Origin: Candidatus Omnitrophota bacterium
Lineage (GTDB): Bacteria > Omnitrophota > Gorgyraeia > 2-02-FULL-51-18
Assembly (NCBI GenBank): GCA_945877765.1
Contig: CAMDWQ010000007.1
Coordinates: 23,024 to 87,023, forward strand
DNA length: 64,000 nt
Reading direction: 5' to 3'
Part shown: positions 1 to 64,000 of the stretch, piece after piece
Numbering within the stretch: position 1 is the first letter of the stretch
Layout: every line of letters begins with the position of its first letter
Program-made: the position numbers and the translations under genes
Notes under the pieces: model-generated
Told to the model about the DNA's origin: nothing
The model's input: the letters and a program-made list of their open reading frames with translations, nothing else
Database searches by the model: none

Positions 1-473
1 TCATCAATCCTAAAGTGTTTCCAGCGGGGTCCACACATTCGACATTTTCTTCCAACACCCTCGGTACGGCTGTGGGGCTAGAAGTGATGAAGCTTTGCGA
101 AGAGATGGATTATGAAAAAGTGGTCGTGGCTAAAGGGAAGCAATTTGTCGCGGGTCTTAAAAAGCTCATGAAAAAATTTCCCAAAGTGATTGGGGATGTG
201 AGCGGGATGGGCATGGCGATACGCATGGAAATTGTCAAACCCGACGGTTACGCGCCGGACCGTGAATTTGCCGACCACATGTTTGCAGAGGGTATGAAAG
301 GCGATTTATTGGGTCCCGGCGGAAAGAAAATGGGTCTTGTGCTCGATGTGGGCGGCTATTACAAGAACGTATTTACTATTGCGCCGGCGTTTGATATCAC
401 GCCAAAAGACATGGATCTGGCAATGGATCTATTTGAGCAACTAATCAAAAGGTGTGTGAAAAAGTATAGGTAA
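1..473 (+). CDS. class-III PLP-dependent aminotransferase, C-terminal fragment; the gene starts upstream of the window
   Basis: ORF 15..473 is open to the window edge. The C-terminal sequence resembles fold-type I class-III aminotransferases (GMGMAIRMEIV...GGYYKNVFTIAPAFDITPKDMDLAMDLFEQ). Exact enzyme (ArgD, GabT or HemL-like) cannot be resolved. Confidence 0.55.
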   Translation, partial: INPKVFPAGSTHSTFSSNTLGTAVGLEVMKLCEEMDYEKVVVAKGKQFVAGLKKLMKKFPKVIGDVSGMGMAIRMEIVKPDGYAPDREFADHMFAEGMKGDLLGPGGKKMGLVLDVGGYYKNVFTIAPAFDITPKDMDLAMDLFEQLIKRCVKKYR

Positions 474-475
474 AT

Positions 476-597
476 TTCCCCTCCTTACGAAGGAGGGGTG
501 GCGCCGAAGGCGACGGGGTGGTTGACGGGTTGTGTTTTATGTGCAAATTCCTACAACCCCTCCGCCTCCGGCACCTCCCCTTTGTAAGGGGAGGAAA
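476..597. repeat. Family A composite palindromic repeat, copy A1
   Basis: Sequence cccctccttacgaaggaggggtgg + cgccgaaggcgacggggtgg ... caacccctccgcctccggcacctcccctttgtaaggggagg. Each half is a hairpin. The same ~125-nt element recurs 8 times in the window. Confidence 0.85.
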
Positions 598-619
598 ATG
601 TTATTAGGATTAAAAACCA

Positions 620-1927
620 ATGAACATCATTTCACTAATCAACAAAATTCCCTTCGGTGAACCCGCCGAAAAAGGCTATTTTCTTTATAAAAATACACCT
701 CAATCCATTTTAAAGAAAATGGAGCGAGATAATTTTATTGGTACGGTGCGGTATGTGGCGGAGCATTCGCCTTTTTATAAAAGAAAATTTGCGGAGCATC
801 ATATTGATGCCTCCAAAGTAAAATCTCCCGAAGACTTGAAGGATTTTTTTACGACGGCTGAGGATATTCGCGCCAATCCTGATGAATTTTTGTGCATGAG
901 GCCGGATACCGCTTATGAGTCGACGGGGACGACATCCAAAAAAACCAAGCGTGTTTATTTTTCCCGCAATGAAGTCCATGAAGCCGGATGGGCGGGAGCT
1001 GTGGGCCTGTGGGGTGTCGGTGTCCGCAAAGAGGACCGCATTGCGAGTGCTTTTGATTATTCGTTTTGGGTCTCTGGGCCGGTGCTCATGGCTTCTTGTC
1101 AGACGCTGGGGTGCTTTCACGTCGAGGCTGGACGCATGGATCCGGATGAGTTTCATGACCGGCTTTTTGATTATAAGATCAGCGTGATCGTCGGGGACCC
1201 CTCTTGGCTTTTGCGTTTTTCCCAGATCGCGGAGAAAAAAGGGACTTGGCCCGTAAAGCTCATGATCGGTGGCGGGGAAAATATGACTGAGGAAACACGC
1301 CGTTACATTGAAAGCGTCTGGAAATGCGATTTTCTTTTAAGCTATGGACAGACAGAAGCGTTTGGCGCTATAGGAATGGAATCTCGTGCAAAAGACGGTT
1401 ATCAACTCAATGAATTTCACAATTTTTTTGAAATTATTGACCGCGATGCTCAAGGGTATGGGGAGCTAGTCTATACGACGGTTAATCGGCGCGTGATGCC
1501 GCTTATTCGGTACAAATCCGGGGATATTACACGTTTTATCGACAAGCCATCAGCGGAAAATTTACCGGGCAGGCGCATTGAGAAACTCAAAGGCCGTGTC
1601 AACGAATGGGTCGCGACAGCAATGGGGAATATAGCGCCCTGGATGTTTGAGCCGATCTTGAGCCCAATTATCGGAATTACTTCCGATTGGCAAATTACTA
1701 TCGAAAAGTCAGGACACTTGGACCGTATGACTGTCACCGCAGAGGCGGAAGCGATTTCAGCCACTGCTTTGCGCGAAAAAATTCTTACGCAGTTTGCGTT
1801 GGTCATGCCCGATGTATGGAAGAATTTTAAAAATGGTTTTTTTGAGATTGACGCACAGGTAGTTCCCAAAAATTCTCTTCGAACTGGACGGAAACTTTTA
1901 CGTATCGTGGATAAAAGGAAATTCTAA
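620..1927 (+). CDS. phenylacetate-CoA ligase (PaaK)/coenzyme F390 synthetase-family adenylate-forming enzyme
   Basis: 435-aa ORF with an AMP-binding-like P-loop (STGTTSKKTKRVYFS) and a YGQTEAFG motif, typical of PaaK-like acyl-CoA ligases. Confidence 0.55.
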   Translation: MNIISLINKIPFGEPAEKGYFLYKNTPQSILKKMERDNFIGTVRYVAEHSPFYKRKFAEHHIDASKVKSPEDLKDFFTTAEDIRANPDEFLCMRPDTAYESTGTTSKKTKRVYFSRNEVHEAGWAGAVGLWGVGVRKEDRIASAFDYSFWVSGPVLMASCQTLGCFHVEAGRMDPDEFHDRLFDYKISVIVGDPSWLLRFSQIAEKKGTWPVKLMIGGGENMTEETRRYIESVWKCDFLLSYGQTEAFGAIGMESRAKDGYQLNEFHNFFEIIDRDAQGYGELVYTTVNRRVMPLIRYKSGDITRFIDKPSAENLPGRRIEKLKGRVNEWVATAMGNIAPWMFEPILSPIIGITSDWQITIEKSGHLDRMTVTAEAEAISATALREKILTQFALVMPDVWKNFKNGFFEIDAQVVPKNSLRTGRKLLRIVDKRKF

Positions 1928-1939
1928 TCCCCTAACCAG

Positions 1940-2932
1940 TCAGGTATTTTTACTGGCGGGTTTTTCCTTAATGAGAGACCAGAGGGTTAGGCCCACCGCG
2001 ATCCAAACAATTTCACGGGCGCGGCGGATGAGTGCAAACGCCAGGCCTGATGCTTGGTTAAAGCCCAACTGCGAGAAGATCAGCATGATGCCGCCTTCTT
2101 GCAGGCCGACGCTTGAAGGGATAAAAAAAGTGACGATGCGTAGAACCTGGATCAGCGATTCCAAAAGCCAGGCTTCGGAAAATCCGATAGGAAGCCCCAT
2201 GAGCCTTCCGACGAAATAAACTTCAAACGCCCCCGCAAACCACGCTAGAAAATTCCAAAATACCGAGAGAAAAAAATTTCTTTTATTGTGCGTGTAAAAT
2301 TTTTTGATATCCTTATCTAATTCGAGAAACTTAGTCTTTTTCTGGTCCGAGTCATGTTTCCACCATTTAAAAATTTCACCCAATTCATGAACTTTTTTAA
2401 AAATCCCCAGATGAAGCCCGCCGATTAAAAGGGCTGCGACAAGACCCAAGACTCCCAAAAAAATAGTCACGCTTTGCCAGAGCACCGGTGTCAGGGGCAT
2501 GGTTTTAAGCGTTGCCAAAATGCCACCGATCACAAAAAGATTCAGCGACACATAAAAGGTGGTGTGAACGATTAAAAGAGACGCGTAACCCTCAGCAAGG
2601 GGAACCCCGTGGCGTCTTTTTAAAAAATCCGCTTTGACAGGTTCGCCGCCCAGCGATGCGGAAAAGGGAATAATTTCGTTTAAAGTTTCGCCGATGATGC
2701 GGATCACGTATAGATCCGTCCAGGGGATGTGTTTGGGCAGGTTTCGGGGGAACGAATACAGCCAACCCAGCGTATTAAACGCGTAAATAAAAGGATAGAC
2801 GAGAAGAACCGGTAGTAGCGGCCACCCGATCCGATGGATATTTTCCCAGATGGCTCCCAGTCCCACTTGGCGGATGGTGAAATACAGAACGTAAAAACCA
2901 AGGCATAAAAGGGCCAGCTTCACCCAGCGCAT
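1940..2932 (-). CDS. integral membrane protein, UPF0104/lysyl-PG-synthase-TM (flippase-like) family
   Basis: Multi-TM hydrophobic ORF. The track ORF extends to 3001, but its first 23 codons overlap uppP; the internal Met (MRWVKLALL) at ~2932 avoids the overlap. Confidence 0.4.
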   Translation of the reverse strand: MRWVKLALLCLGFYVLYFTIRQVGLGAIWENIHRIGWPLLPVLLVYPFIYAFNTLGWLYSFPRNLPKHIPWTDLYVIRIIGETLNEIIPFSASLGGEPVKADFLKRRHGVPLAEGYASLLIVHTTFYVSLNLFVIGGILATLKTMPLTPVLWQSVTIFLGVLGLVAALLIGGLHLGIFKKVHELGEIFKWWKHDSDQKKTKFLELDKDIKKFYTHNKRNFFLSVFWNFLAWFAGAFEVYFVGRLMGLPIGFSEAWLLESLIQVLRIVTFFIPSSVGLQEGGIMLIFSQLGFNQASGLAFALIRRAREIVWIAVGLTLWSLIKEKPASKNT

Positions 2933-2951
2933 CACAAGAATTTCTCCAAAA

Positions 2952-3719
2952 TCAAAGAAAAAACCACAAAAGAACGGCGGCGAAAATCCGGTAGACGCCA
3001 AACACCACTAGATTGAACCGCTGAACAAAGCCGATGAATAATTTGATGCTAAGAATGGCGACTGCAAATGAAATTAGACAGCCCAGCGCCAGAGAGCCCC
3101 ACTCGGCAGAGGTGAATGCGTACGAGCTTTTCATCAAATCCAAAGCCGTCGCGGCTAGAAGCGTGGGCACCGCCAATAGAAATGAGAATTCGACAATCGT
3201 TTTACGTTGGATGCCAAGGCTTAAGCCTCCCAGAATGGTAGCGGCGGAGCGAGATACGCCCGGGATCACGGCAAAGGCCTGAAAAAATCCGATGAGAATC
3301 GCTTTGGGGTAGGGGATACGCGAAACGTCGTCCACAGAGTCCTTTTTTTCACGGTGATTTATTTCCAAGAAAATGAGGATGAAGCCGCCGATAAAAAGGG
3401 TGGCAATGACTACCATGGAATTCCCCAGCAAAAATTTTTTGATAAATTTGTATAGCAAAAAACCAATCACGGCGGTAGGAATGAAGGCGGCGATGATGCG
3501 CTTGACGGATTCAATATCAACGAACAAACGTTTCCAATAAAGAACGATGACGGAAAAAATGGTGCCGGCTTGAATGGCGATAATAAAGCTCTTCAAAAAT
3601 TCAGTCTCGGGAAGTTGGAGGAGGTTGCCTGCCAGAATTAAATGCCCAGTGGAAGAGACCGGAAGAAATTCCGTGATGCCCTCAACGAGGCTTAGAATAA
3701 AGATATGGAATAAGCTCAA
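2952..3719 (-). CDS. uppP: undecaprenyl-diphosphatase
   Basis: N-terminus MSLFHIFILSLVEGITEFLPVSSTGHL and internal PGVSRSAAT motifs are diagnostic of UppP/BacA. Confidence 0.9.
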   Translation of the reverse strand: MSLFHIFILSLVEGITEFLPVSSTGHLILAGNLLQLPETEFLKSFIIAIQAGTIFSVIVLYWKRLFVDIESVKRIIAAFIPTAVIGFLLYKFIKKFLLGNSMVVIATLFIGGFILIFLEINHREKKDSVDDVSRIPYPKAILIGFFQAFAVIPGVSRSAATILGGLSLGIQRKTIVEFSFLLAVPTLLAATALDLMKSSYAFTSAEWGSLALGCLISFAVAILSIKLFIGFVQRFNLVVFGVYRIFAAVLLWFFL

Positions 3720-3803
3720 AAAATACGCCCCTTCATGCGCGTGATTATAGCATAACGGACGAGGGTTGTGAGTGCCCCCTAAATTAGGTAGAATAGGGGA
3801 CTT

Positions 3804-5708
3804 ATGTGCGGCATATTCGGCTACTCAGGCAACAAACAGGCGCAAGGCCTTGTGATCCAGGGTTTGAAACACTTGGAATACAGAGGGTACGATTCCTCAG
3901 GCATTGCGATGCAGACTCATTCCCACAAGATTCTGATTGAAAAAACGCATGGCAAAATCAAAAACCTTGAAGCGACTTTAAAAAATAATCCTTTGTCGGG
4001 GACAACGGCCATCGGCCATACGCGGTGGGCGACCCACGGGATTCCTACTCCTGAAAATGCGCACCCGCACTTAAATGAATCCGATGAATTGGCGGTGGTG
4101 CACAACGGCATCATTGAAAATTATTTTGAATTGAAACAAGCCCTGCAGAAACAGGGTGTGCGTTTCCGGTCCGAGACGGATACTGAAGTCATTGTCCATT
4201 TGGTCGCCAAGTATTACAAAGGCAATCTCGAAGAAGCGGTGCGCCGCACGCTCAAGGATTTAAAGGGGACTTACGCGATTGCGGTCATTTCCTCCAGCGA
4301 ACCGGGAAAAATTGTTGCCGCGAAGATGGACAGCCCGCTAGTCATTGGCTCGACGAAAAAGGAAAGTTATCTAGCCAGCGACATCTCAGCCCTTCTCGAA
4401 CACACCAACCATGTGACATTTATCGAAAATGGCGATGTGGTCACGATGAACCAAGGTAGTTTTTCGATTACCGATATTGCGGGGAAAAAAATTTCACGGC
4501 CGGTGATGAAAATTGACTGGGATATTACGCAAGCCAAAAAGGGCGGTTACCAGCATTTCATGCTCAAGGAGATTTTTGAGCAGCCCGGAATTTTGACGGC
4601 TATTTTAAAAGAGCGAATTCGCGGGGGTGCCATTTATTTTGATGAGCTTAAAATTACGGCAGCGCAGTTTAAAAAGATTAAGCGGATTTTTATTATTGCT
4701 TGCGGCACGGCATACCATGCGGGCTTGACTGCCAAATATATTTTAGAGGACTTAGCCGGTATCCCGGTTTCCATTGATACCTCCAGCGAGTTTCGTTACC
4801 GTGATCCAAAAGTGGATAAAAGTACGTTGGTCATTGTTGTTTCGCAGAGCGGCGAAACGGCTGATACGCTGGCGGGTTTGAGGGAGGCCAAGGCGAAGGG
4901 CGCTATGACACTGGCGATCTGCAATGTGCTGGCAAGTTCTATCGCCCGCGAGGCTAAGGGAGTCATTTATACGCACGCGGGACCTGAAATCGCGGTGGCT
5001 TCGACCAAGGCATTTACCGCACAGCTGACGGTGTTAAGCCTTTTTGCGTTTTACCTAGGCGCTTTGTTCAAAACAATAAGCCCTAAAAAGGAAAAAGCGC
5101 TCTTAAAAGAGCTTTTGCTGACCCCTCACCGTATCCAGAAAATCCTGGATGGTTACAAAAAAGAAGAAGCCACCTGGAAGAAGAATGTGCATAACTTCAA
5201 CATCCATTACCACACCCAGCTTGAAAAATATTTTTCTGCCAAAAATCACGAACGCAAGCGCTCACCCAATGGACTTTTTTTATATTTGGGGCGCAACATC
5301 AATTATCCCATCGCTCTGGAAGGCGCTTTAAAACTTAAAGAAATTGCTTACATCCCAGCGGAGGGCTACCCGGCAGGAGAGATGAAGCATGGCCCGATTG
5401 CGCTGATTGATGAAAATCCCTGGGTGATATGCCTGGTGCCTGAATCTAAAACTTATGACAAGATGATTTCCAATATTCAGGAAATTCGCGCGCGCGGCGG
5501 GCGCATTATTCCGATTGTGACCGAGGGGGATAAGAAGATAGAGCGTCTGAATCCTGTGTTTACGATTGAAGTCCCCAAAACACCTGAGATTTTCTCGCCA
5601 CTCCTGACGGTCATTCCACTTCAGCTTTTTGCGTATTTGGTGGCTTTGGAATTTGGAGAAGATATTGATCAGCCGCGCAACTTGGCGAAATCGGTGACGG
5701 TGGAATAA
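3804..5708 (+). CDS. glmS: glutamine--fructose-6-phosphate aminotransferase (isomerizing)
   Basis: MCGIFGY Ntn-glutaminase start; two SIS domains; C-terminal ...VTVE. Confidence 0.95.
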   Translation: MCGIFGYSGNKQAQGLVIQGLKHLEYRGYDSSGIAMQTHSHKILIEKTHGKIKNLEATLKNNPLSGTTAIGHTRWATHGIPTPENAHPHLNESDELAVVHNGIIENYFELKQALQKQGVRFRSETDTEVIVHLVAKYYKGNLEEAVRRTLKDLKGTYAIAVISSSEPGKIVAAKMDSPLVIGSTKKESYLASDISALLEHTNHVTFIENGDVVTMNQGSFSITDIAGKKISRPVMKIDWDITQAKKGGYQHFMLKEIFEQPGILTAILKERIRGGAIYFDELKITAAQFKKIKRIFIIACGTAYHAGLTAKYILEDLAGIPVSIDTSSEFRYRDPKVDKSTLVIVVSQSGETADTLAGLREAKAKGAMTLAICNVLASSIAREAKGVIYTHAGPEIAVASTKAFTAQLTVLSLFAFYLGALFKTISPKKEKALLKELLLTPHRIQKILDGYKKEEATWKKNVHNFNIHYHTQLEKYFSAKNHERKRSPNGLFLYLGRNINYPIALEGALKLKEIAYIPAEGYPAGEMKHGPIALIDENPWVICLVPESKTYDKMISNIQEIRARGGRIIPIVTEGDKKIERLNPVFTIEVPKTPEIFSPLLTVIPLQLFAYLVALEFGEDIDQPRNLAKSVTVE

Positions 5709-5713
5709 TGTTA

Positions 5714-5845
5714 TTTCCCCTCCTTTCGAAGGAGGGGTGGTTGCGAAGCAACCGGGGTGGTTGAAGCTCTATTGTCCATGTACACATGTGTAAACCCCCA
5801 CAACCCCTCCGCCTTCGGCACCTCCCCTTCGTAAGGGGAGGAAAA
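5714..5845. repeat. Family A repeat, copy A2
   Basis: tttcccctcctttcgaaggaggggtgg ... caacccctccgccttcggcacctccccttcgtaaggggagg. Fills the glmS-rsmI intergenic space from stop codon to RBS. Confidence 0.85.
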
Positions 5846-5870
5846 CACGTTAATAGGAAAGTAAATTTCA

Positions 5871-6617
5871 ATGAGTGGAATTTTATATTTAGTGGCGACG
5901 CCGATTGGTAATCTTGGCGATCTTTCTATTCGCGCGATTGAGACACTCAAGAAAGTGGATCTCATCGCATGCGAAGATACCCGCCACTCCAAAGTGCTTT
6001 TGACGCATTATGGCATCAACAAGCCGTTGGTGAGCTACTTTGATTTTTCGGAGAAGCAGAAGACGCCCTATTTGGTGGAAAAAATGAAAAATGGCGCTAG
6101 TATCGCGCTCATTTCTGATGCGGGGACGCCGGGGATTGCGGATCCGGGGTATCGGCTGATTCGGGAGGCGATAGCTCAAGGGGTACGTGTGGAGTCTTTG
6201 CCGGGAGCGGCGGCGTTTTTGACGGCGCTTACGGTGTCGGGACTGCCTCCGGACCGATTTATTTTTGAGGGATTTTTTCCGGTCAAGGACGGCCAGAAAA
6301 AGAAACTTCTTTTGTCGCTGGCTCAAGAAGAAAGAACCGTTATTTTTTACGAATCACCGCATCGGCTGCTTAAGACACTCGAGGCTATTCGTGAAACGCT
6401 GGGCGATATACAACTAGTGGTTGCGCGGGAGCTTACAAAGAAATTTGAGGAAGTGTTGAGGGGACCCGTTAGCGGCGCTATTGAGCATTTCTCCTCGAAA
6501 AAGATATTGGGAGAATTTGTGATATTATGGTCTGCGAAACCTAATTTGTCATTCCCGCGAAAGCGGGAATCTGCGTCCAGTGATGATCCTCGCTTCCGCG
6601 AGGATGACAAGGGTTAA
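5871..6617 (+). CDS. rsmI: 16S rRNA (cytidine1402-2'-O)-methyltransferase
   Basis: MSGILYLVATPIGNLGDLSIRAIETLKKVDLIACEDTRHS tetrapyrrole-methylase fold. The last ~22 codons are encoded by a Family C repeat. Confidence 0.85.
   Translation: MSGILYLVATPIGNLGDLSIRAIETLKKVDLIACEDTRHSKVLLTHYGINKPLVSYFDFSEKQKTPYLVEKMKNGASIALISDAGTPGIADPGYRLIREAIAQGVRVESLPGAAAFLTALTVSGLPPDRFIFEGFFPVKDGQKKKLLLSLAQEERTVIFYESPHRLLKTLEAIRETLGDIQLVVARELTKKFEEVLRGPVSGAIEHFSSKKILGEFVILWSAKPNLSFPRKRESASSDDPRFREDDKG
6548..6612. repeat. Family C double-hairpin repeat, copy C1
   Basis: gtcattcccgcgaaagcgggaat + gatcctcgcttccgcgaggatgac. Overlaps the rsmI 3' end. Confidence 0.8.
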
Positions 6618-6619
6618 CA

Positions 6620-7048
6620 ATGAAAGATATCCATTTTCGCGTCTGGCATCTCCAAGAAAAAAAGATGTATTACCGCGGGTATCAGAAGTTTTTGCACGTG
6701 CTTCTTTGCGAGGATGACCACGGCGAAAATGAGGGAAAGGGGACGCCGGCCCGACGCGCCTCATATGGTGATTGTATTTTTTTGGAGAGCACAGGGCTTT
6801 TTGATCGGCGCCAGAAGGAAATTTTTGAAGGGGATATCGTCCGGGTTGGCTACAAAGACCGGGAGTTTGAGGGGATTGTTGAGGAAATTCCCGATACGTT
6901 TGGCGCGGCCAAGGTGCATCCGCTGCACAATATTTTAAAGAAAAATGGAATTTTGGGTTATCCAGAAAATCTGAATTTAGAAGTGCTTGGCAATGAATAC
7001 GAGCAGAATGTGTCGTCCCCGAAATCTTTTATCGGGGATCAAACCTGA
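6620..7048 (+). CDS. YopX-family phage-derived protein
   Basis: MKDIHFRVWHLQEKKMYY ... STGLFDRRQKEIFEGDIV ... EVLGNEYEQN matches the YopX (PF09643) pattern (F-R-A-W-D...M-Y, STGL-D-N-G-IYEGDI, EVIGNIYEN). The last ~11 codons lie in repeat B1. Confidence 0.5.
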   Translation: MKDIHFRVWHLQEKKMYYRGYQKFLHVLLCEDDHGENEGKGTPARRASYGDCIFLESTGLFDRRQKEIFEGDIVRVGYKDREFEGIVEEIPDTFGAAKVHPLHNILKKNGILGYPENLNLEVLGNEYEQNVSSPKSFIGDQT

Positions 7049-7083
7049 GTTTGATTCCCGATTAAAGCATTCGGGAATGACGA
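7012..7083. repeat. Family B double-hairpin repeat, copy B1 (inverted orientation)
   Basis: gtcgtccccgaaatcttttatcggggat caaacctga gtttgattcccgattaaagcattcgggaatgacg. Confidence 0.8.
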
Positions 7084-7105
7084 ATGGCGTGACAATGGGA
7101 CTAAC

Positions 7106-9844
7106 ATGATGACAGCTGAATTAGCGCAAAAATCAGGTTCATTTTCCGCACTGCGCCGGGATGTACGTTTTCTGACAACTCTTCTGGGGAATGTGATCCT
7201 TGATCAAGAGAGCGAGAAGCTTTTTGCCAAAATTGAAGAGATTCGCCGCCTCGCCAAAGACATTCGCCGCAATCCTCAGGCGGATTCGATCGCCGAACAG
7301 AAGAAAATTATCCGCTCACTTTCTCCTGAAGACGCTTACAAAGTAGCCCGTGCGTTCACGATCTATTTTCAGCTGGTCAATATTGCCGAAGAAGCGCAGC
7401 GTGTGCGCCGCATTCGTGACTACGAAAAAGATCCCACCCTTTTTCAGGATATGTCCCTGCGTAAACTTTTCCATGACTTAAAGACCCAAGGTCTTTCGGC
7501 TGGAGAGGTAGCAAAGTTTATGCAAAAGATGCATATCGAACTTGTGCTGACGGCGCACCCGACCGAGGCTAAGCGCCGTACCGTGTTGGATCATCTCTTA
7601 AGAATTGCGTCCAACCTTTTAGCTATCGATAAACAAGATCTGACGTTTTACGAAAAAGAAAACGCCATGAACCAGATCAAGAGCACACTTGAGATTCTCT
7701 GGCAAACCTCCGAGGTTCGTCAGAGAAAAGTCGAAGTCCTTGATGAGGTCAATCAGACTCTTTTTTATTTTCAACGTACCATCTTGGACCTTCTGCCCGA
7801 TCTGCAGCAAAAAATTTGCCAGGAATTTCGCAATGCCTTTGGCACCCATAATTACGAAATCAAACCCTTCTTAGAGTTTGGTTCCTGGGTGGGCGCGGAC
7901 CGTGACGGAAATCCTTTTGTTACCTGCGACGTGACGAAAAAAACAGCTTCGTTGCAAAAAAACCTGATTTTGCAGAAATATCTCACCTCGATTGAAGATT
8001 TGATCCGCAAATATAGCCAGTCGCAGGTTTTTGTGAAGGCTTCCAAACAACTCACCGAATCCCTGGCGGAGGATGCCAAGCTTCTGCCGGAGCTGGCCAA
8101 GGAGCTGGGGCAGTTTGAGCTGGATGAAATATACCGCAAGAAATTTTCATTCATCCATCAGAAGCTTGAGAATACGCTGAAGAAAAAGAAGCCGTTTTAT
8201 GCGGGCGCGGATCAGTTTCTGGAAGATTTGACGATTGTGCGCGAGAGCTTGAAATCGCATCAAGGCCTTTTAGCGGTGATCGATGTCGACCGCCTGATTG
8301 ATGTGGTCCGTTTTTTTGGTTTTCATCTGGCCAAACTTGATTTTCGTGACCATTCTAAGAAAATTCGCGGTTTATTCTCCGAACTTTTCCCCGAAGGTGA
8401 GTTTACTGAAGATTTTATTGTGAAGAAAATCCTTTCTCCAGCCAAACTTTTACCTGCCTCTCAGTTGGCGGCGACGTCCCGCGATATTTTGGATCAATTG
8501 ACTGCTATGCGTTTTATTCAGGAGCGTATCGATGCTAAAGCCGTAGGAGATTACATCATCAGCATGACCGAGGGGCCCGCGGATGTCTTAGCCCTTTTTT
8601 ATCTGGCCCAAGCCAAGGGGTTGATCCATGTTTCCCGAAAAAAAGTTAAAAGCAGCTTCATTGGCATTATTCCTCTCTTTGAAACTATAGCCGCACTTGA
8701 TGAAGCTGCTCAGGTGATGGATAAACTTTTCTCGATCCCGATTTACCGCTCGTATCTAGAATCCCGGGGTTGTGTGCAGGAGGTGATGCTGGGCTATTCA
8801 GATTCTAGCAAAGACGGCGGTTATCTAACCGCCAACTGGAAATTATACATCGCACAAAAAAAATTAGCGGAGACGGCGCTGCGCCACGGAATTAAGCTTG
8901 AGCTTTTCCACGGCAAAGGAGGCACGATTGACCGGGGCGGCGGAGAGTCGCACAAGGCAATTTTGGCCCAGCCTTATGCTGCTTCGGACGGAAGGATTAA
9001 AGTCACTGAACAGGGGGAGGTCGTGGCGCAAAAGTACGCCAATGCCGTGATTGCTCAGAGGAATCTCGAACAAATGGTGACGGCCGTAGCCTGGACCAAC
9101 CTGGTCAGTAAAAAAGAAGTGGAGAATAATTCTAAAATATCCGTGTGGGAAACGCATATGGAGCGGTTGTCCGAGCTGTCGATTATTTTTTATCGCAAGC
9201 TCGTGTTTGGGACGCCCGGATTTTTGGATTTTTATCATGAGGCGACGCCGATTCGGGTGCTCAAGATGACTAAAATAGGTTCGCGGCCCGCAACGCGCGG
9301 CAGCAAGCAGTCGTTTGAAGAACTTCGCGCGATTCCTTGGGTTTTTAGCTGGATTCAGTCGCGCTATATTATTTCTGCGTGGTATGGCATGGGCTATGCG
9401 ATTGAGACTTATATTAAGGAGAGGGGCGGTCAAGGGCTCTCAGAACTTCAAGAGATGTATCAAGAGTGGCCTTTTTTCAGTTCCTTGATTCATAATCTCC
9501 AGATGTCGCTTGCCAAAACCGATCTTCATACCGCCCAACAGTACGCGGCGCTGGTTAAAGATACAGGCTTAAGTCAATCAATTCACGCGGAAATAACTAC
9601 CGAATTTAAACGGGCAGTAGACAACGTTCTGGAAATTTCTTCTCAAAAAGAGTTACTAGATTATCATCGAGTTTTGAAAGATTCGATCCGCCTGCGCAAT
9701 CCTTACGTGGATCCGCTCAATTATATTCAAATTCGTTTTTTAAGCGAACTTAAAGAGGGTGCCGAAAAAAAACATGAAATGATTGATGAGATTCTACTTT
9801 TAACGGTCAATGGAATTGCTTTCGGGATGAAAAGTACAGGGTAA
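7106..9844 (+). CDS. ppc: phosphoenolpyruvate carboxylase
   Basis: 912 aa with VLTAHPTE and GYSDSSKDGG catalytic motifs and C-terminal ...GMKSTG. Confidence 0.93.
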   Translation: MMTAELAQKSGSFSALRRDVRFLTTLLGNVILDQESEKLFAKIEEIRRLAKDIRRNPQADSIAEQKKIIRSLSPEDAYKVARAFTIYFQLVNIAEEAQRVRRIRDYEKDPTLFQDMSLRKLFHDLKTQGLSAGEVAKFMQKMHIELVLTAHPTEAKRRTVLDHLLRIASNLLAIDKQDLTFYEKENAMNQIKSTLEILWQTSEVRQRKVEVLDEVNQTLFYFQRTILDLLPDLQQKICQEFRNAFGTHNYEIKPFLEFGSWVGADRDGNPFVTCDVTKKTASLQKNLILQKYLTSIEDLIRKYSQSQVFVKASKQLTESLAEDAKLLPELAKELGQFELDEIYRKKFSFIHQKLENTLKKKKPFYAGADQFLEDLTIVRESLKSHQGLLAVIDVDRLIDVVRFFGFHLAKLDFRDHSKKIRGLFSELFPEGEFTEDFIVKKILSPAKLLPASQLAATSRDILDQLTAMRFIQERIDAKAVGDYIISMTEGPADVLALFYLAQAKGLIHVSRKKVKSSFIGIIPLFETIAALDEAAQVMDKLFSIPIYRSYLESRGCVQEVMLGYSDSSKDGGYLTANWKLYIAQKKLAETALRHGIKLELFHGKGGTIDRGGGESHKAILAQPYAASDGRIKVTEQGEVVAQKYANAVIAQRNLEQMVTAVAWTNLVSKKEVENNSKISVWETHMERLSELSIIFYRKLVFGTPGFLDFYHEATPIRVLKMTKIGSRPATRGSKQSFEELRAIPWVFSWIQSRYIISAWYGMGYAIETYIKERGGQGLSELQEMYQEWPFFSSLIHNLQMSLAKTDLHTAQQYAALVKDTGLSQSIHAEITTEFKRAVDNVLEISSQKELLDYHRVLKDSIRLRNPYVDPLNYIQIRFLSELKEGAEKKHEMIDEILLLTVNGIAFGMKSTG

Positions 9845-9850
9845 GGGGAG

Positions 9851-9997
9851 TGTCATTCCCGAAAGTATTTGTCGGGAATCAAACCTGTACATGATCCCCG
9901 ATTAAAGATCTCGGGGATGACACTGGGTGGTGTTCGGGGATGACACTGGGTGGTGTTCGGGGATGACACTGGGTGGTGTTCAAGGATGACAAATAGG
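9851..9997. repeat. Family B repeat copy B2 followed by a 23-nt tandem repeat (~3.5 units)
   Basis: gtcattcccgaaagtatttgtcgggaatcaaacctgtacatgatccccgattaaagatctcggggatgacac, then (ggggatgacactgggtggtgttc)x3 + degenerate aaggatgacaaatagg. Confidence 0.85.
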
Positions 9998-10015
9998 TAT
10001 AAATAGAATGGATAT

Positions 10016-10900
10016 TTGATGAAAAATAAAACTAAAAAAAATATCGTCCGAATTGGCTTGATTCAAACTCGCTCAGAGTCTGGTCCGGTTCCCAATTTAA
10101 AAAAAATAATTTTACAGATTAAAATTGCTGCCGCCAAAGGCGCGCAGATTATTTCGACCCAGGAACTTTTTACAACGCCTTACTTTTGCCAGACCGAAAA
10201 CACACAGAATTTTGATTTTGCCGAATCGATTCCAGGGCCGACAACCGACGCTTTGTGTAAAGTGGCCAAGTCCGAAAAAGTGGTGATCATTGCCTCATTG
10301 TTTGAAAAGCGCGGCAAGGGTGTGTATCACAATACCGCGGCGGTGATTGATGCGGATGGAAAGTACCTCGGGAAATACCGCAAGATGCATATTCCGGATG
10401 ACCCTGCGTTTTATGAAAAATTTTATTTTGTGCCTGGGGATTTGGGTTTTAAGACGTTTCAGACGAAGTACGCCAAAATCGGTGTGCTGATTTGCTGGGA
10501 TCAGTGGTTTCCGGAAGCAGCTAGGCTCACCGCTCTTGCGGGCGCGGATATTTTATTTTATCCGACGGCGATCGGATGGAAGCCGGAAGAACCTCAGCAA
10601 ACAGCGTCTTATCATGCGGCTTGGGAAACGATACAAAAGAGCCATGCCATCGCCAACGGCGTTTACGTGGCTTCGGTGAACCGCGTAGGCAAAGAGGGCG
10701 GGCTTCAGTTTTGGGGACAGTCGTTTATTGCCGATCCCTTCGGGCATGTGTTGTATCGCGCCTCTAGCGCCAAAGAAGAGATTGTCTTGGCGGATTGTGA
10801 TTTGAATCTGGTAGAGCAGACACGGAGAGAGTGGCCTTTTTTACGAGATCGTCGGATTGATGCCTATCCTCCTATTTTGTCGAGGTTGATCGAGAAGTGA
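10016..10900 (+). CDS. aguB: N-carbamoylputrescine amidase (carbon-nitrogen hydrolase family)
   Basis: CN-hydrolase fold with RKMHIPDDPAFYEKFYFVPGD, typical of N-carbamoylputrescine amidohydrolase; stop overlaps the aguA start. Confidence 0.8.
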   Translation: MMKNKTKKNIVRIGLIQTRSESGPVPNLKKIILQIKIAAAKGAQIISTQELFTTPYFCQTENTQNFDFAESIPGPTTDALCKVAKSEKVVIIASLFEKRGKGVYHNTAAVIDADGKYLGKYRKMHIPDDPAFYEKFYFVPGDLGFKTFQTKYAKIGVLICWDQWFPEAARLTALAGADILFYPTAIGWKPEEPQQTASYHAAWETIQKSHAIANGVYVASVNRVGKEGGLQFWGQSFIADPFGHVLYRASSAKEEIVLADCDLNLVEQTRREWPFLRDRRIDAYPPILSRLIEK

Positions 10901-11979
10901 GTCCTCTGAAATACCGAATGCCTGCCGAGTGGGAAACCCACGAAGCAACCTGGCTGACATGGCCCACCAATAAAATTACTTGGCCCGGCACGCTTTTAAA
11001 GCGTGTTGAAGAGATCTACTTAGAAATGATGCGGGGGCTCCTTCCTGGTGAGAAGGTCCAGCTTCTCGTCGATGATGTCAAAACAGGCAAACGTGTTCTT
11101 GGGCTTCTTGCCGCCAAAAAAATTCCGTCTACCAATCTTATCTTGCATGAAATTAAAACGGTGGATGTCTGGATTCGGGATTATGGACCTATTTTTGTAA
11201 AAAAGAGGATTGAGGATAGAGGATTGAGGATTGAGAAGAATCCAAAAAAATATTCAGAAATTGCGTTCACCAAATGGATTTTTAACGGCTGGGGCGGAAA
11301 GTATGCGGATCTGGCACGCGATACGAAGGTGGTCGACAAGAGCCGCTATTTAAAAAATTTTAATCGTTTTGATCCCGGCATTATCATGGAGGGTGGTTCC
11401 ATCGACGTTAATGGCTTGGGGACACTTCTTACGACCGAGCAGTGTCTTTTAAATAAAAATCGCAACCCAAAATTGTCGCGTCGGCAGATTGAAAAATATC
11501 TTAAGCTATATCTAGGAATCAAAAAAACAATATGGCTTAAAGAAGGTATCGAAGCCGATGACACGGACGGCCATGTCGATGACATCACGCGCTTTGCGGG
11601 GCCTCGGACGATTTTGACGGCCGTAGAATGCGACCCATTAGATAAAAATCATGCTTATCTTGAAGAAAATCTCCACCTATTAAAAGCCTCCACCGACCAG
11701 GACGGGAAAAAATTTAATATTATCGAATTGCCGATGCCCGGGATTGTGGGCCCGGCGCGTACGGATGCGGGTCATCACCGGCTTCCGGCAAGCTATGCCA
11801 ATTTTTACATCGGAAATCATGCGGTACTCGTCCCGATCTACAGCCACCGCAATGACAAGACTGCTCTTAAAATAATCCGCAAAGCGTTCCCCGCAAAAAA
11901 AGTAATCGGGATTGAGTGTTCGGCGTTGGTTTACGGCCTTGGTTCAATCCACTGCGTCACCCAGCAACAACCGCGATGA
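10897..11979 (+). CDS. aguA: agmatine deiminase
   Basis: MPAEWETHEATWLTWP start; porphyromonas-type peptidylarginine/agmatine deiminase fold with C-terminal catalytic Cys (GSIHCVTQQ). Confidence 0.85.
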   Translation: MSPLKYRMPAEWETHEATWLTWPTNKITWPGTLLKRVEEIYLEMMRGLLPGEKVQLLVDDVKTGKRVLGLLAAKKIPSTNLILHEIKTVDVWIRDYGPIFVKKRIEDRGLRIEKNPKKYSEIAFTKWIFNGWGGKYADLARDTKVVDKSRYLKNFNRFDPGIIMEGGSIDVNGLGTLLTTEQCLLNKNRNPKLSRRQIEKYLKLYLGIKKTIWLKEGIEADDTDGHVDDITRFAGPRTILTAVECDPLDKNHAYLEENLHLLKASTDQDGKKFNIIELPMPGIVGPARTDAGHHRLPASYANFYIGNHAVLVPIYSHRNDKTALKIIRKAFPAKKVIGIECSALVYGLGSIHCVTQQQPR

Positions 11980-12863
11980 AAACAAAGCCTTACCGCATCG
12001 TTTTTTATTACCTCTTGATTCTAATCCGCAGTTTCTTTTATTTATTTCCCTACCAGGTAGGTATTTGGGTGGGCAGGTTGTTGGGCCGTGTTGTTTTTTA
12101 CCTTCTTGCGAAAGAACGAAACAAGACGATTAGTAACCTGAGATTGGCATTCGGTGAGCAACCGTCTGATCAAGAGCTTCGCCGTATCGCGCGGGCGGTG
12201 TTTGAAAATTATGGCATGATTGCCGCGGAGACCCAGTTGGTTGGCAAAATCATTCCCTGTCTTGATCGATGGGTGGATATTGAGGGTAAGGAAATACTGG
12301 ATGAGGCCTTGAAAAAAGGCCATGGGGTCATTGGCCTGATCGCGCACTTCGGTGACTGGGAGTTGATGGGCGGGTACTTGGCAATGAAAGGCTATCCTAT
12401 GGTGGCTGTCGCACGGAAAATTTATTATGAAAAATACAACCAGCTTTTAATTCAGGCGCGTGAAAGAATGAGCATTCGAGTAATCTATCGCGATCGTTCT
12501 CCCAGGGAAATGCTGCGCACCCTAAAAAATAACGATGTGCTTGTCATCGCGGCCGACCAGGATGTAGATTCTTTAGACGGCGTGTTTGTTAATTTTTTTA
12601 GCCGACCCGCTTACACGCCAGTTGCGCCGGTAAGGTTTTCAATGGCGGCGGGGGCACCGATTATTCCTGCTTTTATTATACGAGAAGGTTTTAAGCACCG
12701 GATCATCATTGAAAAACCCATCGAACTTACATTTACGGGAAACAAAGAAACGGATTTAGTGGCCAACACCCAAAAATGGGTGTCATTGCAGGAACAGTAT
12801 ATCCGACAATATCCCCATCTATGGGTGTGGAATCATAAGCGGTGGAGAACTAAAAGTGTTTAA
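11976..12863 (+). CDS. lysophospholipid/lipid A (Kdo2-lipid IVA) acyltransferase, LpxL/HtrB family
   Basis: N-terminal TM, HX4D-type acyltransferase region (LIAHFGDWEL), C-terminal YPHLWVWNHKRWRTK. Start chosen at ATG overlapping the aguA stop (ATGA); the track ORF from 11916 would overlap aguA. Confidence 0.65.
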   Translation: MKTKPYRIVFYYLLILIRSFFYLFPYQVGIWVGRLLGRVVFYLLAKERNKTISNLRLAFGEQPSDQELRRIARAVFENYGMIAAETQLVGKIIPCLDRWVDIEGKEILDEALKKGHGVIGLIAHFGDWELMGGYLAMKGYPMVAVARKIYYEKYNQLLIQARERMSIRVIYRDRSPREMLRTLKNNDVLVIAADQDVDSLDGVFVNFFSRPAYTPVAPVRFSMAAGAPIIPAFIIREGFKHRIIIEKPIELTFTGNKETDLVANTQKWVSLQEQYIRQYPHLWVWNHKRWRTKSV

Positions 12864-12972
12864 CCACCCCGTCGCCTTCAGCGCCACCCCTCCTTCGTAA
12901 GGAGGGGAAAGAGAGCTCAATTTCCTCCCCTTACGAAGGGGAGGTGCCGAAGGCGGAGGGGTTGTAGGGTTT
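12864..12972. repeat. Family A repeat, copy A3 (reverse orientation)
   Basis: ccaccccgtcgccttcagcgccacccctccttcgtaaggagggg ... cctccccttacgaaggggaggtgccgaaggcggaggggttgtagg. Confidence 0.85.
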
Positions 12973-13060
12973 GGTGTTGTTTGTATTTTAAAAAGCTAAT
13001 TTTTGATTAATTAATCGATACAAAAAATAGATTTTAAGCAATTTTTAGCTGATCACGATA

Positions 13061-13089
13061 TTGACGTTGAACATTGCCTCATGTAATGT
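13061..13089 (+). promoter_or_regulatory. candidate sigma70-type promoter for the giant gene (TTGACG-N17-TAATGT)
   Basis: TTGACG at ~13061 and TAATGT at ~13084 with 17-nt spacing, in an AT-rich 160-nt leader. A perfect 12-nt palindrome gattaattaatc lies ~40 nt upstream. Confidence 0.4.
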
Positions 13090-13132
13090 ACTGGGATAGG
13101 GTCAGAGCAAAGTATTCATTTGCTCGTTTTTC

Positions 13133-16100
13133 TTGTCTCATCAAATAATAAGCTTTCAAAAAGCGAAACTCAAAAATATGGGCCAAAAAAACCGCATCCA
13201 ATCATCCCCTAGGATTTACCCGCGGATTCTTCGTGTGATTTCTACCTGTCTTGTGCTTGCATTTACATTCAATGATTTTGCTCATGCGGCACCAGCGGAG
13301 TTGTTCACGCCGCGGATGGTGTTGAACCCGTCCAAGATCGAGTTTTCAGGCTCATTTGCTAAAGTAAGCGATGTATTTCAGGGTAAGAGCCCGCGTCTTT
13401 TGATCCACATTCAAGATGCGCACACCAACACCGGCGCTGAAAAAAATATTTCACAGACGCTGGAGGAATTGATCACCCGGTATCACATTAAAACAGTTTT
13501 CATGGAAGGCGGCACGCGGGATGATTCTCTGGATTTTCTGCGTCCGCTGGCTCCTCAAGAAGTGCGCGAGAAGATCGCGAAAAAATATCTGATGCAGGGT
13601 GAGCTAAACGGCGCCGAATATCTGAGCCTGGCTTCGGACCATTCCTTTAAGATTCTGGGTGTCGAAGACGCGTCGCTTTATCACCAAAATTTAAAGACGT
13701 ACGCCGCCGTCACCAAGCGCCGCGAGGCTGTCCTTTCCTATATAGGACAGATGGACCAGCGGGTTGATAGTATGAAGCGCCGCATTTACCCCAAAGCGCT
13801 CGTTGAGTTTGATGATTTTCTACAAAAATACAAAAATAAAGAAAAAAGCTTCACTGATTATTATACCGTGCTTTCTTCGACGGCCGTGCGTTACGGGATC
13901 AGTCTTCTGGGCTTTCCTCATTTTCTCTCACTGAAGGACCTCCAAGCCAAAGAAGACAGGATTGATTTTAAGAAAGCCAATACCGAACAAGCGGCGCTGG
14001 CAGGCCTTGTGTCCGACAAGACGCTGGCCGCTCACGCCGAAAAGATGAAATCCGGCAATTTAAATCCGCTGCCATTTTACGAGGCTGTTCTCGCCGAAGC
14101 CCATGCCAAGAAAATCAACTTGGGAGACTATCCCAACTTTTCGGCCTACGTAGACTATCTGCGAGATTATTCCAAGATTAAAATGGAGCGCCTCTTAAAC
14201 GAGACACGCATCTTAGAAGAAGTAATTTATCAGAAAGCGCTCCCCGAAGAAGATGTGTTTTACCTCTATCGGCTCGACAAGTACCTCAGCGTCTTAAAGA
14301 GCCTCTTTTCCCTGCAGGCGACGCCCCAGGAGTTTGACGACTATTCACTCCTGCAAAAGGACATGCGCTTTAACACCGCGGTCTGCCTGGCCTATATCAA
14401 CCGTAAATTATATGACCTAGGCAATTACGCCGATGTCGTGGCCACCGATTCTATTTTGGATGAGAACAAAAAAGAAATTGAAGATTTCTACCGCGTGACC
14501 GGCGACCGCGATGAGGTATTTTTAAACAAGTCGCTTGCTGAAATGGAAAAAAACAATATTTCCGCTGCCGTCCTCATCACCGGCGGCTATCACACTCCAA
14601 GCCTTCGTCAAAAAATGAAAGAACGCAACATCTCCTACGCCGTCGTGACTCCCGCGGTTACCGAAGAAACCAATCTCGTGCGTTATGAAAAAATTCTTCT
14701 TTCCCGCGCGGGTCTTGAGGCACAACTTCCTTTAGACAAAAAAGAAATCGTCAGTGGCCGCCAGGATTTTATCAACCCCACGCTTAACGCGGAAGTTCCG
14801 AGGACTCCGATCGTTTCAAAAATTAGTAGTGAATTCCAAATGCTGGGATTTCAACCCAGTACACCTAACAAAACTTTAAATGCTGCTAGGCTAGCTAAGG
14901 GAAAAATAACCCATCAAGATGCGTCCGCCGCGCGGTTGAGCGAGGCTGCTTCCTCTCAATCCCCAACAAAGCCGGCAAAGTTTTCTTTAAAAAGGTGGCT
15001 GTTAATTGGGGTCATCTCGTTTGCAATTTTGCAGATACTTCTTGTAAATGGTTCGCTCTACGTTGCGCTTTCAATACCACCAAGCGGCATGGTCACTGAT
15101 GCGCAGGAGGTCAATGGAGTGAGATCTTTAGGCCCTGTAAACACTATTCCTTACACAAGTATTCCTGCCCCTGGGTTTTTTGTTCGTGTGTTCAAATTTT
15201 TTGGGGGCACTACTAAGGGGGGGAATCCGGTTAAGTTTGAATATACTCCTAATGGTGAGAAGGTTACCCTTCCGGACGGGGAAGTGATATTAATAGTTCC
15301 AAAAAATACTTCAGCGCCTGAAAATGAGGAGGTAACCTCCGAAGCTTTAGGAGACGGTGCACGGTTGGCCAACTACACCCCGGTTTTGGGTATTGTGGCG
15401 GTAGTGGTGTTTATAGCCTCTGTCTTGCAAAATATCTCACGTAAAGCAGATCCAAATTACGTCCCAACGCCGGCAGAGGTGATTGAAGAACAAGCCATGA
15501 TAAACGATATTCGGAGTAGGGCCTTGGAGGTAGCAGGAAAAATTAGGCATGGGATTGGGGACATAGCCAGTGGCAGTATTTCTAAAAATGACAATTCCGT
15601 AAAAATTGCTTCTATATTATTTGAAGGGCTTGACCAAAAGGAAAAAAATATTTTTTTCTCTACTCTGATTGAGATCTTGCGTGAAGTGATCAATCCTGCT
15701 CATCAGTATCATGAAGACACACCAAGAATTTTATCTGTGCTGGCAGATTGGGGTAGGCTCAATCCAGAGAATTTGCAATTTTTAATTGCCCAGTTAAACA
15801 AAGAAGAAAACCCAGGTGTTGCGGAAATTCTCAAGACAGCTATCGGGGCACGAGAAATTACTACTAAACAAAATCGCGAACTTTCTCCTGAAGAGCGCCG
15901 TCAATTCGGGCTTTCTGAAAAACCATTTGATCCTAGAGATGCCAGCAAAGTCCTATTTAATTATAAGAGTGGTCCAATAGATAACGAGATGAAAGAAGGT
16001 AGTATTTTTGGATCATTTCCGTGGATTAGCGAGACTGAAGTAAAAAATACAGAAAAACCAGAGCCATCCGGGGCAGTGGATCCATCCGGAGGGGCGCGGT

Positions 16101-18919
16101 TGGCGGCGAGTCGGACCAAAACGATGAAAAAGTCAGACACGGGGCGACTTCAAAATTCAGCCGATGCCATGGTCAAGGATATTCGTAAGATGGATGGGCA
16201 TTTGCTTGGTCTTGCAAAATTAGTCCAGCGCCAAATGGGTCTTGAGTCCGACAATCCAAAAAAATCTCTGTTAATGATTCCTAATTCAATCCAGAAGCCT
16301 AATTTGAAAAGCTTGGCGGGGAAGCGCGCGGTTTATGCTGATCTTGGCGGCTCGACGCTTCACATGGGAGAGATTGAAATTGGTGTCGATGGAACGATCA
16401 CAGTGTTGTGGGAAAAGCCTATGCCTCTAGGGGATCATGTCTCCGAGGGGGGTTCTAAACTTTTTGATTTCATGGCTCAGCAGATCCTTCAGACGGTCCG
16501 CGAAAAGTCAGGTGATCTTGAACAGCCAAAGATCATGGGTTTTACGTTCTCATTTCCTCATCAAAATGGTGTTGTTATCAAAAAATCCAGCACCAAAGGG
16601 TTTAATTTTAGTGACATCATCGGCCAAAATGTCATGGAGCTAATGAATGAGCGTCTTAAAAAAAGCAGTGCTAAATATGGTATTAAACAACTTGAAGTCG
16701 TTGCAGTTACCAATGATACCGAGGGTGCCATGGTTCAGGGAATGGTGCGCTTCAAAAATGCCCTTGTCAGCGTCATCGCCGGGTCCGGATTTAACACGGC
16801 TGTCTGGTGGCTTAATCAGATGTTTAATATGGAGTCAGGGGGCCTTCGTATTCGGAACAATTGGCTGGGTAAGCATGATTTGAAGGTGATGAAGCGTGGT
16901 GCCGAAGAGCTGATTTCCGGACATTTTTTGGGTCTTCAGCTTCGCGCGCGGCTTTTAGATCTGGTAAGAAACTACGGTCTTTTTGGCGGAAAAGTGACTA
17001 GGGCTCTTAGGCTAAGAAAAGGGATTTCATCCGAAATCGTGACGAGTATTTATGAGGCTCGCAGCAATAGGAAAATACAAGAAATTTTGAGCACTATCGG
17101 AATAACTAACGTAAGTAATCAAGACGCTCAGATCGTCAAGGAAATCTCAAGCGCTCTTGTAGAGCGTTCGTTTAAGGTTAACGCAGGGATCATTGCGGGA
17201 TCATTAGCTAAAACAAAGACAACCAAAAGGGCCCAGGTAGCTGTTGATGGTGCCTTATGGAAAATACCTGCTTACACAAGAGGAGTGCAGAGACAGCTTA
17301 ATCTACTTTTACAGGAACTTAATTTACCCAGAGCCCAAATCAGAAGGGTCAATAATGCTTCCGGAATTGGATCGGCGGTCACGGCGTTAGTTGTTAATTC
17401 TCAACAAGACTCCGCCGCTCGGCTTGCTACTAAAACAGAAGAAACGAATCCCCCATTAACGGTTTACTACGTTGGCCGCGATGATCGATCAATCCAAATA
17501 AGTCATGGAGTGGGATTTGGGACTCAGGTGTACTATAGAGATGTTCCTGAGTCACTGAATTTAAAAAATTTAAATAGACAACAGGCTATGGGGGCACTGG
17601 TACAGATCGCCGATGCACTTGATGCTCAACTTCCCGGAGATAAGCATGATTTACGTTTTCGTCCTAGTAAGGATGATTCGGCTAGAGCAGCAAATAAAGA
17701 TATTCGCCAAAAAATATCAAATGTAGTGCAAGGATTAAAATTTGATATTCCCGGTGCAGCCCGGCTTGCTACGAGCCCGGCGAAGTCAGTTGTGGATGAT
17801 AAGTCAGCTGTTTTAAATGTGCTTCAGGACAGCCTTGCCACCCAAGGTTCTCGTTTATCATCAGAGAGTCATTTTGGTGGATCTCAAGCTGAATTAATTC
17901 CAGACACCACCCAAGTCGCAGCGCGTCTTGCGGCTGCTAATGAGAGTAAAATTTCCCTAGCAAAGCGCCTGCAGTATCCCTTTCTTTTATTGTTAACGTC
18001 GCTAAGCATCGTGACGTTTGATTTTGCCCAGGAGAACGGACAAGGATCAATAGCGATTGATATTCAAGTGCAAGACGCTGACCCCGCTGTTTCATCAATT
18101 AGGTTACATCCGAGGCAGTTTAAGGCTGCTATAGCGGGTGAACTGATCAATTTTATCAACACCGCAGCTTTTGAAGCCGCTGGCAATGCGCGCAATCTGT
18201 TAAGCCAAAATGTTCCCGCATGGAGCTATGAGGATGCGGTATGGAATCCTCTGATGAAAGCGCCCCTGACTAACGCGAGCGGTATTCAAGCGGTGGAAGT
18301 ATTTCTTCCCGCGACGATTTTAAAGAATGTGGCAGATCTTCGTCAGGCGCTTCAAAAGGCCAGCATGGTGTCTAAGAGCCGCGGGGTTCACATCGTGATC
18401 AATATTCTTTCTAAGGAGGGAAACCTTACGCCGTCCGAAAGAACTCTAATTGACAAAGAAATTTCCGCCATAGGGAATTCTCGTTTAGGGGTAGATTATC
18501 GCTCGGTCAGCGAGGGACAGACGCTATCAGAAGCTGCCCTGGAAAAACTTGCCGAGCAGCAAGAAGGCCTGGAAAAATTAAAGCAAGGGACTACTAAAGT
18601 AATGTTAATCGCCAGCTCTTCTAACGAGCAGGAGATTTTGAGTCAGATTGGAACGATTGATGCCGTTTACCGGGATAGCATTTTTTCGGCGGGCGCCGAT
18701 ATTCTGTCCAACGAACAGGCAAATCTTGGCGCGTTTTCTCTGGCTGAGATGATGGCTGTTTCACTTTACCAGGCCATGGGACTTGAGACGATGCTACCCT
18801 CCATCCTGAATTTACGATCTGTTATCGTGTCTGGGCGCCGTTTGTTTATTTTTACCTTCAATCTCAACCAGGAACTGGTTTTACTTCGCCTGGCACGCCA
18901 AGCCGAAATCGCCGCTTAA
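13133..18919 (+). CDS. giant (1928 aa) secreted/membrane modular protein: N-terminal signal peptide, Tiki/ChaN-like(?) domain, 2 TM helices, helical module, complete eukaryote-type hexokinase domain (aa ~1060-1425), and two C-terminal modules of unknown function
   Basis: Single uninterrupted ORF. Signal peptide ...VLAFTFNDFAHA/AP. TM helices at nt ~14990-15065 and ~15380-15425. Hexokinase hallmarks: ADLGGSTLHMGEIEIG, MGFTFSFPHQ, STKGFNFSD, VAVTNDTEGAMV, VIAGSGFNTAVW, VAVDGALWKIPAYTR...ASGIGSAVTA. Seven [G/A]ARLA motifs. An alternative start MGQKN lies at 13178. Confidence 0.8.
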   Translation: MSHQIISFQKAKLKNMGQKNRIQSSPRIYPRILRVISTCLVLAFTFNDFAHAAPAELFTPRMVLNPSKIEFSGSFAKVSDVFQGKSPRLLIHIQDAHTNTGAEKNISQTLEELITRYHIKTVFMEGGTRDDSLDFLRPLAPQEVREKIAKKYLMQGELNGAEYLSLASDHSFKILGVEDASLYHQNLKTYAAVTKRREAVLSYIGQMDQRVDSMKRRIYPKALVEFDDFLQKYKNKEKSFTDYYTVLSSTAVRYGISLLGFPHFLSLKDLQAKEDRIDFKKANTEQAALAGLVSDKTLAAHAEKMKSGNLNPLPFYEAVLAEAHAKKINLGDYPNFSAYVDYLRDYSKIKMERLLNETRILEEVIYQKALPEEDVFYLYRLDKYLSVLKSLFSLQATPQEFDDYSLLQKDMRFNTAVCLAYINRKLYDLGNYADVVATDSILDENKKEIEDFYRVTGDRDEVFLNKSLAEMEKNNISAAVLITGGYHTPSLRQKMKERNISYAVVTPAVTEETNLVRYEKILLSRAGLEAQLPLDKKEIVSGRQDFINPTLNAEVPRTPIVSKISSEFQMLGFQPSTPNKTLNAARLAKGKITHQDASAARLSEAASSQSPTKPAKFSLKRWLLIGVISFAILQILLVNGSLYVALSIPPSGMVTDAQEVNGVRSLGPVNTIPYTSIPAPGFFVRVFKFFGGTTKGGNPVKFEYTPNGEKVTLPDGEVILIVPKNTSAPENEEVTSEALGDGARLANYTPVLGIVAVVVFIASVLQNISRKADPNYVPTPAEVIEEQAMINDIRSRALEVAGKIRHGIGDIASGSISKNDNSVKIASILFEGLDQKEKNIFFSTLIEILREVINPAHQYHEDTPRILSVLADWGRLNPENLQFLIAQLNKEENPGVAEILKTAIGAREITTKQNRELSPEERRQFGLSEKPFDPRDASKVLFNYKSGPIDNEMKEGSIFGSFPWISETEVKNTEKPEPSGAVDPSGGARLAASRTKTMKKSDTGRLQNSADAMVKDIRKMDGHLLGLAKLVQRQMGLESDNPKKSLLMIPNSIQKPNLKSLAGKRAVYADLGGSTLHMGEIEIGVDGTITVLWEKPMPLGDHVSEGGSKLFDFMAQQILQTVREKSGDLEQPKIMGFTFSFPHQNGVVIKKSSTKGFNFSDIIGQNVMELMNERLKKSSAKYGIKQLEVVAVTNDTEGAMVQGMVRFKNALVSVIAGSGFNTAVWWLNQMFNMESGGLRIRNNWLGKHDLKVMKRGAEELISGHFLGLQLRARLLDLVRNYGLFGGKVTRALRLRKGISSEIVTSIYEARSNRKIQEILSTIGITNVSNQDAQIVKEISSALVERSFKVNAGIIAGSLAKTKTTKRAQVAVDGALWKIPAYTRGVQRQLNLLLQELNLPRAQIRRVNNASGIGSAVTALVVNSQQDSAARLATKTEETNPPLTVYYVGRDDRSIQISHGVGFGTQVYYRDVPESLNLKNLNRQQAMGALVQIADALDAQLPGDKHDLRFRPSKDDSARAANKDIRQKISNVVQGLKFDIPGAARLATSPAKSVVDDKSAVLNVLQDSLATQGSRLSSESHFGGSQAELIPDTTQVAARLAAANESKISLAKRLQYPFLLLLTSLSIVTFDFAQENGQGSIAIDIQVQDADPAVSSIRLHPRQFKAAIAGELINFINTAAFEAAGNARNLLSQNVPAWSYEDAVWNPLMKAPLTNASGIQAVEVFLPATILKNVADLRQALQKASMVSKSRGVHIVINILSKEGNLTPSERTLIDKEISAIGNSRLGVDYRSVSEGQTLSEAALEKLAEQQEGLEKLKQGTTKVMLIASSSNEQEILSQIGTIDAVYRDSIFSAGADILSNEQANLGAFSLAEMMAVSLYQAMGLETMLPSILNLRSVIVSGRRLFIFTFNLNQELVLLRLARQAEIAA

Positions 18920-19011
18920 CCCCTTACATTATATTTCAGGGGTTGCTTTTTCTTTAAAACGTTGTATACTTTAACTATCGATAGATAAAACGTAAAACAA
19001 ATGAGGCCGCT

Positions 19012-19221
19012 ATGTCACAGGTACTTGTATCCACCAAATATCAGGTCGTGATTCCCAAGGATGTCCGAAGGCAATTGGAAATACATCCCGGGCAGAAGAT
19101 GAGTTGTATTGCGATTAATCGGGCGATTCATTTGGTGCCGGTTAAGCCGATGAGTCAGTCAAGGGGGATTGCCAAAGGGATTTCTCTTGTTGGATATCGA
19201 GAGAAAAAGGACCGCATGTGA
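19012..19221 (+). CDS. vapB: type II antitoxin, AbrB/MazE/SpoVT-type (VapB-like)
   Basis: 69-aa MSQVLVSTKYQVVIPKDVRRQLEIHPGQKM swapped-hairpin DNA-binding domain; 4-nt overlap with the downstream PIN gene. Confidence 0.7.
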   Translation: MSQVLVSTKYQVVIPKDVRRQLEIHPGQKMSCIAINRAIHLVPVKPMSQSRGIAKGISLVGYREKKDRM

Positions 19222-19604
19222 TTGTTATTGATTCCTCGGGGTGGCTTGAGTATTTTATGAATGGGCCTCTGGCGGAGCGCTACGCTTTGTATTTTTCAAA
19301 ATCTTCAAAAATATTGACGCCTGCGGTGGTGCTTTATGAAGTATTTAAGATTTTAAAAAGAGATGCGAGTGAAGAAGTGGCGTTGGAAGCCGCGGCGCAG
19401 ATGGGGGAGACTGAGATTGTGCCTCTATCGGACGCTATTTCCTATCATGCGGCCAATATTTCACTCGAACATCATTTGGCGATGGCTGACTCAATGGTTT
19501 ACGCGACCGCAGATTTTTGCAAAGCTAAGCTTGTGACCAGTGATGCGGATTTCAAAAATCTCCCAAATGTAATTTATCTGGATTCACAAGAACCGGAAAG
19601 GTAA
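19218..19604 (+). CDS. vapC: PIN-domain toxin
   Basis: 128 aa with MIVIDSSGWLEYF (Asp5), LYEVFKIL (Glu) and TSDADF (Asp) PIN acidic residues; the operon architecture is classic vapBC. Confidence 0.75.
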   Translation: MIVIDSSGWLEYFMNGPLAERYALYFSKSSKILTPAVVLYEVFKILKRDASEEVALEAAAQMGETEIVPLSDAISYHAANISLEHHLAMADSMVYATADFCKAKLVTSDADFKNLPNVIYLDSQEPER

Positions 19605-19628
19605 AGTTCTTAGTATTGAATACTTAAA

Positions 19629-19889
19629 GTGGTAAATGGAGAAGTGATGAAAACCTGCCAGTTAAACGTCAGAATCAGCGAAAGAACCTATAAGACCTTA
19701 ATAGAGCTTTCTAAAAAACTATACACAACAAAATCTTTTTTAATTGAAAAGGGGATTGATTTATTAAAAGAAAATTTTGATAGAATTGACAAAAGGCCTC
19801 ACCCCAAGCCAGCTTCTGATGCTTTTTCTGTCGCCCTTTCCAAGGTTAATAAAAAGCACTCCAGAACCCTTAAAAAACTTGCTGAATAA
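19629..19889 (+). CDS. small ribbon-helix-helix (CopG/Arc-like) protein, orphan antitoxin-like
   Basis: LNVRISERTYKTLIELSKKLYTTKSFLIEKGIDLL resembles an RHH fold; overlaps the annotated aroD 5' end in another frame, so one of the two starts is misplaced. Confidence 0.35.
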   Translation: MVNGEVMKTCQLNVRISERTYKTLIELSKKLYTTKSFLIEKGIDLLKENFDRIDKRPHPKPASDAFSVALSKVNKKHSRTLKKLAE

Positions 19890-20568
19890 AATTATAAATT
19901 CATTTCGAATCGCCGTCCCTTTTACTGACAAGACACCCCTTTCGGCTATTCAACTTGCCCGAAAAGAGGGAATGGGCATCGCGGAGCTGCGTATCGATCT
20001 TTACTCTTCCTATTCAAATGATCACGTTCTGCGAGAAGTCCGCAAATTTAAAAAAATCAAGACCATTGCAACCATCCGATCCAAAAGGGAAGGTGGTCAG
20101 TGGACGGGGCATGAAAAAAAACGCTTGGCTCTTTTTAAGGCAGTGCTACCACAGGTAGACACGGTGGATATCGAGCTGAGTTCACGCTCAATTTTAAAAG
20201 AGACTATCGCCGAAGCCCATCGCTTAAAAAAAACAGTCATTGTGTCCTATCACAATTTTAAAAAAACTCCGTCTTCTTTGGCACTTCTGGGGATTTTGAA
20301 GCAGGCCAAACGGGCCGGCGCTGACATCGTGAAAATTGCGGCGATGGCGCGTTCTAAAAAGGATATGCGAACCTTGGCGGAATTCACTCTCACGCATGCC
20401 AAAGAAGGTCTCATCACGCTCTCCATGGGGAAAGAGGGGGCGTTATCGCGGATATTGTTTCCATCGCTAGGCTCTCTTCTTACGTTTGCTCACACCGGTC
20501 ATTCGACGGCTCCCGGGCAGATGGATCTTAAAACGACGGCCTTTTTCTTCAAAAAACTCTATTCCTAA
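19777..20568 (+). CDS. aroD: 3-dehydroquinate dehydratase, type I
   Basis: AELRIDLY, VIVSYHNFKKTP, IVKIAAMARSKKDM (Schiff-base Lys region). The true start is probably internal (~19819, MLFLSPF...) to avoid overlap. Confidence 0.75.
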   Translation: MIELTKGLTPSQLLMLFLSPFPRLIKSTPEPLKNLLNKIINSFRIAVPFTDKTPLSAIQLARKEGMGIAELRIDLYSSYSNDHVLREVRKFKKIKTIATIRSKREGGQWTGHEKKRLALFKAVLPQVDTVDIELSSRSILKETIAEAHRLKKTVIVSYHNFKKTPSSLALLGILKQAKRAGADIVKIAAMARSKKDMRTLAEFTLTHAKEGLITLSMGKEGALSRILFPSLGSLLTFAHTGHSTAPGQMDLKTTAFFFKKLYS

Positions 20569-20586
20569 GCGGTTTCTCCGCCAAGA

Positions 20587-21954
20587 GTGACAGCTATTGC
20601 CGCTTCTGATATAATCAAACTCTTTTCTAGAGACTTTAACCCGAGCTTTGGAGCCAACTTGATTAGCCGCTATACACTCCCCGAAATGGGGAAGATTTGG
20701 ACCGAGGAAAACCGGTTCAAAGTCATGCTGGAGGTGGAAGTTGCCGCTTGCCAGGCGATGGCAGCGCTGCATCTAATCCCCGCTAAGTCTGCTGTTAATA
20801 TCCGTAAAAAAGCCTCCTTCAAATTGTCACAAATCCATAAATACGAAGAGGTTACAAAACACGATGTGACCGCTTTTCTAAAAAGTATTGCTGATTTTGT
20901 GGGCCCTGATGCGCGTTTTATCCATAAGGGCCTGACATCTAGTGACGTGTTAGATACGGCCTTAAGCCTTCAGATCCGTGAAGGCCTGGATCTTCTGATT
21001 CAAAATACCCAAGAATTTGCCACTATTTTGAAGAAAAAAGCAGTGCAATACCGGGATACGCCCATGATAGGCCGGTCGCACGGGGTGCATGGCGAACCGG
21101 TGACTTTGGGTCTTAAGTTTTTGCTTTTTTATGATGAATTTCGCCGCAATCTACTGCGTCTGGAAAATGCCCGCAAAGTGATTTCTTATGGAAAAATTTC
21201 AGGCGCCGTCGGCACTTATGCCAACATCGATCCGCGTGTCGAGGACAAAACTTTAAAGCTATTGAAATTAAAAACAGCCCCTGTGTCAACCCAAGTGCTT
21301 CAGCGTGACCGACATGCGGAGGTGCTTTCTGCGTTGGCCATTCTTGGCGGCTCGCTTGAGAAACTCGCGACGGAAATCCGGCATCTACAAAAAACGGAAA
21401 CGCTCGAAGTGGAAGAGCCTTTCTCCGAGGGTCAGACAGGTTCTAGTGCCATGCCTCACAAGAGAAACCCCGTCAATTGCGAGCGCATCGCGGGCCTTGC
21501 GCGTGTGCTTCGCGGCAACTCTCACGCGGCGGTTGAAAACATTGCGCTGTGGCACGAGCGGGATATTACCCATTCGTCGGTGGAGAGAATCATCTTGCCG
21601 GATTCCTTTATCCTCGCGCATTTTATGATTTCGGAAATGGCGGCGGTGATCAGGGGCCTGCACGTGTATCCCGAAAACATGATGGACAATATTTGGAAAA
21701 CCCGCGGCCTGATTTTCTCTCAGCGTGTGCTTCTGGCACTGATTGACAAGGGACTCTTGCGTGAAGCCGCTTACAAAATCGTGCAAAAAAACGCGATGCG
21801 CGTCTGGAAGGATAAAAATTTGAATTTAAAAGATCTGCTTCTAGATGAAAAAGAAGTGATGGCTCATTTTTCAAAGAAGGAAATTGAGTCGCTATTTCAC
21901 TTGGATTATCACTTAAAGCATGTGGCGACGATTTTTAAGAGGGTGTTAAAATAA
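20587..21954 (+). CDS. purB: adenylosuccinate lyase
   Basis: SRYTLPEMGKIW N-terminus, fumarate-lyase signature GSSAMPHKRNPVNCE; GTG start. Confidence 0.9.
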   Translation: MTAIAASDIIKLFSRDFNPSFGANLISRYTLPEMGKIWTEENRFKVMLEVEVAACQAMAALHLIPAKSAVNIRKKASFKLSQIHKYEEVTKHDVTAFLKSIADFVGPDARFIHKGLTSSDVLDTALSLQIREGLDLLIQNTQEFATILKKKAVQYRDTPMIGRSHGVHGEPVTLGLKFLLFYDEFRRNLLRLENARKVISYGKISGAVGTYANIDPRVEDKTLKLLKLKTAPVSTQVLQRDRHAEVLSALAILGGSLEKLATEIRHLQKTETLEVEEPFSEGQTGSSAMPHKRNPVNCERIAGLARVLRGNSHAAVENIALWHERDITHSSVERIILPDSFILAHFMISEMAAVIRGLHVYPENMMDNIWKTRGLIFSQRVLLALIDKGLLREAAYKIVQKNAMRVWKDKNLNLKDLLLDEKEVMAHFSKKEIESLFHLDYHLKHVATIFKRVLK

Positions 21955-21955
21955 T

Positions 21956-22075
21956 TTTCCCCTCCTCACGAAGGAGGGGTGGAGTCGAAGGCGCCGGGGT
22001 GGTTGAAGGGTTGTGCTTCACAAAAACCTTACAACCCCTCCGCCTTCGGCACCTCCCCTTCGAAAGGGGAGGAAA
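21956..22075. repeat. Family A repeat, copy A4
   Basis: Lies between the purB stop and the purS RBS; the track ORF 21979.. is repeat read-through into purS. Confidence 0.85.
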
Positions 22076-22086
22076 AAAAAGAGGAC

Positions 22087-22329
22087 ATGATGAAAGCAAA
22101 AGTTTACGTGACGCTTAGGAAATCAGTGTTTGATCCGCAGGGCAAAGCGGTGCAGGAAGCGCTTGGGTCGATGGGATTTAATGAGGTGCAGAGCGTACGC
22201 ATGGGCAAATACATCGAGCTGGATCTTGGCTCCACCGAAAAGTCTCAAGCGGAACAAAAAATTAAGGTGATGTGCGAGAAACTTTTGACCAACACGGTGA
22301 TTGAGGATTATAGGTACGAATTAAATTAG
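22087..22329 (+). CDS. purS: phosphoribosylformylglycinamidine synthase subunit PurS
   Basis: 80 aa MMKAKVYVTLRKSVFDPQGKAVQEALGSMGF...; own RBS agagga. Confidence 0.85.
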   Translation: MMKAKVYVTLRKSVFDPQGKAVQEALGSMGFNEVQSVRMGKYIELDLGSTEKSQAEQKIKVMCEKLLTNTVIEDYRYELN

Positions 22330-22333
22330 AACT

Positions 22334-22455
22334 TTTTCCTCCCCTTTCGAAGGGGAGGTGCCGAAGGCAGAGGGGTTGTAAGGTGTGTGTATAAAGTGTG
22401 ACGCATCAACCGCCCCGTCGCCTCGGCGCCACCCCTCCTTCGTAAGGAGGGGAAA
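22334..22455. repeat. Family A repeat, copy A5 (reverse orientation)
   Basis: cctcccctttcgaaggggaggtgccgaaggcagaggggttgtaagg ... ccgccccgtcgcctcggcgccacccctccttcgtaaggagggg. Confidence 0.85.
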
Positions 22456-22490
22456 AGGTCGCAAGATTGTGGAATGGAAGTGAGAGAACT

Positions 22491-23153
22491 ATGAAATTTG
22501 GCGTCGTCGTTTTCCCCGGATCCAACTGTGACCACGACTGCTATCACGTGCTAAAACACGTGTTGCAGAAGGACACGGATTTTGTCTGGCACAAGGACCG
22601 TGACATTTCAAAATATGACTGCATTGTCTTGCCGGGGGGTTTTAGTTACGGCGATTATTTAAGGACGGGGGCGATTGCGCAGTTTTCTCCGGTAATGGAA
22701 AACGTTTACAAACACGCCGAGCGTGGAAAACTGGTGATTGGGATTTGTAATGGCTTCCAGATTCTTTTGGAGGCGGGGCTTTTGCCAGGGGCGATGCTGC
22801 GTAACCGCTCGCTTAAATTTATCTGTAAATTTGTGGATCTTAAGGTTGAAACCACCAATACGCCATTTACCCGAAAAGCTAAAAAAGGCGAAATACTAAA
22901 CATTCCGATCGCCCACGGCGAAGGCAATTATTTTGCTGACGAAGAGACGCTTTTTGAACTGAAAAAAAACGACCAAATTGTCGTCAAATACACCGAAAAT
23001 CCTAACGGCTCTCTGGAAGATATCGCCGGGATTTGTAATTTTAAAAGAAACGTGTTTGGTCTGATGCCGCATCCGGAACGCGCTTCAGAAAAAGAGCTTG
23101 GTTCGACCGATGGCCTTAAAATATTTCAATCGATTGTGGAATCTTTAAACTAA
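22491..23153 (+). CDS. purQ: phosphoribosylformylglycinamidine synthase, glutaminase subunit
   Basis: [16 protein letters not shown] ... GICNGFQ (catalytic Cys) ... HPER. Confidence 0.9.
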
Positions 23154-23169
23154 AAAGAGTGATAAGGCA

Positions 23170-25449
23170 ATGACCACACAGACGTTAGAAATCACACCAG
23201 ACATTATTTCCAAACACGGAATCACTCCTTCCGAATACGGCGAAATTAAAAATATCCTTGGCCGTGCGCCCAATCTCACTGAGCTTGGGATTTTTAGCGT
23301 CATGTGGAGCGAGCATTGCTCGTACAAAAATTCGAAGAATGCTCTCAAACTTTTACCCAAAGACGGCAAGCGCATGCTCGTCAAGGCGGGTGAAGAAAAC
23401 GCGGGTGTTGTCGATATCGGCGATGGCTATGTAATTGCTTTTAAGGTGGAGTCGCACAATCACCCGTCGGCCATTGAGCCGTTTCAGGGGGCGGCAACCG
23501 GTGTTGGGGGAATTTTAAGAGATATTTTTACGATGGGAGCACGTCCTATTGTGGCAATGAATTCGCTACGGTTTGGAAAGTTAGATCCTCGCTTTCGCGA
23601 GGATGACACAAAAAATGTCATTCCCGCGGACGCGGGAATCAGCACCAAAAGACTATTTGCCGGCGTGGTTTCCGGCATCGCGCATTACGGCAACTGTTTT
23701 GGCGTGCCGACCATAGGAGGCGAAGTTTATTTTGATGAAAGCTATGAGGGAAATCCTCTGGTCAATGCGTTTGCCCTGGGCTTGGCAAAAAAAGAAGAGA
23801 TCGTCAAAGCCAAAGCCGAAGGTCTAGGAAATCCCGTATTTTATCTGGGGGCATCGACCGGCCGTGACGGCATGGGCGGCGCAAGCTTTGCCTCTAAAGA
23901 TCTCACCGAAGAATCGGAAAAAGATCGTCCCGCTGTACAGGTCGGCGACCCATTTATGGAAAAATTACTTCTGGAAGCGGTTCTCGAACTTTTAAAGTCG
24001 GGGTCGGTTGTAGGGATTCAGGATATGGGCGCGGCAGGCCTTACTTGCTCCACTTGCGAGACCGCTTCGCGCGGAGATGTGGGTATCGAAATCGATGTCG
24101 CCAAAGTTCCTCAACGCGAAATTGGCATGGCGCCTTATGAAATTATGCTTTCCGAATCCCAGGAGCGCATGCTCGTCATTATCCAAAAAGGTAAAGAGCA
24201 TATCGCTAAACAAATTTTTAAAAAGTGGGACCTGCATGCCGAAGAAATCGGTTTTGTCACCGGCGACGGCCTAATGCGCGTCAAAGAAAATGGCGTGACG
24301 GTTGCTGAAATACCGGCCAAGCGTCTTGCGGATGACGCGCCGCTTTACACTCGTGAAGAAAGAGAGCCCGCTTATTACAAAAAGGCTCAAGCTTTTGACG
24401 TGTCAAGCCTTGGCTCGGCCGGAGATTTAAATGCGGTTCTCTTGAAGCTCTTAGATTCTCCCACGATTGCCAGTAAGCAGTGGGTCTATGAGCAGTACGA
24501 CCACATGGTTCGTACCAATACCACAGTGCTTCCCGGCTCCGATGCGTCCGTGGTGCGCGTAAAAGGCACCAACAAGTCGCTGGCGATTTCACTCGACTGC
24601 AATTCAACGTATTGTTATCTCGACCCTTATGAGGGCGGCAAAATCGCCGTGGCGGAGTCGGCGCGTAACGTGGTCTGTTCGGGCGCCCGGCCGCTTTCAA
24701 TCTCTAACTGCCTTAATTTTGGTAATCCCCATAATCCTGAAATTTTCTGGCAGTTAAAAAAATGCATTGAGGGAATTCGCGACGCGTGTTTGGCGTTTGA
24801 TACGCCGGTATCGGGGGGGAATGTTTCATTGTATAATCAGAACCCTCAGGGCGCTGTGGATCCGACACCGGTCATTGCGATGGTGGGACTGCTTGAGGGC
24901 CGGGAGCCGGTTACTTCTTTTTTCAAAAAAGAAGGCGATGTAATTATTCTTTTGGGGACCAATCGCCAAGAACTGGGCGGCTCGGAATTTTTAAAGACAA
25001 TTTTTAATGTCAAATCAGGCAAAGCGCCTCATTTGGATTTGAAAGAAGCCTCCGATTTGATTGAATTGATGCTAAAGTTGTCCGAAAAGAATTTCTTAAA
25101 ATCCGCCCATGATTGTGCGGAAGGCGGATTGGCAGTGGCATTGGCAGAGTCTTGCATTATCGCCAAGGGCAAGGAGCTTGGAGCCTCGGTCAAAGTGGGC
25201 GCGGCTAGCCTTACTCAGGAAGCCCTTTTATTTGGCGAGTCGCAGTCGCGTATTGTGATTTCGGTGGACGCGGCTCATTTGAAAGAAGTAGAAAATCTCA
25301 TCCAATCTTTTGCATTCAAGTATGAAGTGATCGGAAAAGTTGCGGGTTGTGAACTTAAAATTAATGAACTAATTCAAGTGCCTGTGCCGGTGCTCAGCCA
25401 CACTTGGAGAAATGCCATCACCGGAAGAATGAGCGCAACCCATGAGTGA
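23170..25449 (+). CDS. purL: phosphoribosylformylglycinamidine synthase subunit PurL, carrying an in-frame ~17-aa insertion derived from a Family C repeat
   Basis: 759 aa, typical small-PurL motifs ([39 protein letters not shown]). Between SLRFG and VVSGIAHYG sits [24 protein letters not shown], encoded by repeat copy C2. Confidence 0.9.
23585..23641. repeat. Family C repeat, copy C2 (inside purL coding sequence, in frame)
   Basis: gatcctcgctttcgcgaggatgac acaaaaaat gtcattcccgcggacgcgggaatc; same two hairpins as C1/C3 in swapped order. Confidence 0.8.
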
Positions 25450-26836
25450 ACTAAAAGATAAATGCGGGGTATTTGGGGTATTTGGCCATCAAGATGCGGC
25501 CTATTTGGCGTATCTGGGACTTTATGCGCTGCAACACCGCGGAGAAGAGTCTGCCGGCATTGTGACTTCCAACGGACGTAAAATGTCCGCGTATCTGGGA
25601 ATGGGCCATGTGCAGGATGTATTTGACGGCAATCACTTGGAGAGGCTTCCGGGCGACCGCGCGATAGGCCATGTACGTTATTCGACGACGGGTTCGAGCA
25701 ATTTAAAAAACGCGCAGCCGATTCTTGTCGATTATTCCCGTGGAGAAGTCGCGATCGCGCACAACGGCAATCTGGTGAATGCCAATATGCTGCGTGCGGA
25801 ATTAGAAGCTTACGGTTCTATTTTTCAGACAACCACGGATAGTGAAATTATTATTCATTTGATGGCTAAGCCTTCGCTTCGTAATGTCAAAGAAGGAGTG
25901 ATGGATGCGCTTTCGCGTGTGGAAGGCGCTTATTCGCTTGTGCTTCTAACCAATGACATGTTGATCGCAGCCCGTGACCCTCAAGGTTTTCGCCCTTTGT
26001 GGCTTGGCAAGCTTGGCAATGCATGGGTCGTGTCCTCCGAGACTTGCGCGCTGGATATCATGGACGCCGAGCCAGTCCGTGAGATTGAGCCGGGAGAGGT
26101 GCTTTTTATCACCTCCCAGGGAATTACTTCCGAAAAAGTCGCTGTGGAAAATAAAAAACACGCGCATTGTATTTTTGAACATGTCTATTTTTCAAGGCCT
26201 GATTCAAAAATTTTTGGCGAGAGTGTCCATCTGGTTCGTACCAAATTTGGCCGGCAGTTGGCCAAGGAAGCTCCTGTGGCGGCTGACATTGTCATTCCGG
26301 TTCCCGATTCTGGAAATTCGGCAGCGCTTGGGTATTCGCAGGAGTCCGGGATTCCTTTGGAGACGGCGATTATCCGCAACCATTATGTGGGCCGCACATT
26401 CATTCAACCGACGCAGGGACTTCGAGATTTCAAAGTGCGAGTCAAATTTAACTTAATTCGTGAAGTGCTCAAAGACAAGCGGGTGGTAGTCGTGGATGAC
26501 TCCATTGTGCGCGGGACGACTTCCAAATTACGCGTCAAAAGCCTTCGATTGGCCGGCGCCAAAGAAATTCATTTGCGTATCAGCTGTCCGCCCCATCGTT
26601 TTCCCTGCGCCTACGGCATTGATTTTCCGACCAAAGAAGAATTGATTTCTAATAAGTACAACGCCCAAGAGATTCGTAAATATCTTGATTGTGATTCCGT
26701 CGAATACCTTTCGCTGGAGGGCATGTTGTCCTGCGTCAGCTATCCAAAGGAAAACTATTGCACCGCCTGCTGGAGCGGAAAATACCCCGTACCGTTTGCG
26801 GCAGTGGACAAATTTCATGCGGAGAAATGCCGATAA
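25442..26836 (+). CDS. purF: amidophosphoribosyltransferase
   Basis: [15 protein letters not shown] Ntn start, PRPP-binding [15 protein letters not shown]-terminal Fe-S cysteines (CAYG...C..C). Confidence 0.92.
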
Positions 26837-26846
26837 CCGGTATGAC

Positions 26847-26918
26847 GTCATTCCCGAATGTTTTAATCGGGAATCAAACCTAAATATGATCCCCGATTAA
26901 GGATTTCGGGGATGACAT
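26847..26918. repeat. Family B repeat, copy B3
   Basis: gtcattcccgaatgttttaatcgggaatcaaacctaaatatgatccccgattaaggatttcggggatgacat. Confidence 0.85.
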
Positions 26919-26933
26919 TGGAGAGGGTTTATT

Positions 26934-27941
26934 TTGAAAGATTCTAAAAAAGAAAGTTTTAATTACAAAAAATCAGGTGTCGACATCGATAAAGCCAATG
27001 TTTTTATCGAAGCCATTAAACCGCTGGCGAAAGCCACGCGCCGTCCTGAAGTCATGGCTGGTATTGGCGGCTTTGGTGCTTTATGCCGTTTTCCCAAAAA
27101 ATATAAAAAACCAATTCTTGTCAGCTCCACGGATGGGGTCGGCACCAAATTAAAAGCTGCTCAGATGGCCTGTTGCGTGGAAGGACTGGGCATTGATCTG
27201 GTAGCCATGAATGTAAATGATATTCTGACGCTTGGCGGAGAGCCGCTTTTTTTTCTGGATTATTTTGCGGTTGGAAAAATAGACGTCGCCATGATGAAAT
27301 CGGTCGTCAAAGGTATCGCCGAAGGCTGCAAACAAGCAGGATGCGCTTTGATCGGCGGGGAAACCGCTGAGATGCCGGGACTTTATACGCGGGGCGATTT
27401 TGACCTGGCGGGTTTTTCGGTGGGAGTGGTGGAAGAAGCTAAGATTGTCAACGGCAGTCAGACGCGCGCGGGTCACAGCATCATTGGCTTGGCCTCCAGT
27501 GGAATCCATTCCAACGGATTTTCTCTGGTGCGAAAAGTACTCAAAGACGAGTTTATTAAAGAACACGCCGAGGAGATACTCAAACCTACCAAGATTTATG
27601 TCAAACCCATTTTGTCTCTATTAGAAAAAGAGCCCGTTTATTCGATGGCGCATATTACCGGCGGCGGTTTTTTTGACAACATTCCGCGTGTGCTGCCTAA
27701 AGGCTGCGGCGCCAACATTCATATGGGCAGCTGGCCTATTCCGCGGGTGTTTCGTTGGATTGAGGAAGCGGGCAATGTCGAGGCGCGCGAAATGTATCGC
27801 ACATTCAACATGGGAATTGGATATATTTTGGTGACTCCTAAAGAAAATGCGCTCAAGGTGATTTCACATTTAGCAAAATTTAAACAACATGCTTGGATTG
27901 TGGGAGAGATTGTGAAGGGGGAAGGGGTATCTATTCAATAA
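26934..27941 (+). CDS. purM: phosphoribosylformylglycinamidine cyclo-ligase (AIR synthetase)
   Basis: AIR-synthase-related N- and C-domains (GIGGFGAL, DGVGTKL, HITGGG). Confidence 0.9.
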   Translation: MKDSKKESFNYKKSGVDIDKANVFIEAIKPLAKATRRPEVMAGIGGFGALCRFPKKYKKPILVSSTDGVGTKLKAAQMACCVEGLGIDLVAMNVNDILTLGGEPLFFLDYFAVGKIDVAMMKSVVKGIAEGCKQAGCALIGGETAEMPGLYTRGDFDLAGFSVGVVEEAKIVNGSQTRAGHSIIGLASSGIHSNGFSLVRKVLKDEFIKEHAEEILKPTKIYVKPILSLLEKEPVYSMAHITGGGFFDNIPRVLPKGCGANIHMGSWPIPRVFRWIEEAGNVEAREMYRTFNMGIGYILVTPKENALKVISHLAKFKQHAWIVGEIVKGEGVSIQ

Positions 27942-27947
27942 TGATAA

Positions 27948-28092
27948 ATTCGAAATCCGAATATCGAAATTCGAAACAAGCTCAAAATCCGAATTTTCAA
28001 AATTCTAAACAGTTTCTTTGTTTGGGTTATTTGAATTTCTGTGATTCTAATTTGTTTCGAATTTCGATATTCGAATTTCGGATTTTGCCCGG
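27948..28092. promoter_or_regulatory. AT-rich ~145-nt imperfect inverted repeat containing >=4 AAATCCGAAW/TTCGAAAT (PurBox-like) motifs
   Basis: Left arm cgaaatccgaatatcgaaattcgaaacaa, right arm ttgtttcgaatttcgatattcgaatttcggattt, plus internal aaaatccgaattttc. Located between purM and purD. Confidence 0.45.
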
Positions 28093-28104
28093 AGGTTTAT
28101 TTTT

Positions 28105-29382
28105 ATGAAAGTTTTGGTGATCGGCAGCGGCGGCAGGGAACATGCGATTTGTTGGAAATTAGCGCAGAGCCCTCGGCTGACAAAGCTTTATGCAGCACCC
28201 GGTAATGCGGGAATGGCGGAGATTGCCGAAGTGGTTGATATCCCCGCTAAGGACCAGGAAGCTTTGCTTAAATTCGTCAAGCGTGAAGGAATTGAGCTGG
28301 TGGTGGTGGGGCCTGAAGCGCCTCTGGTAAATGGTATTGTCGACCGATTTGAAAAAGAAGGCATTAAGATTTTTGGCCCTTCGCGTTTTGGCGCGCAGTT
28401 GGAAGGATCCAAGGTTTTTTCAAAAATGATGATGAAAAAATTGGAGATTCCTACCGCTGATTTTGAAGTGTTTGATTCGGCTGACAAAGCGATGGATTAT
28501 GTCGCTAAAAAAGGCGTACCGATTGTCATTAAGGTAGATGGACTTGCCGGTGGCAAAGGCGTCGTTGTCGCGGCCTCCATGCCCAAGGCGATGGAAGCGA
28601 TTCACCTGCACATGGTCAAAAAAGTTTTTGGAAAAGCCGGCGACAAGGTGATTGTGGAAGAGTGCCTTTTGGGCGAAGAAGCTTCGATTATCGCTGTCAC
28701 CGATGGCACTACCGTGCATCTTTTGGCCTCTAGCCAAGATCATAAGCGCCTCTATGAAGGTGATCACGGCCCCAATACTGGCGGAATGGGCGCCTATTCG
28801 CCGGCACCCATGGTGACGCCGGAAATTGAAAAAGAAATTTTACAAAAAGTATTTATGCCGATTGTGAGCGAATTTAAATCACAGGGTCATCCGTATAAAG
28901 GATTCTTGTATGCGGGAATCATGATGACGCCTAAAGGATTTCGCGTGCTGGAGTTTAATACTCGTTTGGGCGACCCCGAGACTCAAGCGATTTTGCCACG
29001 GATGAAAAATGATTTATTGGAAGTCATGTTGGCAACTGTTGAAGAAAAACTTTATACGGTGAAGCTAGAATGGAAGGAAGAAGATTGTGTGTGCGTTGTT
29101 ATTGCTGCAGAGGGTTACCCTGAGACTTATGAAACAGGTAAAAAGATTTCGGGGATTTCGATTGCCAGGGAAGACAGGGATATTCAAGTATTTCATGCGG
29201 GCACGAAACGTTTGAATGAGGACATTGTCACTGCTGGCGGCCGCGTGCTTAACGTCGTGGGTTCTGGACGCAGTTTTTTCGAGGCGCTTTCCAAGACGTA
29301 CAACGCGGTGGAAAAGATATTTTTTGATAAAATGTATTACCGAAAAGACATCGGGCATAGGGCGGCAAAAATACTAAAGTAA
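28105..29382 (+). CDS. purD: phosphoribosylamine--glycine ligase
   Basis: MKVLVIGSGGREHAICWKLAQSP, ATP-grasp domain. Confidence 0.92.
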   Translation: MKVLVIGSGGREHAICWKLAQSPRLTKLYAAPGNAGMAEIAEVVDIPAKDQEALLKFVKREGIELVVVGPEAPLVNGIVDRFEKEGIKIFGPSRFGAQLEGSKVFSKMMMKKLEIPTADFEVFDSADKAMDYVAKKGVPIVIKVDGLAGGKGVVVAASMPKAMEAIHLHMVKKVFGKAGDKVIVEECLLGEEASIIAVTDGTTVHLLASSQDHKRLYEGDHGPNTGGMGAYSPAPMVTPEIEKEILQKVFMPIVSEFKSQGHPYKGFLYAGIMMTPKGFRVLEFNTRLGDPETQAILPRMKNDLLEVMLATVEEKLYTVKLEWKEEDCVCVVIAAEGYPETYETGKKISGISIAREDRDIQVFHAGTKRLNEDIVTAGGRVLNVVGSGRSFFEALSKTYNAVEKIFFDKMYYRKDIGHRAAKILK

Positions 29383-29384
29383 GT

Positions 29385-29447
29385 GTCATTCCCGCGCAAG
29401 CGGGAATCCGTACTTAAAACAGATCCTCGCTTTCGCGAGGATGACAA
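29385..29447. repeat. Family C repeat, copy C3
   Basis: gtcattcccgcgcaagcgggaatc...gatcctcgctttcgcgaggatgacaaagg. Its 3' end supplies the AAGGAG Shine-Dalgarno of purE. Confidence 0.8.
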
Positions 29448-29457
29448 AGGAGAGTTC

Positions 29458-29943
29458 ATGAAACCAAGAGTAGCGATTCTGATGGGAAGTGATTCGGACG
29501 CCGAGGCGCTCAAGCCTTGCGGCGAAGTATTGAGAGAGTTTGGAGTCCCTTTTGTTGCGCGAGTTTTATCCGCTCACCGCACACCACATGAAACCGTGCA
29601 ATTTGCTGAGGCGGCAAAAGGCGAAGGGATTCAAGTGATGATTTGCGCAGCGGGAGGTGCCGCCCATTTAGCAGGGGTTGTTGCGGCACATACCGAATTG
29701 CCCGTGATTGGAATTCCCATTGAGACCTCTTCTTTTAAGGGCATGGATTCCCTTCTTTCGACGGTGCAGATGCCGGCAGGGACTCCGGTGGCAACCGTCG
29801 CGGTGGGTCCGGGCGGCGTGCGCAACGCGGCATTTTTGGCGATCCGCATGATGGCGATGCAAGACCCAGTGCTCGAAAAAGCGCTCATCGATTACAAAAA
29901 AAAGAATATCGAGAAAATTTTAAAAAAAACAGTCACCCTTTGA
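29458..29943 (+). CDS. purE: 5-(carboxyamino)imidazole ribonucleotide mutase
   Basis: MKPRVAILMGSDSD...ICAAGGAAHLAGVVAA...; the track ORF start 29383 is repeat read-through. Confidence 0.9.
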   Translation: MKPRVAILMGSDSDAEALKPCGEVLREFGVPFVARVLSAHRTPHETVQFAEAAKGEGIQVMICAAGGAAHLAGVVAAHTELPVIGIPIETSSFKGMDSLLSTVQMPAGTPVATVAVGPGGVRNAAFLAIRMMAMQDPVLEKALIDYKKKNIEKILKKTVTL

Positions 29944-30389
29944 AGAACATTCTATTTGTTTGTACAGGTAATAGCTGCCGCTCCGTAATGGCAGAGGGGC
30001 TTTTTAAAAAAGCCGTGGCCGGCCGTGAAAAAGATTTTATTGTGGGATCGGCGGGGGTAGCGGCGTTTGATGGTTATCCCTCGACGCTTGAAACTATCCG
30101 GGCGATGCACCGGGAGGGGATTGATATCTCGGGCCACCAGAGCCGGCGACTGACGCGTGAGATGGTGGAACAAGCCGATAAGATTTATGTGGCTGAAAAA
30201 TTGCACCAGGAAATGATTTTAAATTTTTGGCCCCAATCGGTCGGCAAGGTGCATCTTTTGACGGAGTTTGCAGACGACAAAAATAAGGGGATGGATGTGC
30301 CGGACCCCATCAAAACATCGGATGAGTTTTACCGCGAAATTTTAAAGATGATTGAAAAATGTATACACAGGATTGTAGAAACAGTTTAA
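29940..30389 (+). CDS. low-molecular-weight protein phosphatase (YwlE-like; Tyr/Arg phosphatase)
   Basis: ILFVCTGNSCRSVMAEG (CX5R P-loop) and the DPI general-acid motif; conserved ywlE-rpiB-glyA order. Confidence 0.8.
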   Translation: MKNILFVCTGNSCRSVMAEGLFKKAVAGREKDFIVGSAGVAAFDGYPSTLETIRAMHREGIDISGHQSRRLTREMVEQADKIYVAEKLHQEMILNFWPQSVGKVHLLTEFADDKNKGMDVPDPIKTSDEFYREILKMIEKCIHRIVETV

Positions 30390-30392
30390 TTA

Positions 30393-30440
30393 TGTCATTT
30401 CTAGGTTTGATCCCCGATTAAAACATTCGGGGATGACACA
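30393..30440. repeat. Family B half-repeat, copy B4
   Basis: gtcatttctaggtttgatccccgattaaaacattcggggatgacac. Confidence 0.7.
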
Positions 30441-30452
30441 AATGGAGAAATT

Positions 30453-30947
30453 ATGAAAATTGCTATTGGTGCCGACCACGGCGGGTTTACTCTTAAAAAA
30501 GAAATTGACTCTTTTTTACAAGCTCAGGGACACCAGGTGTTGGATTTTGGTACTTTTTCTGGGGAGTCTTGCGACTATCCAGAGTTTGCGCATAAAGTTT
30601 CTCAGGCTGTTTCGGCAAAAAAAGTGGACGCTGGGATTCTTATCTGTAAAAGCGGAAATGGCATGGCGATTGTGGCAAATAAGTTTCCGGGAGTTCGTGC
30701 GGCGATCTGTTTTGACAAAAATGTGGCTGCGCTGTCACGTCAGCACAATGACGCCAATATTTTGGTTTTGGGTTCTGAGCACTTATTTGATGAGCCTGAG
30801 ACCATCATCAAAGAATGGCTCTCGGCGAATTTTGAAGGAGGCCGGCATAAGAGGCGAGTGGAACAGATCCTAAGAATTGAAAATAAAATTTGTTCCAAAG
30901 CGACCCCCAAAAAACAACTGAAGAAAAAGGCAAAAAAGAGAAAATGA
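30453..30947 (+). CDS. rpiB: ribose-5-phosphate isomerase B
   Basis: [15 protein letters not shown]...[15 protein letters not shown]...; unusual Lys-rich C-terminal tail ([12 protein letters not shown]). Confidence 0.88.
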
Positions 30948-32200
30948 CTTCACTTCGCCAATCAGACTCAGAGATTTTTCGCGCGATTGCCAACGAGACG
31001 CGTCGTCAGAATGACAATATTGAACTGATTGCTAGCGAAAATTTTACAAGCCTTGCCGTCATGGAAGCGGTTGGCTCGGCGCTTACCAACAAATATGCTG
31101 AAGGATATCCTGATAAGCGCTGGTACGGCGGGTGCGAGTACGTGGACGTGGTTGAGACTTTGGCGATTGAGCGCGCCAAGAAGCTTTTCGGGGCAGAACA
31201 TGCCAATGTCCAGCCTCATTCCGGCTCTCAAGCCAACGCGGCGGTTTATTTTTCAATGCTTACTCCTGGGGACACCGTTTTGGCGATGAATCTCTCGCAC
31301 GGAGGGCATCTAACCCATGGACACCCCATGAATTTTTCAGGCAAACTTTTTAAGATCGTGCCTTACGGCGTCAAACAAGCAGACGAGCGGCTTGATTACG
31401 ATGAGATCGAAGCTTTGGCGCTTCAGAACAAACCCAAAATGATTTTGGCAGGTGCCTCCGCTTATCCACGCATCATTGATTTCGCACGTTTTCGCAAGAT
31501 CTGCGATAAGGTCGGGGCGTTTCTCATGGTGGATATGGCCCATATCGCCGGGCTTGTGGCGGCCGGTCTACATCCCAATCCGGTACCGTATGCCGAATTT
31601 GTCACCACCACGACGCATAAAACGTTGCGTGGTCCTCGTGCCGGGCTCATTCTCTGCAGAGCCGAGTTTGCCAAAAAAATTGACGCCGAAGTTTTCCCAG
31701 GCCTTCAGGGCGGCCCGCTCATGCATGTGATCGCCGGAAAAGCAGTGGCGCTCAAAGAAGCTCTCGAGCCCTCTTTTAAGGAATACCAAACCCAGATCGT
31801 CAAAAATGCAAAAGCCTTGGCCGATGAACTTATCAAGAGAGGCTACCGGCTTGTCTCAGGCGGCACCGATAACCATTTAATGCTGGTAGACGTCAACCAA
31901 AAAGGCCTCACCGGCAAAGACTGCGCCCACGCGCTCGACTTGGCTGCCATCACGGTCAACAAAAATGGAATCCCATTTGACACCCAAAGCCCCTTTAAAG
32001 CCGGCGGCATTCGTCTAGGCACGCCCGCGGTAACAACACGCGGCATGAAAGAACCTGAAATGAAACTCATCGCCCAATACATTGATGAGGTACTTACCAA
32101 CATCCAATCCGAATCCAAAATCCAAGCCGTCCGCACCGAAGTCAAAAAACTAACACAAAAGTTTCCGTTGTACCCAGAGCTACTCGAGAAATTAAAGTAA
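30944..32200 (+). CDS. glyA: serine hydroxymethyltransferase
   Basis: Start at [12 protein letters not shown] (ATGA overlap with rpiB stop); SHMT motifs [15 protein letters not shown]. Confidence 0.93.
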
Positions 32201-32298
32201 TATCTCTAAGCACGACACACCTGCGGGGTGTGGGCGATAGCCCATTCCCCGGAGGTGTGTAAACGGTAAGAACAAACACGAGTTTTTTAATAGAACCC

Positions 32299-32327
32299 TT
32301 GAATCAACTCCTTTTAGATTGTATACT
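32299..32327 (+). promoter_or_regulatory. candidate promoter of higBA (TTGAAT-N17-TATACT)
   Basis: Near-consensus -35/-10 with 17-nt spacer ending ~17 nt before the higB ATG. An imperfect 13-bp inverted repeat (cacacctgcgggg...ccccggaggtgtg) lies 60 nt upstream. Confidence 0.45.
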
Positions 32328-32344
32328 TCTTATAGGTTGTATTT

Positions 32345-32671
32345 ATGACGAATGTAGAGTTTTATGAAGATCCAAAAGGCAACCGTCCCGTGCAGGAATT
32401 TATTGATAACCTTACGAAGCGCGCAGAGGTTAATCAGATAGCGGTGCATGTGCGAGAGCTCAAATCACAAGGTTATCGGTTACAGCGTCCGATGTCAGCA
32501 CCACTTAGAGACGGTATTCACGAATTGAGGCCGGGACCGAATAGGATCCTTTATGGGTTTAATAAGGGGATCGCCGTGCTGCTTCACGCGCTAAGAAAGA
32601 AAACGCGAGAAACGCCCAGCAGAGATATTGATAGCGCATTAAAACGTATGCATGAATGGAGGTTAAGATGA
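32345..32671 (+). CDS. higB: type II toxin, RelE/ParE superfamily (Gp49/HigB-like)
   Basis: EFYEDPKGNRPVQEFIDNL ... IHELRPGPNRILYGF...AVLLHALRKKTRETP matches the Gp49-like (PF05973) toxin pattern; toxin-first order. Confidence 0.7.
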   Translation: MTNVEFYEDPKGNRPVQEFIDNLTKRAEVNQIAVHVRELKSQGYRLQRPMSAPLRDGIHELRPGPNRILYGFNKGIAVLLHALRKKTRETPSRDIDSALKRMHEWRLR

Positions 32672-32991
32672 AAAAAGCTAAATCTTGGGATGACTACGAG
32701 AAAGAACTTTTTGCCAAAGGAAAGATCACTAAGGAAGAAATGATGGTTGAAAAGCTAAAAATGGATTTTGCCAAGCTTATCTATAATTGCAGAAATCATA
32801 GGAAGTTGACTCAGAATGAACTTGCCCATAAAATGGGGGTGCAACAGCAGTACGTGGCTAAAATAGAATCTGGCGAAGAAAATCTTTCATTAGAGACAAT
32901 TGGTAAATTGTTATTAGCATTACGAAGTGTTTTGAAGGTTAATGTGATCGAGAAAAAAAAGATCACGGGGGATATATTCGAATGTGCATGA
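32656..32991 (+). CDS. higA: XRE-family HTH antitoxin (HigA-like)
   Basis: LTQNELAHKMGVQQQYVAKIESGEENLSLETIGKLL helix-turn-helix; 16-nt overlap with higB. Confidence 0.7.
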   Translation: MEVKMKKAKSWDDYEKELFAKGKITKEEMMVEKLKMDFAKLIYNCRNHRKLTQNELAHKMGVQQQYVAKIESGEENLSLETIGKLLLALRSVLKVNVIEKKKITGDIFECA

Positions 32992-33023
32992 GCTTCATGA
33001 AAAATATTAGAAGGAAGCGATAA

Positions 33024-33482
33024 ATGAAATGTCCGTTCTGCTCTTCCGACGAAGATAAAGTCATTGATTCACGCTCATCCAATGAGGGAAAAAGCGTGCG
33101 CCGCCGCCGTGAATGCTTAAAGTGTGATAAGCGATTCACCACGTACGAATACGTTGAAGAGATTCCCTTGATGGTCATCAAAAAAGACGGCCGCCGGGAG
33201 GCGTTTGATCGTAATAAGATTATTGGCGGGATCATGAAGGCTTGCGAGAAGCGGCCGATTAGCATGGAAAAGATTGAAGGGGTTGTGGACCGCGTGGAAA
33301 AAGAGCTTCAGAAGAGTTTTGATAAGGAAGTCAAAGCGCAGGTCGTCGGGGAACTCGTGATGGACTTGATGCACAAGGTCGATGAAGTCGCGTATGTGCG
33401 CTTTGCGTCTGTCTATAGGCAATTTAAGGATATTAATCAGTTCATGAAAGAACTGAAGGACCTCTTAAGCAAACGCGCGTAA
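33024..33482 (+). CDS. nrdR: transcriptional repressor NrdR
   Basis: [22 protein letters not shown]...[12 protein letters not shown] zinc ribbon + ATP-cone. Confidence 0.92.
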
Positions 33483-33657
33483 TGTCATCCCAAATGTCAT
33501 CCCCGAAATCTCTTATCGGGGATCATGTATAGGTTTGATTCCCGATAAAAAAATTCGGGAATGACGATGGGTTACCGGTCATCCCCGAGATCTTTAATCG
33601 GGGATCATGTCTAGGTTTGATTCCCGATAAGGACTTTCAGGAATGACACTTTTTTTC
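33483..33657. repeat. Family B repeats, copy B5 (two tandem full copies filling the nrdR-ppiD convergent intergenic region)
   Basis: tgtcatccccgaaatctcttatcggggatcatgtataggtttgattcccgataaaaaaattcgggaatgacg ... ggtcatccccgagatctttaatcggggatcatgtctaggtttgattcccgataaggactttcaggaatgacac. Confidence 0.85.
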
Positions 33658-35084
33658 TATTTTGTTGTTTCTTCTTCGGGGAAAATTTCTTTAAGTAGCG
33701 TCAAATTAGGTTTGAGCTCTTTGCGTAAGCCTTCGAGCAGTTTTTCCATTTCCGCCTGAGATTTTTCGCGTAATATTTTCTTAGAAAATTCTTTCTTAGC
33801 CGCCTCGAACTTTTCCAAATCAATTTCTGAATTTTTGATTACTTTTACCAGTGCAGCGCCACTGGGGACAGCAACCGGCTTGGTGATGTCGCCTTCCTTG
33901 ATAGTAGCCAGGGCTTTGCGAATCGTATCCGAGGGGCCGATCCCCGCAATATAAGAATCTGCTTTGAGGGATTTCATGCTCTTGATTTCGAGTTTTTGTT
34001 CAGACGCAAATTTTTTAAAATCGGAAGCTTTCAGGTCCTTGGATAGCTCAGTCAACTTCTGGACGGAGGTTTGCACCTGCTGTTGATGAGTATAAATTTT
34101 GGTCAACTGCTCTTTACTTTCTTCAAAGGACAAAACTTTAGCGGCGATTTTATCCGTGACTTCAATTTTGCAGAGTCCAGTGGGGATGCGAATCCAACCG
34201 GAAGAACCTTTTACGGGTAGAGAAAAACTTTTATCCATGATTTCATTGACCAGACCCACGCCCGGGATCGATTCATTTTTGGTGAAGTAGTCACTCTGAA
34301 CCGCTTCCAGTCCATGAGCAGCTACAAGCGCGCTGATAGAAGATTTGTTATCGGTCACCGCACTTTTTAGTTCGGCCTCTTTGTCGTTGGGAACTAAAAG
34401 GTACAGGATTTTTACTTTCTCAGGCTCCGTTAATACGTTTTGGTAGAGAGGGTAGATTTGCTTTAGTTGTTCGTCCGAAATAGCCGTTGTGTCTTCTGGG
34501 GTCGAATAGACCACGTATTCAATGTCACGGTCGCCCTGTTGTTGGACGTAGAGCTCTTTTAATTCGGTATCGTTTAATTGAATTTTCGACTCAAGTTTCT
34601 CCTGAATTTTTCCGATGGTGAGCATTTCGCGGATTTCTTCTTCAAAGCGCCGTGGATCGACCTTCAGGTATTCCGTGACAAACATTTTATAGAGGCGGTC
34701 GTCAAATTGCCCTCTGGTTTGCAGAAAACTTTGCTGGCCGATCCACTGCACCACCTCGCGGTCCGAGGCTCGGATGGAGTTTTTTTTGGCGTAGCTTAAA
34801 AGCAGCAGGCGGTCCCAAGCTTCCCCTTTGAAATTGATATAGGTACGCACTTGATCAAAAGCCTGTCCGTACATAATCCGCGCCTGGTGGTCGACGGCCT
34901 TGTAGCTAGCCAGATAATCTTGGAGGGAAATCTTCTTTCCGTGGAGGTGCCCGACAGCAGAAGCACTTTTTTTATCGTCTTGGCTAATGAGAAGTCCTGA
35001 AACGCCAAAGGAGGCGATCACGGCGATGGCCAGGACCAGATAAATTCGTTTTTTGACTTTTTGATTGCGCAGGAAGCTTAGCAT
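33657..35084 (-). CDS. periplasmic chaperone, SurA-N-terminal-domain/PpiD-like (membrane-anchored)
   Basis: N-terminal TM anchor (IYLVLAIAVIASFGVSGLLI) followed by a SurA_N-like chaperone region; 475 aa. Confidence 0.5.
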   Translation of the reverse strand: MLSFLRNQKVKKRIYLVLAIAVIASFGVSGLLISQDDKKSASAVGHLHGKKISLQDYLASYKAVDHQARIMYGQAFDQVRTYINFKGEAWDRLLLLSYAKKNSIRASDREVVQWIGQQSFLQTRGQFDDRLYKMFVTEYLKVDPRRFEEEIREMLTIGKIQEKLESKIQLNDTELKELYVQQQGDRDIEYVVYSTPEDTTAISDEQLKQIYPLYQNVLTEPEKVKILYLLVPNDKEAELKSAVTDNKSSISALVAAHGLEAVQSDYFTKNESIPGVGLVNEIMDKSFSLPVKGSSGWIRIPTGLCKIEVTDKIAAKVLSFEESKEQLTKIYTHQQQVQTSVQKLTELSKDLKASDFKKFASEQKLEIKSMKSLKADSYIAGIGPSDTIRKALATIKEGDITKPVAVPSGAALVKVIKNSEIDLEKFEAAKKEFSKKILREKSQAEMEKLLEGLRKELKPNLTLLKEIFPEEETTK

Positions 35085-35295
35085 GAATTTGCGTATTATA
35101 CAGAAGCGCTGTATTCAAATCAAGCCAAATTGACTTTCATTTTAAGCCATGTTATACTTCAATAACTGTTTATAAGCGATTAAGCCATTTTGGCTTGCCA
35201 GAGTTGTGTGAGCAGGGCGCACGACTCGGCTATTTTTTTCTTAACTTATTCATGTTCAATGGATTACAATTTTAAAAGAGTGGAGAAGGTGGCGA

Positions 35296-36183
35296 GTGTC
35301 CGAAACCAAGTTTAAGCTCAAATTAGGCCTTCCCAAAGGCAGTCTGCAAGAATCGACGTTTAAGATGTTTAAGAAAGCCGGCTACAATGTTTCCGTCGGC
35401 TCGCGGTCCTATTTCCCCTATATTGATGACCCTGAGATTGAAGCGGTGTTAATTCGCGCCCAGGAAATGTCGCGTTATGTGGAGGACGGCGCTTTGGATT
35501 GCGGCCTCACGGGCGAGGACTGGATTCAGGAAAACGGCTCGGATGTCGTGCGTGTAGAAGAGCTTCACTACGCCAAATCCGGGATGAACGCCGTGCGCTG
35601 GGTGTTGGCGGTACCCAATGATTCTAAGATTAAATCGGTCAAAGATCTCGAAGGCAAGCGGGTGGCAACGGAATTAAAAGGTTTCACGGAAAAATATCTC
35701 CAACAGCACGGCGTCAAAGCGGATGTGGAGTTTAGCTGGGGCGCCACCGAAGTCAAAGTGGCGACAGGTCTTGTGGACGCGATCGTCGAGCTCACCGAGA
35801 CAGGCTCCTCACTTCGCGCAAACAACTTGCGGATTGTAGAAACACTGTGCCACTCCACCACCCAGTTTATTACCAATAAAAAAACGTGGGATGATCCGAA
35901 GAAGCAGCAGAAAATGAAGCACATCGCGATGCTTCTGGTTGGCGCGATTCACGCGGAAGCGAAAGTGGGCCTTAAAATGAATGTGAATGAAGACAACCTT
36001 CAGCGCATCATTTCTCTTTTGCCGGCGATGAAAAATCCGACGATTTCCAGTCTCTACTTAAAGGGCTGGCATGCGATTGATACGATTATTGATGAAAAAA
36101 TTGTGCGGGATTTAATTCCTAAGCTCAAGGAAGCCGGGGCTGAAGGAATCATTGAGTACCCATTAAATAAAGTGATTTATTAA
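35296..36183 (+). CDS. hisG: ATP phosphoribosyltransferase (long form)
   Basis: [23 protein letters not shown] ... C-terminal regulatory domain; GTG start. Confidence 0.88.
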
Positions 36184-36187
36184 TTAG

Positions 36188-36260
36188 TGTCATCCCCGAA
36201 CGTTTTAATCGGGGATCATCCATAGGTTTGATTCCCGATAAAAAATCTCGGGAATGACAT
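36188..36260. repeat. Family B repeat, copy B6
   Basis: gtcatccccgaacgttttaatcggggatcatccataggtttgattcccgataaaaaatctcgggaatgacat. Confidence 0.85.
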
Positions 36261-36289
36261 TGTTGAGTTATTAACTAGGAGAATAGCAA

Positions 36290-36385
36290 ATGCCTTGCGG
36301 TAAAAAAAGAAAACGTCATAAGATGGCAGTACATAAAAGAAAAAAACGCCGTCGTCGCGATAGACATAAGAAGAACTCGAAGTAA
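36290..36385 (+). CDS. unannotated 31-aa highly basic ORF, candidate bS22-like small ribosomal protein
   Basis: AGGAG SD 7 nt upstream of ATG. MPCGKKRKRHKMAVHKRKKRRRRDRHKKNSK (21/31 K/R/H) resembles bS22/mS38 KRRKRM-KKKHRK peptides. Below the ORF-track size cutoff. Confidence 0.4.
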   Translation: MPCGKKRKRHKMAVHKRKKRRRRDRHKKNSK

Positions 36386-36387
36386 CC

Positions 36388-36512
36388 CTTTCCTCCCCTT
36401 TCGAAGGGGAGGTGCCGAAGGCGGAGGGGTTGTAAGGTGATACATAGGCTGTTGTACTGCGTCAACCACCCCGTCGCTTCGGCGACACCCCTCCTTCGTA
36501 AGGAGGGGAAAA
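36388..36512. repeat. Family A repeat, copy A6 (reverse orientation)
   Basis: cctcccctttcgaaggggaggtgccgaaggcggaggggttgtaagg ... ccaccccgtcgcttcggcgacacccctccttcgtaaggagggg. Confidence 0.85.
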
Positions 36513-36576
36513 TTGCAAGGCGTGACACTTTTACGAGTGAATGTTCGTCTAAATGAAATAGATCAAGGAGCCTAAA

Positions 36577-38211
36577 GTGTTCTGGAGAAAATTTAAAGTA
36601 TTTTGGTGGAATCACTGGGTCAAGTTTATGGTGCTTGGCTGGTTGGTTTTCATTTTCTGGTTTCCCGCAGTCTCTCTAGGTTCTCTTGATAAGTATCAGC
36701 GCGACTACATGGTCGCCTTTTTGTCTACCACGGGTTTACAGGCGACGGTTAGTGCGGTGGTATTTGTATGCCTATATTCGTGGGTTCTCCAGGGTGGACT
36801 TCAGAAACTTCGCAACGCTAAAGTCAAAAGCGATGCCGTCAACATTAAGTGGAAAGATGTCATTGGTATTGATTCCGCCAAGGCTGAAGCCAAAGAAATC
36901 GTTGAACTGATCAAAGACCGTGCGCGCATCAAAAAAATCGGTGGCAACATTATTCGCGGCATGCTCATGATGGGGCCTCCTGGCTGCGGAAAAACCTATC
37001 TTGCCAAGGCGATGGCCACGGAAGCAGGCGTACCTTTTATCTCCATGTCCGGCTCTGAATTTACAGAAATGTATGTCGGTGTCGGTGCTTCCCGTGTGCG
37101 TCAACTGTTTAACAAAGCCCGTCGTTTGGCCTATGCCGATGGAGGATGCATCATATTTATCGATGAAATTGACGCGATTGGCCACAAGCGTGTGCATGAC
37201 ACAGGATTTGGCGGTATGCAGGAAAGAAATACGACGCTTAACCAGCTTCTGGTCGAAATGGACGGCCTGGGAGCGAAGTCGGAAAACGTCGTAATTATCG
37301 GTGCGACAAACGCGCCCGAAAGCATCATGGACGATGCGTTATTGAGGCCAGGGCGTTTTGACCGCAAAATTTTTGTCAGTAAGCCCTCGATGATTGAAAG
37401 AGAAGAGCTTTTCCGTTTCTATCTTTCCAAGGTCAAATGCGAAGACAATATCGATATCGGCAAAGTGGCCCGCAAAGCGGTCGGATCAAGTCCTGCGGAT
37501 ATTGCCAATCTCACCAAAGAAGCGGCATTGATCGCTACTCGCAATAAAGTGGACAAGATCAGTGAAGACCATTTGTCCGAAGCGATGGAAAGAATATATT
37601 TAGGACTTAAGAGCAACATCCGCTTGACCGAAAAAGATAAAATGATGACGGCCTATCACGAGACGGGTCACCTGATCGTGCTTTATCTTTTACATCCGAC
37701 AGATGATGTCTTTAAAGCAACGATTATCCCGCGCGGAAACGCACTGGGTCTTGTTTCGCATCTGCCGCCGGATGATAAGTATTCGGTGGACCGCAACGAG
37801 CTTTTGGCCAATATCAAAGTATCTTTGGCTGGCTACGTGGCTGAAAAAATGAAATTTAACACAACCACCAGCGGTGTTCACAGCGATTTTGAAAAAGCCA
37901 TGTGGACGGCGCATCGCATGGTGTGGGATCTGGGAATGGGCAAGAGCAATTGGGTGGGTAATTATAGTTCTATTCCTGCCAACCAGTTGTCCGACGACAT
38001 CAAGCAAAAACTCAATCAAGAAACTCAAGAAATTGTTCAAGACTGCATGAAAGATGTTGAAAAGCTCTTAAGAGATGAAAATGTAATTTTTGAGCGTTTT
38101 GCCCAGGAGCTTATCAAGAAAGAAGAGCTCGATTATGATGACATCGAAGCCATTTTCAAAGAATACGGGAAATCAAATCCCCGTATCACGTCTAAATTCA
38201 TTCCGCAATAA
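36577..38211 (+). CDS. ftsH: FtsH-family AAA+ zinc metalloprotease (short paralog with minimal periplasmic loop)
   Basis: Walker A GPPGCGKTYLAKA, SRH, M41 HETGHLIV (HEXXH); only 544 aa, with two closely spaced N-terminal TM helices. Confidence 0.8.
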   Translation: MFWRKFKVFWWNHWVKFMVLGWLVFIFWFPAVSLGSLDKYQRDYMVAFLSTTGLQATVSAVVFVCLYSWVLQGGLQKLRNAKVKSDAVNIKWKDVIGIDSAKAEAKEIVELIKDRARIKKIGGNIIRGMLMMGPPGCGKTYLAKAMATEAGVPFISMSGSEFTEMYVGVGASRVRQLFNKARRLAYADGGCIIFIDEIDAIGHKRVHDTGFGGMQERNTTLNQLLVEMDGLGAKSENVVIIGATNAPESIMDDALLRPGRFDRKIFVSKPSMIEREELFRFYLSKVKCEDNIDIGKVARKAVGSSPADIANLTKEAALIATRNKVDKISEDHLSEAMERIYLGLKSNIRLTEKDKMMTAYHETGHLIVLYLLHPTDDVFKATIIPRGNALGLVSHLPPDDKYSVDRNELLANIKVSLAGYVAEKMKFNTTTSGVHSDFEKAMWTAHRMVWDLGMGKSNWVGNYSSIPANQLSDDIKQKLNQETQEIVQDCMKDVEKLLRDENVIFERFAQELIKKEELDYDDIEAIFKEYGKSNPRITSKFIPQ

Positions 38212-38219
38212 GCGGCTCT

Positions 38220-39289
38220 TGGATCTCGCCATCAAAGCAGCACCGGGTAGACGCGGATTACGGATTGCGGAGAAGTTTTTTTTTGGATATCCGTTTTCTT
38301 TCGTTCGCCGCGACTGTCTGCTTTTGGCAACCGCCTGTTTATTGTTAACAGGCTGTGTTTCTCATTACACTTATCCTGCGGAAAAAGTACCTCAATCGAT
38401 TGAAAATCTCTGTCAGACCGAATATAAGCTAACGGTTAACGCGCGCGTCGTCGGTAAGACGGTGGGGGCGCTTCTGTATGTGGATCAACTCATTAATGCC
38501 TCCGGGCAAATTCCCAAGGAAGTGCATGAGTCGATGGGCCGTATCTTGCAAGTCGTGGCGCGAGTGGCGCTTTCGACAGATTTACCGCTGGATTTTTGCT
38601 CGGTGGTGATTCGGGATAAAAAAAGCAACAATGAGCTTACGATCACGCGGTCCATCGACGATACACGCCGGGCCAACGCCGAAGCTCTCGGTGTGGAGGA
38701 GTCTATCAGTCGTACGCTCTTTGGTCAGGGAAAATACACGAAGGACACGCTGGGCGACAGCCCTTTCATTTTAAAGGAAGTGAGACTTGAGAATTTTTTG
38801 GCTGAGCAAATTGTCCAAAGAATTCGCTATAGTTTTTCGCATGAGATGGCCGGCAAAAATAAAAAAGACAAAGAGGCTGAGGAGGAGTCGTTGAATCCGG
38901 CGTTTATCCTGGTGGACGGAGTTTTTGAGGATTATAAAGGTAAAAAGGAGTACCGATTTTCCATCCTATCCATGAAATCCGAAGATCCCAAGCAGACGAT
39001 GCTTAATGTATTTAAAACCGTTAACGATGTCCTGGATGGATACCATTTTACCGATTTTGACCAAATCGAAATTCAGGATTATTTAAACCGGCAAAAATTG
39101 GTATTGGACCGAGAGACTTTATTGAGTTATCAGAAAAATAAAATTAAGGATGCGGATATCATTAAACGCTATCTTCAAGAATCCCAGACCGTCCAGGAAG
39201 CTTTCAAGCTATTTGGTTTTAGCGGGGTCGACGGCGTTCCCGGTCAAGTCCCCGTGGAATCGCCTCCCGTCAGTCCCTCCGGTAGTTAA
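38220..39289 (+). CDS. hypothetical lipoprotein
   Basis: Lipobox LLLTGC after a basic n-region. The track ORF from 38090 overlaps ftsH; a TTG at ~38220 just after the ftsH stop is the first plausible start. Confidence 0.45.
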
Positions 39290-39312
39290 TTCTCTAGAAA
39301 CCCTCTTTTCCT

Positions 39313-40191
39313 TTGAAACTTTTTTCGCCGGCAAAAATTAATTTATTCCTAAAAATTTTGTCTCGGCGCGCCGACGGGTATCATGAGCTTGAAACACTTT
39401 TTGAGCGCATCAGCCTTGGGGATACGATATTTCTTAAAACGATTCCCTCGGGGATTCGCCTCCAAACGAATGCCCGGAATATTCCTTCGGATTCTTCCAA
39501 TTTGGTTTGGCAAGCGGCAGATCTTCTCCAAAAACGCTATGGCGTCAAGAAAGGCGTCGCCATTCGCCTGGTCAAAAGAATTCCTGTGGCGGCAGGCCTA
39601 GGCGGTGGGTCTAGCAATGCTGCGACTGTGCTCATGGGTTTAAACCGTCTATGGAAAATGAAGTTAAGCCGCAAGGAGCTACTGTCTCTTGCCGCCGAGA
39701 TTGGCAGTGACGTGCCTTTTTTTGTTTTGGACACTTCATTTGCAATAGGAAAGGGCCGGGGTGAGATTTTGAAAAAAATAAACCCACCCAAAGCGCCGAT
39801 TTGGCATTGTTTGGTCAAGCCGCCCTTTGGAATTTCGACAAAAGAAGCTTACCAGGGCCTCTCCAAGCACTTAAAAGCCTCCCCGAAGCAGAAGTTGACA
39901 CCCCTTAGAGCCAATGTTAATATGCTACTCCACTCTATTCAAAAGGGCGATCAAGAGCGTGTCAAAAGGCTTTTGACTAATAGTCTGGAAGTCTATTTAG
40001 ATAAAAGACTTACATCAATTTTAAAAATTAAAAGTGAGTTGATCCGGCAGGGGGCTTTTGTCAGTCTCATGTCAGGGAGCGGCTCCACTGTTTTTGGTCT
40101 TTTTCGTTCAAAGCTCGAAGCAGCGCGCGCGGCAAAAATTCTAAAGAAAATAAACAAGACCTGGAAAGTTTTTATCGCATCGACCTGGTAG
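39313..40191 (+). CDS. ispE: 4-diphosphocytidyl-2-C-methyl-D-erythritol kinase
   Basis: MKLFSPAKINLFLKI...GHKM-family ATP motif PVAAGLGGGSSNAA. Confidence 0.9.
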   Translation: MKLFSPAKINLFLKILSRRADGYHELETLFERISLGDTIFLKTIPSGIRLQTNARNIPSDSSNLVWQAADLLQKRYGVKKGVAIRLVKRIPVAAGLGGGSSNAATVLMGLNRLWKMKLSRKELLSLAAEIGSDVPFFVLDTSFAIGKGRGEILKKINPPKAPIWHCLVKPPFGISTKEAYQGLSKHLKASPKQKLTPLRANVNMLLHSIQKGDQERVKRLLTNSLEVYLDKRLTSILKIKSELIRQGAFVSLMSGSGSTVFGLFRSKLEAARAAKILKKINKTWKVFIASTW

Positions 40192-40200
40192 CCATTTTTT

Positions 40201-40271
40201 TGCCCTGTGGTGTAACGGTAGCACACGGCCCTTTGGAGGCCAGAGTCATGGTTCGAATCCATGCGGGGCAG
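40201..40271 (+). tRNA. tRNA-Gln (anticodon UUG)
   Basis: Cloverleaf folds by hand: acceptor TGCCCTG/CGGGGCA with U1-A72 and discriminator G73 (Gln identity), U8, D-stem GTGT/GCAC with G18G19, anticodon loop C-U-UUG-G-A, T-arm CATGG-TTCGAAT-CCATG. No encoded CCA. Confidence 0.8.
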
Positions 40272-40341
40272 AATACTGAATGGCTTGAGTCGAATTCTGT
40301 TTGGCAGTTATTGACAGGGTTTCGTTGTTTAGGGTGTTTAT

Positions 40342-41361
40342 ATGAAAAAAATAATCCGACCAATTGAATACGGTAATTTTCTAAATGAAGTTAAGGCTCG
40401 TATTCGAGCTGCCCAATACGAAGCTTTAAAAAAGGTTAACAAAGAGCTTATTGGCCTTTATTGGGACATTGGGAAGATGATAATTATTCGCCAAAAGAAG
40501 CATGAGTGGGGCAAAGCAATTGTAGAAAACCTCGCGGCGGATTTACAAGCAGAATTCCCCGGCGTTCGCGGGTATTCGGCGCAAAATTTGTGGTATATGA
40601 GGCAATTTTATCAAGAATATGCGGGCAACAAGAATCTCCAACCACTGGTTGGAGAAATCAGTTGGGCTCATCATTTGGTTATTATGAGCAAAATAAAGAA
40701 TCCGTTGGAGCGGGAATTCTATATTCGTATGACGAAGCGCATGGGCTGGACTAAAAATGTTCTCATCCATCAGATTGAGAGCAAGACATATGAAAAAACT
40801 TTTACAAATCAGACCAATTTTAAGAAAACACTTCCCGCTAAAATAGGTGATCAAGCAAAGCTGGCAGTCAAAGATGAGTACACATTCGATTTTCTTGAAT
40901 TAGGCGAAGAACACAGTGAGATGGAGCTTGAACGGTCGCTGGTCGCCAAAGTGAACCATTTTCTTATTGAAATGGGCGGAGCGTTCGCTTTTATGGGAAA
41001 CCAGTTCCGGCTCGACATAGACGGGAACGAATATTTCATTGATATTCTTCTCTATCATCGCAGATTGAGGTGTCTCATTGCTGTGGAATTGAAGGTCGGA
41101 GAATTCAAGCCGGAGTTTGTTGGGAAGATGCAGTTTTATCTGGCGGCGTTGGACAGCAAAGTGAAAGCCAAATATGAGAACCCATCAATCGGTATCATTG
41201 TCTGTAAGGAGAAGAAAAGGACCATTGTGGAATACGCACTCAAAGAAAGCAAAAAACCGATAGCGGTAGCACAGTATAAAATTATGACAAAACTGCCGAA
41301 AGCTTTGAGGAAAGAACTTCCTGCGCCGGAACAGATCCAAAAGTTAATGGAAAGCATTTAA
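40342..41361 (+). CDS. YhcG/DUF1016-family PDDEXK nuclease
   Basis: 339 aa; the C-terminal IDILLYHRRLRCLIAVELKVGEFKPEFVGKMQFY matches the DUF1016 restriction-endonuclease-like core (D...ELK...QxxxY). Confidence 0.65.
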   Translation: MKKIIRPIEYGNFLNEVKARIRAAQYEALKKVNKELIGLYWDIGKMIIIRQKKHEWGKAIVENLAADLQAEFPGVRGYSAQNLWYMRQFYQEYAGNKNLQPLVGEISWAHHLVIMSKIKNPLEREFYIRMTKRMGWTKNVLIHQIESKTYEKTFTNQTNFKKTLPAKIGDQAKLAVKDEYTFDFLELGEEHSEMELERSLVAKVNHFLIEMGGAFAFMGNQFRLDIDGNEYFIDILLYHRRLRCLIAVELKVGEFKPEFVGKMQFYLAALDSKVKAKYENPSIGIIVCKEKKRTIVEYALKESKKPIAVAQYKIMTKLPKALRKELPAPEQIQKLMESI

Positions 41362-42657
41362 ATGCAAAAATGTTCGTTTTGTCAAAAAGCGCTCAAGGGT
41401 CATGAGAAAATTTTCTCAGGACCGGATGTGCTTATTTGCGAAGACTGCGTGAAGTTTTGCCATGACACGCTCAATCGAACCGGTGCCATGCCATCCAAGG
41501 ACGCCAAAGAGTCAAAAGATCCTAAGGATTTAAAGGTAGCTCCACCGCTTCCTACTTTGAAGCTTGAAGAACTTCCCAAGCCGGTGGATATTAAAAAAAC
41601 TTTGGATGATTACGTCATCGGTCAGGAAGACACCAAGAAAAAACTTTCGGTGAGCGTCTACAATCACTATAAGAGAATTTTATCCCGCACCGATACCCAG
41701 GAAGTGGAGCTTGAAAAATCCAATGTTCTTTTGATTGGGCCAACGGGTTGCGGAAAAACACTTTTGGCGCGGACGATGGCAAGAATTTTAAAAGTGCCTT
41801 TTGCGATTTGCGATGCCACGACGTTGACGCAGGCAGGCTATGTCGGGGACGATGTGGAGAATGTGATCCAACGGCTTTTGCAGGATGCCAAGTATGACAT
41901 CCCGCGCGCGGAAATGGGAATTGTTTATATTGATGAAATCGACAAAATTGGAAAGACTTCTGAGAATGTCTCTATTACCCGCGATGTTTCAGGAGAGGGT
42001 GTCCAGCAAGCGCTTTTGAAAATTCTTGAAGGCACCAAAGCGAGCGTGCCTCCCCAAGGCGGCCGCAAACATCCTCAAGCAGAAAATCTTTCGGTGGATA
42101 CGACAAATATTCTTTTTATTTGCGGAGGGACTTTTAGCTCACTAGATGAAATTATCAAACGCCGGCTGGGCAAAGGCGAGATTGGTTTTCGCGGTACCGG
42201 CAAAGCGCACCCAGTTTATCAGGTTCAAGACTCCTCACAATCACTGATACGTTTAGTGGAGACGGAAGATTTGGTGAAGTTTGGGATCATCCCCGAATTT
42301 ATCGGGCGCTTTCCTATTGTCTCTACTCTCGACAAGCTGGGCGAGAAGGAACTTCTGGATGTCTTGAGTAAACCCAAAAATGCATTGGTCAAACAATTTC
42401 AGAAACTTTTTGAGATTGAAGGGGTGCGCCTGACCTTGACCCCAGAAGCGCTCCTAGAAATCGTCAAAGAAGCAGCCAAAAAAGGCACCGGCGCCAGGGG
42501 ATTAAGAGCTATTTTAGAGAGCGTGATGCTGGACGTGATGTACGAGCTGCCTTCTCTTGAGGGAATTCAAGAATGTGTCGTGGAGCGGCAAACCGTTTTA
42601 AATCGTGAATATCCGCAGTTATTGGATAAAAAAGGCGAGGCCCGCAAAATTGCGTAA
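41362..42657 (+). CDS. clpX: ATP-dependent Clp protease ATP-binding subunit ClpX
   Basis: N-terminal C4 zinc finger (CSFCQK...CEDC), Walker [13 protein letters not shown] pore loop; no clpP adjacent. Confidence 0.93.
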
Positions 42658-43939
42658 AGCAGCCATTATCTTGGCGGCGGGAAAAGGGACACGGCTTCGG
42701 TCAATACTTCCTAAAGCGCTGCATCCGATTTGTGGAAAACCGATGCTCGGGTATTTGGTGGAGCGTGCGCGCGTTGCCGGTTGTGAAAAAATTGTGGTGG
42801 TTGGCGGATACAAGATCGAATTGGTGCGGGAATATTTGAAGTCACTGGGACTGGGCGCTTCTTTGGTTTGCGTCGAGCAGAAAGAGCAGCTGGGAAGCGG
42901 ACATGCGGTGCAGCAGGCGGCACGGGCGCTTAAAAATTTCCAAGGCGCGGTGTTTGTATTTTATTGCGATACGCCCCTTATTAGTCAGGCGACCGTCAAA
43001 GAGCTTTTTAAAAATTATTCGTCCGAAAAAACTGATTGCACGCTCTTATCGGTGGAATTAAAACAGCCTTTTGGTTATGGGCGGGTCCAGCGAGGACCCA
43101 GCGCGGAAGTGGTGAAGATCATCGAGGAGAACGACGCGACTAGTGATGAGAAAAATATCCGTGAAATCAATGTCGGTTGTTACGTATTTTCAGCGGTGCG
43201 CCTTTTTGAGGGGCTTAAAAAAATCAAAAAGAACCCGCAGAAAAAAGAATACTACCTGACGGACATCGTTGAGATTTTTTCTCAAAGCGGCAAAGTCGGT
43301 GCGGTGATCACGGCGGACGCGAAGGAAGTTTTGGGAGTTAATTCTCAAAAAGATCTCGCCCGGGTCGAAGAAATTGCGCAAAAAAGGATTTTGGACGGCT
43401 GGATGGACAAGGGAGTTCGCATCCGTTGCCCTAAAACCGTGACCATTGACGCGGACGTGAGGATAGGGCAAGATACTACGGTTATGCCCCATACGGTCCT
43501 TGAGCAAGGCTCGGTCATAGGCCGGGGCTGTAAGCTGGGGCCTTTCGCGCGTATCCGTGGCAACTCCCGGGTTGGCAATCACGTCGTGGTCGGAAATTTT
43601 GTTGAACTGGTACGCACTACCCTTGGGGATCATACCCAAGTGAAGCATCTTTCCTATTTGGGAGATGCCTCGGTTGGCGCCTACGTCAATATTGGCGCGG
43701 GGACGATTACCGCCAATTATGACGGGAAGAATAAACACCAGACGGTGATTAGGGATCGAGCGAGTGTTGGTAGCGGCACGATTTTGGTGGCGCCGGTGGT
43801 GGTAGGGCGCGCGGCGGTGACCGGAGCGGGTGCGGTGGTGACCAGGCGCAATAATGTGCCCGATCGCGCCTTGGTAGTGGGAGTGCCTGCGCGGATTATT
43901 ACTAAACGTCATCTTAAACGTCATCCCCGAAATCTTTAA
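42650..43939 (+). CDS. glmU: bifunctional UDP-N-acetylglucosamine pyrophosphorylase / glucosamine-1-phosphate N-acetyltransferase
   Basis: TTG start giving [16 protein letters not shown], overlapping the clpX stop; C-terminal left-handed beta-helix hexapeptides. The last ~8 codons (RHPRNL) lie in repeat B7. Confidence 0.88.
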
Positions 43940-44040
43940 TCGGGGATCATGTTAAGGTTTGATTCCCGATAAATATTTTCGGGAATGACAGGGTTAGAAA
44001 ATTAAGGTTTGATTCCCGATAAGTAATTTCGGGAATGACA
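43919..44040. repeat. Family B repeat, copy B7 (1.5 copies)
   Basis: cgtcatccccgaaatctttaatcggggatcatgttaaggtttgattcccgataaatattttcgggaatgacagg ... ggtttgattcccgataagtaatttcgggaatgacagg. Confidence 0.85.
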
Positions 44041-44053
44041 GGAAAAGGATAAA

Positions 44054-44992
44054 ATGAACGGCGAACTTAAAATTTTTTCAGGAAATGCGAATATCGATTT
44101 GGCGAAAAAAATTGCCAAGTGCTTGGGCAAGCCTCTGGGTGATGTGCTGGTCGGGACTTTCAGCGAAGGCGAGATTCGCGTGAAAATCAATGAGGATGTT
44201 CGCGGACGCGATGTGTTTATCGTCCAGCCCACTTGCCCGCCCACCAATAACAACTTGATGGAGCTTTTAATCATGATGGACGCGGTCAAGCGCGCCTCGG
44301 CACGCCGCATCACGGCGGTAATGCCTTATTTTGGTTATGCGCGCCAGGATAGAAAAGACCAGCCGCGCGTTCCCATCACGGCAAAGTTGGTTGCTAATAT
44401 TCTTGTCGAAGCGGGTGCTGACCGGGTGTTGACGATGGATTTGCATGCCAGTCAGATTCAGGGATTTTTTGATATTCCCCTCGATCATCTCTTTGCCGTG
44501 AATGTAATTGTGGATTATTTTAAGAAAAAAAAGATGAAGGACCTGGTGGTTGCCTCTCCGGACGTTGGCGGCATCAAGATGGCCCGTGCCTATGCCAAGA
44601 GACTCGGGGCTGACCTTGTGGTTGTGGACAAACGCCGCATCGATGACAAGCACACCGAGACGATGAACATCCTCGGTGAAGTGAAGGGAAAAAATATTGT
44701 GATCGTGGATGATCTTGTCGCGACGGCAAGCTCCATGTGTGAAGCGGCGGCGGCTCTTAAGAAGGCCGGAGGGCTTAAAATTTTTGCCGCGGTGTCTCAT
44801 CCGATTCTTTCTGGGCCCGCCATCGAGCGGATTCGGAAGTCACCGATTGAGGAATTTGTGGTGACGGACAGCATTCCGTTGACCGCGGAGAAAAAGGACC
44901 CCGTATTTAAGGTTTTATCGATAGCAGAACTTTTGGCAGAAGCGATCAAAAGAATTCACGATGAAGAATCAGTGAGTAGTTTATTTAATTAG
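44054..44992 (+). CDS. prs: ribose-phosphate pyrophosphokinase
   Basis: MNGELKIFSGNANIDLAKKIA...PYFGYARQDRK, PRPP-binding loop DDLVATASS. Confidence 0.93.
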   Translation: MNGELKIFSGNANIDLAKKIAKCLGKPLGDVLVGTFSEGEIRVKINEDVRGRDVFIVQPTCPPTNNNLMELLIMMDAVKRASARRITAVMPYFGYARQDRKDQPRVPITAKLVANILVEAGADRVLTMDLHASQIQGFFDIPLDHLFAVNVIVDYFKKKKMKDLVVASPDVGGIKMARAYAKRLGADLVVVDKRRIDDKHTETMNILGEVKGKNIVIVDDLVATASSMCEAAAALKKAGGLKIFAAVSHPILSGPAIERIRKSPIEEFVVTDSIPLTAEKKDPVFKVLSIAELLAEAIKRIHDEESVSSLFN

Positions 44993-45022
44993 AAACGGAA
45001 TTCTATAACATAACTCAAAAAC

Positions 45023-45095
45023 GTCATTCCCGAAATCTTTAATCGGGAATCAAACTCAAGACGTGATCCCCGATTAAAGATTTCGGGGATGACAG
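45023..45095. repeat. Family B repeat, copy B8
   Basis: gtcattcccgaaatctttaatcgggaatcaaactcaagacgtgatccccgattaaagatttcggggatgacag. Confidence 0.85.
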
Positions 45096-45137
45096 CGTGG
45101 AGTTTCAGGGATGACGGGATGAAAAGGAAGGTAGCCA

Positions 45138-45836
45138 ATGGAACAGATCAATTTAAAAGCCTCTGTAAGAGATGAGCGAGGCAAAGAAAAAGTTAAAAAA
45201 ATGCGCAGTGAGGGTTTTGTGCCCGGAATTGTGTATCATCGCGGCGAAGAACCTGTTGCGATTTCGCTCAATAACCGTGAGATATCAAAAATCATTCACG
45301 ATGCTGCCGGCGAAAATGTGCTGATCAATCTTACGATTGAACAAGAGAAGAAGAAGGCCCGCTTAGCGATCATCAAAGAAATCCAGTATGAGCCAGTCAA
45401 GCGCCACATTCTTCATGTGGATTTCAACGAGATTTCGCTGAAGGAGAAACTCACCGTGGAAGTGGAAGTGGTTGCCAAGGGCGAGCCGATCGGCGTCAAA
45501 CAAGACGGCGGCGTCATGGATCACCCTGTTCGCCTATTGAGAGTTTCCTGTTTGCCGATGGATATTCCCAAGCACATCGACGTGGATGTTTCTGGATTGG
45601 GACTGAACCAATCGATTCATATAAGCGATTTAGTTCTTTCAGATAAAATTCAAATCCTTAACGATCCCAGCACACTTCTTTTCCACGTGAAGCTGCCGGT
45701 AGAGGTCAAGGCCGACGATCCGTTGGCTGTGGCGCCTGAACTTGAAGTGCTCCGCGAGAAGAAGGAAGACGAAACGAAGGCGGGTGAAGGCAAGAAGGAA
45801 GAGCCTAAGAAAGAAGCTAAGGCGGAGAAGAAATAG
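45138..45836 (+). CDS. rplY: 50S ribosomal protein bL25 / general stress protein Ctc (long form)
   Basis: MEQINLKASVRDERGKEKVKKMRSEGFVPGIVY...; acidic/Lys-rich C-terminal extension. Confidence 0.88.
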   Translation: MEQINLKASVRDERGKEKVKKMRSEGFVPGIVYHRGEEPVAISLNNREISKIIHDAAGENVLINLTIEQEKKKARLAIIKEIQYEPVKRHILHVDFNEISLKEKLTVEVEVVAKGEPIGVKQDGGVMDHPVRLLRVSCLPMDIPKHIDVDVSGLGLNQSIHISDLVLSDKIQILNDPSTLLFHVKLPVEVKADDPLAVAPELEVLREKKEDETKAGEGKKEEPKKEAKAEKK

Positions 45837-45843
45837 CTTTCGA

Positions 45844-45927
45844 TGTCATCCCCGAAATTTTTTATCGGGGATCATACCTGAGTTTGATTCCCGATTAGAG
45901 ATTTCGGGAATGACATGGGAATGACAG
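45844..45927. repeat. Family B repeat, copy B9
   Basis: gtcatccccgaaattttttatcggggatcatacctgagtttgattcccgattagagatttcgggaatgacatgggaatgacag. Confidence 0.85.
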
Positions 45928-45944
45928 TTTAGAGAGGTGTTCTT

Positions 45945-46526
45945 ATTTATAAGAAATTTGTCATCGGCATAGGAAATGATGATAATAAATATACAGGGAC
46001 AAGACATAATATAGGCTTTGCAATTGTAGATTCTCTCTGGGCAAAGAGGGATTCTCAATTAGCTTCTAAATGGAAAGATGCAAAACATCTCAAAGCATGG
46101 TTGGCTGGATTTAATCAAGATGTTGCGTTGATAAAGCCGCAATATTTTGTCAATAATACCGGCGGTGCGGTTGTAGCTTTGGTTGAGAATTATAAGCCCG
46201 ACTTCAAAAACATTTTATTTGTTTACGATGATGTCAATCTTGAGTTTGGAAAATTAAGGTTACGTTCATCGGGAAGCGCTGGCGGACATCACGGACTTGA
46301 GTCAGTTATCAATGACTTGAATTCAGAAGAGTTTCCCAGACTAAGAATTGGTATTAAAAATGAAAATATGCCGCAAGATTTGACGAATTTTGTTTTGGCA
46401 AAATTTTCTGAAAAAGAACAAAATGAATACCCAGAAATTATTAATAAAGCGGTATCGGTTTGTGAAGATTGGATCAACAATGGTTTTGACGCTGCTGTAA
46501 AAAAGCTGAGTCAATTACAGGGATAA
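45945..46526 (+). CDS. pth: peptidyl-tRNA hydrolase (no canonical start codon; possible ATT start or 5'-disrupted)
   Basis: Frame translates (I)YKKFVIGIGNDDNKYTGTRHNIGF...DDVNLEFGKLRLRSSGSAGGHHGLES... after an in-frame TAG at ~45930. The first ATG/GTG/TTG is at 46101 (the track ORF), far inside the conserved N-terminus. Repeat B9 abuts the 5' end. Confidence 0.7.
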   Translation: MYKKFVIGIGNDDNKYTGTRHNIGFAIVDSLWAKRDSQLASKWKDAKHLKAWLAGFNQDVALIKPQYFVNNTGGAVVALVENYKPDFKNILFVYDDVNLEFGKLRLRSSGSAGGHHGLESVINDLNSEEFPRLRIGIKNENMPQDLTNFVLAKFSEKEQNEYPEIINKAVSVCEDWINNGFDAAVKKLSQLQG

Positions 46527-46535
46527 AAAAAGAAG

Positions 46536-46609
46536 TCCATTCGACGCGGCCTCCGGCCTTGCTCAGGATTAATGGTGAGCAAGCGAAGCGCGTCGAACCA
46601 AAAGGAGAA
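46536..46609 (+). promoter_or_regulatory. structured 5' leader of rpsF (candidate S6:S18 autoregulatory element)
   Basis: Outer stem ttcgacgcg/cgcgtcgaa enclosing hairpins ggcctccggcc and ttgctca-ggattaatgg-tgagcaa; ends 5 nt before the AAAGGAG SD. Confidence 0.45.
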
Positions 46610-46612
46610 GCA

Positions 46613-46903
46613 ATGGTTAATTACGAAGGTGTGTTTATTTTAGATCCCGATTTGTCGGCGGATGCCTCTAAGGCGCTGGTAACTCAAATCCAGGATCTGG
46701 TGACAAAAAATGGCGGTCGTATAGATGGCTTGCAGGACTGGGGCAAAAAACGCCTGGCCTATGAAGTCAAGAAAAAACAGGATGGTGTCTACATCATTTT
46801 GAATTTTCAATTAGATTCGATGTCAGCCAAAAAACTCGATCAGTCTTTGCGCTTGAACGACAGTATCATGCGTTTTCTGATGGTCAACAAGGATAATCTT
46901 TAA
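46613..46903 (+). CDS. rpsF: 30S ribosomal protein bS6
   Basis: MVNYEGVFILDPDLSADASKALVTQIQDLV...; the track ORF N-extension (MLRINGEQ...) is leader read-through. Confidence 0.9.
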   Translation: MVNYEGVFILDPDLSADASKALVTQIQDLVTKNGGRIDGLQDWGKKRLAYEVKKKQDGVYIILNFQLDSMSAKKLDQSLRLNDSIMRFLMVNKDNL

Positions 46904-46942
46904 TGGTTCGACTCGGCTCACCACATATCCGGAGGCATTTTT

Positions 46943-47386
46943 ATGGCCAACCTAAATAAAGCGCTTCTTATCGGTAATTTGACGCGGGACCCTGAGATTC
47001 GTTATGTCCCGAGTGGTTCGGCGGTAGCGAGTTTTACTCTCGCGATGAATCGTGTTTATAAATTGCAGACCGGTGAGAAGAAAGAAGAAACAAGTTTTGT
47101 GCGCGTGGTGGTATGGGGCCGGCTCGCGGAAGTTTGCGGGGAATACCTAAAGAAGGGAAGCCCGGTATTTTGCGAAGGGCGCCTTCAGAGCCGCAGCTGG
47201 GACGGAGCCGATGGACAAAAGCGCAGCACGCTGGAAGTGATCGCGACGAATATCCAATTTTTGAAAAGTTCAGGACCCCAAGCCAAAGAGGCTGCGGAAA
47301 TGGGCTCAGGTAAAGAAGATCTGGGCGAAATTCAGCTGGATGAGCTTTCTGGCTCAGGCAAGAACGAAGACGAAGTGCCATTTTAA
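46943..47386 (+). CDS. ssb: single-stranded DNA-binding protein
   Basis: MANLNKALLIGNLTRDPEIRYVPSGSAVASFTLAMNR OB-fold; acidic tail ending DEVPF. Confidence 0.93.
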   Translation: MANLNKALLIGNLTRDPEIRYVPSGSAVASFTLAMNRVYKLQTGEKKEETSFVRVVVWGRLAEVCGEYLKKGSPVFCEGRLQSRSWDGADGQKRSTLEVIATNIQFLKSSGPQAKEAAEMGSGKEDLGEIQLDELSGSGKNEDEVPF

Positions 47387-47447
47387 TGGTGGTTCGACAG
47401 GCTCACCATTTATAATTTGACAGACAGACCTTACAAGGAGAAACAAA

Positions 47448-47708
47448 GTGTTTATTAAAAAGAAAATCGTTAAGAAAAAAGTTGATCCAAAAAAGAAGTT
47501 TATTAAGAAAAAAATATGCAAGTTTAAGCCCGAAGAAATCGAAACAATCGATTATAAGGACGTCAACCGCCTTCGCTATTTCATTACTGAGCGCGGAAAA
47601 ATCATCCCCGGTCGCATTTCAGGCGCGGGTGCTAAATCTCAAAGGTATTTGACTCGCCAGATTAAAAGAGCGCGGCAGATTGCGCTTTTACCGTTTGTGG
47701 CGGAGTAA
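47448..47708 (+). CDS. rpsR: 30S ribosomal protein bS18 (with Lys-rich N-terminal extension)
   Basis: ...[50 protein letters not shown]; GTG start. Confidence 0.9.
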
Positions 47709-47715
47709 GATTCAG

Positions 47716-47765
47716 ACCTTACAACCCCTCTGCCTTCGGCACCTCCCCTTCGAAAGGGGAGGAAA
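47716..47765. repeat. Family A half-repeat, copy A7
   Basis: ccttacaacccctctgccttcggcacctccccttcgaaaggggagg (second hairpin module only). Confidence 0.75.
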
Positions 47766-47783
47766 AATTGGGCTGGTTAATTC

Positions 47784-48236
47784 ATGAACATTGAAGTAGT
47801 CCTTCTACAAGACGATGCAAAATTAGGCAAACGCGGCGAAGTCGTGAAAGTTTCGTCGGGGTTTGCCCAGAATTTTCTTTATCCCCACCACAAAGCCAAA
47901 GCGGCAACCCCTGAAAACCTCAAAGCGTTTGAAGGGGAAAAAACGCGTCGTCTCAAAGAGGAGGCAGACCGTTTGTCGCGCGCTCAAGCGCTGGCTAAAC
48001 AACTAAAAGATTTGTCGTTGACGATTGAAGTCAGCGCCGGGGAAGGCGATAAATTGTACGGCGCCGTCAATTCTCAGGACATTGTCGAGGCGCTTGCCGG
48101 AAAAAATATCCTTTTGGAAAGAAAAGATGTGCATTTGGACGAGCCTATCAAGAAGCTCGGCACTTACCAGGCCCAAGTCAAGCTTCACCCGCAAATTTCA
48201 ACCGCGCTTAAAATCATGATCACCAAAAAAATATGA
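47784..48236 (+). CDS. rplI: 50S ribosomal protein bL9
   Basis: MNIEVVLLQDDAKLGKRGEVVKVSSGFAQNFLYP. Confidence 0.92.
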   Translation: MNIEVVLLQDDAKLGKRGEVVKVSSGFAQNFLYPHHKAKAATPENLKAFEGEKTRRLKEEADRLSRAQALAKQLKDLSLTIEVSAGEGDKLYGAVNSQDIVEALAGKNILLERKDVHLDEPIKKLGTYQAQVKLHPQISTALKIMITKKI

Positions 48237-49597
48237 TCGAATCCATGCAGGAAACCGGACTTCGCGAAAAAATCCCTCCTCAAAACTTAGAGGCAGAGGT
48301 CGCGGTGCTGGGCTCCATGCTCATCGAGGAAGATGCGGTCGCTTATGGCATTGAAACGCTGACTCCCGAAGCATTTTATAAAGATGCGCACAAAAAGATT
48401 TTTGAGGTGATGTCGTCGCTTTTTAATCAAAATAAAGCCATTGATTTAGTGACGCTCACTGACAGCCTATATAAGGAAGGCTTTATGGATGCGGTGGGAG
48501 GGCCCAGCTACTTGGCCAATCTCACCACGGCGGTACCAACGGCGGCCAATATTCTTTATTATGCCAAAATCGTCAAAGAAAAATATATTTTGCGCCACCT
48601 GATTACGAATGCGACAGCGATTGTTAAAGACTGCTACGACACCACCGAAGATGTCGATGGGCTTCTAGATCGAGCGGAAAAAACGGTTTTTGAGATCGCC
48701 TCGAAAAAATTCGCCGGAGCCGTGGTGCCGATTAAAGATATCGTGCGCAATCAGATTGAGATCATTGACAGGCTTTATCAGCGCAAAGAACATATCACCG
48801 GCATTGCCACGGGTTTTCATGAATTTGATACCCAAACAGCCGGTCTTCAGCCGTCGGATCTGATTGTCATCGCGGCGCGTCCTTCGATGGGAAAGAGCGC
48901 TTTTATGACCTGTATCGCCGAGCATGCCGGTATGATTTTGAAAGTGCCGGTCGCCATGTTTAGTCTTGAAATGTCCAAAGAGCAGTTGATTCAGAGAATG
49001 CTTTGTTCGCGCGCTCGCGTCGACGCCCACAAAGTACGCACCGGTTTCTTGGCACAATCCGACTGGCCGGCCCTAACCAGTGCCGCGGCGAAGCTCTCCG
49101 AGGCGCCGATATATATTGATGACACTCCAGGGCTAAGTGCTTTGGAGCTCAAGGCGAAGGCACGGCGTTTGAAGGCGCAGTTTGATATCAAAATGATCAT
49201 CGTTGACTATTTGCAGCTCATGCAAGGGGCTGCCAACTCGGAAAGCCGCCAACAAGAAATTTCAGAAATTTCAAGGTCCCTCAAGGCTCTGGCTCGCGAA
49301 TTGCACCTGCCGGTCATTGCGATTAGCCAGTTATCGCGTGCCGTGGAGTCACGCAATGACCATCGTCCGCAGCTTTCCGATCTAAGAGAATCCGGCGCCA
49401 TTGAACAGGACGCGGATATGGTGGTCCTTCTTTTACGAGAAGAATATTACAATCCCACCGAAGAAAATCGCGGGAAGTGCGAAGTGATTATCGCCAAACA
49501 GCGTAACGGCCCCGTGGGGTCGGTATTTTTGACATTTATCCGTGAGTATACGCGATTTGAAAATGCTGAATTGGTTCGGCGTGAGGAAAAGGTTTAA
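48233..49597 (+). CDS. dnaB: replicative DNA helicase
   Basis: PQNLEAEVAVLGSML N-domain; RecA-like domain with Walker A ARPSMGKSAF; 454 aa, no intein. Confidence 0.93.
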   Translation: MIESMQETGLREKIPPQNLEAEVAVLGSMLIEEDAVAYGIETLTPEAFYKDAHKKIFEVMSSLFNQNKAIDLVTLTDSLYKEGFMDAVGGPSYLANLTTAVPTAANILYYAKIVKEKYILRHLITNATAIVKDCYDTTEDVDGLLDRAEKTVFEIASKKFAGAVVPIKDIVRNQIEIIDRLYQRKEHITGIATGFHEFDTQTAGLQPSDLIVIAARPSMGKSAFMTCIAEHAGMILKVPVAMFSLEMSKEQLIQRMLCSRARVDAHKVRTGFLAQSDWPALTSAAAKLSEAPIYIDDTPGLSALELKAKARRLKAQFDIKMIIVDYLQLMQGAANSESRQQEISEISRSLKALARELHLPVIAISQLSRAVESRNDHRPQLSDLRESGAIEQDADMVVLLLREEYYNPTEENRGKCEVIIAKQRNGPVGSVFLTFIREYTRFENAELVRREEKV

Positions 49598-49646
49598 CCG
49601 GCTGTTGTCAATAACCGTTACAAATATTTGATATAAAGAAAGGACT

Positions 49647-51977
49647 ATGTTAAAGTACTCACCTATGATCAACTCTAAGAGCTATTTCCGTCTTTTTTTA
49701 AGCGCAATTTTGCTTTGCATTTCCCTCTCAACCTCTTTTGCTGCGGATGACGCCAAAGTAGTCAAAGCCGTGGATGTGCGCGGTAATAAGACTGTTTCCA
49801 GCCTTGCCATTTTGGCCAAGGTCAAAACTCAGATTGGGCAGCCACTTTCTTCTACCACTCTCAATGAGGATCTAAAAAGGCTTTATGGTTTGGGATATTT
49901 TACCGATGTTAAAATTGAGCAGGAAGATATGGAAGGCGGAGTCAAAGTTATTTTCTTAGTGGTTGAAAAACCGGTGTTGTCTGAAATTAAGATTGAAGGC
50001 AATCACAAGATCGGTAAGGATGCACTCAAGAAAGAGATGCAATCCGTGACTGGTGATTTTGTCGACCAAAAGCGCATCCGCGATGACATTGAGTCCATTA
50101 AGAGACTCTACGAGAAGAAAGGTTTTTCAGGGGCAACGATTGAGAGCACTTTTGACGTGAATCCCGACACCAATCAGGCCACTCTAAAAGTTCAAATCAA
50201 CGAAGGCCTGAAGCTGCGTATTCGCAAGATCCAAGTCATCGGGAATACTTCCCTCAAGGCTGGTGATATCACTAAAGTTATGAAGACCAAGGCAATGTCG
50301 TGGTGGGGCTGGTTTCATTCGGGCTATTTAAAGGAAGATGAACTTGAGGAAGACGTTGAGAGAGTTAAAGCACTTTACGATGAGGCCGGATTTAGCGATG
50401 TTGAAGTGACGACCGAGACCGAAACTCTCAAAGAGGGCGGAGACATTATTCTCAAGATCAATGTCGTTGAAGGAAAAAAATATGTCGTAGGCACGGTGGC
50501 CTTCAAAGGCAATGAAATCGCTAAGTCCGAGGAAATCCTAAAATCCATCAAAATGGTGCAGGGAAAACCCTTCTCACGCAGAGGCCTGCGCATGGATGTG
50601 TCTAACATTCAAGACCTCTATTTTGATAAAGGCTACCTTTCCTCCCAAATTAAATCGGAGTCGCTTTACAACGATAAAACCGACCAAGTGGACTTGAATT
50701 ATTCCATCCAAGAAAATCAGCTGATTTACGTGGACAAGGTCCGTGTGGTGGGCAATAGCAAAACCAAGGACATTGTGATTCGCCGTGAATTGCGGGCGTA
50801 TCCTGGTGAATCTTTTAGCGGAGCCAAATTAAAGCGTTCGAAAGACCGTCTTTATAATTTAGGTTTTTTTGAAGATGTACGTTTTGATACTGAGGACGGA
50901 ACAACTCCCAACTCAAAAGATTTGGTGGTAAGCGTCAAGGAAGGAAAAACCGGCGAATTCAGTTTTGGCGGCGGTTATAGCTCCATTGATTCAATCATCG
51001 GATTCATTCAAATCCGCCAAAAGAATTTTGATTGGCAGAACACCAAAACATTTACGGGCGCGGGCCAGGATTTTGGAGTAAGGTTGGAGTTGGGTGCGGT
51101 GCGTAAAAATGCCGAGCTTAGTTTTACCGAGCCGTGGGTATTTGGCTACCCCTATTCTTTTGGATTTGATATTTACCGCAAAGAATTTAACAGCTCATCC
51201 AATTCGGGTTATTATTTTGATGAACGCCGCACCGGTTTTGATTTACGCTTAGGAAAAGAATTTACGGAATTTGACAAAGGCCTACTTAAATACAAGCTTG
51301 AAGAAGTAGATATTTCTGAAATTTCTGACAGCGCTTCGGCAGATTTAAAGGATGAACTTGGTACCAATCTTACCTCGAGTCTAGCCCTAACGTTAACGCA
51401 CGATCAGCGCGACAATATCTACAATCCAACCAAGGGTTATTTATTGTCAGGGACCGGAGAAGTTGCCGGCGGACCTTTGGGGGGTGACCGTGATTTCGTG
51501 AAGCTGTTTGGGCAGGCGAGCACCTATTACAAACATTTTCAAAATAATGTACTGGAACTAAAATTACGCGCCGGTATTGCGGATGCTTATGATGATAGCG
51601 AGAAGGTGCCCATTTATGAGCGGTATTTCGCGGGTGGAGCCAACACGATTCGCGGCTATAGAGAGCGGCGTATCGGACCTCGTGATACGGGCACGGATGA
51701 TCCTATTGGCGGCGAGGCGTATTGGATAGTCAATCTAGAAGAGACTTTCCCCATCTATCCCGATTTGATCAAGGGAGCCATTTTCTTTGATACCGGTAAT
51801 GTCGAGGCGAAGATCGGCGATTTCGGCTCGGGTGGAATTTTTTCGGGTGCTGGTGTCGGTGCGCGTATTAAGACGCCGATTGGGCCTGTCAAACTTGATA
51901 TGGGTTATCCGCTGGATGATGTTTCCGGCGAAAATAAAAAAGTACGTTTTTACTTTAGCGTCAGCCAAGGTTTCTAA
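49647..51977 (+). CDS. bamA: outer membrane protein assembly factor BamA (Omp85)
   Basis: Signal peptide, five POTRA-like repeats, C-terminal beta-barrel with RYFAGGANTIRGY and terminal ...SQGF. Confidence 0.9.
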   Translation: MLKYSPMINSKSYFRLFLSAILLCISLSTSFAADDAKVVKAVDVRGNKTVSSLAILAKVKTQIGQPLSSTTLNEDLKRLYGLGYFTDVKIEQEDMEGGVKVIFLVVEKPVLSEIKIEGNHKIGKDALKKEMQSVTGDFVDQKRIRDDIESIKRLYEKKGFSGATIESTFDVNPDTNQATLKVQINEGLKLRIRKIQVIGNTSLKAGDITKVMKTKAMSWWGWFHSGYLKEDELEEDVERVKALYDEAGFSDVEVTTETETLKEGGDIILKINVVEGKKYVVGTVAFKGNEIAKSEEILKSIKMVQGKPFSRRGLRMDVSNIQDLYFDKGYLSSQIKSESLYNDKTDQVDLNYSIQENQLIYVDKVRVVGNSKTKDIVIRRELRAYPGESFSGAKLKRSKDRLYNLGFFEDVRFDTEDGTTPNSKDLVVSVKEGKTGEFSFGGGYSSIDSIIGFIQIRQKNFDWQNTKTFTGAGQDFGVRLELGAVRKNAELSFTEPWVFGYPYSFGFDIYRKEFNSSSNSGYYFDERRTGFDLRLGKEFTEFDKGLLKYKLEEVDISEISDSASADLKDELGTNLTSSLALTLTHDQRDNIYNPTKGYLLSGTGEVAGGPLGGDRDFVKLFGQASTYYKHFQNNVLELKLRAGIADAYDDSEKVPIYERYFAGGANTIRGYRERRIGPRDTGTDDPIGGEAYWIVNLEETFPIYPDLIKGAIFFDTGNVEAKIGDFGSGGIFSGAGVGARIKTPIGPVKLDMGYPLDDVSGENKKVRFYFSVSQGF

Positions 51978-52006
51978 ACGGTTCTAAAATTAATCACTTT
52001 AAGGAG

Positions 52007-52543
52007 ATGATGGTAGCCATGAAGAAAATGACATTAGTTTTTGCCGCATTGTTAATGGTAACTGGTTTTACAGTTGCAGGCGCCTCTTCTGCCTACGCGG
52101 CTGAGCAAAAAATAGGCTATGTGGATTTGGCCCACATTTTTGATGACTATCAAAAAACAAAAGATTTTGACAAGACCTTAGAAGGTAAGGGAAATGCCAA
52201 GCAGGGCGAGCGCGATATAATGGTCAATGATGTCAAAAAAATGAGAGACGAAGCTGAGCTGTTATCGGCCAAAGCCAAGGATGATAAACAGGCGGCGATT
52301 GACGAAAAAATAAAAACACTGCAGGAATTTGACCGCAGTACGCGCGACGCTTTAAGAAAAGAACGCGATACGATGGTTCAGGATATTTTAAAAGAAATCG
52401 AAGTCGTGATTCAAAATTTTGGAAAGAGCCAGGGGTATTCCTTTATTTTCAACGATCGCGTTTTGGTGTATAAAGGCGAGACGAGCGATCTGTCGGCGCA
52501 AGTGATTAAAGCATTGAATGATTCCTACACCAAGAAAAAATAA
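52007..52543 (+). CDS. skp: OmpH/Skp-family periplasmic chaperone
   Basis: Signal peptide + coiled-coil rich; OmpH-like [13 protein letters not shown]; conserved bamA-skp-lpxD order. Confidence 0.8.
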
Positions 52544-53576
52544 TGAGGCACCCAAGAGTCTAAACTTAGGTGAAGTCGCCGCGCTGGTTGGCGGTGAACT
52601 CGTTGGCGGAAATGAGCTTTATCCGGTAACAGGTGTTGCAGGGATCAAAGAAGCCCAAAAGGGAGATATTACGTTCCTCGTGAACGATAAATATCTCCCT
52701 TTTTTACTTGAGACGCAGGCGGCGGCGGTGATTGTGCCGCTCAGTGTGTCGACCGCTCAAATTCCCCTAATTCGGACAGCAAATCCCTCTCAAGCTTTTT
52801 CCCGCGTGGCGCTTCACTTTTCACCTACTCCGGTTAGCTTTGATTTGAGTATTCATTCAACAGCGGTGATTGAAAAAAATACTGTCATCGGACACGGGGT
52901 CCATGTGGGCCCACATGCAGTAGTTGGTGAAAATACTCGCATCGGCCGTCGCTCGGTTGTGGCGGCGAATGTATTTCTGGGCCCCAATTGCGTGATCGGG
53001 GAGGATGTGTTGATTTACCCGAATGTTGTGATTCGTGAAAATACTCAAGTAGGCGATCGTACCATTATTCATAGCGGTGCCGTCATAGGAAGCGATGGGT
53101 ATGGTTATGAAACCAATGAAGGCAACCATGAAAAGATTCCTCACACCGGTTTTGTGCTCATCGAAGAGGATGTTGAAATTGGGGCTAATACTTGTATCGA
53201 CCGCGGGCGCTTTCAGAAAACTTGGATTCAAAAGGGAAGTAAGATTGATAATTTGGTTCAAATTGCTCACAACGTCATCATTGGCCCTAACAGTTTGATT
53301 GTCTCTCAAGCGGGTATTTCTGGTTCAACCGAGTTGGGTAAAAATGTCATTGTTGCTGGGCAGGCGGGTCTGGTGGGACATATTACGGTCGGTGATTTTG
53401 CCATTATTGGCGCAGGCGCTGGAGTGACTAAGCCGGTACCTGCAAAAGCGATTGTGCTGGGGAGTCCCGCAAAACCAATCAGTGAGCAAAAAAGACTATT
53501 TGCGTTTATTGCGAGGCTTCCGGATCTTTTTAAGGATGTGGCGGAATTGAAGAAAAAGTTAAAAAAGGATGAATAA
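52518..53576 (+). CDS. lpxD: UDP-3-O-(3-hydroxyacyl)glucosamine N-acyltransferase
   Basis: [15 protein letters not shown]-domain, extended hexapeptide left-handed beta-helix. The start at 52518 overlaps the skp 3' end by 26 nt. Confidence 0.88.
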
Positions 53577-53584
53577 CATAACCA

Positions 53585-53707
53585 TTTCCCCTCCTTTCGA
53601 AGGAGGGGTGGCGCCGAAGGCGACGGGGTGGTTGAACACGCTACGTTTCATACATAAACCCCCGCAACCCCTCCGCCTCCGGCACCTCCCCTTCGAAAGG
53701 GGAGGAA
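53585..53707. repeat. Family A repeat, copy A8
   Basis: ttcccctcctttcgaaggaggggtggcgccgaaggcgacggggtgg...caacccctccgcctccggcacctccccttcgaaaggggagg. The element ends 2 nt before the lpxC ATG, so its terminal GGAGG acts as the SD. Confidence 0.85.
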
Positions 53708-53708
53708 A

Positions 53709-54557
53709 ATGATTACGGACAACCAAAAGACGATTTTAAAAGAAGGTAGTCTTTCGGGAAGCGGGATTCATCTGGGGAAGATGGCGCAAGTTTTCTTTAA
53801 GCCAGCGGACCCTGATACCGGCATCCAATTTTTTAAAAATGGTGTTTCTGTTGGAATATTGGGGGGAGATTCTTCTTTCTCTTTAATGGATGAAGTGGCC
53901 AGATGCAGTGCTGTGGGAAATGGCGCTTTGAGAATTCTGACGGTGGAGCATCTTTTGGCGGCGATTTATGGGCTGGGAATCAGCAATCTGTTGGTGGATG
54001 TGCATGGCGACGAAGTTCCCGGAGTTGATGGCAGTGCCGCGCCCTTTACGAAACTTTTAAAAGAGCTGGGTCTTAAAGATCAGAAAAAAAAGAAATATGT
54101 GTACCGGATTTCTGATCCCTTGTTTTGTCATGAATCCGCCAAGGCGATTGCCATTTTTCCCTCGGATCAACTAGAGGTCCATTATTGCCTGGATTATGAT
54201 TATCCGGGCTTAAGAAACCAGAAGGTTGAATTTACCGTGAATGCGGCCGTTTTTGGCAAAGAGATAGCGCCTTGCAGAACTTTTTGCACGCAAGACGAAG
54301 CTAAATTTTTGAAAGAAAAGGGTTTTGGGCTCGGGGGGAACGATGAGAATAATATTGTTGTTTCGCCCGACGGATCTCATCAAAAAAATCTGCGCTTTCC
54401 GGATGAATGCGCACGGCATAAAGTTTTGGATGTGATCGGGGACTTAAGCCTTTTGGGTTTTCCGGTTTTGGGGAAAGTCATTGGTATTCGAAGCGGTCAT
54501 TCACTCAACCGAAAATTGGTTCAAGCGATCAGGAGACAAAAAGAAAATGGAGCATAA
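53709..54557 (+). CDS. lpxC: UDP-3-O-acyl-N-acetylglucosamine deacetylase
   Basis: TILKEGSLSGSGIHLGK..., HKVLDVIGDL zinc-site motif. Confidence 0.92.
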   Translation: MITDNQKTILKEGSLSGSGIHLGKMAQVFFKPADPDTGIQFFKNGVSVGILGGDSSFSLMDEVARCSAVGNGALRILTVEHLLAAIYGLGISNLLVDVHGDEVPGVDGSAAPFTKLLKELGLKDQKKKKYVYRISDPLFCHESAKAIAIFPSDQLEVHYCLDYDYPGLRNQKVEFTVNAAVFGKEIAPCRTFCTQDEAKFLKEKGFGLGGNDENNIVVSPDGSHQKNLRFPDECARHKVLDVIGDLSLLGFPVLGKVIGIRSGHSLNRKLVQAIRRQKENGA

Positions 54558-55005
54558 AAAAGAAGCAAAGCCAAAAGGTTTTCTGCTGGATAGCGAGCAA
54601 ATTAAAAAAATTCTGCCTCATCGTTTTCCATTTTTATTGGTGGATCGCATCATTGAAATGAGCGAACATCGTGTCGTGGGAATCAAAAATGTCAGCGTCA
54701 ACGATTATTTTTTTCAGGGGCATTTTCCCCAAAAACCCGTCATGCCGGGCGTTTTGATTGTCGAGGCTTTGGCGCAGACCGGAGGGGTGATGATGCTCTC
54801 TCGAAGTGAAAACCATCAAAAGCTGGCGTATTTGGTGGCGGTGAATGAAGCGCGTTTTCGACGCATGGTCATTCCCGGCGACCAGTTGAGACTGGAAGTG
54901 GACGTGATTAAGATGAAGTCCAAGATTGGCCTTGTCAAAGGAGTCGCTTTGGTAGACGGCGAAGAAGCCTGCAGTGCTGAGATTATGTTTACGTTGGGGG
55001 AATAG
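54547..55005 (+). CDS. fabZ: 3-hydroxyacyl-ACP dehydratase
   Basis: ILPHRFPFLLVDRIIE, hot-dog fold; internal start MEHKK... overlaps the lpxC stop by 11 nt. Confidence 0.9.
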   Translation: MEHKKEAKPKGFLLDSEQIKKILPHRFPFLLVDRIIEMSEHRVVGIKNVSVNDYFFQGHFPQKPVMPGVLIVEALAQTGGVMMLSRSENHQKLAYLVAVNEARFRRMVIPGDQLRLEVDVIKMKSKIGLVKGVALVDGEEACSAEIMFTLGE

Positions 55006-55812
55006 TTGACAAAAATTCACACAACTGCTCTGATTGATCCAAAAGCCCAGCTTGATCCGACGGTCTCGGTCGGCGCTTATGCGGTGATCGGCCCCCATGT
55101 GGTGATTGGCAAAGACACTATCATTTCGTCCCATGTCACGGTCGATGGGTATACGCAGATCGGCGAGCGTTGTCATATTTATTCGTATGCGTGTTTGGGA
55201 AGCGCGCCACAAGTGCGCAAGCTTCCACATAAGTCTTATCTAAAAATTGGGGATGACAATACGATTCGCGAATACGTGACGATGAATCCCGGGATGGCTG
55301 AAGAAAGCTCAACGATTGTTGGGGATAATAATTTTTTGATGATGAATGCGCACATTGCCCACGATTGTATTCTGGGCAGTCAGATTACCATTGCCAACGG
55401 CGTTGCGTTGGCGGGACACGTCACGATTGAAAATTGTGCCACGGTGGGGGGCTTAAGCGGGATCCATCAATTTGTGAGAGTTGGTCAGTATGCAATGCTC
55501 GGGGCGATGTCCAAAGCAGTGATGGATATTGCTCCCTTTTCAACTTGCGACGGAAATCCCGCGTCCTTCTATGGGATCAATACGCTGGGTTTAAAGCGCG
55601 CCGAGTTTTCTCCCGCAGACCGCTTGATTGTTCGTAGAGCCCTTAAAATCCTTTTAGCATCGGGGAAAAAACTTTCCTCAGCCGTCGAGGAAGTGCGCAA
55701 GGAATTTCCCGGCAATGCCCATATTGGTGACATCCTTCATTTTGTTACCAATTCACGCCGTGGGGTGGCCAGGGCAAACTCTGATTTTTCTGACAATGAG
55801 GAAATCGGATAA
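55006..55812 (+). CDS. lpxA: acyl-ACP--UDP-N-acetylglucosamine O-acyltransferase
   Basis: IHTTALIDPKAQLDPTVSVGAYAVIG hexapeptide repeats; TTG start. Confidence 0.9.
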   Translation: MTKIHTTALIDPKAQLDPTVSVGAYAVIGPHVVIGKDTIISSHVTVDGYTQIGERCHIYSYACLGSAPQVRKLPHKSYLKIGDDNTIREYVTMNPGMAEESSTIVGDNNFLMMNAHIAHDCILGSQITIANGVALAGHVTIENCATVGGLSGIHQFVRVGQYAMLGAMSKAVMDIAPFSTCDGNPASFYGINTLGLKRAEFSPADRLIVRRALKILLASGKKLSSAVEEVRKEFPGNAHIGDILHFVTNSRRGVARANSDFSDNEEIG

Positions 55813-55821
55813 GACGGTCCC

Positions 55822-56652
55822 ATGAATCATTCTCTAAAATCTCAAGAAGCTCCTATCGGCCTTATTGCCGGGCAGGGGGAATTTCCCCTTCTATTTGCGA
55901 CGGCGGCCATGGCCGTGGGCAAAAAAGTTATTGTGTTTGGGATTGAAGGCCAGACGGATCGGCGGATTGAGGAATTGAATTTGGAGACTCATTACGTGGG
56001 CCTGGGAGAGCTGGAGAAGCTGGTGCTGCTGCTTAAGGAAAAAAAAATCAAGCAAGTCATGCTTGCCGGCGGAGTCCCAAAAAAAGAAATTTATAATCCC
56101 TCGTTTAGAATCGACGCCACCGCTCAAAATTTAATCTACGGCACTAAAAACAAGGGCGATGACCATCTGCTGAGAGCTTTTCAGATTTTTTTAAAAGTGA
56201 AATGCGGTATTTCTATTTTAGATTCAAGAAAGTTTTTAAAAGAAGCCATGGCTCCCAAAGGAGTCTTGACGCGCCGGCAGCCTACGCCTGCGGAGTGGGA
56301 GGATTTGCGTTTTGGTTGGAAAATCGCCAAAGGGATTGGCCGCTTGGATATTGGCCAGACGGTGGTGATCAAAAAAGGGGTTGTTTTGGCTATTGAGGCT
56401 ATTGAAGGCACGGACAGCGCCATCGGCCGCGGTGGCTTGCTGGCAAACGGCGGGGCGGTTGTCGTCAAAGTATGCAAGCCGACTCAAAATCTACGATTTG
56501 ACCTTCCTTGCGTCGGGCGTGCTACACTAGAAAGTCTTAGCAGTGCTTCCTCACAAGTCCTGGGTGTTGAGGCGGGGAAGACGATTATGATTTTTAAAGA
56601 CAAGCTTATCCAAACCGCAAATGAAAAAGAAATATCCATTGTAGGGTTGTAA
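55822..56652 (+). CDS. lpxI: UDP-2,3-diacylglucosamine diphosphatase LpxI (DUF1009)
   Basis: IGLIAGQGEFPLL N-terminus and overall DUF1009 pattern; located after lpxA as in LpxI-using bacteria. Confidence 0.7.
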   Translation: MNHSLKSQEAPIGLIAGQGEFPLLFATAAMAVGKKVIVFGIEGQTDRRIEELNLETHYVGLGELEKLVLLLKEKKIKQVMLAGGVPKKEIYNPSFRIDATAQNLIYGTKNKGDDHLLRAFQIFLKVKCGISILDSRKFLKEAMAPKGVLTRRQPTPAEWEDLRFGWKIAKGIGRLDIGQTVVIKKGVVLAIEAIEGTDSAIGRGGLLANGGAVVVKVCKPTQNLRFDLPCVGRATLESLSSASSQVLGVEAGKTIMIFKDKLIQTANEKEISIVGL

Positions 56653-56661
56653 AGGATACAA

Positions 56662-57342
56662 ATGGTTGGAAGCATACTGATCATCGGCGATGAAAATAAA
56701 CAGGGCCTTCTCCTCAAGGATGCCCTCAAGAAAGAGACGCATTTTTCTTTAAGTCTTATCTCTAAAACGGCTATTTCTGTTAGCGCGATTGTTGAAAAAG
56801 CCCCGGACGTGATAGTCATTAACCCCAAAACCACCTATTTTGAAATTATGGATCTTTATTACAGCCTTAAAAAAGAGCCGCAGATAATCGATACGCCAAT
56901 TGTCCTTTTGATGGATGAAAGCGAGATGAAGGCGGCTGATCTTCCTTCGGGAATTCAGGAAGTATTGTATCGGCCTTTGCGTCTAGAGGAGGCGGTGACT
57001 CGTATCCAGCTTCTATTTAAACGCATCCACAAAATTGACCAGAAAAATGTGATTCAGCGCGGCAAGATCATGATCGATGTGGCCAAGTACGAAATTAAAA
57101 TAGGCGAAAAGAAAATCGATCTGACCTTCACCGAATTTCAGCTGTTAAAATTTTTATGCACCAACCCAGGCACGGTTTTTACGCGTGAAGTACTTTTAAA
57201 TAAAGTCTGGGGCTATGAGTACTACGGCGGAACACGCACGGTCGATGTGCATATTCGCCGTTTGCGGTCCAAGATTGAGGGGAAGTCGTCGACATTTATT
57301 GAAACCGTCCGGAACATCGGATATAAATTTATTTCAGACTAG
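56662..57342 (+). CDS. OmpR/PhoB-type winged-helix response regulator (atypical receiver domain)
   Basis: C-terminal LTFTEFQLLKFLCTNPGTVFTREVLLNKVWGYEYYGGTRTVDVHIRRLRSKIE trans_reg_C; the N-terminal receiver-like region lacks the canonical DD pair; GTG start. Confidence 0.65.
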   Translation: MVGSILIIGDENKQGLLLKDALKKETHFSLSLISKTAISVSAIVEKAPDVIVINPKTTYFEIMDLYYSLKKEPQIIDTPIVLLMDESEMKAADLPSGIQEVLYRPLRLEEAVTRIQLLFKRIHKIDQKNVIQRGKIMIDVAKYEIKIGEKKIDLTFTEFQLLKFLCTNPGTVFTREVLLNKVWGYEYYGGTRTVDVHIRRLRSKIEGKSSTFIETVRNIGYKFISD

Positions 57343-57356
57343 AAGGAAGAATCAAA

Positions 57357-58727
57357 ATGGCCAAAAAAAATAAAATCTCAAAATTATCGGGTAACAACTC
57401 TATCCGGCAGGGGCGGGATTTTGTGCTCAAGAAAGCGCAGGAAGACGGCGTCAAGTTTATCCGTCTGTGGTTTTGTGACACGCTCGGTCTCTTGAAGAGC
57501 TTTGCCATCACGATTGATGAGCTGGCGGAAGCGATGGATAAGGGTAAGTTTTTTGACGGCTCGGCGATTGAGAGTTTTGCGCGCAATGAAGAATCGGACA
57601 TGCGCGCTCTTCCGGACCCGACTACGTTTCAAGTGCTTCCGTGGAGGCCTAAGGAAAACGCGGTGGCTCGTATGTTTGCCGATATTGTAGATAACAACGG
57701 CGTTCCGTTTGACGGAGATCCACGCCAGTGCCTCAAGCGTAACCTCAAAAAAGCTTCCGATTTGGGATATACATTTTATGTGGGACCAGAGATTGAATTT
57801 TTCTATTTTCAAAATTCAGAGTCGACGAAACCTTTGGATCAAGGTGGTTATTTTGATTTGACCTCGCTTGATGCCGGCTCCGACTTAAGGCGCGAGACGG
57901 TGTTGACCTTGGAGGAAATGGGAATCGGTGTGGAATCTAGCCACCATGAGGCGGCGCCTAGCCAGCATGAAATTGATTTACGCTATACCGATGCGCTTAC
58001 CATGGCAGACAATGCGATTACGTACCGTCTTGTCGTCAAAGAAATTGCGATGAAAAATGGGGTTTACGCGACGTTTATGCCCAAGCCTCTTAAAGGGGAA
58101 AACGGAAGCGGAATGCATGTGCATCAGTCCTTATTCAAGGGAGATGTGAATTTATTTTATGATAAAAACGGCCAAAACCATCTTTCGAAACTGGGTCGCC
58201 AATATATCGCGGGCCTTTTAAAATATGCGCCCGAAATGACGATTGTGACCAACCAGTGGGTCAACTCGTATAAGCGGCTAATTCCTGGTTATGAGGCTCC
58301 CGTGTACGTTTGCTGGGGCAAGCGTAACCGCTCGGCACTCGTGCGCTTACCGGCGCACAAACGGGGTTATGAGAGTGGTGTGCGGGCGGAATTGCGTATG
58401 CCGGATGCGGCTTGCAACCCTTATCTTGCGTTTTCGGTGATGCTGGCGGCGGGGCTAGAAGGGATACGGCAAGGACTTGAACTTCCGGAGCCGATGGAGC
58501 AGAGTCCTTTTGAATTATCCGAAGCAGATCGCAAAAAGCGCGGTATCCGTATGCTGCCGCAGAGCCTAGGAGAGGCGATCACGATTGCCCAAGGAAGCAA
58601 ATTTTTGAAAGATGCTCTCGGTGAGCATATTTTTAATTCCCTGATTGAAAATAAGAAAATTGAGTGGAATAAATACTGCGCGGAAGTCTCGAGTTTTGAG
58701 TTGGAAAAATACCTACCGGTTCTTTAA
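57357..58727 (+). CDS. glnA: glutamine synthetase, type I
   Basis: GPEIEFFYFQ, KPLKGENGSGMHVHQSLF ATP-binding signature, 456 aa. Confidence 0.92.
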   Translation: MAKKNKISKLSGNNSIRQGRDFVLKKAQEDGVKFIRLWFCDTLGLLKSFAITIDELAEAMDKGKFFDGSAIESFARNEESDMRALPDPTTFQVLPWRPKENAVARMFADIVDNNGVPFDGDPRQCLKRNLKKASDLGYTFYVGPEIEFFYFQNSESTKPLDQGGYFDLTSLDAGSDLRRETVLTLEEMGIGVESSHHEAAPSQHEIDLRYTDALTMADNAITYRLVVKEIAMKNGVYATFMPKPLKGENGSGMHVHQSLFKGDVNLFYDKNGQNHLSKLGRQYIAGLLKYAPEMTIVTNQWVNSYKRLIPGYEAPVYVCWGKRNRSALVRLPAHKRGYESGVRAELRMPDAACNPYLAFSVMLAAGLEGIRQGLELPEPMEQSPFELSEADRKKRGIRMLPQSLGEAITIAQGSKFLKDALGEHIFNSLIENKKIEWNKYCAEVSSFELEKYLPVL

Positions 58728-58737
58728 AACAATCTGT

Positions 58738-58966
58738 GAACGTGTAACGGGTCCTGTCTCTGCGGGAGCCCATCGCGTCCTCGGCTTCGCCTGCGGGTCG
58801 ATGGGCGCCCACCCTCCGCGCCACCCGTGGCCGATGCTTGTGTCGAACCAACCCATTTCAAAATACTAACTCCAGCAACGGGTGACGCCGGAGGGGAGGC
58901 CTCCGCTGCGCGGAGTGAAAATTTACACGAGCACAGCGGAGTCCCGCAGGTGGCAGGACCCGTTAC
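58738..58966. ncRNA. GC-rich (~60%) highly structured ~230-nt element between convergent glnA and lpxB; candidate structured sRNA (6S-like?) or unique MITE
   Basis: Perfect 15-bp closing stem gtgtaacgggtcctg/caggacccgttacac extended by ctgcggga/tcccgcag; nested stems cccatcg/cgatggg, ctccgcgc/gcgcggag, cacccgt/acgggtg around an A-rich ~45-nt internal loop; ggaggcctcc hairpin. Strand not determinable. Confidence 0.3.
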
Positions 58967-58982
58967 ACCTCACACATTAGGT

Positions 58983-60110
58983 TTAAACCAAAAATTCGAG
59001 AATTTCTCTTGCTGCGTTTTCTGCGGCGCCGCCGTGGCCTAATTTGTCTGAAATTTCCGAGAGGTCCTTTTTCATTTTTTCCTGGAGGAGGGGCTGGGTG
59101 ATGATTTCGATCGCTTTAGCGGCAAATTTGTCGGCGGTGGCGTCGTATTGGAGAAGTTCGGGCATTGCCATGTGGCCCAAGACGAGATTGGGAAGACCCA
59201 GATAGGGAACGCGCAGCAAAGCCCGTGCGGCCAAGTACGTGATGATTCCGGCGCGGTTGGTGATGATCATTGGGGTGCCTAAAAGCGCGCATTCAAGTGT
59301 GGCGGTGCCGGAACAAACCAATGCCAAAAGACTGGCTTGAATAGTTTCTTGGGGGTCACTCTCGATGAGTTCCAGCGGCAATTTTCGTCCTTTTAGATAA
59401 GGCGCATAATAATCTACTGGAAGCGTCGGAGACTTAATCAGCTTAAAAGTAAGCTCCGGAAATTGGGTGTGAATTTTTTTGGCGGCGTCGAGCATGATGG
59501 GCAAAAGGACGCTCACTTCATTTTTTCGCGATCCCGGTAATAGGGAGATCTGGCGCTGGGGGACGCAGCTTTCATTTTTACGGATACTATCCTTGAGCGG
59601 ATGGCCTACAAACGCGACAGGTACCCCATACTCCTCATAAATCGATTTTTCAAATTCAAATACGACGAGCATTTTTCGCACGGTCTGGCGAATTTTGAAA
59701 ACCCTATTTTTTTTCCAGGCCCAAATCTGCGGTGAAATGTAGTAGATGACAGGGATCTGCCACTCATTAATCTTTTTGGCTAGGTACAAGTTGAAGCCGG
59801 GGTTGTCGATGAGGACCACTAGATCTGGTTTTCGTTTTTGAATGCTCGTCAGAATGATTTTGGCGGCGTTTTGGTACTGGGGGATCTTGCGGATGGCTTG
59901 CGTGATACCGGTGACGTGAAAATGGGCCAGGTCAAAAAAGTCGCCGACGCCAGCCGCCTTGATTTTGTCGCCGCCTGAGCCGTAAAAAACCAGAGGTTGT
60001 TTTGAAAAAAGCTTTAGCGCCTCAATGAGCCGAGCGCCGTGGCTATCGCCGGAAGCTTCACCGACAATGACGTAAATTTTTTTTTCAGGCACGGGACAGC
60101 TCCCCAACAA
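58983..60110 (-). CDS. lpxB: lipid-A-disaccharide synthase
   Basis: KIYVIVGEASGDSHGARLIEALK N-terminus, GT-B fold (GT19). Confidence 0.9.
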   Translation of the reverse strand: MLGSCPVPEKKIYVIVGEASGDSHGARLIEALKLFSKQPLVFYGSGGDKIKAAGVGDFFDLAHFHVTGITQAIRKIPQYQNAAKIILTSIQKRKPDLVVLIDNPGFNLYLAKKINEWQIPVIYYISPQIWAWKKNRVFKIRQTVRKMLVVFEFEKSIYEEYGVPVAFVGHPLKDSIRKNESCVPQRQISLLPGSRKNEVSVLLPIMLDAAKKIHTQFPELTFKLIKSPTLPVDYYAPYLKGRKLPLELIESDPQETIQASLLALVCSGTATLECALLGTPMIITNRAGIITYLAARALLRVPYLGLPNLVLGHMAMPELLQYDATADKFAAKAIEIITQPLLQEKMKKDLSEISDKLGHGGAAENAAREILEFLV

Positions 60111-60112
60111 AT

Positions 60113-61075
60113 TTAGAATTTGATATAGTTGGATTCTTTTTTAATTTGGTTAGTGATGCGAAGCGCTAAGGCTAGCGCGTCACGGCCTTCTTCACCGGAT
60201 ACCAGGGGCTTTTTTTTATGCCGGATGCAGTCGACAAAATCAGAGAGCTCTGCTTTGAGCGAGTCCTGGCGGGTGATGTCGATTTTTTGCTGGTGAAGCC
60301 TGCCATTTTTTTTGGTGTGAATAAACGCTTCTTGTTTGACATAGTCCATTGAAATATAAGCATTGTCTTGGAAGATTCTGATTTTACGGGTCACTTCGGC
60401 GCTCATGCGGCTGGCGGTGAGGTCACAGACGATGTTGCCTCCAAAATGAATCCGCGCATTGGCGATGTCTTCAGTCTCGGAGAGAATAAAAGCGCCGACG
60501 GATTCGACGCTCTTGATCGGTGCCTTGACCAGATCCAATACAATATCGATGTCGTGAATCATCAAGTCTAGTGTGACACCGGTACGCGCAACCCGTGGAT
60601 CGTAGGGCCCTACGCGCTGACACTCGATGAAGCGCGGGTTTTTGATCATATTTTTGATGGTCCGGATGGCGGAGTTGAAGCGTTCGATATGACCTACTTG
60701 AATGGTCAGGCGATTTTTTTTGGCCAGGGCCAGAAGTTTGTTGGCGTCGCTGAGTTTGGTGGTAATTGGTTTTTCGATTAAAAGATGGACGTCGTTTTCG
60801 AGGAAATTTTTGGAAAGCCGGTAGTGAATCTCAGAAGGAACCACAATGCTCGCGGCATCGATGAGCCCTAAAAGCTTGCGATAATCAGTGAATGCTTTGG
60901 TGTGACATAGATCCGCTACTTCTTGAGCGCGGTCTTCATGGGTGTCGCAGACCCCGACGAGTTGGACCCCCGCCATTTTGGAATACACTTCCGCATGGCG
61001 CGCGCCTAGCCGTCCCAGGCCAACAACAGCTACTTTGATCGGTCGATTGGTGCTCATAGCGGGGTATTGTAGCAT
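60113..61075 (-). CDS. Gfo/Idh/MocA-family NAD(P)-dependent oxidoreductase
   Basis: IKVAVVGLGRLGARHAEVY Rossmann N-terminus; frequently encoded beside lpxB. Confidence 0.75.
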   Translation of the reverse strand: MLQYPAMSTNRPIKVAVVGLGRLGARHAEVYSKMAGVQLVGVCDTHEDRAQEVADLCHTKAFTDYRKLLGLIDAASIVVPSEIHYRLSKNFLENDVHLLIEKPITTKLSDANKLLALAKKNRLTIQVGHIERFNSAIRTIKNMIKNPRFIECQRVGPYDPRVARTGVTLDLMIHDIDIVLDLVKAPIKSVESVGAFILSETEDIANARIHFGGNIVCDLTASRMSAEVTRKIRIFQDNAYISMDYVKQEAFIHTKKNGRLHQQKIDITRQDSLKAELSDFVDCIRHKKKPLVSGEEGRDALALALRITNQIKKESNYIKF

Positions 61076-61107
61076 GAACGTTAAGCCGTGGCGAGGGTGC
61101 CTCAGGA

Positions 61108-62976
61108 GTGACGAAGCAAATCGTATATGATATGATGCACGAGGAAAAATTGATGAAAAAAGACAATCATTACGGACGAATGATCTCCTACGTAAAGCCG
61201 CATCTCAACCGGCTTTATATGGCTTTTGGAGCGATGATTTTTAACTCGCTTCTTTCAGGGCTTCCTATTATTGGTCTTATCATTCCCTTCGTCGATACCA
61301 TTCTTGCCGGGAAGCCGGTGGTGATTCCTAGTAACAAATATATTCCCCCATTTGCTTTAGACATGATTCACCACATCAATTCGCTTCCAAGGTTGGACCT
61401 CTTAAACCTGATTATTATCTGGACGATAGGGTTGTCGTTTTTGCGTCTTTTTTTTGAATATTTGCAGTCCTATTTTATGAATGATGTCAGCCAAGGAGTG
61501 ATTCGCGATTTAAGAAATACGGTTTATGAAAAAATTATTGGGTTGCCTTTAAGTTTTTTTGGAAAATCGCAGACGGGGATGCTGGTGTCGAGGATTACCC
61601 ACGATACGACCGTGGTGCGCGACGCCATCTCAGAGGGGCTCACGGATTTTCTTTTTCAGCCAGTGCAGATACTCGTCAATATTTTTGTGCTCCTATCGGT
61701 CAAATACATGTTTAACATTCCCTGGTCGCTGGTGTTTGTGATTTTTGTGCTGTTGCCGCTGGTCATCTATCCGGTGATGCGTGTGGGACGGCGTCTTAAA
61801 AAAATCAGCCGCTCAAGCCAAGAGCAGGTGGCGACGATCAACTCGACGTTGTTTGAATCCATCTCCGGCATCCGCATTGTGCAGGGATTTGGTATGGAAA
61901 ATTATGAAAAGGAACGGTTTCGCCGGCAAAACCAGGATCTTTACAAGACGCTCATGCTTTCGATTAGCCGCATGATTATTGTGAGCCCGCTTACGGAATT
62001 TATCGGGTTTATTTGCCTGGGAGTCGTCCTGTGGATCGGGGGAAAGCTCGTGGTCGATACGCACATGTCTCCGGGTGCTTTCATTGCATTTTTGGTGGCG
62101 CTGTTTTCTCTGCTAAGGCCGTTTAAACGGCTCTCTCGAGTGCACGGGATCAATCAGCATGCGCTCGCCGCCGCGGAAAGAATTTTTGAGATATTAGATA
62201 CACCGAATGAAATCGTTGAAAAGGAAGGCGCTAAAAATCTTGCACCGATTAAAAAAGAAATTGAGTTTCAAAATATTTCGTTTAGTTACGGCGAGAAGAC
62301 TATTTTTTCTAAAGTGAATTTTCGTGCCAAGAACGGTGAAATTATCGCGATTGTCGGACCCAGCGGCGCGGGGAAGACTAGTCTGGTGAATCTTATGCCC
62401 CGATTCTACGATCCTACCGCAGGTAAAATTCTCATCGATGGCGTGGATTTACGAGAGGTGACGATCAAGTCGCTTAGGGCGCAAATCGGAATCGTGACCC
62501 AGGAAACGACCTTGTTCAATGACACGGTCAGTGCCAATATCGCTTATGGCCGGTCTAAAACTGCCCAAGGGGATATTGAAGCCGCCGCGCGCATTGCCAA
62601 CGCGCATGATTTTATTATGAAATTGCCGCTACAGTACCAGACGATGGTCGGGGACCGCGGGGTAAGGCTTTCGGGCGGCGAGAGGCAGCGGATATCGATT
62701 GCCCGCGCTGTCATGAAGAACCCGCCGCTTTTAATTTTAGATGAAGCGACCTCCGCGCTGGATTCGGAGTCGGAGCTTCTGGTGCAGGAAGCCATTCATA
62801 ACCTGATGAAGGGTAGGACGGTGCTCGTCATTGCCCACCGGTTTTCAACCATCAAGGACGCCAGCCGAATTCTTGTCGTGAATGAAGGATCTATCGCCGA
62901 AATGGGCACCCATGAGGAGCTCATGAAGCAAAACGGCGTCTACCGACGCCTTTATGAGCTGCAGTTTAAGGTCTAA
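61108..62976 (+). CDS. msbA: ABC transporter permease/ATP-binding protein, MsbA-like lipid A exporter
   Basis: 6-TM exporter domain + NBD with Walker A GPSGAGKTS, LSGGERQRISIARA signature, ILDEATSALD Walker B. The start may be the internal Met at ~61153. Confidence 0.8.
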   Translation: MTKQIVYDMMHEEKLMKKDNHYGRMISYVKPHLNRLYMAFGAMIFNSLLSGLPIIGLIIPFVDTILAGKPVVIPSNKYIPPFALDMIHHINSLPRLDLLNLIIIWTIGLSFLRLFFEYLQSYFMNDVSQGVIRDLRNTVYEKIIGLPLSFFGKSQTGMLVSRITHDTTVVRDAISEGLTDFLFQPVQILVNIFVLLSVKYMFNIPWSLVFVIFVLLPLVIYPVMRVGRRLKKISRSSQEQVATINSTLFESISGIRIVQGFGMENYEKERFRRQNQDLYKTLMLSISRMIIVSPLTEFIGFICLGVVLWIGGKLVVDTHMSPGAFIAFLVALFSLLRPFKRLSRVHGINQHALAAAERIFEILDTPNEIVEKEGAKNLAPIKKEIEFQNISFSYGEKTIFSKVNFRAKNGEIIAIVGPSGAGKTSLVNLMPRFYDPTAGKILIDGVDLREVTIKSLRAQIGIVTQETTLFNDTVSANIAYGRSKTAQGDIEAAARIANAHDFIMKLPLQYQTMVGDRGVRLSGGERQRISIARAVMKNPPLLILDEATSALDSESELLVQEAIHNLMKGRTVLVIAHRFSTIKDASRILVVNEGSIAEMGTHEELMKQNGVYRRLYELQFKV

Positions 62977-62984
62977 AAAATCTG

Positions 62985-64000
62985 CCGGCGAGACTGTTAC
63001 CGATTTTTCAAAAGTGCACTCTTTCCAAATCAAAAGTGCACTACCTTAAGATCACTGTTTTTAGCTCTCTGAAAATCCAAAAGTTTATTTTTATTCCAAA
63101 ATCTGACTTCGGACATTTGATGGCTTAAAGGATAAATTCGGATGTCCATCGCCTGCCGTGGCAGAGTGTTTTTGACTTGGAACTTAGCATCATTAATCGA
63201 CACCCGGCAATAAGGATCAGTCAGTCGCCCCATCCGAAGACAAAAGATGTCTTTGATCGATTCATATGGTGCCTGGAGTTTAAATTCACGGAATAAGGAT
63301 CGTTTTTCTTTCAACGCTCTTTGAAAACGAAGATAAGGAATCTCGCCGGTTGTGGAATGCAGACGCTTATAGTTGTACTGGTATACTTCAAAGCTCAAGA
63401 TACGATTGGCTTGGGCGATGGTTCTGATATTCTCCCGAACGCAGGTGCGGACCAAGTGATCCTGCAACCATCGGTAAGGCCGCTCGATCTTGCCTTTGGC
63501 TTGGGGCGAGAGCGCATAGATGGGCTTGATTCCCAGGTCCAGGAGAACTTTCTTCCACTGGGTATCAACATCATCGGTCAATAAATGATGCCGGTAATGG
63601 ATCTCATCCCGACCCCGGACAAAGCGAAAGATTGAATGTGAGTCCACATAAAACGAGAAGGGAAGCCCATACTTTAAAACAAGCGTTTGTAGAGCGAGAA
63701 TGTGGGTCCAGACAGTTTCTTTGGGCACCAGTGCCGCATAAAAGAGGAAGCGGCTAAAGTCATCAAGAGACGTGATGAGGTACCATTTTTCTTTGGAGTC
63801 CGGCGCCCACAAGTGATGCGAGGAGTCATGCTGAATCAGTTCTCCGGTGTAATTTGTCAGAACTTCTCTGTCGTGAATTTTTTTCTTTTTGTTTTTAAAA
63901 TAAAACCCGTGTTCTTTGGCGCGATTGATAATGGTGGATACAGACACTTCCTCACCATGTTTTTCAAAAAGCCTTTGTTTGACATAACTGTAGTTGTAGC
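62985..64000 (-). mobile_element. partial insertion sequence: DDE (rve-superfamily) transposase gene truncated by the window edge, plus terminal repeat region
   Basis: ORF 63030..63947 (-) has integrase-core residues HDSSHH (D), YVDSHSIF (D), AKGKIERPYRWLQ (E) (IS481/ISNCY-like). The frame stays open to the window end, so the N-terminal HTH is outside. The end region 62990-63030 holds the direct repeat caaaagtgcact x2. Confidence 0.65.

Follow-up and report, generated by a model that had tools for sequence, protein, structure and literature searches.

What is the GC-rich palindromic repeat that recurs between the genes of this Omnitrophota contig, and by what means was it placed there? Few non-coding features of bacterial genomes are as common as REP-type repeats, and RAYT is, to our knowledge, the only established mechanism for their spread. 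A sequence-only reading of the window (the whole 64-kb stretch of DNA that was analysed) had proposed dispersed, mobile-looking, structured palindromes of the REP, BIME or MITE type, in eight copies with two hairpin modules each. The copies, their arms, their neighbours and their relatives in other genomes were therefore analysed here.

Copies in the window

The palindromic family proves to be real, as both an nhmmer profile of the full copies and a covariance model of one arm recover all eight copies (Table 1); beyond six full and two partial copies, no match to the profile was found in the window. E-values of the six full copies were 5e-43 to 2e-38 with a profile built from these same six. 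Eight is the correct number of sites, but they comprise six full copies, one permuted copy (A3) and one half copy (A7), giving 15 arms of two types, 7 alpha and 8 beta, by the covariance model of one arm in the 64-kb window. The two hairpin modules are present in full copies, but the modular nature of the arms and their division into two types had been missed; A7, already listed as a half copy, is one arm. A3, described as reversed, is not a plain reversal: the arms are permuted, which brings their outer hairpins face to face, 10 nt apart, and turns their feet outward. In A3, the alpha foot includes the TAA stop codon (12861-12863) of an lpxL-like gene and reads TTAACC, versus TCAACC in others.

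All eight copies are intergenic, in agreement with the proposed location between a stop codon and the next start codon; seven begin 0-8 nt downstream of the preceding stop codon, and in A3 that codon is overlapped by the element. An end at or near the downstream ribosome-binding site was confirmed for A8, which abuts the lpxC start, but the other copies stop 7-33 nt short of the next start (A4 about 10 nt), and about 160 nt separate A3 from the earliest possible start codon of the ORF that follows. Both orientations occur, as had been noted. GC content is 56-62% for whole elements and 58-68% for arms (about 65% had been suggested), against 43-50% in the host. The element has polarity, since the left arm (CCCCTCC) and the right arm (CCTCCCC) are not inverted copies of each other, and the copies score 127-142 bits forward versus 45-54 bits in reverse with nhmmer. 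A copy of a different repeat family (36174-36258) adjoins A6.

Table 1. Copies of the palindromic element in the window, with their arms and neighbouring genes (cm, covariance model)
Copy	Position	Strand	Arms	nhmmer match	Evidence	Neighbours (upstream / downstream)
A1, gene-less	475-597	+	alpha 475-525, variable centre, beta 553-597	472-601 (+)	nhmmer E = 4.6e-43; cm arm scores 83.4 and 39.2 bits	aminotransferase gene (stop 473) / acyl-CoA ligase-like gene (start 620)
A2	5714-5845	+	alpha 5714-5764, beta 5800-5844	5712-5847 (+)	nhmmer, cm	glmS (stop 5708) / rsmI (start 5871)
A3, permuted	12860-12968		alpha 12860-12910 (minus), beta 12921-12968 (plus)	12852-12972		
A4	21956-22075	+	alpha 21956-22006, beta 22031-22075	21953-22078 (+)	nhmmer, cm	purB (stop 21954) / purS (start 22087/22090)
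A5	22334-22455	-	beta 22335-22382, alpha 22406-22455	22330-22457 (-)	nhmmer, cm	purS (stop 22329) / purQ (start 22491)
A6	36388-36512	-	beta 36389-36433, alpha 36462-36511	36385-36514 (-)	nhmmer, cm	spacer hisG to ftsH-like
A7	47716-47765	+	lone beta arm, right-arm orientation	47713-47767	nhmmer, cm	rpsR (stop 47708) / rplI (start 47784)
A8	53585-53708	+	alpha 53585-53635, beta 53664-53708	53583-53713 (+)	nhmmer, cm	lpxD (stop 53576) / lpxC (ATG 53709)

Arm structure and pairing

Arms are about 50 nt long. Their outer hairpin has 9 bp (CCCCTCC/GGAGGGG or CCTCCCC/GGGGAGG), their inner hairpin covaries, and their foot is G-rich (GGGGTGGTT or GGAGGGGTT); TTTCC stands at one end and GGTTGA or GGGTTGT at the other. 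The inner hairpin is optional, and its sequence is free while its pairing is kept; in the alpha arm of A2, for example, compensatory changes have put TTGC/GCAA in place of CGCC/GGCG. The two inner hairpins of one element are unlike each other (e.g., in L154 and L001), their lengths and sequences varying independently. Across the window copies, the arms are near-identical and the centres divergent, and the element carries terminal inverted repeats (TTTCCCCTCC...GGGGAGGAAA).

The hairpins are under selection for pairing. In alignments fitted to the covariance model's own structure, standard pairs occupy 97-99% of the cells, 12 of the 15 base pairs have changes on both sides, and compensated cells number 109 and 188 versus 17 and 46 in shuffles, none of 500 shuffles being as high; in controls that shifted the partner column by 1-3 positions, pairing was found in just 52-69% of cells. 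This covariation check had been suggested along with the sequence-only reading, and it supports the pairing. G-T pairs make up only about 1% of cells; on the strand from outer hairpin to foot, G-T versus A-C counts are 6 versus 1 in left arms and 5 versus 0 in right arms, both small. The predicted folds of the copies are very stable (z-scores -5 to -7), and for a doublet, one long hairpin and separate local hairpins are similar in predicted energy, the covariation supporting the latter.

Relation to gene expression

Of the functions ascribed to the element, that of a terminator was not borne out, because no hairpin with a downstream U tract was found on the transcribed strand of the copies (A runs or TGG follow instead), the copies sit within the pur and lpx operons, and the sole terminator-like match in 21500-23000 is antisense to the genes. 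A dedicated 5'-UTR structure is also disfavoured, given that both orientations occur and that purS retains its own GAGG downstream of A4. On the other hand, the terminal GGAGG of A8 (53701-53705) is indeed the sole available Shine-Dalgarno sequence for lpxC, with AAA alone before the ATG. The outer hairpin itself is a Shine-Dalgarno/anti-Shine-Dalgarno duplex, CCUCCUUA pairing with UAAGGAGG. The small ORFs across the copies are artefacts, as had been supposed, in which hairpins are read as PPLRKGR-like peptides.

Insertion and expansion in Omnitrophota

The window copies are recent insertions in an expanding family, because close relatives have empty sites and almost no copies. The purB-purS junction that holds A4 is reduced to 12 nt in L228 and L229 and to 1 nt in L232; at the purS-purQ site of A5 there are 0 nt in L228 and L229, overlapping genes in L230 and 7 nt in L232; and at the lpxD-lpxC site of A8 the two genes overlap (ATGA) in L235 and are 5 nt apart in L236. 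These three empty sites support the mobile character that had been proposed. An independent insertion was detected in the same purB-purS spacer of L230. Arm density points the same way, with 15 arms in 74 kb here versus 0 in about 60 kb and 1 in 20 kb of relatives. A search for target-site duplications had also been suggested, and none was significant when the two flanks of each of the eight copies were compared (p = 0.22-0.98); no target motif was found at these copies either.

A gene-bearing form in other genomes

The family is not restricted to the window. An exact 23-base right-arm pattern occurs in at least 107 stretches of other genomes, where about 0.02 would be expected by chance, and arms are present in more than 100 loci whose labels cover at least eight phyla (Cyanobacteria, Patescibacteria, Bacteroidota, Omnitrophota, and Proteobacteria among them), although these are labels of metagenome-assembled genomes and can be wrong. 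A covariance model (R1) built solely from five window alpha arms scored the window arms at 39-83 bits and the arms beside DUF559 genes at 19-64 bits, and found 191 arms in loci picked solely through DUF559 protein similarity. Inward-facing arms stand on both sides of 36 of 80 metagenomic DUF559 genes and on one side of 23 more; as the queries came from arm-pattern loci, these 59 of 80 represent one DUF559 subfamily rather than the whole Pfam family. Within 250 nt of a DUF559 gene, arm density is 3.7 per kb versus 0.056 per kb elsewhere, a 67-fold enrichment, and an independent inverted-repeat test found strong flanking repeats at 32 of 66 DUF559 loci. The window arms are homologous to those around DUF559 genes. 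Loci on viral contigs show the same layout with different sequences.

Gaps between inward-facing arms are either 12-51 nt or 417-527 nt, and a DUF559 gene lies in every long gap. The gene-bearing elements (438-595 bp) have exact terminal inverted repeats and enclose a single promoter-less gene, always at the palindrome centre, that encodes a DUF559 protein of 110-130 aa, a predicted Vsr-like PD-(D/E)XK endonuclease. The enclosed proteins match Pfam PF04480 (E = 1e-27 to 1e-33), and the ORFs are intact with a common motif, KFRRQHS..DF..E.DG..H. The cassettes are wedged between neighbouring genes, with the start codon 3-5 nt past the left foot in L172, L164, and L179 and the stop codon within the right arm in L162, L154, and L149; in L164 and L179, a beta arm is paired with an alpha arm, like in the window copies. 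DUF559, which we take to be a large orphan family (E. coli YcjD, PDB 3HRL), was present in only 4 of the 107 arm-selected loci, with more than one copy at only one locus, and several gene-less arms lie beside one DUF559 gene in L146, L156, and L176. In about 1.4 Mb of loci, DUF559 is the only gene that recurs between arms or next to them, and no DUF559 gene was found in 74 kb of the source genome (the window and a further 10 kb). With Rfam, no family reached the gathering score in the window except tRNA, A8 gave just sub-threshold matches to generic microRNA-precursor hairpins, and 20 related loci had no match; no description of the hairpin-arm element or its link to DUF559 was found in Rfam or in the literature searched. 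The modular arms of two types, the spread over many phyla and the full-length form enclosing an endonuclease gene had no place in the sequence-only reading.

Origin of the family

The family in the window is probably, though with appreciable reserve, the non-autonomous form, lacking the gene, of a hairpin-armed DUF559 element that is widespread, in a REPIN/RAYT-like partnership with a PD-(D/E)XK nuclease. The two forms would be related much as a MITE is to an IS, or a REPIN to its RAYT. A DUF559 nuclease encoded by a gene-bearing copy elsewhere in the genome would recognise and cut the folded arms, host repair or recombination might then copy gene-less units to new sites, and insertions would survive only if they fall in the few bases that separate a stop codon from the ribosome-binding site after it. 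Insertions may be tolerated inside operons because hairpins without a U tract do not terminate transcription, and because the downstream end, in either orientation, is AAGGAGGGGAAA or AAGGGGAGGAAA, a potential Shine-Dalgarno sequence; at lpxC, the end of A8 would have to serve as one. Here we infer that the arms are mobilised by DUF559, and a cognate nuclease is assumed for this Omnitrophota organism. A PD-(D/E)XK hydrolase alone is incapable of strand transfer, and we are aware of no case in which a Vsr-like enzyme mobilises DNA. Vsr and Caulobacter VsrA, very-short-patch repair nucleases of the same protein superfamily as the enclosed DUF559, differ in being described as repair enzymes; VsrA, the one studied DUF559-domain protein in the literature searched, is described as a mismatch-repair-type nuclease (PMC12907096). 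No mention of flanking hairpin arms was found in that paper or in the others retrieved. Other possible causes of the association between arms and DUF559 are homing into palindromes that already existed, hitch-hiking, and regulation of the DUF559 gene by its own flanks.

Homing is an unlikely explanation. DUF559 would then be a free-standing homing endonuclease gene that invades pre-existing palindromes, and gene-less copies would be targets or empty alleles spread otherwise. DUF559 belongs to the same Pfam clan as Vsr and the Vsr-like homing endonuclease fold (PMC3424549), it weakly matches a homing endonuclease model of PADLOC, its gene always occupies the palindrome centre, and small promoter-less nuclease genes held tightly between host genes are also typical of T4 seg and mob and of the Vsr-like I-Bth0305I. 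However, those genes have neither structured terminal inverted repeats nor abundant gene-less miniatures, whereas here the gene-less copies are far more numerous and stay unconverted beside gene-bearing ones, and their spread to new operon sites would be left unexplained. It is quite unlikely that the copies are host-useful RNA structures (mRNA stabilisers, processing sites, or translation-coupling modules of Shine-Dalgarno/anti-Shine-Dalgarno hairpins) kept by selection, the arms being untranslated regions of the DUF559 gene. The duplex in the outer hairpin, the constancy of arms with variable centres, the Shine-Dalgarno supplied to lpxC, the stable predicted folds and the left arm of the gene-bearing form, which must be transcribed as a leader, all favour such a role, but close relatives lack copies at the same junctions, both orientations and single or permuted arms occur, G-T pairs are rare, and the G-T strand bias, in small counts, runs from outer hairpin to foot in left and right arms alike, which does not fit one sense transcript.

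That these are ordinary REPs or REPINs moved by a RAYT encoded elsewhere, with DUF559 an unrelated neighbour, appears very unlikely, although the copies are extragenic, GC-rich, palindromic, locally dense and arranged as inverted doublets (15 arms in 64 kb, all intergenic, with six inverted doublets). REP palindromes carry a conserved GTAG or CGTC tag at one end (PMC3733652), which is not conserved in the window arms, where just two of the eight beta arms have GTAG after the foot. In addition, no RAYT/Y1 transposase (PF01797) or other transposase was present among the Pfam matches of called genes in the window and 10 kb more, only DUF559 recurs at the arms in about 1.4 Mb of loci, and its arm enrichment would be a coincidence. 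It is highly improbable that the copies are classical MITEs, descended from a DDE-type insertion sequence that shares their terminal inverted repeats. Small size, many copies, insertion polymorphism and terminal inverted repeats (TTTCC...GGAAA) agree with them, and the Correia, ERIC, and Nezha elements are likewise non-autonomous, intergenic and co-transcribed with their neighbours, with ends in common with a longer gene-bearing element; but here no target-site duplication is significant at any of the eight copies, inward-facing arms are never separated by a transposase-sized gap (0.8-1.5 kb) in any locus, single and permuted arms occur, and the parent-like elements code for a nuclease of about 120 aa alone, with no DDE transposase.

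Comparison with REPIN/RAYT and wider meaning

The DUF559 elements resemble the REPIN/RAYT system in their short GC-rich extragenic palindromes, single or as inverted doublets around a short spacer, in a small nuclease gene between two inverted repeats, in gene-less units that far outnumber the gene, and in lineage-specific expansion. They differ in that the enclosed gene encodes a putative PD-(D/E)XK (DUF559, Vsr-like) hydrolase whereas RAYT is an HUH/Y1 transposase, in that the arm has two hairpins and a foot, with covariation favouring local hairpins over one long REPIN hairpin, and in that arms of nearly the same sequence are found in genomes labelled as at least eight phyla. Two modular arm types, alternating orientation, permuted or single arms and tandem arrays (A3, A7, L162) also recall the BIMEs of E. 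coli, which are REP mosaics; however, there is no sequence relation and no known IHF or gyrase site here, and the arms are tied to a nuclease gene.

It is conceivable, and offered only tentatively, that armed DUF559 cassettes and their gene-less miniatures form an unrecognised mobile or semi-domesticated class in bacteria of at least eight phyla as labelled, that is, a second nuclease-repeat partnership independent of REPIN-RAYT and driven by a Vsr-like PD-(D/E)XK nuclease. If a Vsr-like hydrolase maintains or spreads such a second cross-phylum family, the orphan family DUF559 would gain a biological role and a function with a defined, testable DNA substrate, and an explanation would be at hand for a whole class of spurious ORFs, and of intergenic palindromes so far unexplained, in metagenome-assembled genomes. 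Such a family would also illustrate entry into tightly coupled operons without polar damage, through hairpins that are no terminators and through a Shine-Dalgarno sequence brought along at each end. In practice, the arm model offers a way to mask the elements and to flag recent insertions in Omnitrophota, Patescibacteria, and cyanobacterial genomes.

Structure and position of the Family A copies

The GC-rich palindromic modules assigned to Family A by the sequence-only reading are present in the sequence where it had placed them. A profile made from the six complete copies and run over the window recovered these six (E = 5e-43 to 2e-38) together with two partial copies and no further match. 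Whole copies are 109-132 nt long, have a GC content of 56-62% in a host of 43-50%, and are built of an alpha arm (TTTCCCCTCC-loop-GGAGGGG-TGG-hairpin-GGGGTGGTTGA) and a beta arm (TTTCCTCCCC-loop-GGGGAGG-TG-CCGAAGG-C-GGAGGGGTTGT). The two hairpin modules described for each copy are real; the left and right halves, though related, are not inverted copies of each other, so that the element is polar, and this polarity is also seen in the profile scores (127-142 bits forward vs 45-54 bits reverse). A3, previously taken as a reverse copy, fits that description only in part, having permuted arms whose outer hairpins abut and whose feet point outward, and A7 is a lone beta arm. The module is a single arm rather than a 125-nt unit.

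Coordinates of repeats, inserted genes and related loci (L-numbers, loci fetched from other genomes)
Feature	Sequence	Position
A1	window	475-597
A2	window	5714-5845
A3	window	12860-12968
A4	window	21956-22075
A5	window	22334-22455
A6	window	36388-36512
A7	window	47716-47765
A8	window	53585-53708
Second repeat family	window	7017-7076, 9857-9916, 26852-26911, 30412-30432, 33501-33603, 36194-36253, 43925-44034, 45028-45088, 45850-45909
Third composite repeat	window	6544-6622, 23583-23650, 29381-29459
Tandem 23-nt units	window	9911-9991
Hexokinase-domain gene	window	13178-18919
MazE/PIN pair	window	~19012-19604
Gp49/HTH pair	window	32345-32991
tRNA-Gln	window	40200-40272
DUF1016_N/YhcG_C gene	window	40342-41361
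purB-purS insertion	L230	9666-9764
Tandem 49-nt units	L162	10344-10528
Element with extended inverted repeat	L194	9907-10426
ycjD region	L234 (E. coli K-12, NC_000913.3)	11230-11860

The genes around the copies are housekeeping genes, all on the + strand (glmS and rsmI; an lpxL-like gene; purB, purS and purQ; hisG and an ftsH-like gene; rpsR and rplI; lpxD and lpxC). Seven copies begin 0-8 nt after the upstream stop codon, which A3 overlaps, and the downstream start follows after 0-33 nt; A3 is the exception, with ~160 nt to the next ORF's first candidate start. Among the genes called in the window and a further 10 kb upstream, no Pfam hit to a transposase or to DUF559 was found, and the 74 kb read from the source genome contained no DUF559 gene. 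The best-matching proteins that carry an organism name belong to Candidatus Omnitrophica/Omnitrophota, which is thus the likely host.

Distribution across genomes

Family A is not confined to the window: at least 107 stretches elsewhere match the exact 23-base beta-arm pattern, with ~0.02 expected by chance. By genome label, the matches listed include Cyanobacteria (many, isolates among them), Patescibacteria, Bacteroidota, Oscillospiraceae, Puniceicoccaceae, Omnitrophica, Thermoanaerobaculia, Rhodothermales, and Gamma- and Alphaproteobacteria, and full copies with two arms are present in several of these groups. A blastn search of A1 against 72,556 plasmids gave no match, and Rfam returned only generic long hairpins, with no match to Family A at gathering or E-value thresholds.

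Folding and covariation of the arms

For single copies, a long hairpin and a series of local hairpins are about equally stable by prediction (-56 to -76 kcal/mol, z-scores -5 to -7); the comparative data favour the local hairpins. A covariance model of the arm (9-bp outer and 6-bp inner hairpin) was made from five real alpha arms of the window, and 150 arms from genomes found via the DNA pattern and 150 from loci found via DUF559 were aligned. In these alignments, both fitted to the model's own structure, standard pairs occupied 99.0% (DNA-pattern set) and 97.3% (DUF559 set) of cells, changes on both sides were seen at 12 of 15 base pairs, and 109 and 188 compensated cells were observed where shuffling gave 17 and 46, the observed value being reached in none of 500 shuffles. 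Pairing dropped to 52-69% of cells when the partner column was slid by 1-3 positions. The structure proposed for the aligned copies is hence supported by these compensated cells, and the covariation argues strongly that the arm hairpins have been selected for pairing.

The inner hairpin varies freely even inside the window (CGCC/GGCG in A1, TTGC/GCAA in A2), and some lineages lack it while others have one of 40-50 nt, whereas the outer stem is conserved in sequence. The two inner hairpins of one element may be unlike each other (as at L001 and L154), which argues against pairing between left and right arms.

Association with DUF559 genes

Clustering of ORFs near arms revealed one recurrent small protein, identified as Pfam DUF559 (PF04480, E = 1e-27 to 1e-33), a Vsr-like PD-(D/E)XK nuclease family whose nearest solved relative, 3HRL, is annotated just as 'endonuclease-like protein'. 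At one locus (L051), two inverted beta arms enclose the DUF559 gene exactly. Further DUF559 loci, 34 on viral contigs and 80 metagenomic, were picked on protein similarity alone. The inspected GC-rich, alphaproteobacteria-like examples of the viral set share one layout (outer hairpin, inner hairpin, foot, ATG...stop, foot, inner hairpin, outer hairpin) with quite different sequences. In the metagenomic set, which represents one subfamily with seeds from loci already bearing arms, strong flanking inverted repeats occurred at 32 of 66 testable loci, and the window-derived arm model detected inward-facing arms flanking 36 of the 80 genes on both sides and another 23 on a single side. Within 250 nt of a DUF559 gene, arms occurred at 3.7 per kb vs 0.056 per kb elsewhere, a 67-fold enrichment. 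Inward-facing arms were separated by either 12-51 nt, in gene-less copies, or 417-527 nt, where a DUF559 gene lay between them. Taken together, these comparisons make a firm case that the arms of Family A are homologous to those flanking DUF559 genes.

The gene-bearing form is 438-595 bp long and has exact terminal inverted repeats, such as TTTCCCCTCC...GGAGGGGAAA or GCTCCCC...GGGGAGC. The DUF559 ORFs of such elements are intact and conserved. Their start codon can be just 3-5 nt past the left foot (L172, L164, L179), leaving no room for a promoter and making the G-rich foot the sole candidate Shine-Dalgarno sequence. The stop codon is often within the right arm (L162, L154, L149), and the upstream neighbour is co-oriented with DUF559 in 12 of 17 cases. 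Two elements (L164 and L179) consist of a beta arm and an alpha arm, the same combination as in the window, and at L164 the neighbours are 10 and 11 nt away, so that it is wedged like the gene-less copies of the window. At L194, L206, L164 and L179 the inverted repeat runs 7-15 nt past the arms (e.g., GTCGGTAGTATCTCC...GGAGATACTACCGAC), and such elements may be nested in a further palindrome. At L162, the DUF559 gene is followed on its 3' side by four tandem 49-nt units, each a whole arm without inner hairpin (TTAACCACCCCTAACCCCTCC-loop-GGAGGGGAAA), so that arms can form arrays.

In E. coli K-12, the start of the DUF559 gene ycjD is overlapped by a perfect 16-bp hairpin (CACCTCATTCTGACAA...TTGTCAGAATGAGGTG), and its stop is accompanied by a C-run/G-run hairpin and then a duplicate of ~40 nt of its own 3' end. 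The upstream hairpin is a different one, and ycjD does not share the architecture of the gene-bearing elements; its flanks may be a remnant of a related one.

DUF559 ranks with the gene families in which flanking inverted repeats are most enriched (PMC9881135). Caulobacter has a DUF559 protein, VsrA, which DNA damage induces and which itself brings about an SOS response; flanking palindromes are not mentioned in that study (PMC12907096). In the viral contigs L111-L133, a LexA-box-like GAAC-N7-GAAC motif, shared with a divergent gene, lies ~60-100 nt upstream of the left arm of DUF559, which is consistent with the reported induction of vsrA. A link between DUF559 and palindromic repeats was not described in the full-text literature searched, which did not include subscription journals, so it may have been described before; six arm sub-sequences appeared in papers only as unrelated primers.

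Insertion and expansion

The gene junctions occupied by A4, A5 and A8 are nearly closed in relatives: the purB-purS and purS-purQ gaps are 12 and 0 nt in L228 and L229 (PurQ 91% identical) and 1 and 7 nt in L232, while in relatives with LpxC 79% and 65% identical, lpxD runs into lpxC (ATGA) or is separated from it by 5 nt. These three copies are therefore insertions into tightly coupled junctions. The purB-purS junction of L230 has its own Family A insertion, with arms arranged otherwise and a beta arm beginning right after the stop codon; this is an independent hit. The window lineage has 15 arms in 74 kb vs 0 in ~60 kb and 1 in 20 kb in relatives. These comparisons show the Family A copies to be recent insertions of an expanding family. 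No significant target-site duplication was found at the copies; a 37-nt likeness of the purS 3' end to the stretch past A5 was not significant. In a 93%-identical relative (L226), compared over 1-5207 of the window, the first ~2 kb are identical, A1 included, and ~10% divergence begins at glmS, a mosaic pattern that suggests recent recombination.

The ancestral spacers were just 0-12 nt, and survival is the best explanation for copies lying directly behind stop codons. The proposed terminator role is rejected, as none of the hairpins has a U tract behind it. The terminal GGAGG of A8 is the sole possible Shine-Dalgarno sequence of lpxC, whereas purS retains its own downstream of A4. Either orientation of a copy ends in an AAGGAGG-like sequence, and this, together with the lack of a U tract, would account for the tolerance of copies within operons.

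Possible mechanism and alternative explanations

The REP/MITE-type reading was right in kind, the repeats being dispersed, structured and inserted, and the best classification is as a REP/REPIN-type family with a PD-(D/E)XK nuclease as its partner. The REP-associated tyrosine transposase (RAYT) is thought to act on REPINs; we infer that the DUF559 nuclease would likewise act on the arms in trans, and host repair would then complete the copying. A simple hydrolase is an unusual candidate for the movement of DNA. Integron attC sites were rejected as an identity, as a correctly ordered RYYYAAC/GTTRRRY core and an integrase are both lacking and housekeeping genes lie on either side; so were IS200/IS605-type ends, whose hairpins are in direct, not inverted, orientation.

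Gene-less arms far outnumber DUF559 genes, which occur at only 4 of 107 arm-selected loci among the matches listed (more than one copy at just one locus). The genes might have homed into pre-existing palindromes, a history to which we give little probability. That the elements act as RNA structures seems slightly less probable still: G-T pairs make up ~1% of cells, and on the strand that leads from the outer hairpin towards the foot they number 6 vs 1 A-C in left arms and 5 vs 0 in right arms, their presence on the same strand in both being a weak hint against one sense transcript as the folded species. Regulation of the DUF559 gene through its own flanks ranks below both.

Other repeats and insertions in the window

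A second repeat family, unrelated to Family A, comprises 19 hairpins of the form GTCAT(C/T)CCCGA-N-TCGGG(G/A)AT, mostly in doublets of ~85 nt and all intergenic, one doublet adjoining A6. Three and a half tandem copies of a 23-nt unit (TCGGGGATGACACTGGGTGGTGT) run on from one of its hairpins. The third composite repeat has three copies with the hairpins GTCATTCCCGCG-N-CGCGGGAATC and GATCCTCGC-N-GCGAGGATGAC.

Just upstream of clpX, tRNA-Gln is followed by a gene with DUF1016_N/YhcG_C Pfam hits, another PD-(D/E)XK nuclease family; this gene lacks Family A arms and might be a small insertion beside the tRNA. A gene of ~1,913 aa with hexokinase-domain Pfam hits and a MazE/PIN toxin-antitoxin pair form a block between the lpxL-like gene and purB, with A3 at its left edge; in L232 purB comes straight after the lpxL-like gene. 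A Gp49/HTH pair resembling HigB/HigA lies between glyA and nrdR, which are directly adjacent in L230 and L232.

Follow-up and report, generated by a model that had tools for sequence, protein, structure and literature searches.

Omnitrophota are abundant, uncultured, host-dependent nanobacteria, and whether their huge multi-enzyme proteins act as one chain or are cut into parts is an open puzzle. The Omnitrophota giants (at least 10,000 aa) and the Archaeovorins (at least 30,000 aa) combine a signal peptide and/or TM helices with unrelated enzyme domains in a single chain. Two preprints report hexokinase (PF03727) and other glycolytic domains inside giant membrane proteins (10.1101/2023.11.21.568195; 10.64898/2026.06.07.730766), as well as N-terminal regions in which the only identifiable domains are C39 and S8 peptidases. 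West-Roberts et al. suspect that the giants are cleaved and note that the cleavage points are lacking. Another system with a comparable layout is that of the MARTX proteins, which are large and secreted, with conserved terminal regions around a variable central effector array (PMC2900308; PMC5218395). Unstructured linkers join the effectors, which are set free by cleavage at small-Leu-small sites within them (PMC2900308). Polymorphic toxin and effector loci also carry a constant N-terminal region followed by a part that is hypervariable among relatives at one locus.

Here, we describe a gene from a 64-kb stretch of Omnitrophota DNA (hereafter, the window) whose 1,913-aa product shares with the giants the kind of organism and the joining of export or membrane signals with unrelated enzyme domains in one chain. 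A first-pass annotation had treated this protein as an isolated curiosity centered on a hexokinase domain, in an architecture that had not been described. The first point does not survive comparison with relatives, because the kinase is exchangeable cargo and the conserved, defining parts are an N-terminal head, a short linker motif, and a tail; the second is contradicted by the glycolytic domains, PF03727 included, already reported in Omnitrophota giant membrane proteins. With high confidence, we place the product, one of the smaller representatives, in a vast family of proteins with a modular head–cargo–tail architecture that are predicted to be exported by Sec. This family is essentially undescribed. 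Compared with the available parts of the preprints on the giants, the head fold, the [GA]AR[LM][AST] motif, the tail families, and the syntenic replacement of cargo are apparently new.

Gene integrity and genomic setting

As initially annotated, the reading frame is unbroken, with 1,928 codons open from a TTG (13133..18919, forward strand). Public gene calls, which give an identical product, and the logic of the signal peptide favor the downstream ATG at 13178 as the likely start, and residue numbers refer to the resulting 1,913-aa protein throughout (Table 1). This exact protein is on record under NCBI, Logan, and ENA and occurs on three contigs, of which two are 50–200 kb long (an ENA contig of 87.5 kb among them) and the third 5–10 kb. 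On a further ENA contig, L001, the cargo DNA is 100% identical, whereas the flanks are only 82–90% identical. The identical tract extends over ~7 kb, has its left edge inside the head at window position ~14,100, and points to recent recombination at the locus. Strain mixing during assembly could produce the same mosaic, and the gene might then be a chimera, or else a decaying pseudogene that is open by chance. Both explanations are effectively refuted by the 5.7 kb without a stop, the recurrence of the protein on contigs from three sources and of the cargo in independent assemblies, the uniform GC content, the purifying selection on the head (pN/pS 0.10), and an order of signal peptide, head, motifs, and tail that matches thousands of relatives.

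The surroundings largely agree with the initial description. The upstream repeat, previously termed Family A, is a palindromic repeat with seven sites in the window versus 0 expected, and the downstream vapBC was recovered as a MazE-type antitoxin and a PIN toxin. This pair is probably unrelated to the gene, since the family member P0006 lacks it at its syntenic locus. A promoter of the gene's own, which had also been proposed, found no support, as a consensus scan performed no better than on shuffled sequences.

Table 1. Features of the gene and its product (window positions, 1,913-aa residue numbering)
Feature	Position	Strand	Residues	Remarks
Whole gene	13178..18919	+	1-1913	1913 aa plus stop
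Sec-type signal peptide	13178..13288	+	1-37	n-region MGQKNRIQSSPRIYPRILR, h-region VISTCLVLAFTF; predicted cleavage between AHA and AP
Conserved head domain	13310..14734	+	45-519	small alpha/beta core plus ~300-aa helical insertion
Head invariant HIQDAH	13406-13423	+	Q79, D80, H82	
Head invariant FMEGG	13499-13513	+	E110	
Head invariant ITGGYH	14576-14593	+	H472	
Head invariant Arg		+	R444	
Linker motif 1, AARLA	14882..14896	+	569-573	first after head
Linker motif 2, AARLS	14927..14941	+	584-588	
Hydrophobic segment TM2	14993..15067	+	606-630	Kyte-Doolittle scan and flank charges
Linker motif 3, GARLA	15356..15370	+	727-731	
Hydrophobic segment TM3	15383..15439	+	736-754	strongest of the three
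Module 3	15440..16090	+	755-971	no recognizable family
Linker motif 4, GARLA	16091..16105	+	972-976	N-terminal boundary of hexokinase module
Hexokinase module	16106..17413	+	977-1412	Pfam envelope 1017-1405 (nt 16226-17392)
Linker motif 5, AARLA	17414..17428	+	1413-1417	8 aa past hexokinase domain end
Two short orphan modules	17429..17917	+	1418-1526 and 1532-1580	
Linker motif 6, AARLA	17756..17770	+	1527-1531	between the two orphan modules
Degenerate motif copy, GSRLS	17846..17860	+	1557-1561	
Linker motif 7, AARLA	17918..17932	+	1581-1585	boundary of tail module
Tail module	17933..18916	+	1586-1913	opens with signal-peptide-like KRLQYPFLLLLTSLSIVTFDFAQ; ends ...LRLARQAEIAA-COOH
Hydrophobic segment TM4	17969..18025	+	1598-1616	weaker

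A conserved head defines the family

Similarity searches with the protein returned 78 matches that share only aa ~15–510 of the query, always at their own N-terminus. A profile of this head retrieves 10,314 representatives of 50%-identity clusters, of which 7,276 score at E<=1e-30. The head always lies at aa ~40–550 of the proteins found, which are up to 7,482 aa long and thus shorter than the giants and Archaeovorins. The query fits the family pattern of a signal peptide and a head with invariant QDxH, EG, and GG[FY]H elements, and a set of 22 diverse head sequences shows no variation at D80, H82, E110, and H472. Judging from the names on homologous MAG proteins, the family is typical of Omnitrophota-like (PVC-group) bacteria.

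In the predicted model, the head core is a parallel sheet flanked by helices that can be superposed on solved TIKI/TraB/ChaN/Ere members, with Q79/D80/H82, E110, and H472 placed directly after strands 30–36, 62–65, and 419–425, i.e., at the ends of core strands. Based on this model, the head probably belongs to the TIKI/Ere/ChaN fold class. A Foldseek structure search of the head yielded no significant match, the Pfam models TraB_PrgY_gumN, Erythro_esteras, and Cofac_haem_bdg did not match it even at E<=10, and its profile (A1) found nothing among PDB sequences. Many members of this superfamily are extracytoplasmic or membrane-tethered peptidases, such as TIKI and PrgY; it also holds esterases, haem-binding proteins, and non-enzymes such as ChaN. 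In the TIKI-type peptidase RRSP, the catalytic set consists of E3900/H3902, E3930, and H4030, close to the core strands β4, β5, and β7 (PMC6254334). The D-x-H…E…H series of the head follows the same order as this 2His/2Glu set, except that Asp replaces the first Glu, and the correspondence is one of strand order, not of residue-level superposition. The head further differs from the TIKI/TraB-PrgY/GumN/ChaN/Ere/RRSP/HopBA1 superfamily by the ~300-aa helical insertion that splits its core, and, as a TIKI-like domain, from the C39 and S8 peptidases reported for the N-terminal regions of the giants.

A short motif separates the modules

Downstream of the head, independently folding modules with a family median of ~330 aa follow one another up to the tail. 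The modules are bounded by the motif [GA]-A-R-[LM]-[AST], which occurs seven times in this ORF and once in all other ORFs of at least 100 aa in the window. Across 204 sampled head-family members, the cargo contains 294 copies versus 8.8 expected (~33-fold), and the heads contain only four. Copies avoid folded domains: none falls in the head or the hexokinase envelope of the query, nor in any of the 12 Pfam envelopes examined, and several precede a domain start by 7–45 aa. Around the copies, P/S/T/A/Q are over-represented and aromatic residues and Cys under-represented. The spacing is also regular, with a median of 103 aa between the TGG[FY]H anchor and the first motif in 41 family members (exactly 103 aa here) and a family median of 353 aa from the last motif to the C-terminus (333 aa here). 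One member carries 31 copies, in the form GAR[ML]A.

The motif is restricted to a single subclade, the GARLA subclade, to which the query with its seven copies belongs. At least three copies are present in 41 of the 204 members (33 under the stricter definition [GA]ARL[AST]) and none in 137, and a search for a replacement motif in other clades of the head family found none. Since the head is universal and the motif is not, the function of the head cannot be linked to the motif alone.

In the query, the cargo starts with a membrane segment of two helices and an orphan module, continues with a divergent hexokinase, and closes with two small modules that are likewise orphans. The ~500 C-terminal aa without a recognizable family noted earlier stand, as neither Pfam nor NCBIfam assigns a family anywhere outside the hexokinase domain, and the NCBIfam search of the protein gave no match at all. 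Module 3, putatively helical according to the first-pass annotation, has no Pfam match at E<0.1 and resembles nothing in the other members of the family. The tail is collinear with the tails of five relatives (P0007, P0011, P0213, P0235, and P0249; 15–20% identity). An hhalign comparison gave a probability of 31% and an E-value of 5e-4, which makes it a candidate for the c3 tail type (...AA-COOH). A BLAST search with the tail found nothing, and its AF2 model is of low confidence (pLDDT 54).

The divergent hexokinase module

In agreement with the first-pass annotation, Pfam recognizes both hexokinase halves in the whole protein, Hexokinase_1 at aa 1017–1188 (E 2e-22; 80.4 bits versus a gathering cut-off of 24.3 for PF00349) and Hexokinase_2 at aa 1238–1405 (E 2e-21; 76.9 versus 24 bits for PF03727). 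These are the only two models at E<=1. The profile comparison thus places the domain in the hexokinase family, and a ROK-, bacterial GlcK-, or BcrAD-type ASKHA identity is ruled out, as ROK (PF00480), Glucokinase (PF02685), and BcrAD_BadFG gave no match even at this threshold. Among solved structures, the best matches are those of human HK1/HK2 (E 6e-43 against PDB sequences). The label "eukaryote-type" holds for the Pfam family and fails as a statement about origin: with ~26–28% identity to every hexokinase found, those of its own family included, the domain gives no grounds for assuming a eukaryotic descent.

All the hexokinase blocks highlighted previously were found; the blocks present are DLGGS (1055), GFTFSFP (1121), TKGF (1139), NDTEG (1179), GSGFN (1202), NMESGG (1217), EELISG (1243), VDGALWK (1356), and ASGIGSA (1394). 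The domain shares with human HK1, glucokinase, and yeast Hxk2 the DLGG block, the NDT Asp, and the FSFP/TKGF/G(S/T)GxN/NxE(W/S)G/E(K/E)xxSG ligands, and differs from them in being embedded in a signal-peptide protein between linker motifs. Alignments with eukaryotic and metagenomic hexokinases and the HMMER alignment to HK1 reveal that the catalytic Asp and the glucose ligands are kept (D1180, S1125, K1140, N1206, E1219, and E1243). D1180 within NDTEG is the likely catalytic base. Of the ATP-binding motifs, DLGGS, GSG, and ASGIG are present, and DG[ST] reads DGA (a T-to-A change). In addition, a Q-to-R change lies beside the second glucose-binding Glu (EK/EE), and the loops between GSGFN and NMES and after NMESGG are shortened.

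These deviations raise the alternative that the fold has lost kinase activity and serves an exported adhesin or coat protein as a lectin-like sugar-binding or purely structural domain. Such a role would fit the strong divergence (Pfam scores of 80 and 77 bits, poor next to the 192 and 164 bits of the hexokinase module in P0002), the changed ATP contacts (DGT to DGA, GTG to GSG) and shortened loops, the lack of an ATP source that predicted export entails, and the adhesion and cell-wall roles that the literature proposes for Omnitrophota giant proteins. We nevertheless regard it as very improbable, as the NDT Asp, DLGG, and the Lys/Asn/Glu glucose ligands have all been kept despite long divergence, which argues for selection on catalysis, and as the other cargo of the family is a broad range of enzymes, not of binding domains. 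We lean toward a catalytically active kinase.

Cargo is replaced at a fixed genomic site

The gene lies between a CN-hydrolase/agmatine deiminase region and an ADSL-pur operon, and related genomes carry a head gene at the same site. The cargo at this site is a hexokinase in the window, a mannitol dehydrogenase in L002 (head 74% identical), and PAS in P0006 (head 49% identical). Elsewhere, motif-bounded hexokinase modules of similar length are present in two other family members, P0249 (5928–6381) and P0002, and the ordinal position of homologous modules varies from protein to protein, with similarity spanning the whole module. Further cargo includes PGM, PGI, 6PGL-type enzymes, glycogen phosphorylase, debranching enzyme, kinases, and regulators, along with response regulators, sigma-70 region 4, DnaJ, and AAA ATPases. 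The kinase domain is thus one exchangeable cargo module. The arrangement recalls polymorphic toxin and effector loci, from which it differs in that the neighborhoods of the loci examined contain no toxin domains, immunity gene, or associated secretion-system genes.

This turnover invites the question of whether the motif is merely the translated footprint of a short DNA sequence, with the consensus GGC GCG CGG TTG GCG, that would act as an in-frame joint for cargo exchange and a source of diversity. Motif codons are indeed strongly non-random: in L002, 14 of 16 copies read GCG-CGG-TTG, although these triplets make up only 34%, 19%, and 28% of the Ala, Arg, and Leu codons of that gene, and in the query CGG is used in five of seven copies versus 16% overall. 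The near-uniformity in L002 leaves room for a DNA-level role or a recent duplication, and a joint would accommodate the wholly different cargo of orthologous loci, the shuffled module positions, and the recent recombination marked by the 7-kb tract. However, the left edge of that tract lies in the head and not at a motif, 12–15 nt is very short for homologous exchange, and in P0019, P0015, and the query the same peptide is encoded with varying codons, many for Arg and Leu in the former two, so that the amino acids are conserved and the codons are not. The variation between copies in P0019 and P0015 indicates that selection acts on the peptide. Hence, a pure DNA joint appears improbable, and the motif very probably constitutes a functional signal at the peptide level. 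A DNA joint would be compatible with proteolytic use of the same peptide and does not exclude it.

Topology and possible processing of the chain

The signal peptide is classical, as first annotated, with a positive n-region, an h-region of 12–15 aa, and a cleavage site between AHA and AP (heuristic reading of the sequence). By the same heuristic, 186 of the 204 family members have a signal-peptide-like N-terminus with a conserved AxA. The two TM helices described earlier correspond to TM2 and TM3, and that count omitted a weaker third segment, TM4. Predictions of the side on which the kinase resides contradict each other: signal-peptide parity places it outside, whereas the positive-inside rule at TM2, TM3, and TM4 places the head and aa 755–1597, which include the kinase, in the cytoplasm. 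A further strong TM segment is lacking in 137 of 204 members, whose cargo would be expected to cross the membrane behind the head.

Our best reading, to which we assign a probability of roughly 0.5, is that the protein leaves the cell as a modular polyprotein or a carrier of effectors, resembling MARTX and cut at the motif. Sec would export the precursor, and the motif would serve as a proteolytic processing site at which modules are released or hinged apart, giving the behavior of a polyprotein. The parallel with MARTX lies in P/S/T-rich linkers with a short Leu-containing motif between modules, where processing is inferred in our case, and in RRSP, a MARTX effector of the same fold class as the head. 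It is an analogy and not a homology. A Pfam search of the protein detected no RTX repeats, Peptidase_C80, or type-1 secretion signal; an N-terminal Sec signal is present instead, the TIKI-fold domain is the conserved head rather than a cargo effector, and the cargo consists of metabolic and signaling enzymes, not of known toxins. By this analogy, the motif may be a cleavage site, at slightly less than even odds. Its most economical candidate protease is the head, an assignment we make tentatively. The full scheme is that of a chromosomally encoded delivery platform with more than 10,000 known variants, in which a Sec-exported TIKI-fold head protease cuts its own chain between [LM] and [AST] of [GA]-A-R-[LM]-[AST], so that the cargo enzymes are set free outside the producer or reach the interior of a host or prey cell; it is likewise doubtful at present.

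If the protein is such a carrier, the hexokinase would phosphorylate hexose where ATP is present, most plausibly in a host or prey cell or in a shared compartment. Cargo of other members that handles sugars and glycogen fits such a role. The effector-like role suggested initially stays plausible for a multi-module protein with a signal peptide, without the kinase as its center. Several observations run against the polyprotein reading. It is not obvious where a kinase that needs ATP would obtain it after export. In L008, a head gene standing by itself encodes a signal peptide, and the PGM-like gene behind it does not. The restriction of the motif to one subclade, the esterases and non-enzymes in the superfamily of the head, the positive-inside prediction, the near-uniform motif codons of L002, and the low Pfam scores and substitutions of the hexokinase also count against it.

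Alternatively, the chain might remain uncut as a scaffold tethered to the inner membrane, with a cytoplasmic kinase that is the cell's own hexokinase, perhaps coupled to sugar uptake, and with the motif as a hinge or docking peptide. The positive-inside rule agrees with this arrangement, as do the restriction of ATP to the cytoplasm, the retained catalytic and glucose-binding residues, the separate PGM gene adjoining the head gene in L008, and the classically cytoplasmic nature of response regulators, sigma-70 region 4, DnaJ, and AAA ATPases. Moreover, a 2026 preprint reports stand-alone hexokinase in 25 and PGI in 67 of 176 Omnitrophota genomes (10.64898/2026.06.07.730766), and with hexose-entry enzymes this patchy the embedded copies could be the housekeeping ones. 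Against it stand the textbook cleavable Sec signal with its family-wide AxA and the many members without a further strong TM segment. In addition, a hinge would leave the 33-fold enrichment of a sequence-specific five-residue motif unexplained, and housekeeping enzymes are unlikely to differ completely at an orthologous locus. On balance, we consider the uncut scaffold unlikely.

Implications for Omnitrophota

As a compact member of 1.9 kaa, the protein offers three handles on the giants, a head with a peptidase-type fold, an enriched boundary motif, and a cargo swap at a fixed site, which together make the polyprotein question directly testable. If the head is indeed self-cutting, the motif would fill in the cleavage map still missing for the Omnitrophota giants, with the hexokinase as a secreted metabolic effector that captures host sugar. 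For metabolic reconstruction, hexokinase and PGI calls in these genomes may stem from exported cargo modules and not from cytoplasmic glycolysis.

A conserved head domain defines a large protein family

Judging by sequence comparison, the 1,913-aa product of the giant gene (hereafter the query protein) belongs to a very large family that is defined by its N-terminal head domain (aa 45-519), not by its kinase. A whole-protein database search retrieved 78 proteins of 1,000-3,300 aa; the named matches among them come nearly all from MAGs of Candidatus Omnitrophota/Omnitrophica, with a few from Elusimicrobiota, Auribacterota, and Eisenbacteria. In BLAST alignments, similarity between the query and the family proteins is limited to aa ~15-510 and always maps to the N-terminus of the partner. 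Profile A1, built from 22 diverse heads and run on 1.84 billion cluster representatives, matched 10,314 proteins at E<=1e-3, of which 7,276 reached E<=1e-30, with the head always located at aa ~40-550 and lengths of up to 7,482 aa among the best 150. The N-termini show the classical pattern of Sec signal peptides in 186 of the 204 sampled members, featuring a positive n-region, an h-region of 12-15 residues, and a conserved AxA site (…FAHA↓AP in the query; …SYA↓AP and …AFA↓D/E in other members). A single-sequence locus search in GTDB genomes returned only three close loci, all labeled as "uncultured Planctomycetia" MAGs, and the labels accordingly point to an Omnitrophota-like bacterium within the PVC group.

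Behind the head, Pfam domains of sugar metabolism (PGI, PGM, a 6-phosphogluconolactonase-type domain, PTS enzyme I) and glucan handling (glycogen phosphorylase, debranching enzyme, 4-alpha-glucanotransferase) occur in the family together with UDP-glucose dehydrogenase, methyltransferases, signaling domains (HATPase_c, response regulators, Ser/Thr kinases), DnaJ, AAA ATPases, and metallophosphoesterases. At one syntenic locus, the gene order is kept while this cargo differs: the window encodes the hexokinase, the homologous contig L002 a protein of >3,600 aa with a mannitol dehydrogenase module and 16 linker motifs (head identity to the query 74%), and the locus of protein P0006 a 3,108-aa protein with a PAS domain (head identity 49%). 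Outside the head, the L002 protein has no similarity to the query. A second family member is located elsewhere, between nuo genes, in at least one related genome.

A further homologous contig, L008, carries a stand-alone head gene (P0204) that encodes a signal peptide and stops right after the head domain, and a separate PGM-like gene without signal peptide ~100 nt behind it. Since PGM is fused cargo in many members, the two genes form a fusion/fission pair that functionally links head and PGM.

The head is predicted to adopt a hydrolase-type fold

AlphaFold2 modeling from the A1 alignment yielded a confident model (pLDDT 87, pTM 0.78) in which a ~300-residue helical insertion divides a small alpha/beta core built on a parallel sheet. 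The predicted fold is of the hydrolase type, and invariant residues of the head are catalytic candidates. Residues invariant in the alignment of 22 heads are Q79, D80, and H82 (HIQDAH), E110-G111, G161, Y168, Y438, R444, G469-G470-x-H472 (TGG[FY]H), P492, and Y503. Fold comparison listed HopBA1 (10.5), ChaN (10.1), two Bacillus "succinoglycan biosynthesis" proteins of the erythromycin-esterase type (Bcr; 9.6 and 9.2), a TraB-family protein (9.1), and EreC (8.9). Active enzymes of the TIKI superfamily use a 2His/2Glu set, which in RRSP comprises E3900, H3902, E3930, and H4030, near core strands β4, β5, and β7 (PMC6254334). In the head, D80-x-H82, E110, and H472 come in the order of the RRSP set, each behind a model strand (30-36, 62-65, and 419-425, respectively). 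We consider a TIKI-superfamily fold likely on the basis of this model, and catalytic competence plausible. There are substantial caveats: Foldseek found no significant match of the head in the PDB, and neither Pfam nor the A1 profile run against PDB sequences linked it to known TIKI-superfamily members. The head is under purifying selection, with pN/pS of 0.10 relative to the 98%-identical homologue P0001.

For the helical insertion, Foldseek returned non-significant matches to alpha-pore-forming toxins of the ClyA family (AhlC, AhlB, SmhB, XaxA, YaxA, MakA, and ClyA; E 0.7-4, probability <0.1), which could merely reflect long helical bundles.

A short linker motif punctuates the cargo

The query contains seven copies of the linker motif [GA]-A-R-[LM]-[AST], namely AARLA at aa 569, AARLS at 584, GARLA at 727 and 972, and AARLA at 1413, 1527, and 1581, as well as a degenerate GSRLS at 1557. 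None lies inside the head or the hexokinase envelope, and all other window ORFs of at least 100 aa together hold a single copy. Across the 204 family proteins, the cargo contains 294 copies against 8.8 expected by composition, whereas the heads, totaling 110,000 residues, contain only 4. From the TGG[FY]H anchor to the first copy, the median distance is 103 residues (exactly 103 in the query), and from the last copy to the C-terminus it is 353. The median length of modules between motifs is 326 aa. In the motif flanks, P, S, T, A, and Q are over-represented, and aromatics and Cys under-represented. Twelve Pfam envelopes in six proteins contain no motif inside the domain, and several have one just upstream: in P0002 a motif at 1756 precedes the hexokinase that starts at 1765, and in P0004 one at 724 precedes the GFO_IDH_MocA domain that starts at 731. 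Homologous modules vary in ordinal position between proteins, with similarity spanning the whole module. In these sequences, the motif behaves like a module boundary. TM-like segments right behind motifs are only ~2-fold enriched (16% vs 8% within 30 aa).

Because P0019, P0015, and the query encode the same residues with many codons, the signal lies at the peptide level. In the L002 gene, 14 of the 16 copies are encoded GCG-CGG-TTG, while these codons account for only 34%, 19%, and 28% of its Ala, Arg, and Leu codons; recent duplication within the gene, gene conversion, or a role at the nucleotide level could account for this uniformity. The motif is limited to a single subclade, with at least three copies in 41 of the 204 sampled proteins (33 under the stricter [GA]ARL[AST]) and none in 137. 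A search for substitute punctuation in the latter found none, the enriched k-mers there deriving from PGM domains. Other members carry variants, such as S-G-A-R-x-A in P0014 (11 copies), R-S-E-A-R in P0073 (about 6 copies), and GAR[ML]A in the 7,482-aa P0235 (31 copies, the majority G-A-R-M-A). Such lineage-specific variation suggests co-evolution of the signal with its reader.

By their last ~400 aa, the family proteins group into several tail families (66, 22, 5, and 5 members). The query tail is collinear with a five-member family at 15-20% identity (hhalign probability 31%, E 5e-4) and shares its ending …LLS.R….AA-COOH; a relation to tail families c1, c2, and c4 was not convincing, and the predicted structure of the query tail was too weak for interpretation. 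Word-index database searches with the C-terminal 317 aa, which returned no homologue, and with the hexokinase alone were incomplete, both missing the 98%-identical P0001.

Right after the last motif, the tail starts with an element resembling an internal signal peptide, as do the tails of P0235 and P0011. It comprises basic residues, YPxLL plus a hydrophobic stretch of 13-17 residues, and a small-x-small site (…KRLQYPFLLLLTSLSIVTFDFAQ…). The hydrophobic segment TM2 is similarly preceded by KPAKFSLKR. As read from sequence, cleavage of the precursor ahead of its insertion into the membrane would turn both elements into new N-terminal signals.

A genuine hexokinase as incidental cargo

Pfam assigned exactly two families to the whole query protein, Hexokinase_1 (aa 1017-1188, E 2e-22) and Hexokinase_2 (aa 1238-1405, E 2e-21), with neither ROK nor BcrAD appearing even at E<=1; NCBIfam gave zero matches. 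Among solved structures, the region matches human HK1/HK2 (E ~6e-43). The first-pass annotation had claimed a true hexokinase rather than a ROK-type kinase, carrying the hallmark sequence blocks, and alignment with eukaryotic and metagenomic hexokinases bears this out (DLGGS, GFTFSFP, TKGF, NDTEG, GSGFN, NMESGG, EELISG, VDGALWK, ASGIGSA), placing D1180 of NDTEG at the catalytic Asp position. Relative to the usual hexokinase pattern, DG[ST] is replaced by DGA, the Gln beside the second glucose-binding Glu by Arg, and two loops are shorter. The aligned residues indicate an intact sugar and catalytic site. A eukaryotic origin of the kinase was considered and dropped, since ~26% identity makes origin untestable. 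Motif copies at aa 972 and 1413 bound the kinase module. What matters is the carrier system, in which the hexokinase is incidental.

Overall, the central observation of the first-pass annotation was confirmed and its interpretation was supported in part: the hexokinase assignment stands, and the description of the architecture as undescribed was too strong, because two preprints describe enzyme domains in Omnitrophota giants. These report enzyme domains, including glycolytic ones, inside giant membrane proteins, one of which holds nine copies of hexokinase PF03727 (10.1101/2023.11.21.568195; 10.64898/2026.06.07.730766).

Gene integrity and genomic neighborhood

The frame is uninterrupted, as had been claimed, and public calls of the identical protein (MGQKNRIQ…, 1,913 aa) start at an ATG within it. 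Records of this protein exist for three contigs, of which two measure 50-200 kb and one 5-10 kb, its sequence is listed under NCBI, Logan, and ENA, and GC content is uniform. Together with the 100% identical cargo DNA on a further ENA contig, these records rule out an artefact. That independent contig, L001, is 100% identical to the window over a 7-kb tract and otherwise 82-90% identical (82% upstream). The tract takes in the final third of the head, the complete cargo, vapBC, DHQase, and a portion of ADSL, and on the left it ends within the head rather than at a linker motif; the sole close homologue is 100% identical to the query over the cargo. The tract reflects either recent recombination between related populations or strain-chimeric assembly.

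The gene resides in the core chromosome. Its upstream neighbors include GlmS, PEP carboxylase, CN-hydrolase, agmatine deiminase, and LpxL, and vapBC, DHQase, ADSL, the pur operon, SHMT, FtsH, ClpX, DnaB, and BamA lie downstream. The vapBC locus reported downstream is present as a MazE-type antitoxin and PIN toxin. In the window and L001, this pair and DHQase separate the giant gene from ADSL; at the syntenic P0006 locus both are absent and ADSL follows directly, suggesting that the toxin-antitoxin pair was inserted locally and has no relation to the giant gene. The promoter of its own proposed for the gene was not recovered, an upstream consensus scan for promoters and terminators performing no better than shuffles.

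The palindromic repeat flanking the gene ("Family A"; core CCTCCTTCGTAAGGAGGGG plus longer complementary arms) was confirmed at seven window sites against 0 expected. It looks REP-like or terminator-like, and L001 copies match several window sites at 82-88% identity. Rfam detected only one tRNA in the window. Together with the adjacent nuclease gene, it may mark where a small integrated element borders on the chromosome; an adjoining ORF has no Pfam match.

Features of the window and of homologous contigs
Feature	Sequence	Position	Remark
Palindromic repeat	window	478-498, 5717-5737, 12887-12907, 21959-21977, 22432-22452, 36488-36508, 53588-53608	all intergenic
Repeat copy upstream of giant gene	window	~12,862-12,970	
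Open frame	window	13133-18919 (+)	earliest start TTG 13133
Giant gene	window	13178-18919 (+)	start ATG 13178
Helical insertion of head	window	~13,670-14,550	model m07c5a330889d residues ~121-414
Tract identical to L001	window	~14,100-21,100	
Tail-start element	window	17933-18040	aa 1586-1621
MazE/AbrB-type antitoxin and PIN toxin	window	19012-19604	
Type I dehydroquinase (DHQase)	window	19777-20568	
ORF	window	38090-39289	399 aa
tRNA gene	window	40201-40271	
YhcG-type PDDEXK nuclease/DUF1016 gene	window	40342-41361	immediately after tRNA
tRNA-nuclease stretch	window	40201-41361	
Region with the 16 motif copies	L002	6713-15787	
Stand-alone head gene	L008	1274-2887	P0204, 537 aa
PGM-like gene	L008	2988-4430	

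Proposed processing model and relation to described giants

The proteins are organized as a Sec-type signal, a conserved head, exchangeable motif-delimited modules, and a tail. We propose that the precursor would be exported and that the motif would serve as a processing site, cut by the head or, failing that, by another protease. P1/P1' would then read Leu and Ala/Ser/Thr, a cut after Arg being equally possible. Functionally, the nearest parallel is the MARTX toxin, in which conserved ends enclose a variable central effector array and cleavage at small-Leu-small sites within unstructured linkers sets the effectors free (PMC2900308). A host-dependent or predatory lifestyle has been proposed for Omnitrophota, which, together with the bias of the family cargo to sugar handling, suggests that the modules act on carbohydrate of the host or prey. 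Chlamydia secretes glycogen-metabolism enzymes and phosphoglucomutase into the inclusion, a precedent from the PVC group for modules acting on host carbohydrate.

An uncut, membrane-tethered metabolic scaffold is the main rival, because three points fit export badly. An exported ATP-dependent kinase would have no ATP source unless delivered into another cell. Contrary to the signal peptide, head and kinase are predicted to be cytoplasmic when the positive-inside rule is applied to the query, whose three internal hydrophobic segments all agree on this. The L008 arrangement, with its signal peptide on the head gene and none on the PGM-like gene, likewise complicates the export model. A scaffold would also suit the patchy occurrence of stand-alone hexokinase and PGI in Omnitrophota genomes, as reported in one preprint (10.64898/2026.06.07.730766).

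As far as the passages of the two preprints go, the giants described there differ from the query family in size (at least 10-30 kaa) and in N-terminal regions without identifiable domains except C39 and S8 peptidases, and cleavage-site information is stated to be lacking for them. Those passages and our literature searches contained no mention of the TIKI-like head (>10,000 clusters, no Pfam or NCBIfam model), the [GA]AR[LM][AST] punctuation, the head-cargo-tail organization, or cargo replacement at a fixed locus. Confirmation that the head performs the cleavage would make the finding considerably more than a variant of the giants already described.

Follow-up and report, generated by a model that had tools for sequence, protein, structure and literature searches.

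Viral polyproteins, such as those of picornaviruses, potyviruses and nidoviruses, are made as one product whose units are split at a junction motif specific to the viral protease, and such a protease, when placed at or close to the N-terminus, can release itself in cis. In Vibrio and its relatives, MARTX (multifunctional autoprocessing repeats-in-toxin) toxins are giant chains of unrelated, swappable enzyme modules with a built-in protease domain, which cuts small-Leu-small sites in the unstructured linkers between effectors, beginning with the sites next to itself and turning to the others afterwards (PMC2900308).

Another group of relevance is the TIKI superfamily (Tiki1/2, TraB/PrgY, RRSP, erythromycin esterases, ChaN and HopBA1). 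ChaN and Ere are relatives of this fold that are not proteases, and we know of no TIKI member described as processing its own polyprotein.

Within the phylum Omnitrophota, giant 'multi-enzyme metabolic cluster' proteins and Archaeovorins have been catalogued (bioRxiv 10.1101/2023.11.21.568195; 10.64898/2026.06.07.730766). The proteins treated in these preprints are at least 10,000 aa long, combine sugar-metabolism and signalling domains, including hexokinase and PGI, and carry a signal peptide and/or membrane helices. Text searches of the first preprint gave no occurrence of the terms 'polyprotein', 'cleavage site' and 'TraB', those of the second none of 'polyprotein', 'cleavage', 'motif' and 'TraB', and a shared TIKI-like N-terminal domain is not described in the sections read.

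Here we describe a 1,928-aa protein of the same phylum, encoded in a 64-kb stretch of DNA (hereafter, the window). It shares hexokinase, and at family level PGI, with the far longer proteins of those preprints, as well as membrane helices. Its organization resembles a MARTX array, unrelated modules being joined by linkers that hold a short motif; the form of that motif, small-small-Arg-Leu/Met-small in disordered linkers, would follow the same logic, with a candidate protease and putative cleavage. Unlike the MARTX protease, an InsP6-activated cysteine protease domain that lies after the effectors, the candidate here is N-terminal and of TIKI type. Pfam searches of the 1,928-aa protein for the marks of MARTX returned neither a cysteine protease domain nor RTX repeats, and the protein shows neither internal repeats nor matches to Pfam repeat families, whereas MARTX toxins have glycine-rich RTX-type repeats at both ends. 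The modules of the family are metabolic or regulatory (hexokinase, PGI, PTS EI, HATPase, methyltransferases) rather than known toxins, and paralogs are numerous within a genome, one MAG having at least 11. With viral polyproteins the protein shares several functional units and a short conserved junction motif within one translation product, whereas its gene is chromosomal, stands among housekeeping genes of a cellular organism, and encodes a different candidate protease fold. In the literature searched, no description of such a junction-motif polyprotein system was found. We put at roughly 40% the probability that the gene product is a polyprotein that processes itself, its TIKI-type N-terminal domain cutting at the junction motifs.

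Results

Seven copies of a five-residue motif lie in one modular protein

The pattern [AG]ARL[AS] occurs seven times in the open reading frame, at aa 584, 599, 742, 987, 1428, 1542 and 1596 (Table 1), six times as ARLA and once as ARLS. These are the copies that a preliminary description of the DNA had listed, at nucleotide positions within 3 nt of ours. An eighth ARL, RARLL at aa 1272 within the hexokinase fold, does not match the motif. From composition, 0.15 occurrences of [AG]ARL are expected; the best of 20,000 shuffles reached 3 and none reached 7, which bears out the earlier view that the motif is non-random. Six-frame translation of the window yielded only two further matches, one out of frame inside the same gene and the other in a region without a listed plus-strand ORF of at least 120 aa. 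As all other genes of the window lack the motif, there is no proteome-wide bias within it.

Ala, Leu and Arg are common in the protein, as an origin by chance, composition, or DNA repeats and duplications would have it. The Arg and Leu codons nevertheless vary among copies (AGG/CGG/CGT and CTA/TTG/CTT, respectively), self-BLAST of the protein detected no internal repeats, and the sole DNA repeat in the gene is the motif-coding stretch itself; differing codons and the lack of protein repeats rule out a DNA-level repeat or internal duplication as the source. Given also the shuffles, the absence of the motif from the other window genes and a roughly 10-fold excess over compositional expectation in 57 relatives, the counts already refute such an origin, and its probability is negligible.

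Table 1. Coordinates of the modular-protein gene, its modules and its motif copies in the window
Feature	Position (nt)	Strand	Basis
Modular-protein gene, 1,928 aa	13133..18919	+	ORF list and translation
N-terminal hydrophobic helix, aa ~29-52, ending in AHA followed by AP	13217..13288	+	Predicted helix, model residues 14-37
N-terminal TIKI/ChaN/Ere-superfamily domain, aa ~60-533, with large helical insertion	13310..14731	+	
Copy 1, AARLA, aa 584-588, disordered linker behind N-terminal domain	14882..14896	+	pLDDT ~30-39
Copy 2, AARLS, aa 599-603, 20 residues upstream of hydrophobic helix 1	14927..14941	+	
Hydrophobic helix 1, aa 624-642	15002..15058	+	Kyte-Doolittle scan, mean 2.14
Copy 3, GARLA, aa 742-746, between hydrophobic helices, 4-9 aa before helix 2	15356..15370	+	
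Hydrophobic helix 2, aa 751-769	15383..15439	+	Kyte-Doolittle scan, mean 2.30
217-aa module, aa 770-986, no relatives detected	15440..16090	+	Pfam: 0 matches
Copy 4, GARLA, aa 987-991, hexokinase module begins 14 aa downstream	16091..16105	+	
Hexokinase module, aa ~1001-1425	16133..17407	+	Pfam Hexokinase_1 and Hexokinase_2; envelope from jackhmmer
Copy 5, AARLA, aa 1428-1432, hexokinase module ends 3 aa upstream	17414..17428	+	
Copy 6, AARLA, aa 1542-1546, follows 113-aa module without detected relatives	17756..17770	+	
Copy 7, AARLA, aa 1596-1600, adjoins C-terminal domain on its upstream side	17918..17932	+	
C-terminal domain, aa ~1601-1928, no relatives detected	17933..18916	+	Pfam, PDB: no match

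The true start is probably the ATG at 13178; P0001, a 98%-identical relative, begins at the residue encoded there. The predicted N-terminal helix has the look of a signal peptide or of a membrane anchor, and an A-x-A reading of its end is putative. A comparable N-terminal helix is present in 47 of the 54 motif-clade proteins (see below) that begin with M. Both hexokinase domains score above their curated Pfam thresholds (PF00349, E 2e-22, 80.4 bits against a cut-off of 24.3; PF03727, E 2.1e-21, 76.8 bits against 24), which places the module in the hexokinase family, and they are the only domains that Pfam finds in the whole protein. For the four modules without annotation, sequence searches of Pfam and PDB gave zero matches, and among 76 relatives the 217-aa module matches P0001 alone. 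When the C-terminal domain and the hexokinase module were searched against large databases, the results were of no use and did not include even P0001, which makes a claim that these modules lack relatives a weak one. The C-terminal domain opens with a basic stretch and a hydrophobic, signal-like segment (aa ~1606-1633). Around the gene, the window encodes housekeeping functions (PEP carboxylase, agmatine deiminase, lipid A acyltransferase, AroD, PurB and PurQL).

The proposal that every copy marks a module junction mostly holds: 584 and 599 lie in the linker behind the N-terminal domain, 987 and 1428 flank the hexokinase module, and 1542 and 1596 delimit two short segments preceding the C-terminal domain. 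It needs correction for copy 742, which had been put after a pair of transmembrane helices and lies instead between the two hydrophobic helices, upstream of the second. Should the N-terminal helix be a signal peptide, this two-helix hairpin would put site 742 across the membrane from the N-terminal domain, a topology that speaks against the polyprotein view.

The N-terminal domain has a TIKI-superfamily fold

All 76 relatives align with the protein over aa ~30-525 only, and a profile search with this region retrieved 10,534 clusters, the domain being N-terminal in all matches listed. On this alignment we define an Omnitrophota family of modular proteins headed by a conserved N-terminal domain of ~500 aa and continued by variable modules, with single proteins of up to more than 7,000 aa and many paralogs per genome.

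The domain has the TIKI-superfamily fold, an alpha/beta core with a parallel beta-sheet between helices. Its invariant residues are Q94, D95, H97, E125, E162, E178, R459, G484, G485 and H487; of 202 family proteins, at least 200 keep Q94, D95, H97, E125, E162, E178, R459 and H487, and 201-202 keep the elements D95-A-H97, E125, G484-G-Y-H487 and R459, consistent with a putative 2His/2Glu-type site, in which acid-x-His stands on one strand, Glu on the next and His in a C-terminal G-x-x-H. The TIKI-family endopeptidase RRSP depends on an acid-x-His, Glu and His set (PMC6254334), and the invariant pattern matches the set described for RRSP and Bcr135 in a comparison made by sequence, without 3D superposition. 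The early assignment to a Tiki/TraB/ChaN type is thus upheld for the fold, and the domain, a putative hydrolase or endopeptidase, has an intact catalytic-type residue set. At E ≤ 10, the domain of our protein matches none of PF04187 (ChaN), PF01963 (TraB) and PF05139 (Ere); 8 of 31 N-terminal domains match PF04187, with a best E of 2e-4, and no Pfam family of the superfamily scores above threshold. This absence of curated-model matches marks the domain as a distant, unclassified branch. Compared with the rest of the superfamily, it has a helical insertion of ~280 aa and is fused to kilobases of downstream modules. In an AlphaFold prediction of the domain with its linker, the first two sites were disordered (pLDDT ~30) and were not placed on the domain; the run is therefore uninformative about docking.

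The motif is confined to one clade and brackets modules

Among the 202 family proteins, the motif in its family-wide form, G/A-[ATSG]-R-[LMV]-[ASTV], is confined to one contiguous clade of the N-terminal domain. The 57 proteins of this clade hold 529 sites in 184,200 aa (2.9 per 1,000 aa), where 50 are expected; in the remaining clades the density is 0.20 per 1,000 aa. Absence of the motif from relatives, which would have refuted the earlier proposal, is therefore not what is seen. Sites are spaced by a median of 270 aa, the first lying a median of 53 aa behind the N-terminal domain, and their flanks are disorder-prone, with an excess of P, A, S, T and Q (p = 3e-52). The Arg never varies, and the motif is limited to five residues, with no extended context and no shared homology in the flanks.

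The other clades were searched for one shared recurring motif of their own and none was found, recurring peptides being present there in isolated proteins only. Enriched words in those clades (ILTNQRTP, VVCP and ITKDV) proved to be single-copy ends of the N-terminal domain.

Copies within one protein tend to vary together, as GTRL (13 copies in P0154), GARM (12 in P0200) or GARL (23 in P0133), and such concerted change is expected if a single recognition partner reads all copies. A reading without a partner would make the motif a structural linker, a helix cap or hinge at domain borders that is retained as motif-carrying module cassettes recombine. Its constant position at module borders and the recurrence of hexokinase-type modules with flanking sites in different proteins suit this reading, whereas Arg invariance and concerted variant switching are hard to explain without a reader, the flanks lack homology, and AlphaFold predicts no structure at the sites; we regard it as improbable.

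The hexokinase modules of three different proteins have a site 1-17 aa upstream and another 1-3 aa downstream, and none inside. In P0002, the domain start implied by a PGI match is closely preceded by a related SARLA. Close bracketing of both hexokinase ends is predicted by excision and need not follow if the pentapeptide is instead a short linear motif that is bound and left uncut, by which the modules would be organised or targeted while the chain stays intact. Its partner might then be a chaperone, machinery for secretion or sorting, a scaffold, or the N-terminal domain itself. Docking also sits poorly with the copy directly behind a hydrolase-type domain and with the resemblance of small-small-Arg-hydrophobic-small to protease subsites. 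It is nonetheless in keeping with the typical nature of binding elements, which are short motifs in disordered linkers, with the lack of context beyond five residues, and with the treatment of giant Omnitrophota multi-enzyme proteins as intact membrane-associated assemblies in published work. Sites also occur upstream of internal hydrophobic segments beyond chance (within 40 aa of 22 of the 93 such segments in the clade; random mean 12.3). Weighing these points, we consider uncut docking rather unlikely.

Motif-rich ORFs track the N-terminal domain

A survey covered 80 loci with ~336,000 aa of neighbouring ORFs. Every motif-rich ORF either bears the N-terminal domain, continues such a gene downstream, or is cut at the locus edge, its N-terminus falling outside the locus sequence. 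Other neighbouring ORFs are near background density (~0.4 per 1,000 aa), and locus L001 shows both features as well; together with the window, this counters the possibility, raised at the outset, that the motif is equally frequent elsewhere. True split genes would have argued for cleavage in trans. Apparent cases, with an N-terminal-domain ORF followed by a motif-rich one, were traced at L002, L057, L072 and L076 to masked N runs that break the frame, and at L060 and L061 to single in-frame stops. A conserved neighbour gene, for example for a protease, was sought at the loci and none was found, the neighbours being housekeeping genes that differ between loci. Stand-alone N-terminal-domain proteins exist, such as a 534-aa ORF in L073.

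The use of Leu or Met at the fourth motif position tends to be common to paralogs of one genome (mostly ARM in CAYSKO, all ARL in DATJEK and JAHFFN). Covariation of the L/M/T variants with residues of the N-terminal domain gave no clean signal, in a test confounded by relatedness. Taken together, these two observations agree with a genome-wide trans-acting factor at least as well as with strict cis specificity, and genome-wide variant usage leaves room for either such a factor or an uncleaved docking motif. Positions 98, 127 and 486 of the domain differ between motif and non-motif clades. The catalytic set is equally intact in ~140 sampled family members without a shared recurring motif, so the activity of the domain does not by itself require such sites.

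A separate, lineage-specific protease might cut the sites in trans, leaving the N-terminal domain another job: it could be a small-molecule esterase or hydrolase, bind a cofactor as ChaN does, or carry out just one step of maturation. Besides genome-wide L/M usage, which no domain position tracks, the conservation of the domain in motif-less clades and its stand-alone forms favour this arrangement. Against it stand a motif excess seen, across the window and ~336,000 aa of neighbours, only in N-terminal-domain proteins, their continuations and edge-cut fragments, the lack of a protease gene among conserved neighbours, and motif presence that tracks the tree of the domain. We judge a trans protease unlikely.

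Discussion

The data are best accommodated, in our view, by a self-processing polyprotein. The N-terminal ~500-aa TIKI/ChaN/Ere-type hydrolase domain would be a sequence-specific endopeptidase recognising small-small-Arg-Leu/Met-small (here, [A/G]-A-R-L-[A/S]) where disordered linkers separate the modules. It would first release itself at the adjoining sites, aa 584 and 599, and then free the downstream parts: the membrane hairpin, the 217-aa module, the hexokinase of ~440 aa, the two short segments and the C-terminal domain. Taken separately, cleavage at the motif sites seems reasonably probable, and if cleavage occurs, the N-terminal domain is quite probably the enzyme. We infer that the scissile bond would lie between Leu and Ala/Ser rather than between Arg and Leu. 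The reading given in the preliminary description, of processing sites or of linker/docking motifs, is thereby supported in part.

By analogy, the same layout in dozens of related giant proteins suggests that they, too, may be cut into separate enzymes in the manner of viral polyproteins. A broader proposal, which we hold to be doubtful, is that in a major lineage of Omnitrophota many metabolic and regulatory enzymes are produced as polyproteins, exported or anchored in the membrane, and cut by a built-in TIKI-type protease at G-A-R-L/M-A. A cellular organism would then be using, on a large scale, either a polyprotein strategy like that of viruses or a MARTX-like delivery of cargo directed at prey or host cells.

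The giants of Omnitrophota have been catalogued while their working is unexplained, and it is a puzzle that ATP-dependent enzymes of cytosolic type apparently stand behind signal peptides. A junction peptide combined with a protease-type N-terminal domain provides a concrete, testable hypothesis, in which the giants would be precursors from which enzymes of ordinary size are cut. If true, bacteria would have a polyprotein system of a new kind, and the TIKI fold a role not assigned to it before. Genome annotation would change because one gene would give many proteins, and reconstructions of metabolism could overlook or miscount enzymes such as hexokinase or PGI; a simple sequence rule, applied at the more than 500 sites in the sampled proteins, would split them into candidate mature products.

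A recurrent motif in a giant modular protein

All seven sites, which fit the pattern [AG]ARL[AS], lie in a single open reading frame encoding a 1,928-aa protein (the query). Its likely start codon is the tabulated ATG, because P0001, a database relative 98% identical to the query, begins 15 residues later than the open frame. The seven motif positions reported in the preliminary description were all recovered to within 3 nt. Composition predicts 0.15 copies of [AG]ARL, and at most 3 occurred in any of 20,000 shuffled versions of the query, making chance a negligible explanation. An eighth ARL, RARLL, lies within the hexokinase fold and lacks flanking small residues. Six-frame translation of the window gave only two further matches, neither genic; Arg and Leu codons vary between copies; self-BLAST revealed no internal repeat in the query; and the sole DNA repeat within the giant gene is the stretch encoding the motif. 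From the shuffles, six-frame scan, codon differences and repeat searches, we conclude that the motif is genuine, operates at the level of the protein and is gene-specific within the window.

Coordinates of the giant gene, its motif copies and other features
Feature	Record	Nucleotides	Strand	Residues
Giant gene, open reading frame	window	13133-18919	+	1-1928
Likely start codon (ATG)	window	13178	+	
N-terminal signal-like segment	window	13178-13288	+	
Motif copy 1 (start)	window	14882	+	584
Motif copy 2 (start)	window	14927	+	599
Motif copy 3 (start)	window	15356	+	742
Motif copy 4 (start)	window	16091	+	987
Hexokinase domain (Pfam)	window		+	1032-1420
RARLL	window		+	1272
Motif copy 5 (start)	window	17414	+	1428
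Motif copy 6 (start)	window	17756	+	1542
Motif copy 7 (start)	window	17918	+	1596
Second signal-like segment, AAANESKISLAKRLQYPFLLLLTSLSIVTFDFAQ	window	17933-18028	+	1601-1633
AbrB/SpoVT-like ORF (VSTKYQVVIPKDVRRQL) and overlapping PIN-domain gene	window	19012-19604	+	
Stand-alone N-domain gene	L073	9845-11449		
In-frame TAA	L060	6579-6581		
In-frame TAA	L061	14228-14230		

The genes adjoining the giant gene are housekeeping genes, those beside a relative are other housekeeping genes, and comparison of the two loci revealed no conserved partner. Directly downstream, an ORF of 69 aa whose N-terminus is AbrB/SpoVT-like overlaps by 4 nt a PIN-domain gene of 128 aa (Pfam E = 6e-17); by sequence the two look like a VapBC-type toxin-antitoxin pair. 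Over the full window (1-64000) the + strand carries nearly all of the long ORFs, and 31 of 32 2-kb windows show positive GC skew, the cumulative value climbing from 0.14 to 3.13; this suggests strong gene co-orientation on one replication arm.

A large family headed by a shared N-domain

Hexokinase is the only Pfam domain in the query, and an NCBIfam scan gave no match. A search of a 5.8-billion-protein collection returned 76 relatives of 1,000-3,400 aa, which share with the query only residues ~30-525, the N-domain region; their downstream domains are unrelated and include PGI, PTS enzyme I, HATPase, methyltransferases, protein kinases, response regulators and phosphoglucomutase, among others. 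Searches of this collection with C-domain or hexokinase fragments missed even P0001, so their negatives are untrustworthy. An N-domain profile matched 10,534 of 1.84 billion cluster representatives at E <= 1e-3 (7,459 at E <= 1e-30); among the matches listed, the domain stands at the extreme N-terminus in 150 of 150, and protein lengths reach 7,482 aa.

Species-representative genomes contained 147 relatives, in MAGs all labelled Omnitrophota, 'uncultured Planctomycetia' or 'Eisenbacteria', with numerous paralogs within single genomes (at least 11 in nzgw292). The nearest N-domain there, at locus L002, is 74% identical to that of the query. Many MAGs behind loci L002-L081, whose N-domains reach 74% identity to the query, carry the label 'uncultured Planctomycetia' or 'Candidatus Eisenbacteria'; these labels look unreliable, source-named relatives being mostly Candidatus Omnitrophota/Omnitrophica. 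At one locus the N-domain genuinely forms a protein by itself (534 aa, free of masked bases), with a GlmS-like gene directly 3' of it; the TIKI-like domain therefore also occurs without downstream modules.

The motif marks one clade and its inter-module linkers

Neither outcome that the preliminary description named as refuting, orthologs devoid of the motif or a similar frequency elsewhere, was seen in the sequences sampled. The closest ~22 relatives have up to 12 [AG]ARL copies each and more distant ones have none; a core of [GA]-A-R-L-[ASTV] emerges from 109 sites, with no conservation beyond it. When 202 proteins are arranged by how similar their N-domains are, the generalised motif [AG]-[ATSG]-R-[LMV]-[ASTV] is restricted to one contiguous clade, with 529 sites in 57 proteins (184,200 aa; 2.87 per 1,000 aa; 50 expected) vs 0.20 per 1,000 aa outside it. 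GARLA is the commonest form (172), followed by GARMA (74), AARLA (50), GARLS (42) and GTRLA (22), and one form is often used throughout a protein (13 GTRL in P0154, 12 GARM in P0200, 23 GARL in the 7,022-aa P0133). The family gene at locus L001 contains all 12 of the in-frame copies, its neighbours none. Across 80 genomic loci, ORFs without an N-domain average ~0.4 sites per 1,000 aa, and those with at least three are all family-gene continuations or edge-cut giant-gene fragments, the continuations following masked N runs or a single in-frame stop.

At two loci a lone in-frame TAA separates an N-domain ORF from a long, motif-bearing same-frame continuation; the stop may be an error of sequencing, may mark a pseudogene or be read through, or may divide a real pair of genes for protease and substrate. 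Eight relatives that lie beyond the clade or border on it (P0028, P0056, P0072, P0073, P0014, P0008, P0150 and P0053) show recurring peptides particular to themselves: QMGKRAEVR x3, ARSEVR x3, RSEAR x5, [AG]ASLG[DR] x5, [SA]GAR-x-A x11, GGRMA x2, RDTAMQMP x5 and FSKAFA(D/N)NP x5. These may be lineage-specific GARLA equivalents or else ordinary repeats.

Motif flanks are rich in P, A, S, T and Q, poor in aromatics and Cys, and higher in disorder propensity than random positions (p = 3e-52); pLDDT is ~30 around the first two query sites. Within the clade the first site follows the N-domain end by a median of 53 aa, and sites are a median of 270 aa apart. The proposed placement at module boundaries largely held: in three different proteins (query/P0001, P0002 and P0081) a site lies 1-17 aa before the hexokinase fold, another 1-3 aa after it and none inside, in P0002 a related SARLA shortly precedes the PGI domain start implied by the match, and other Pfam domains of relatives likewise fall between sites. 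Two other readings of the sites are a docking element on an uncut polypeptide, which we consider doubtful, and a linker element without a partner, which appears improbable.

Membrane topology

The query N-terminus (basic stretch, hydrophobic helix, A-H-A|A-P) resembles a Sec signal, as do those of 47 of 54 M-starting clade members. Were this a signal, both the N-domain and, past a two-helix hairpin, the hexokinase would lie outside the cytoplasm and the site at residue 742 inside. Our reading of the sequence by the positive-inside rule points to the reverse hairpin orientation. The same puzzle, glycolytic domains predicted outside the cell, is noted in published work on Omnitrophota giants. 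Of 93 internal hydrophobic segments, 22 follow a motif copy by no more than 40 aa, more often than by chance (random mean 12.3, maximum 20 in 200 trials), and so do all three in the query. After the last copy, the second signal-like segment resembles the query's own N-terminal one, both running from a basic stretch through a hydrophobic run to F-x-DFA. Cutting at the motif could expose new signal- or anchor-like N-termini.

A candidate self-processing polyprotein

AlphaFold2, given a 31-sequence alignment, produced a confident N-domain model (pLDDT 85, pTM 0.75) in which a large helical insertion accompanies a small alpha/beta core and the tail is disordered past residue ~533. Each of Q94, D95, H97, E125, E162, E178, R459, G484, G485 and H487 is shared by 200-202 of the 202 family proteins, and the acid-x-His / Glu / His arrangement is that described for RRSP, where the set is essential by mutagenesis and has been proposed to be superfamily-wide (PMC6254334). 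The suggested TIKI/TraB/ChaN-type identity is supported for the fold and residue set, but not as Pfam-level membership: ChaN matched only 8 of 31 N-domains, weakly (best E = 2e-4), and a PDB sequence search with the N-domain gave no match.

A polyprotein is the simplest account of the motif observations, because the five-residue motif has an invariant Arg, its sites occupy disordered linkers at exact domain borders, the first copy directly follows a domain of hydrolase type, some relatives of which are sequence-specific endopeptidases, the motif is restricted to N-domain-headed proteins, and all copies within a protein switch form in concert. Cleavage at the sites seems reasonably probable and, given cleavage, the N-domain is quite probably the cutting enzyme, so that we put the full statement at about 0.4. 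A strict cis version is weaker, because the N-domain is equally conserved in clades without the shared motif, the choice of variant is largely genome-wide, none of the N-domain residues follows the motif variant, and AlphaFold gave no docking signal; cutting by a separate trans-acting protease, which the first three of these points would also fit, we judge unlikely. Motif and non-motif clades differ at 98 (S/T vs C), 127 (G vs A) and 486 (Y vs F), adjoining catalytic-type residues; a bearing on motif recognition is only suggestive.

Of two preprints on Omnitrophota giant proteins, the text of the 2026 one (bioRxiv 10.64898/2026.06.07.730766) lacks the words 'polyprotein', 'cleavage', 'motif' and 'TraB'. 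That of the 2023 one (bioRxiv 10.1101/2023.11.21.568195) lacks 'polyprotein', 'cleavage site' and 'TraB', and raises possible proteolytic processing only for C39 peptidase-like domains. In the sections consulted, neither describes a recurring junction motif or shared TIKI-like N-domain. A full-text literature search for Omnitrophota with polyprotein found nothing.

In MARTX toxins the protease cuts at small-Leu-small sites within the linkers that join effector modules (PMC2900308), and the self-processing proposed here follows the same logic of cuts in inter-module linkers, as well as the release logic of viral polyproteins. By analogy we would favour Leu/Met at P1 and Ala/Ser at P1'; a scissile bond after Arg instead is possible. 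Unlike known autoprocessing modular polyproteins, the proposed cleavage would involve another protease fold, other cargo and a very large family; the N-domain would cut the polypeptide at the motif and free enzymes of ordinary size.
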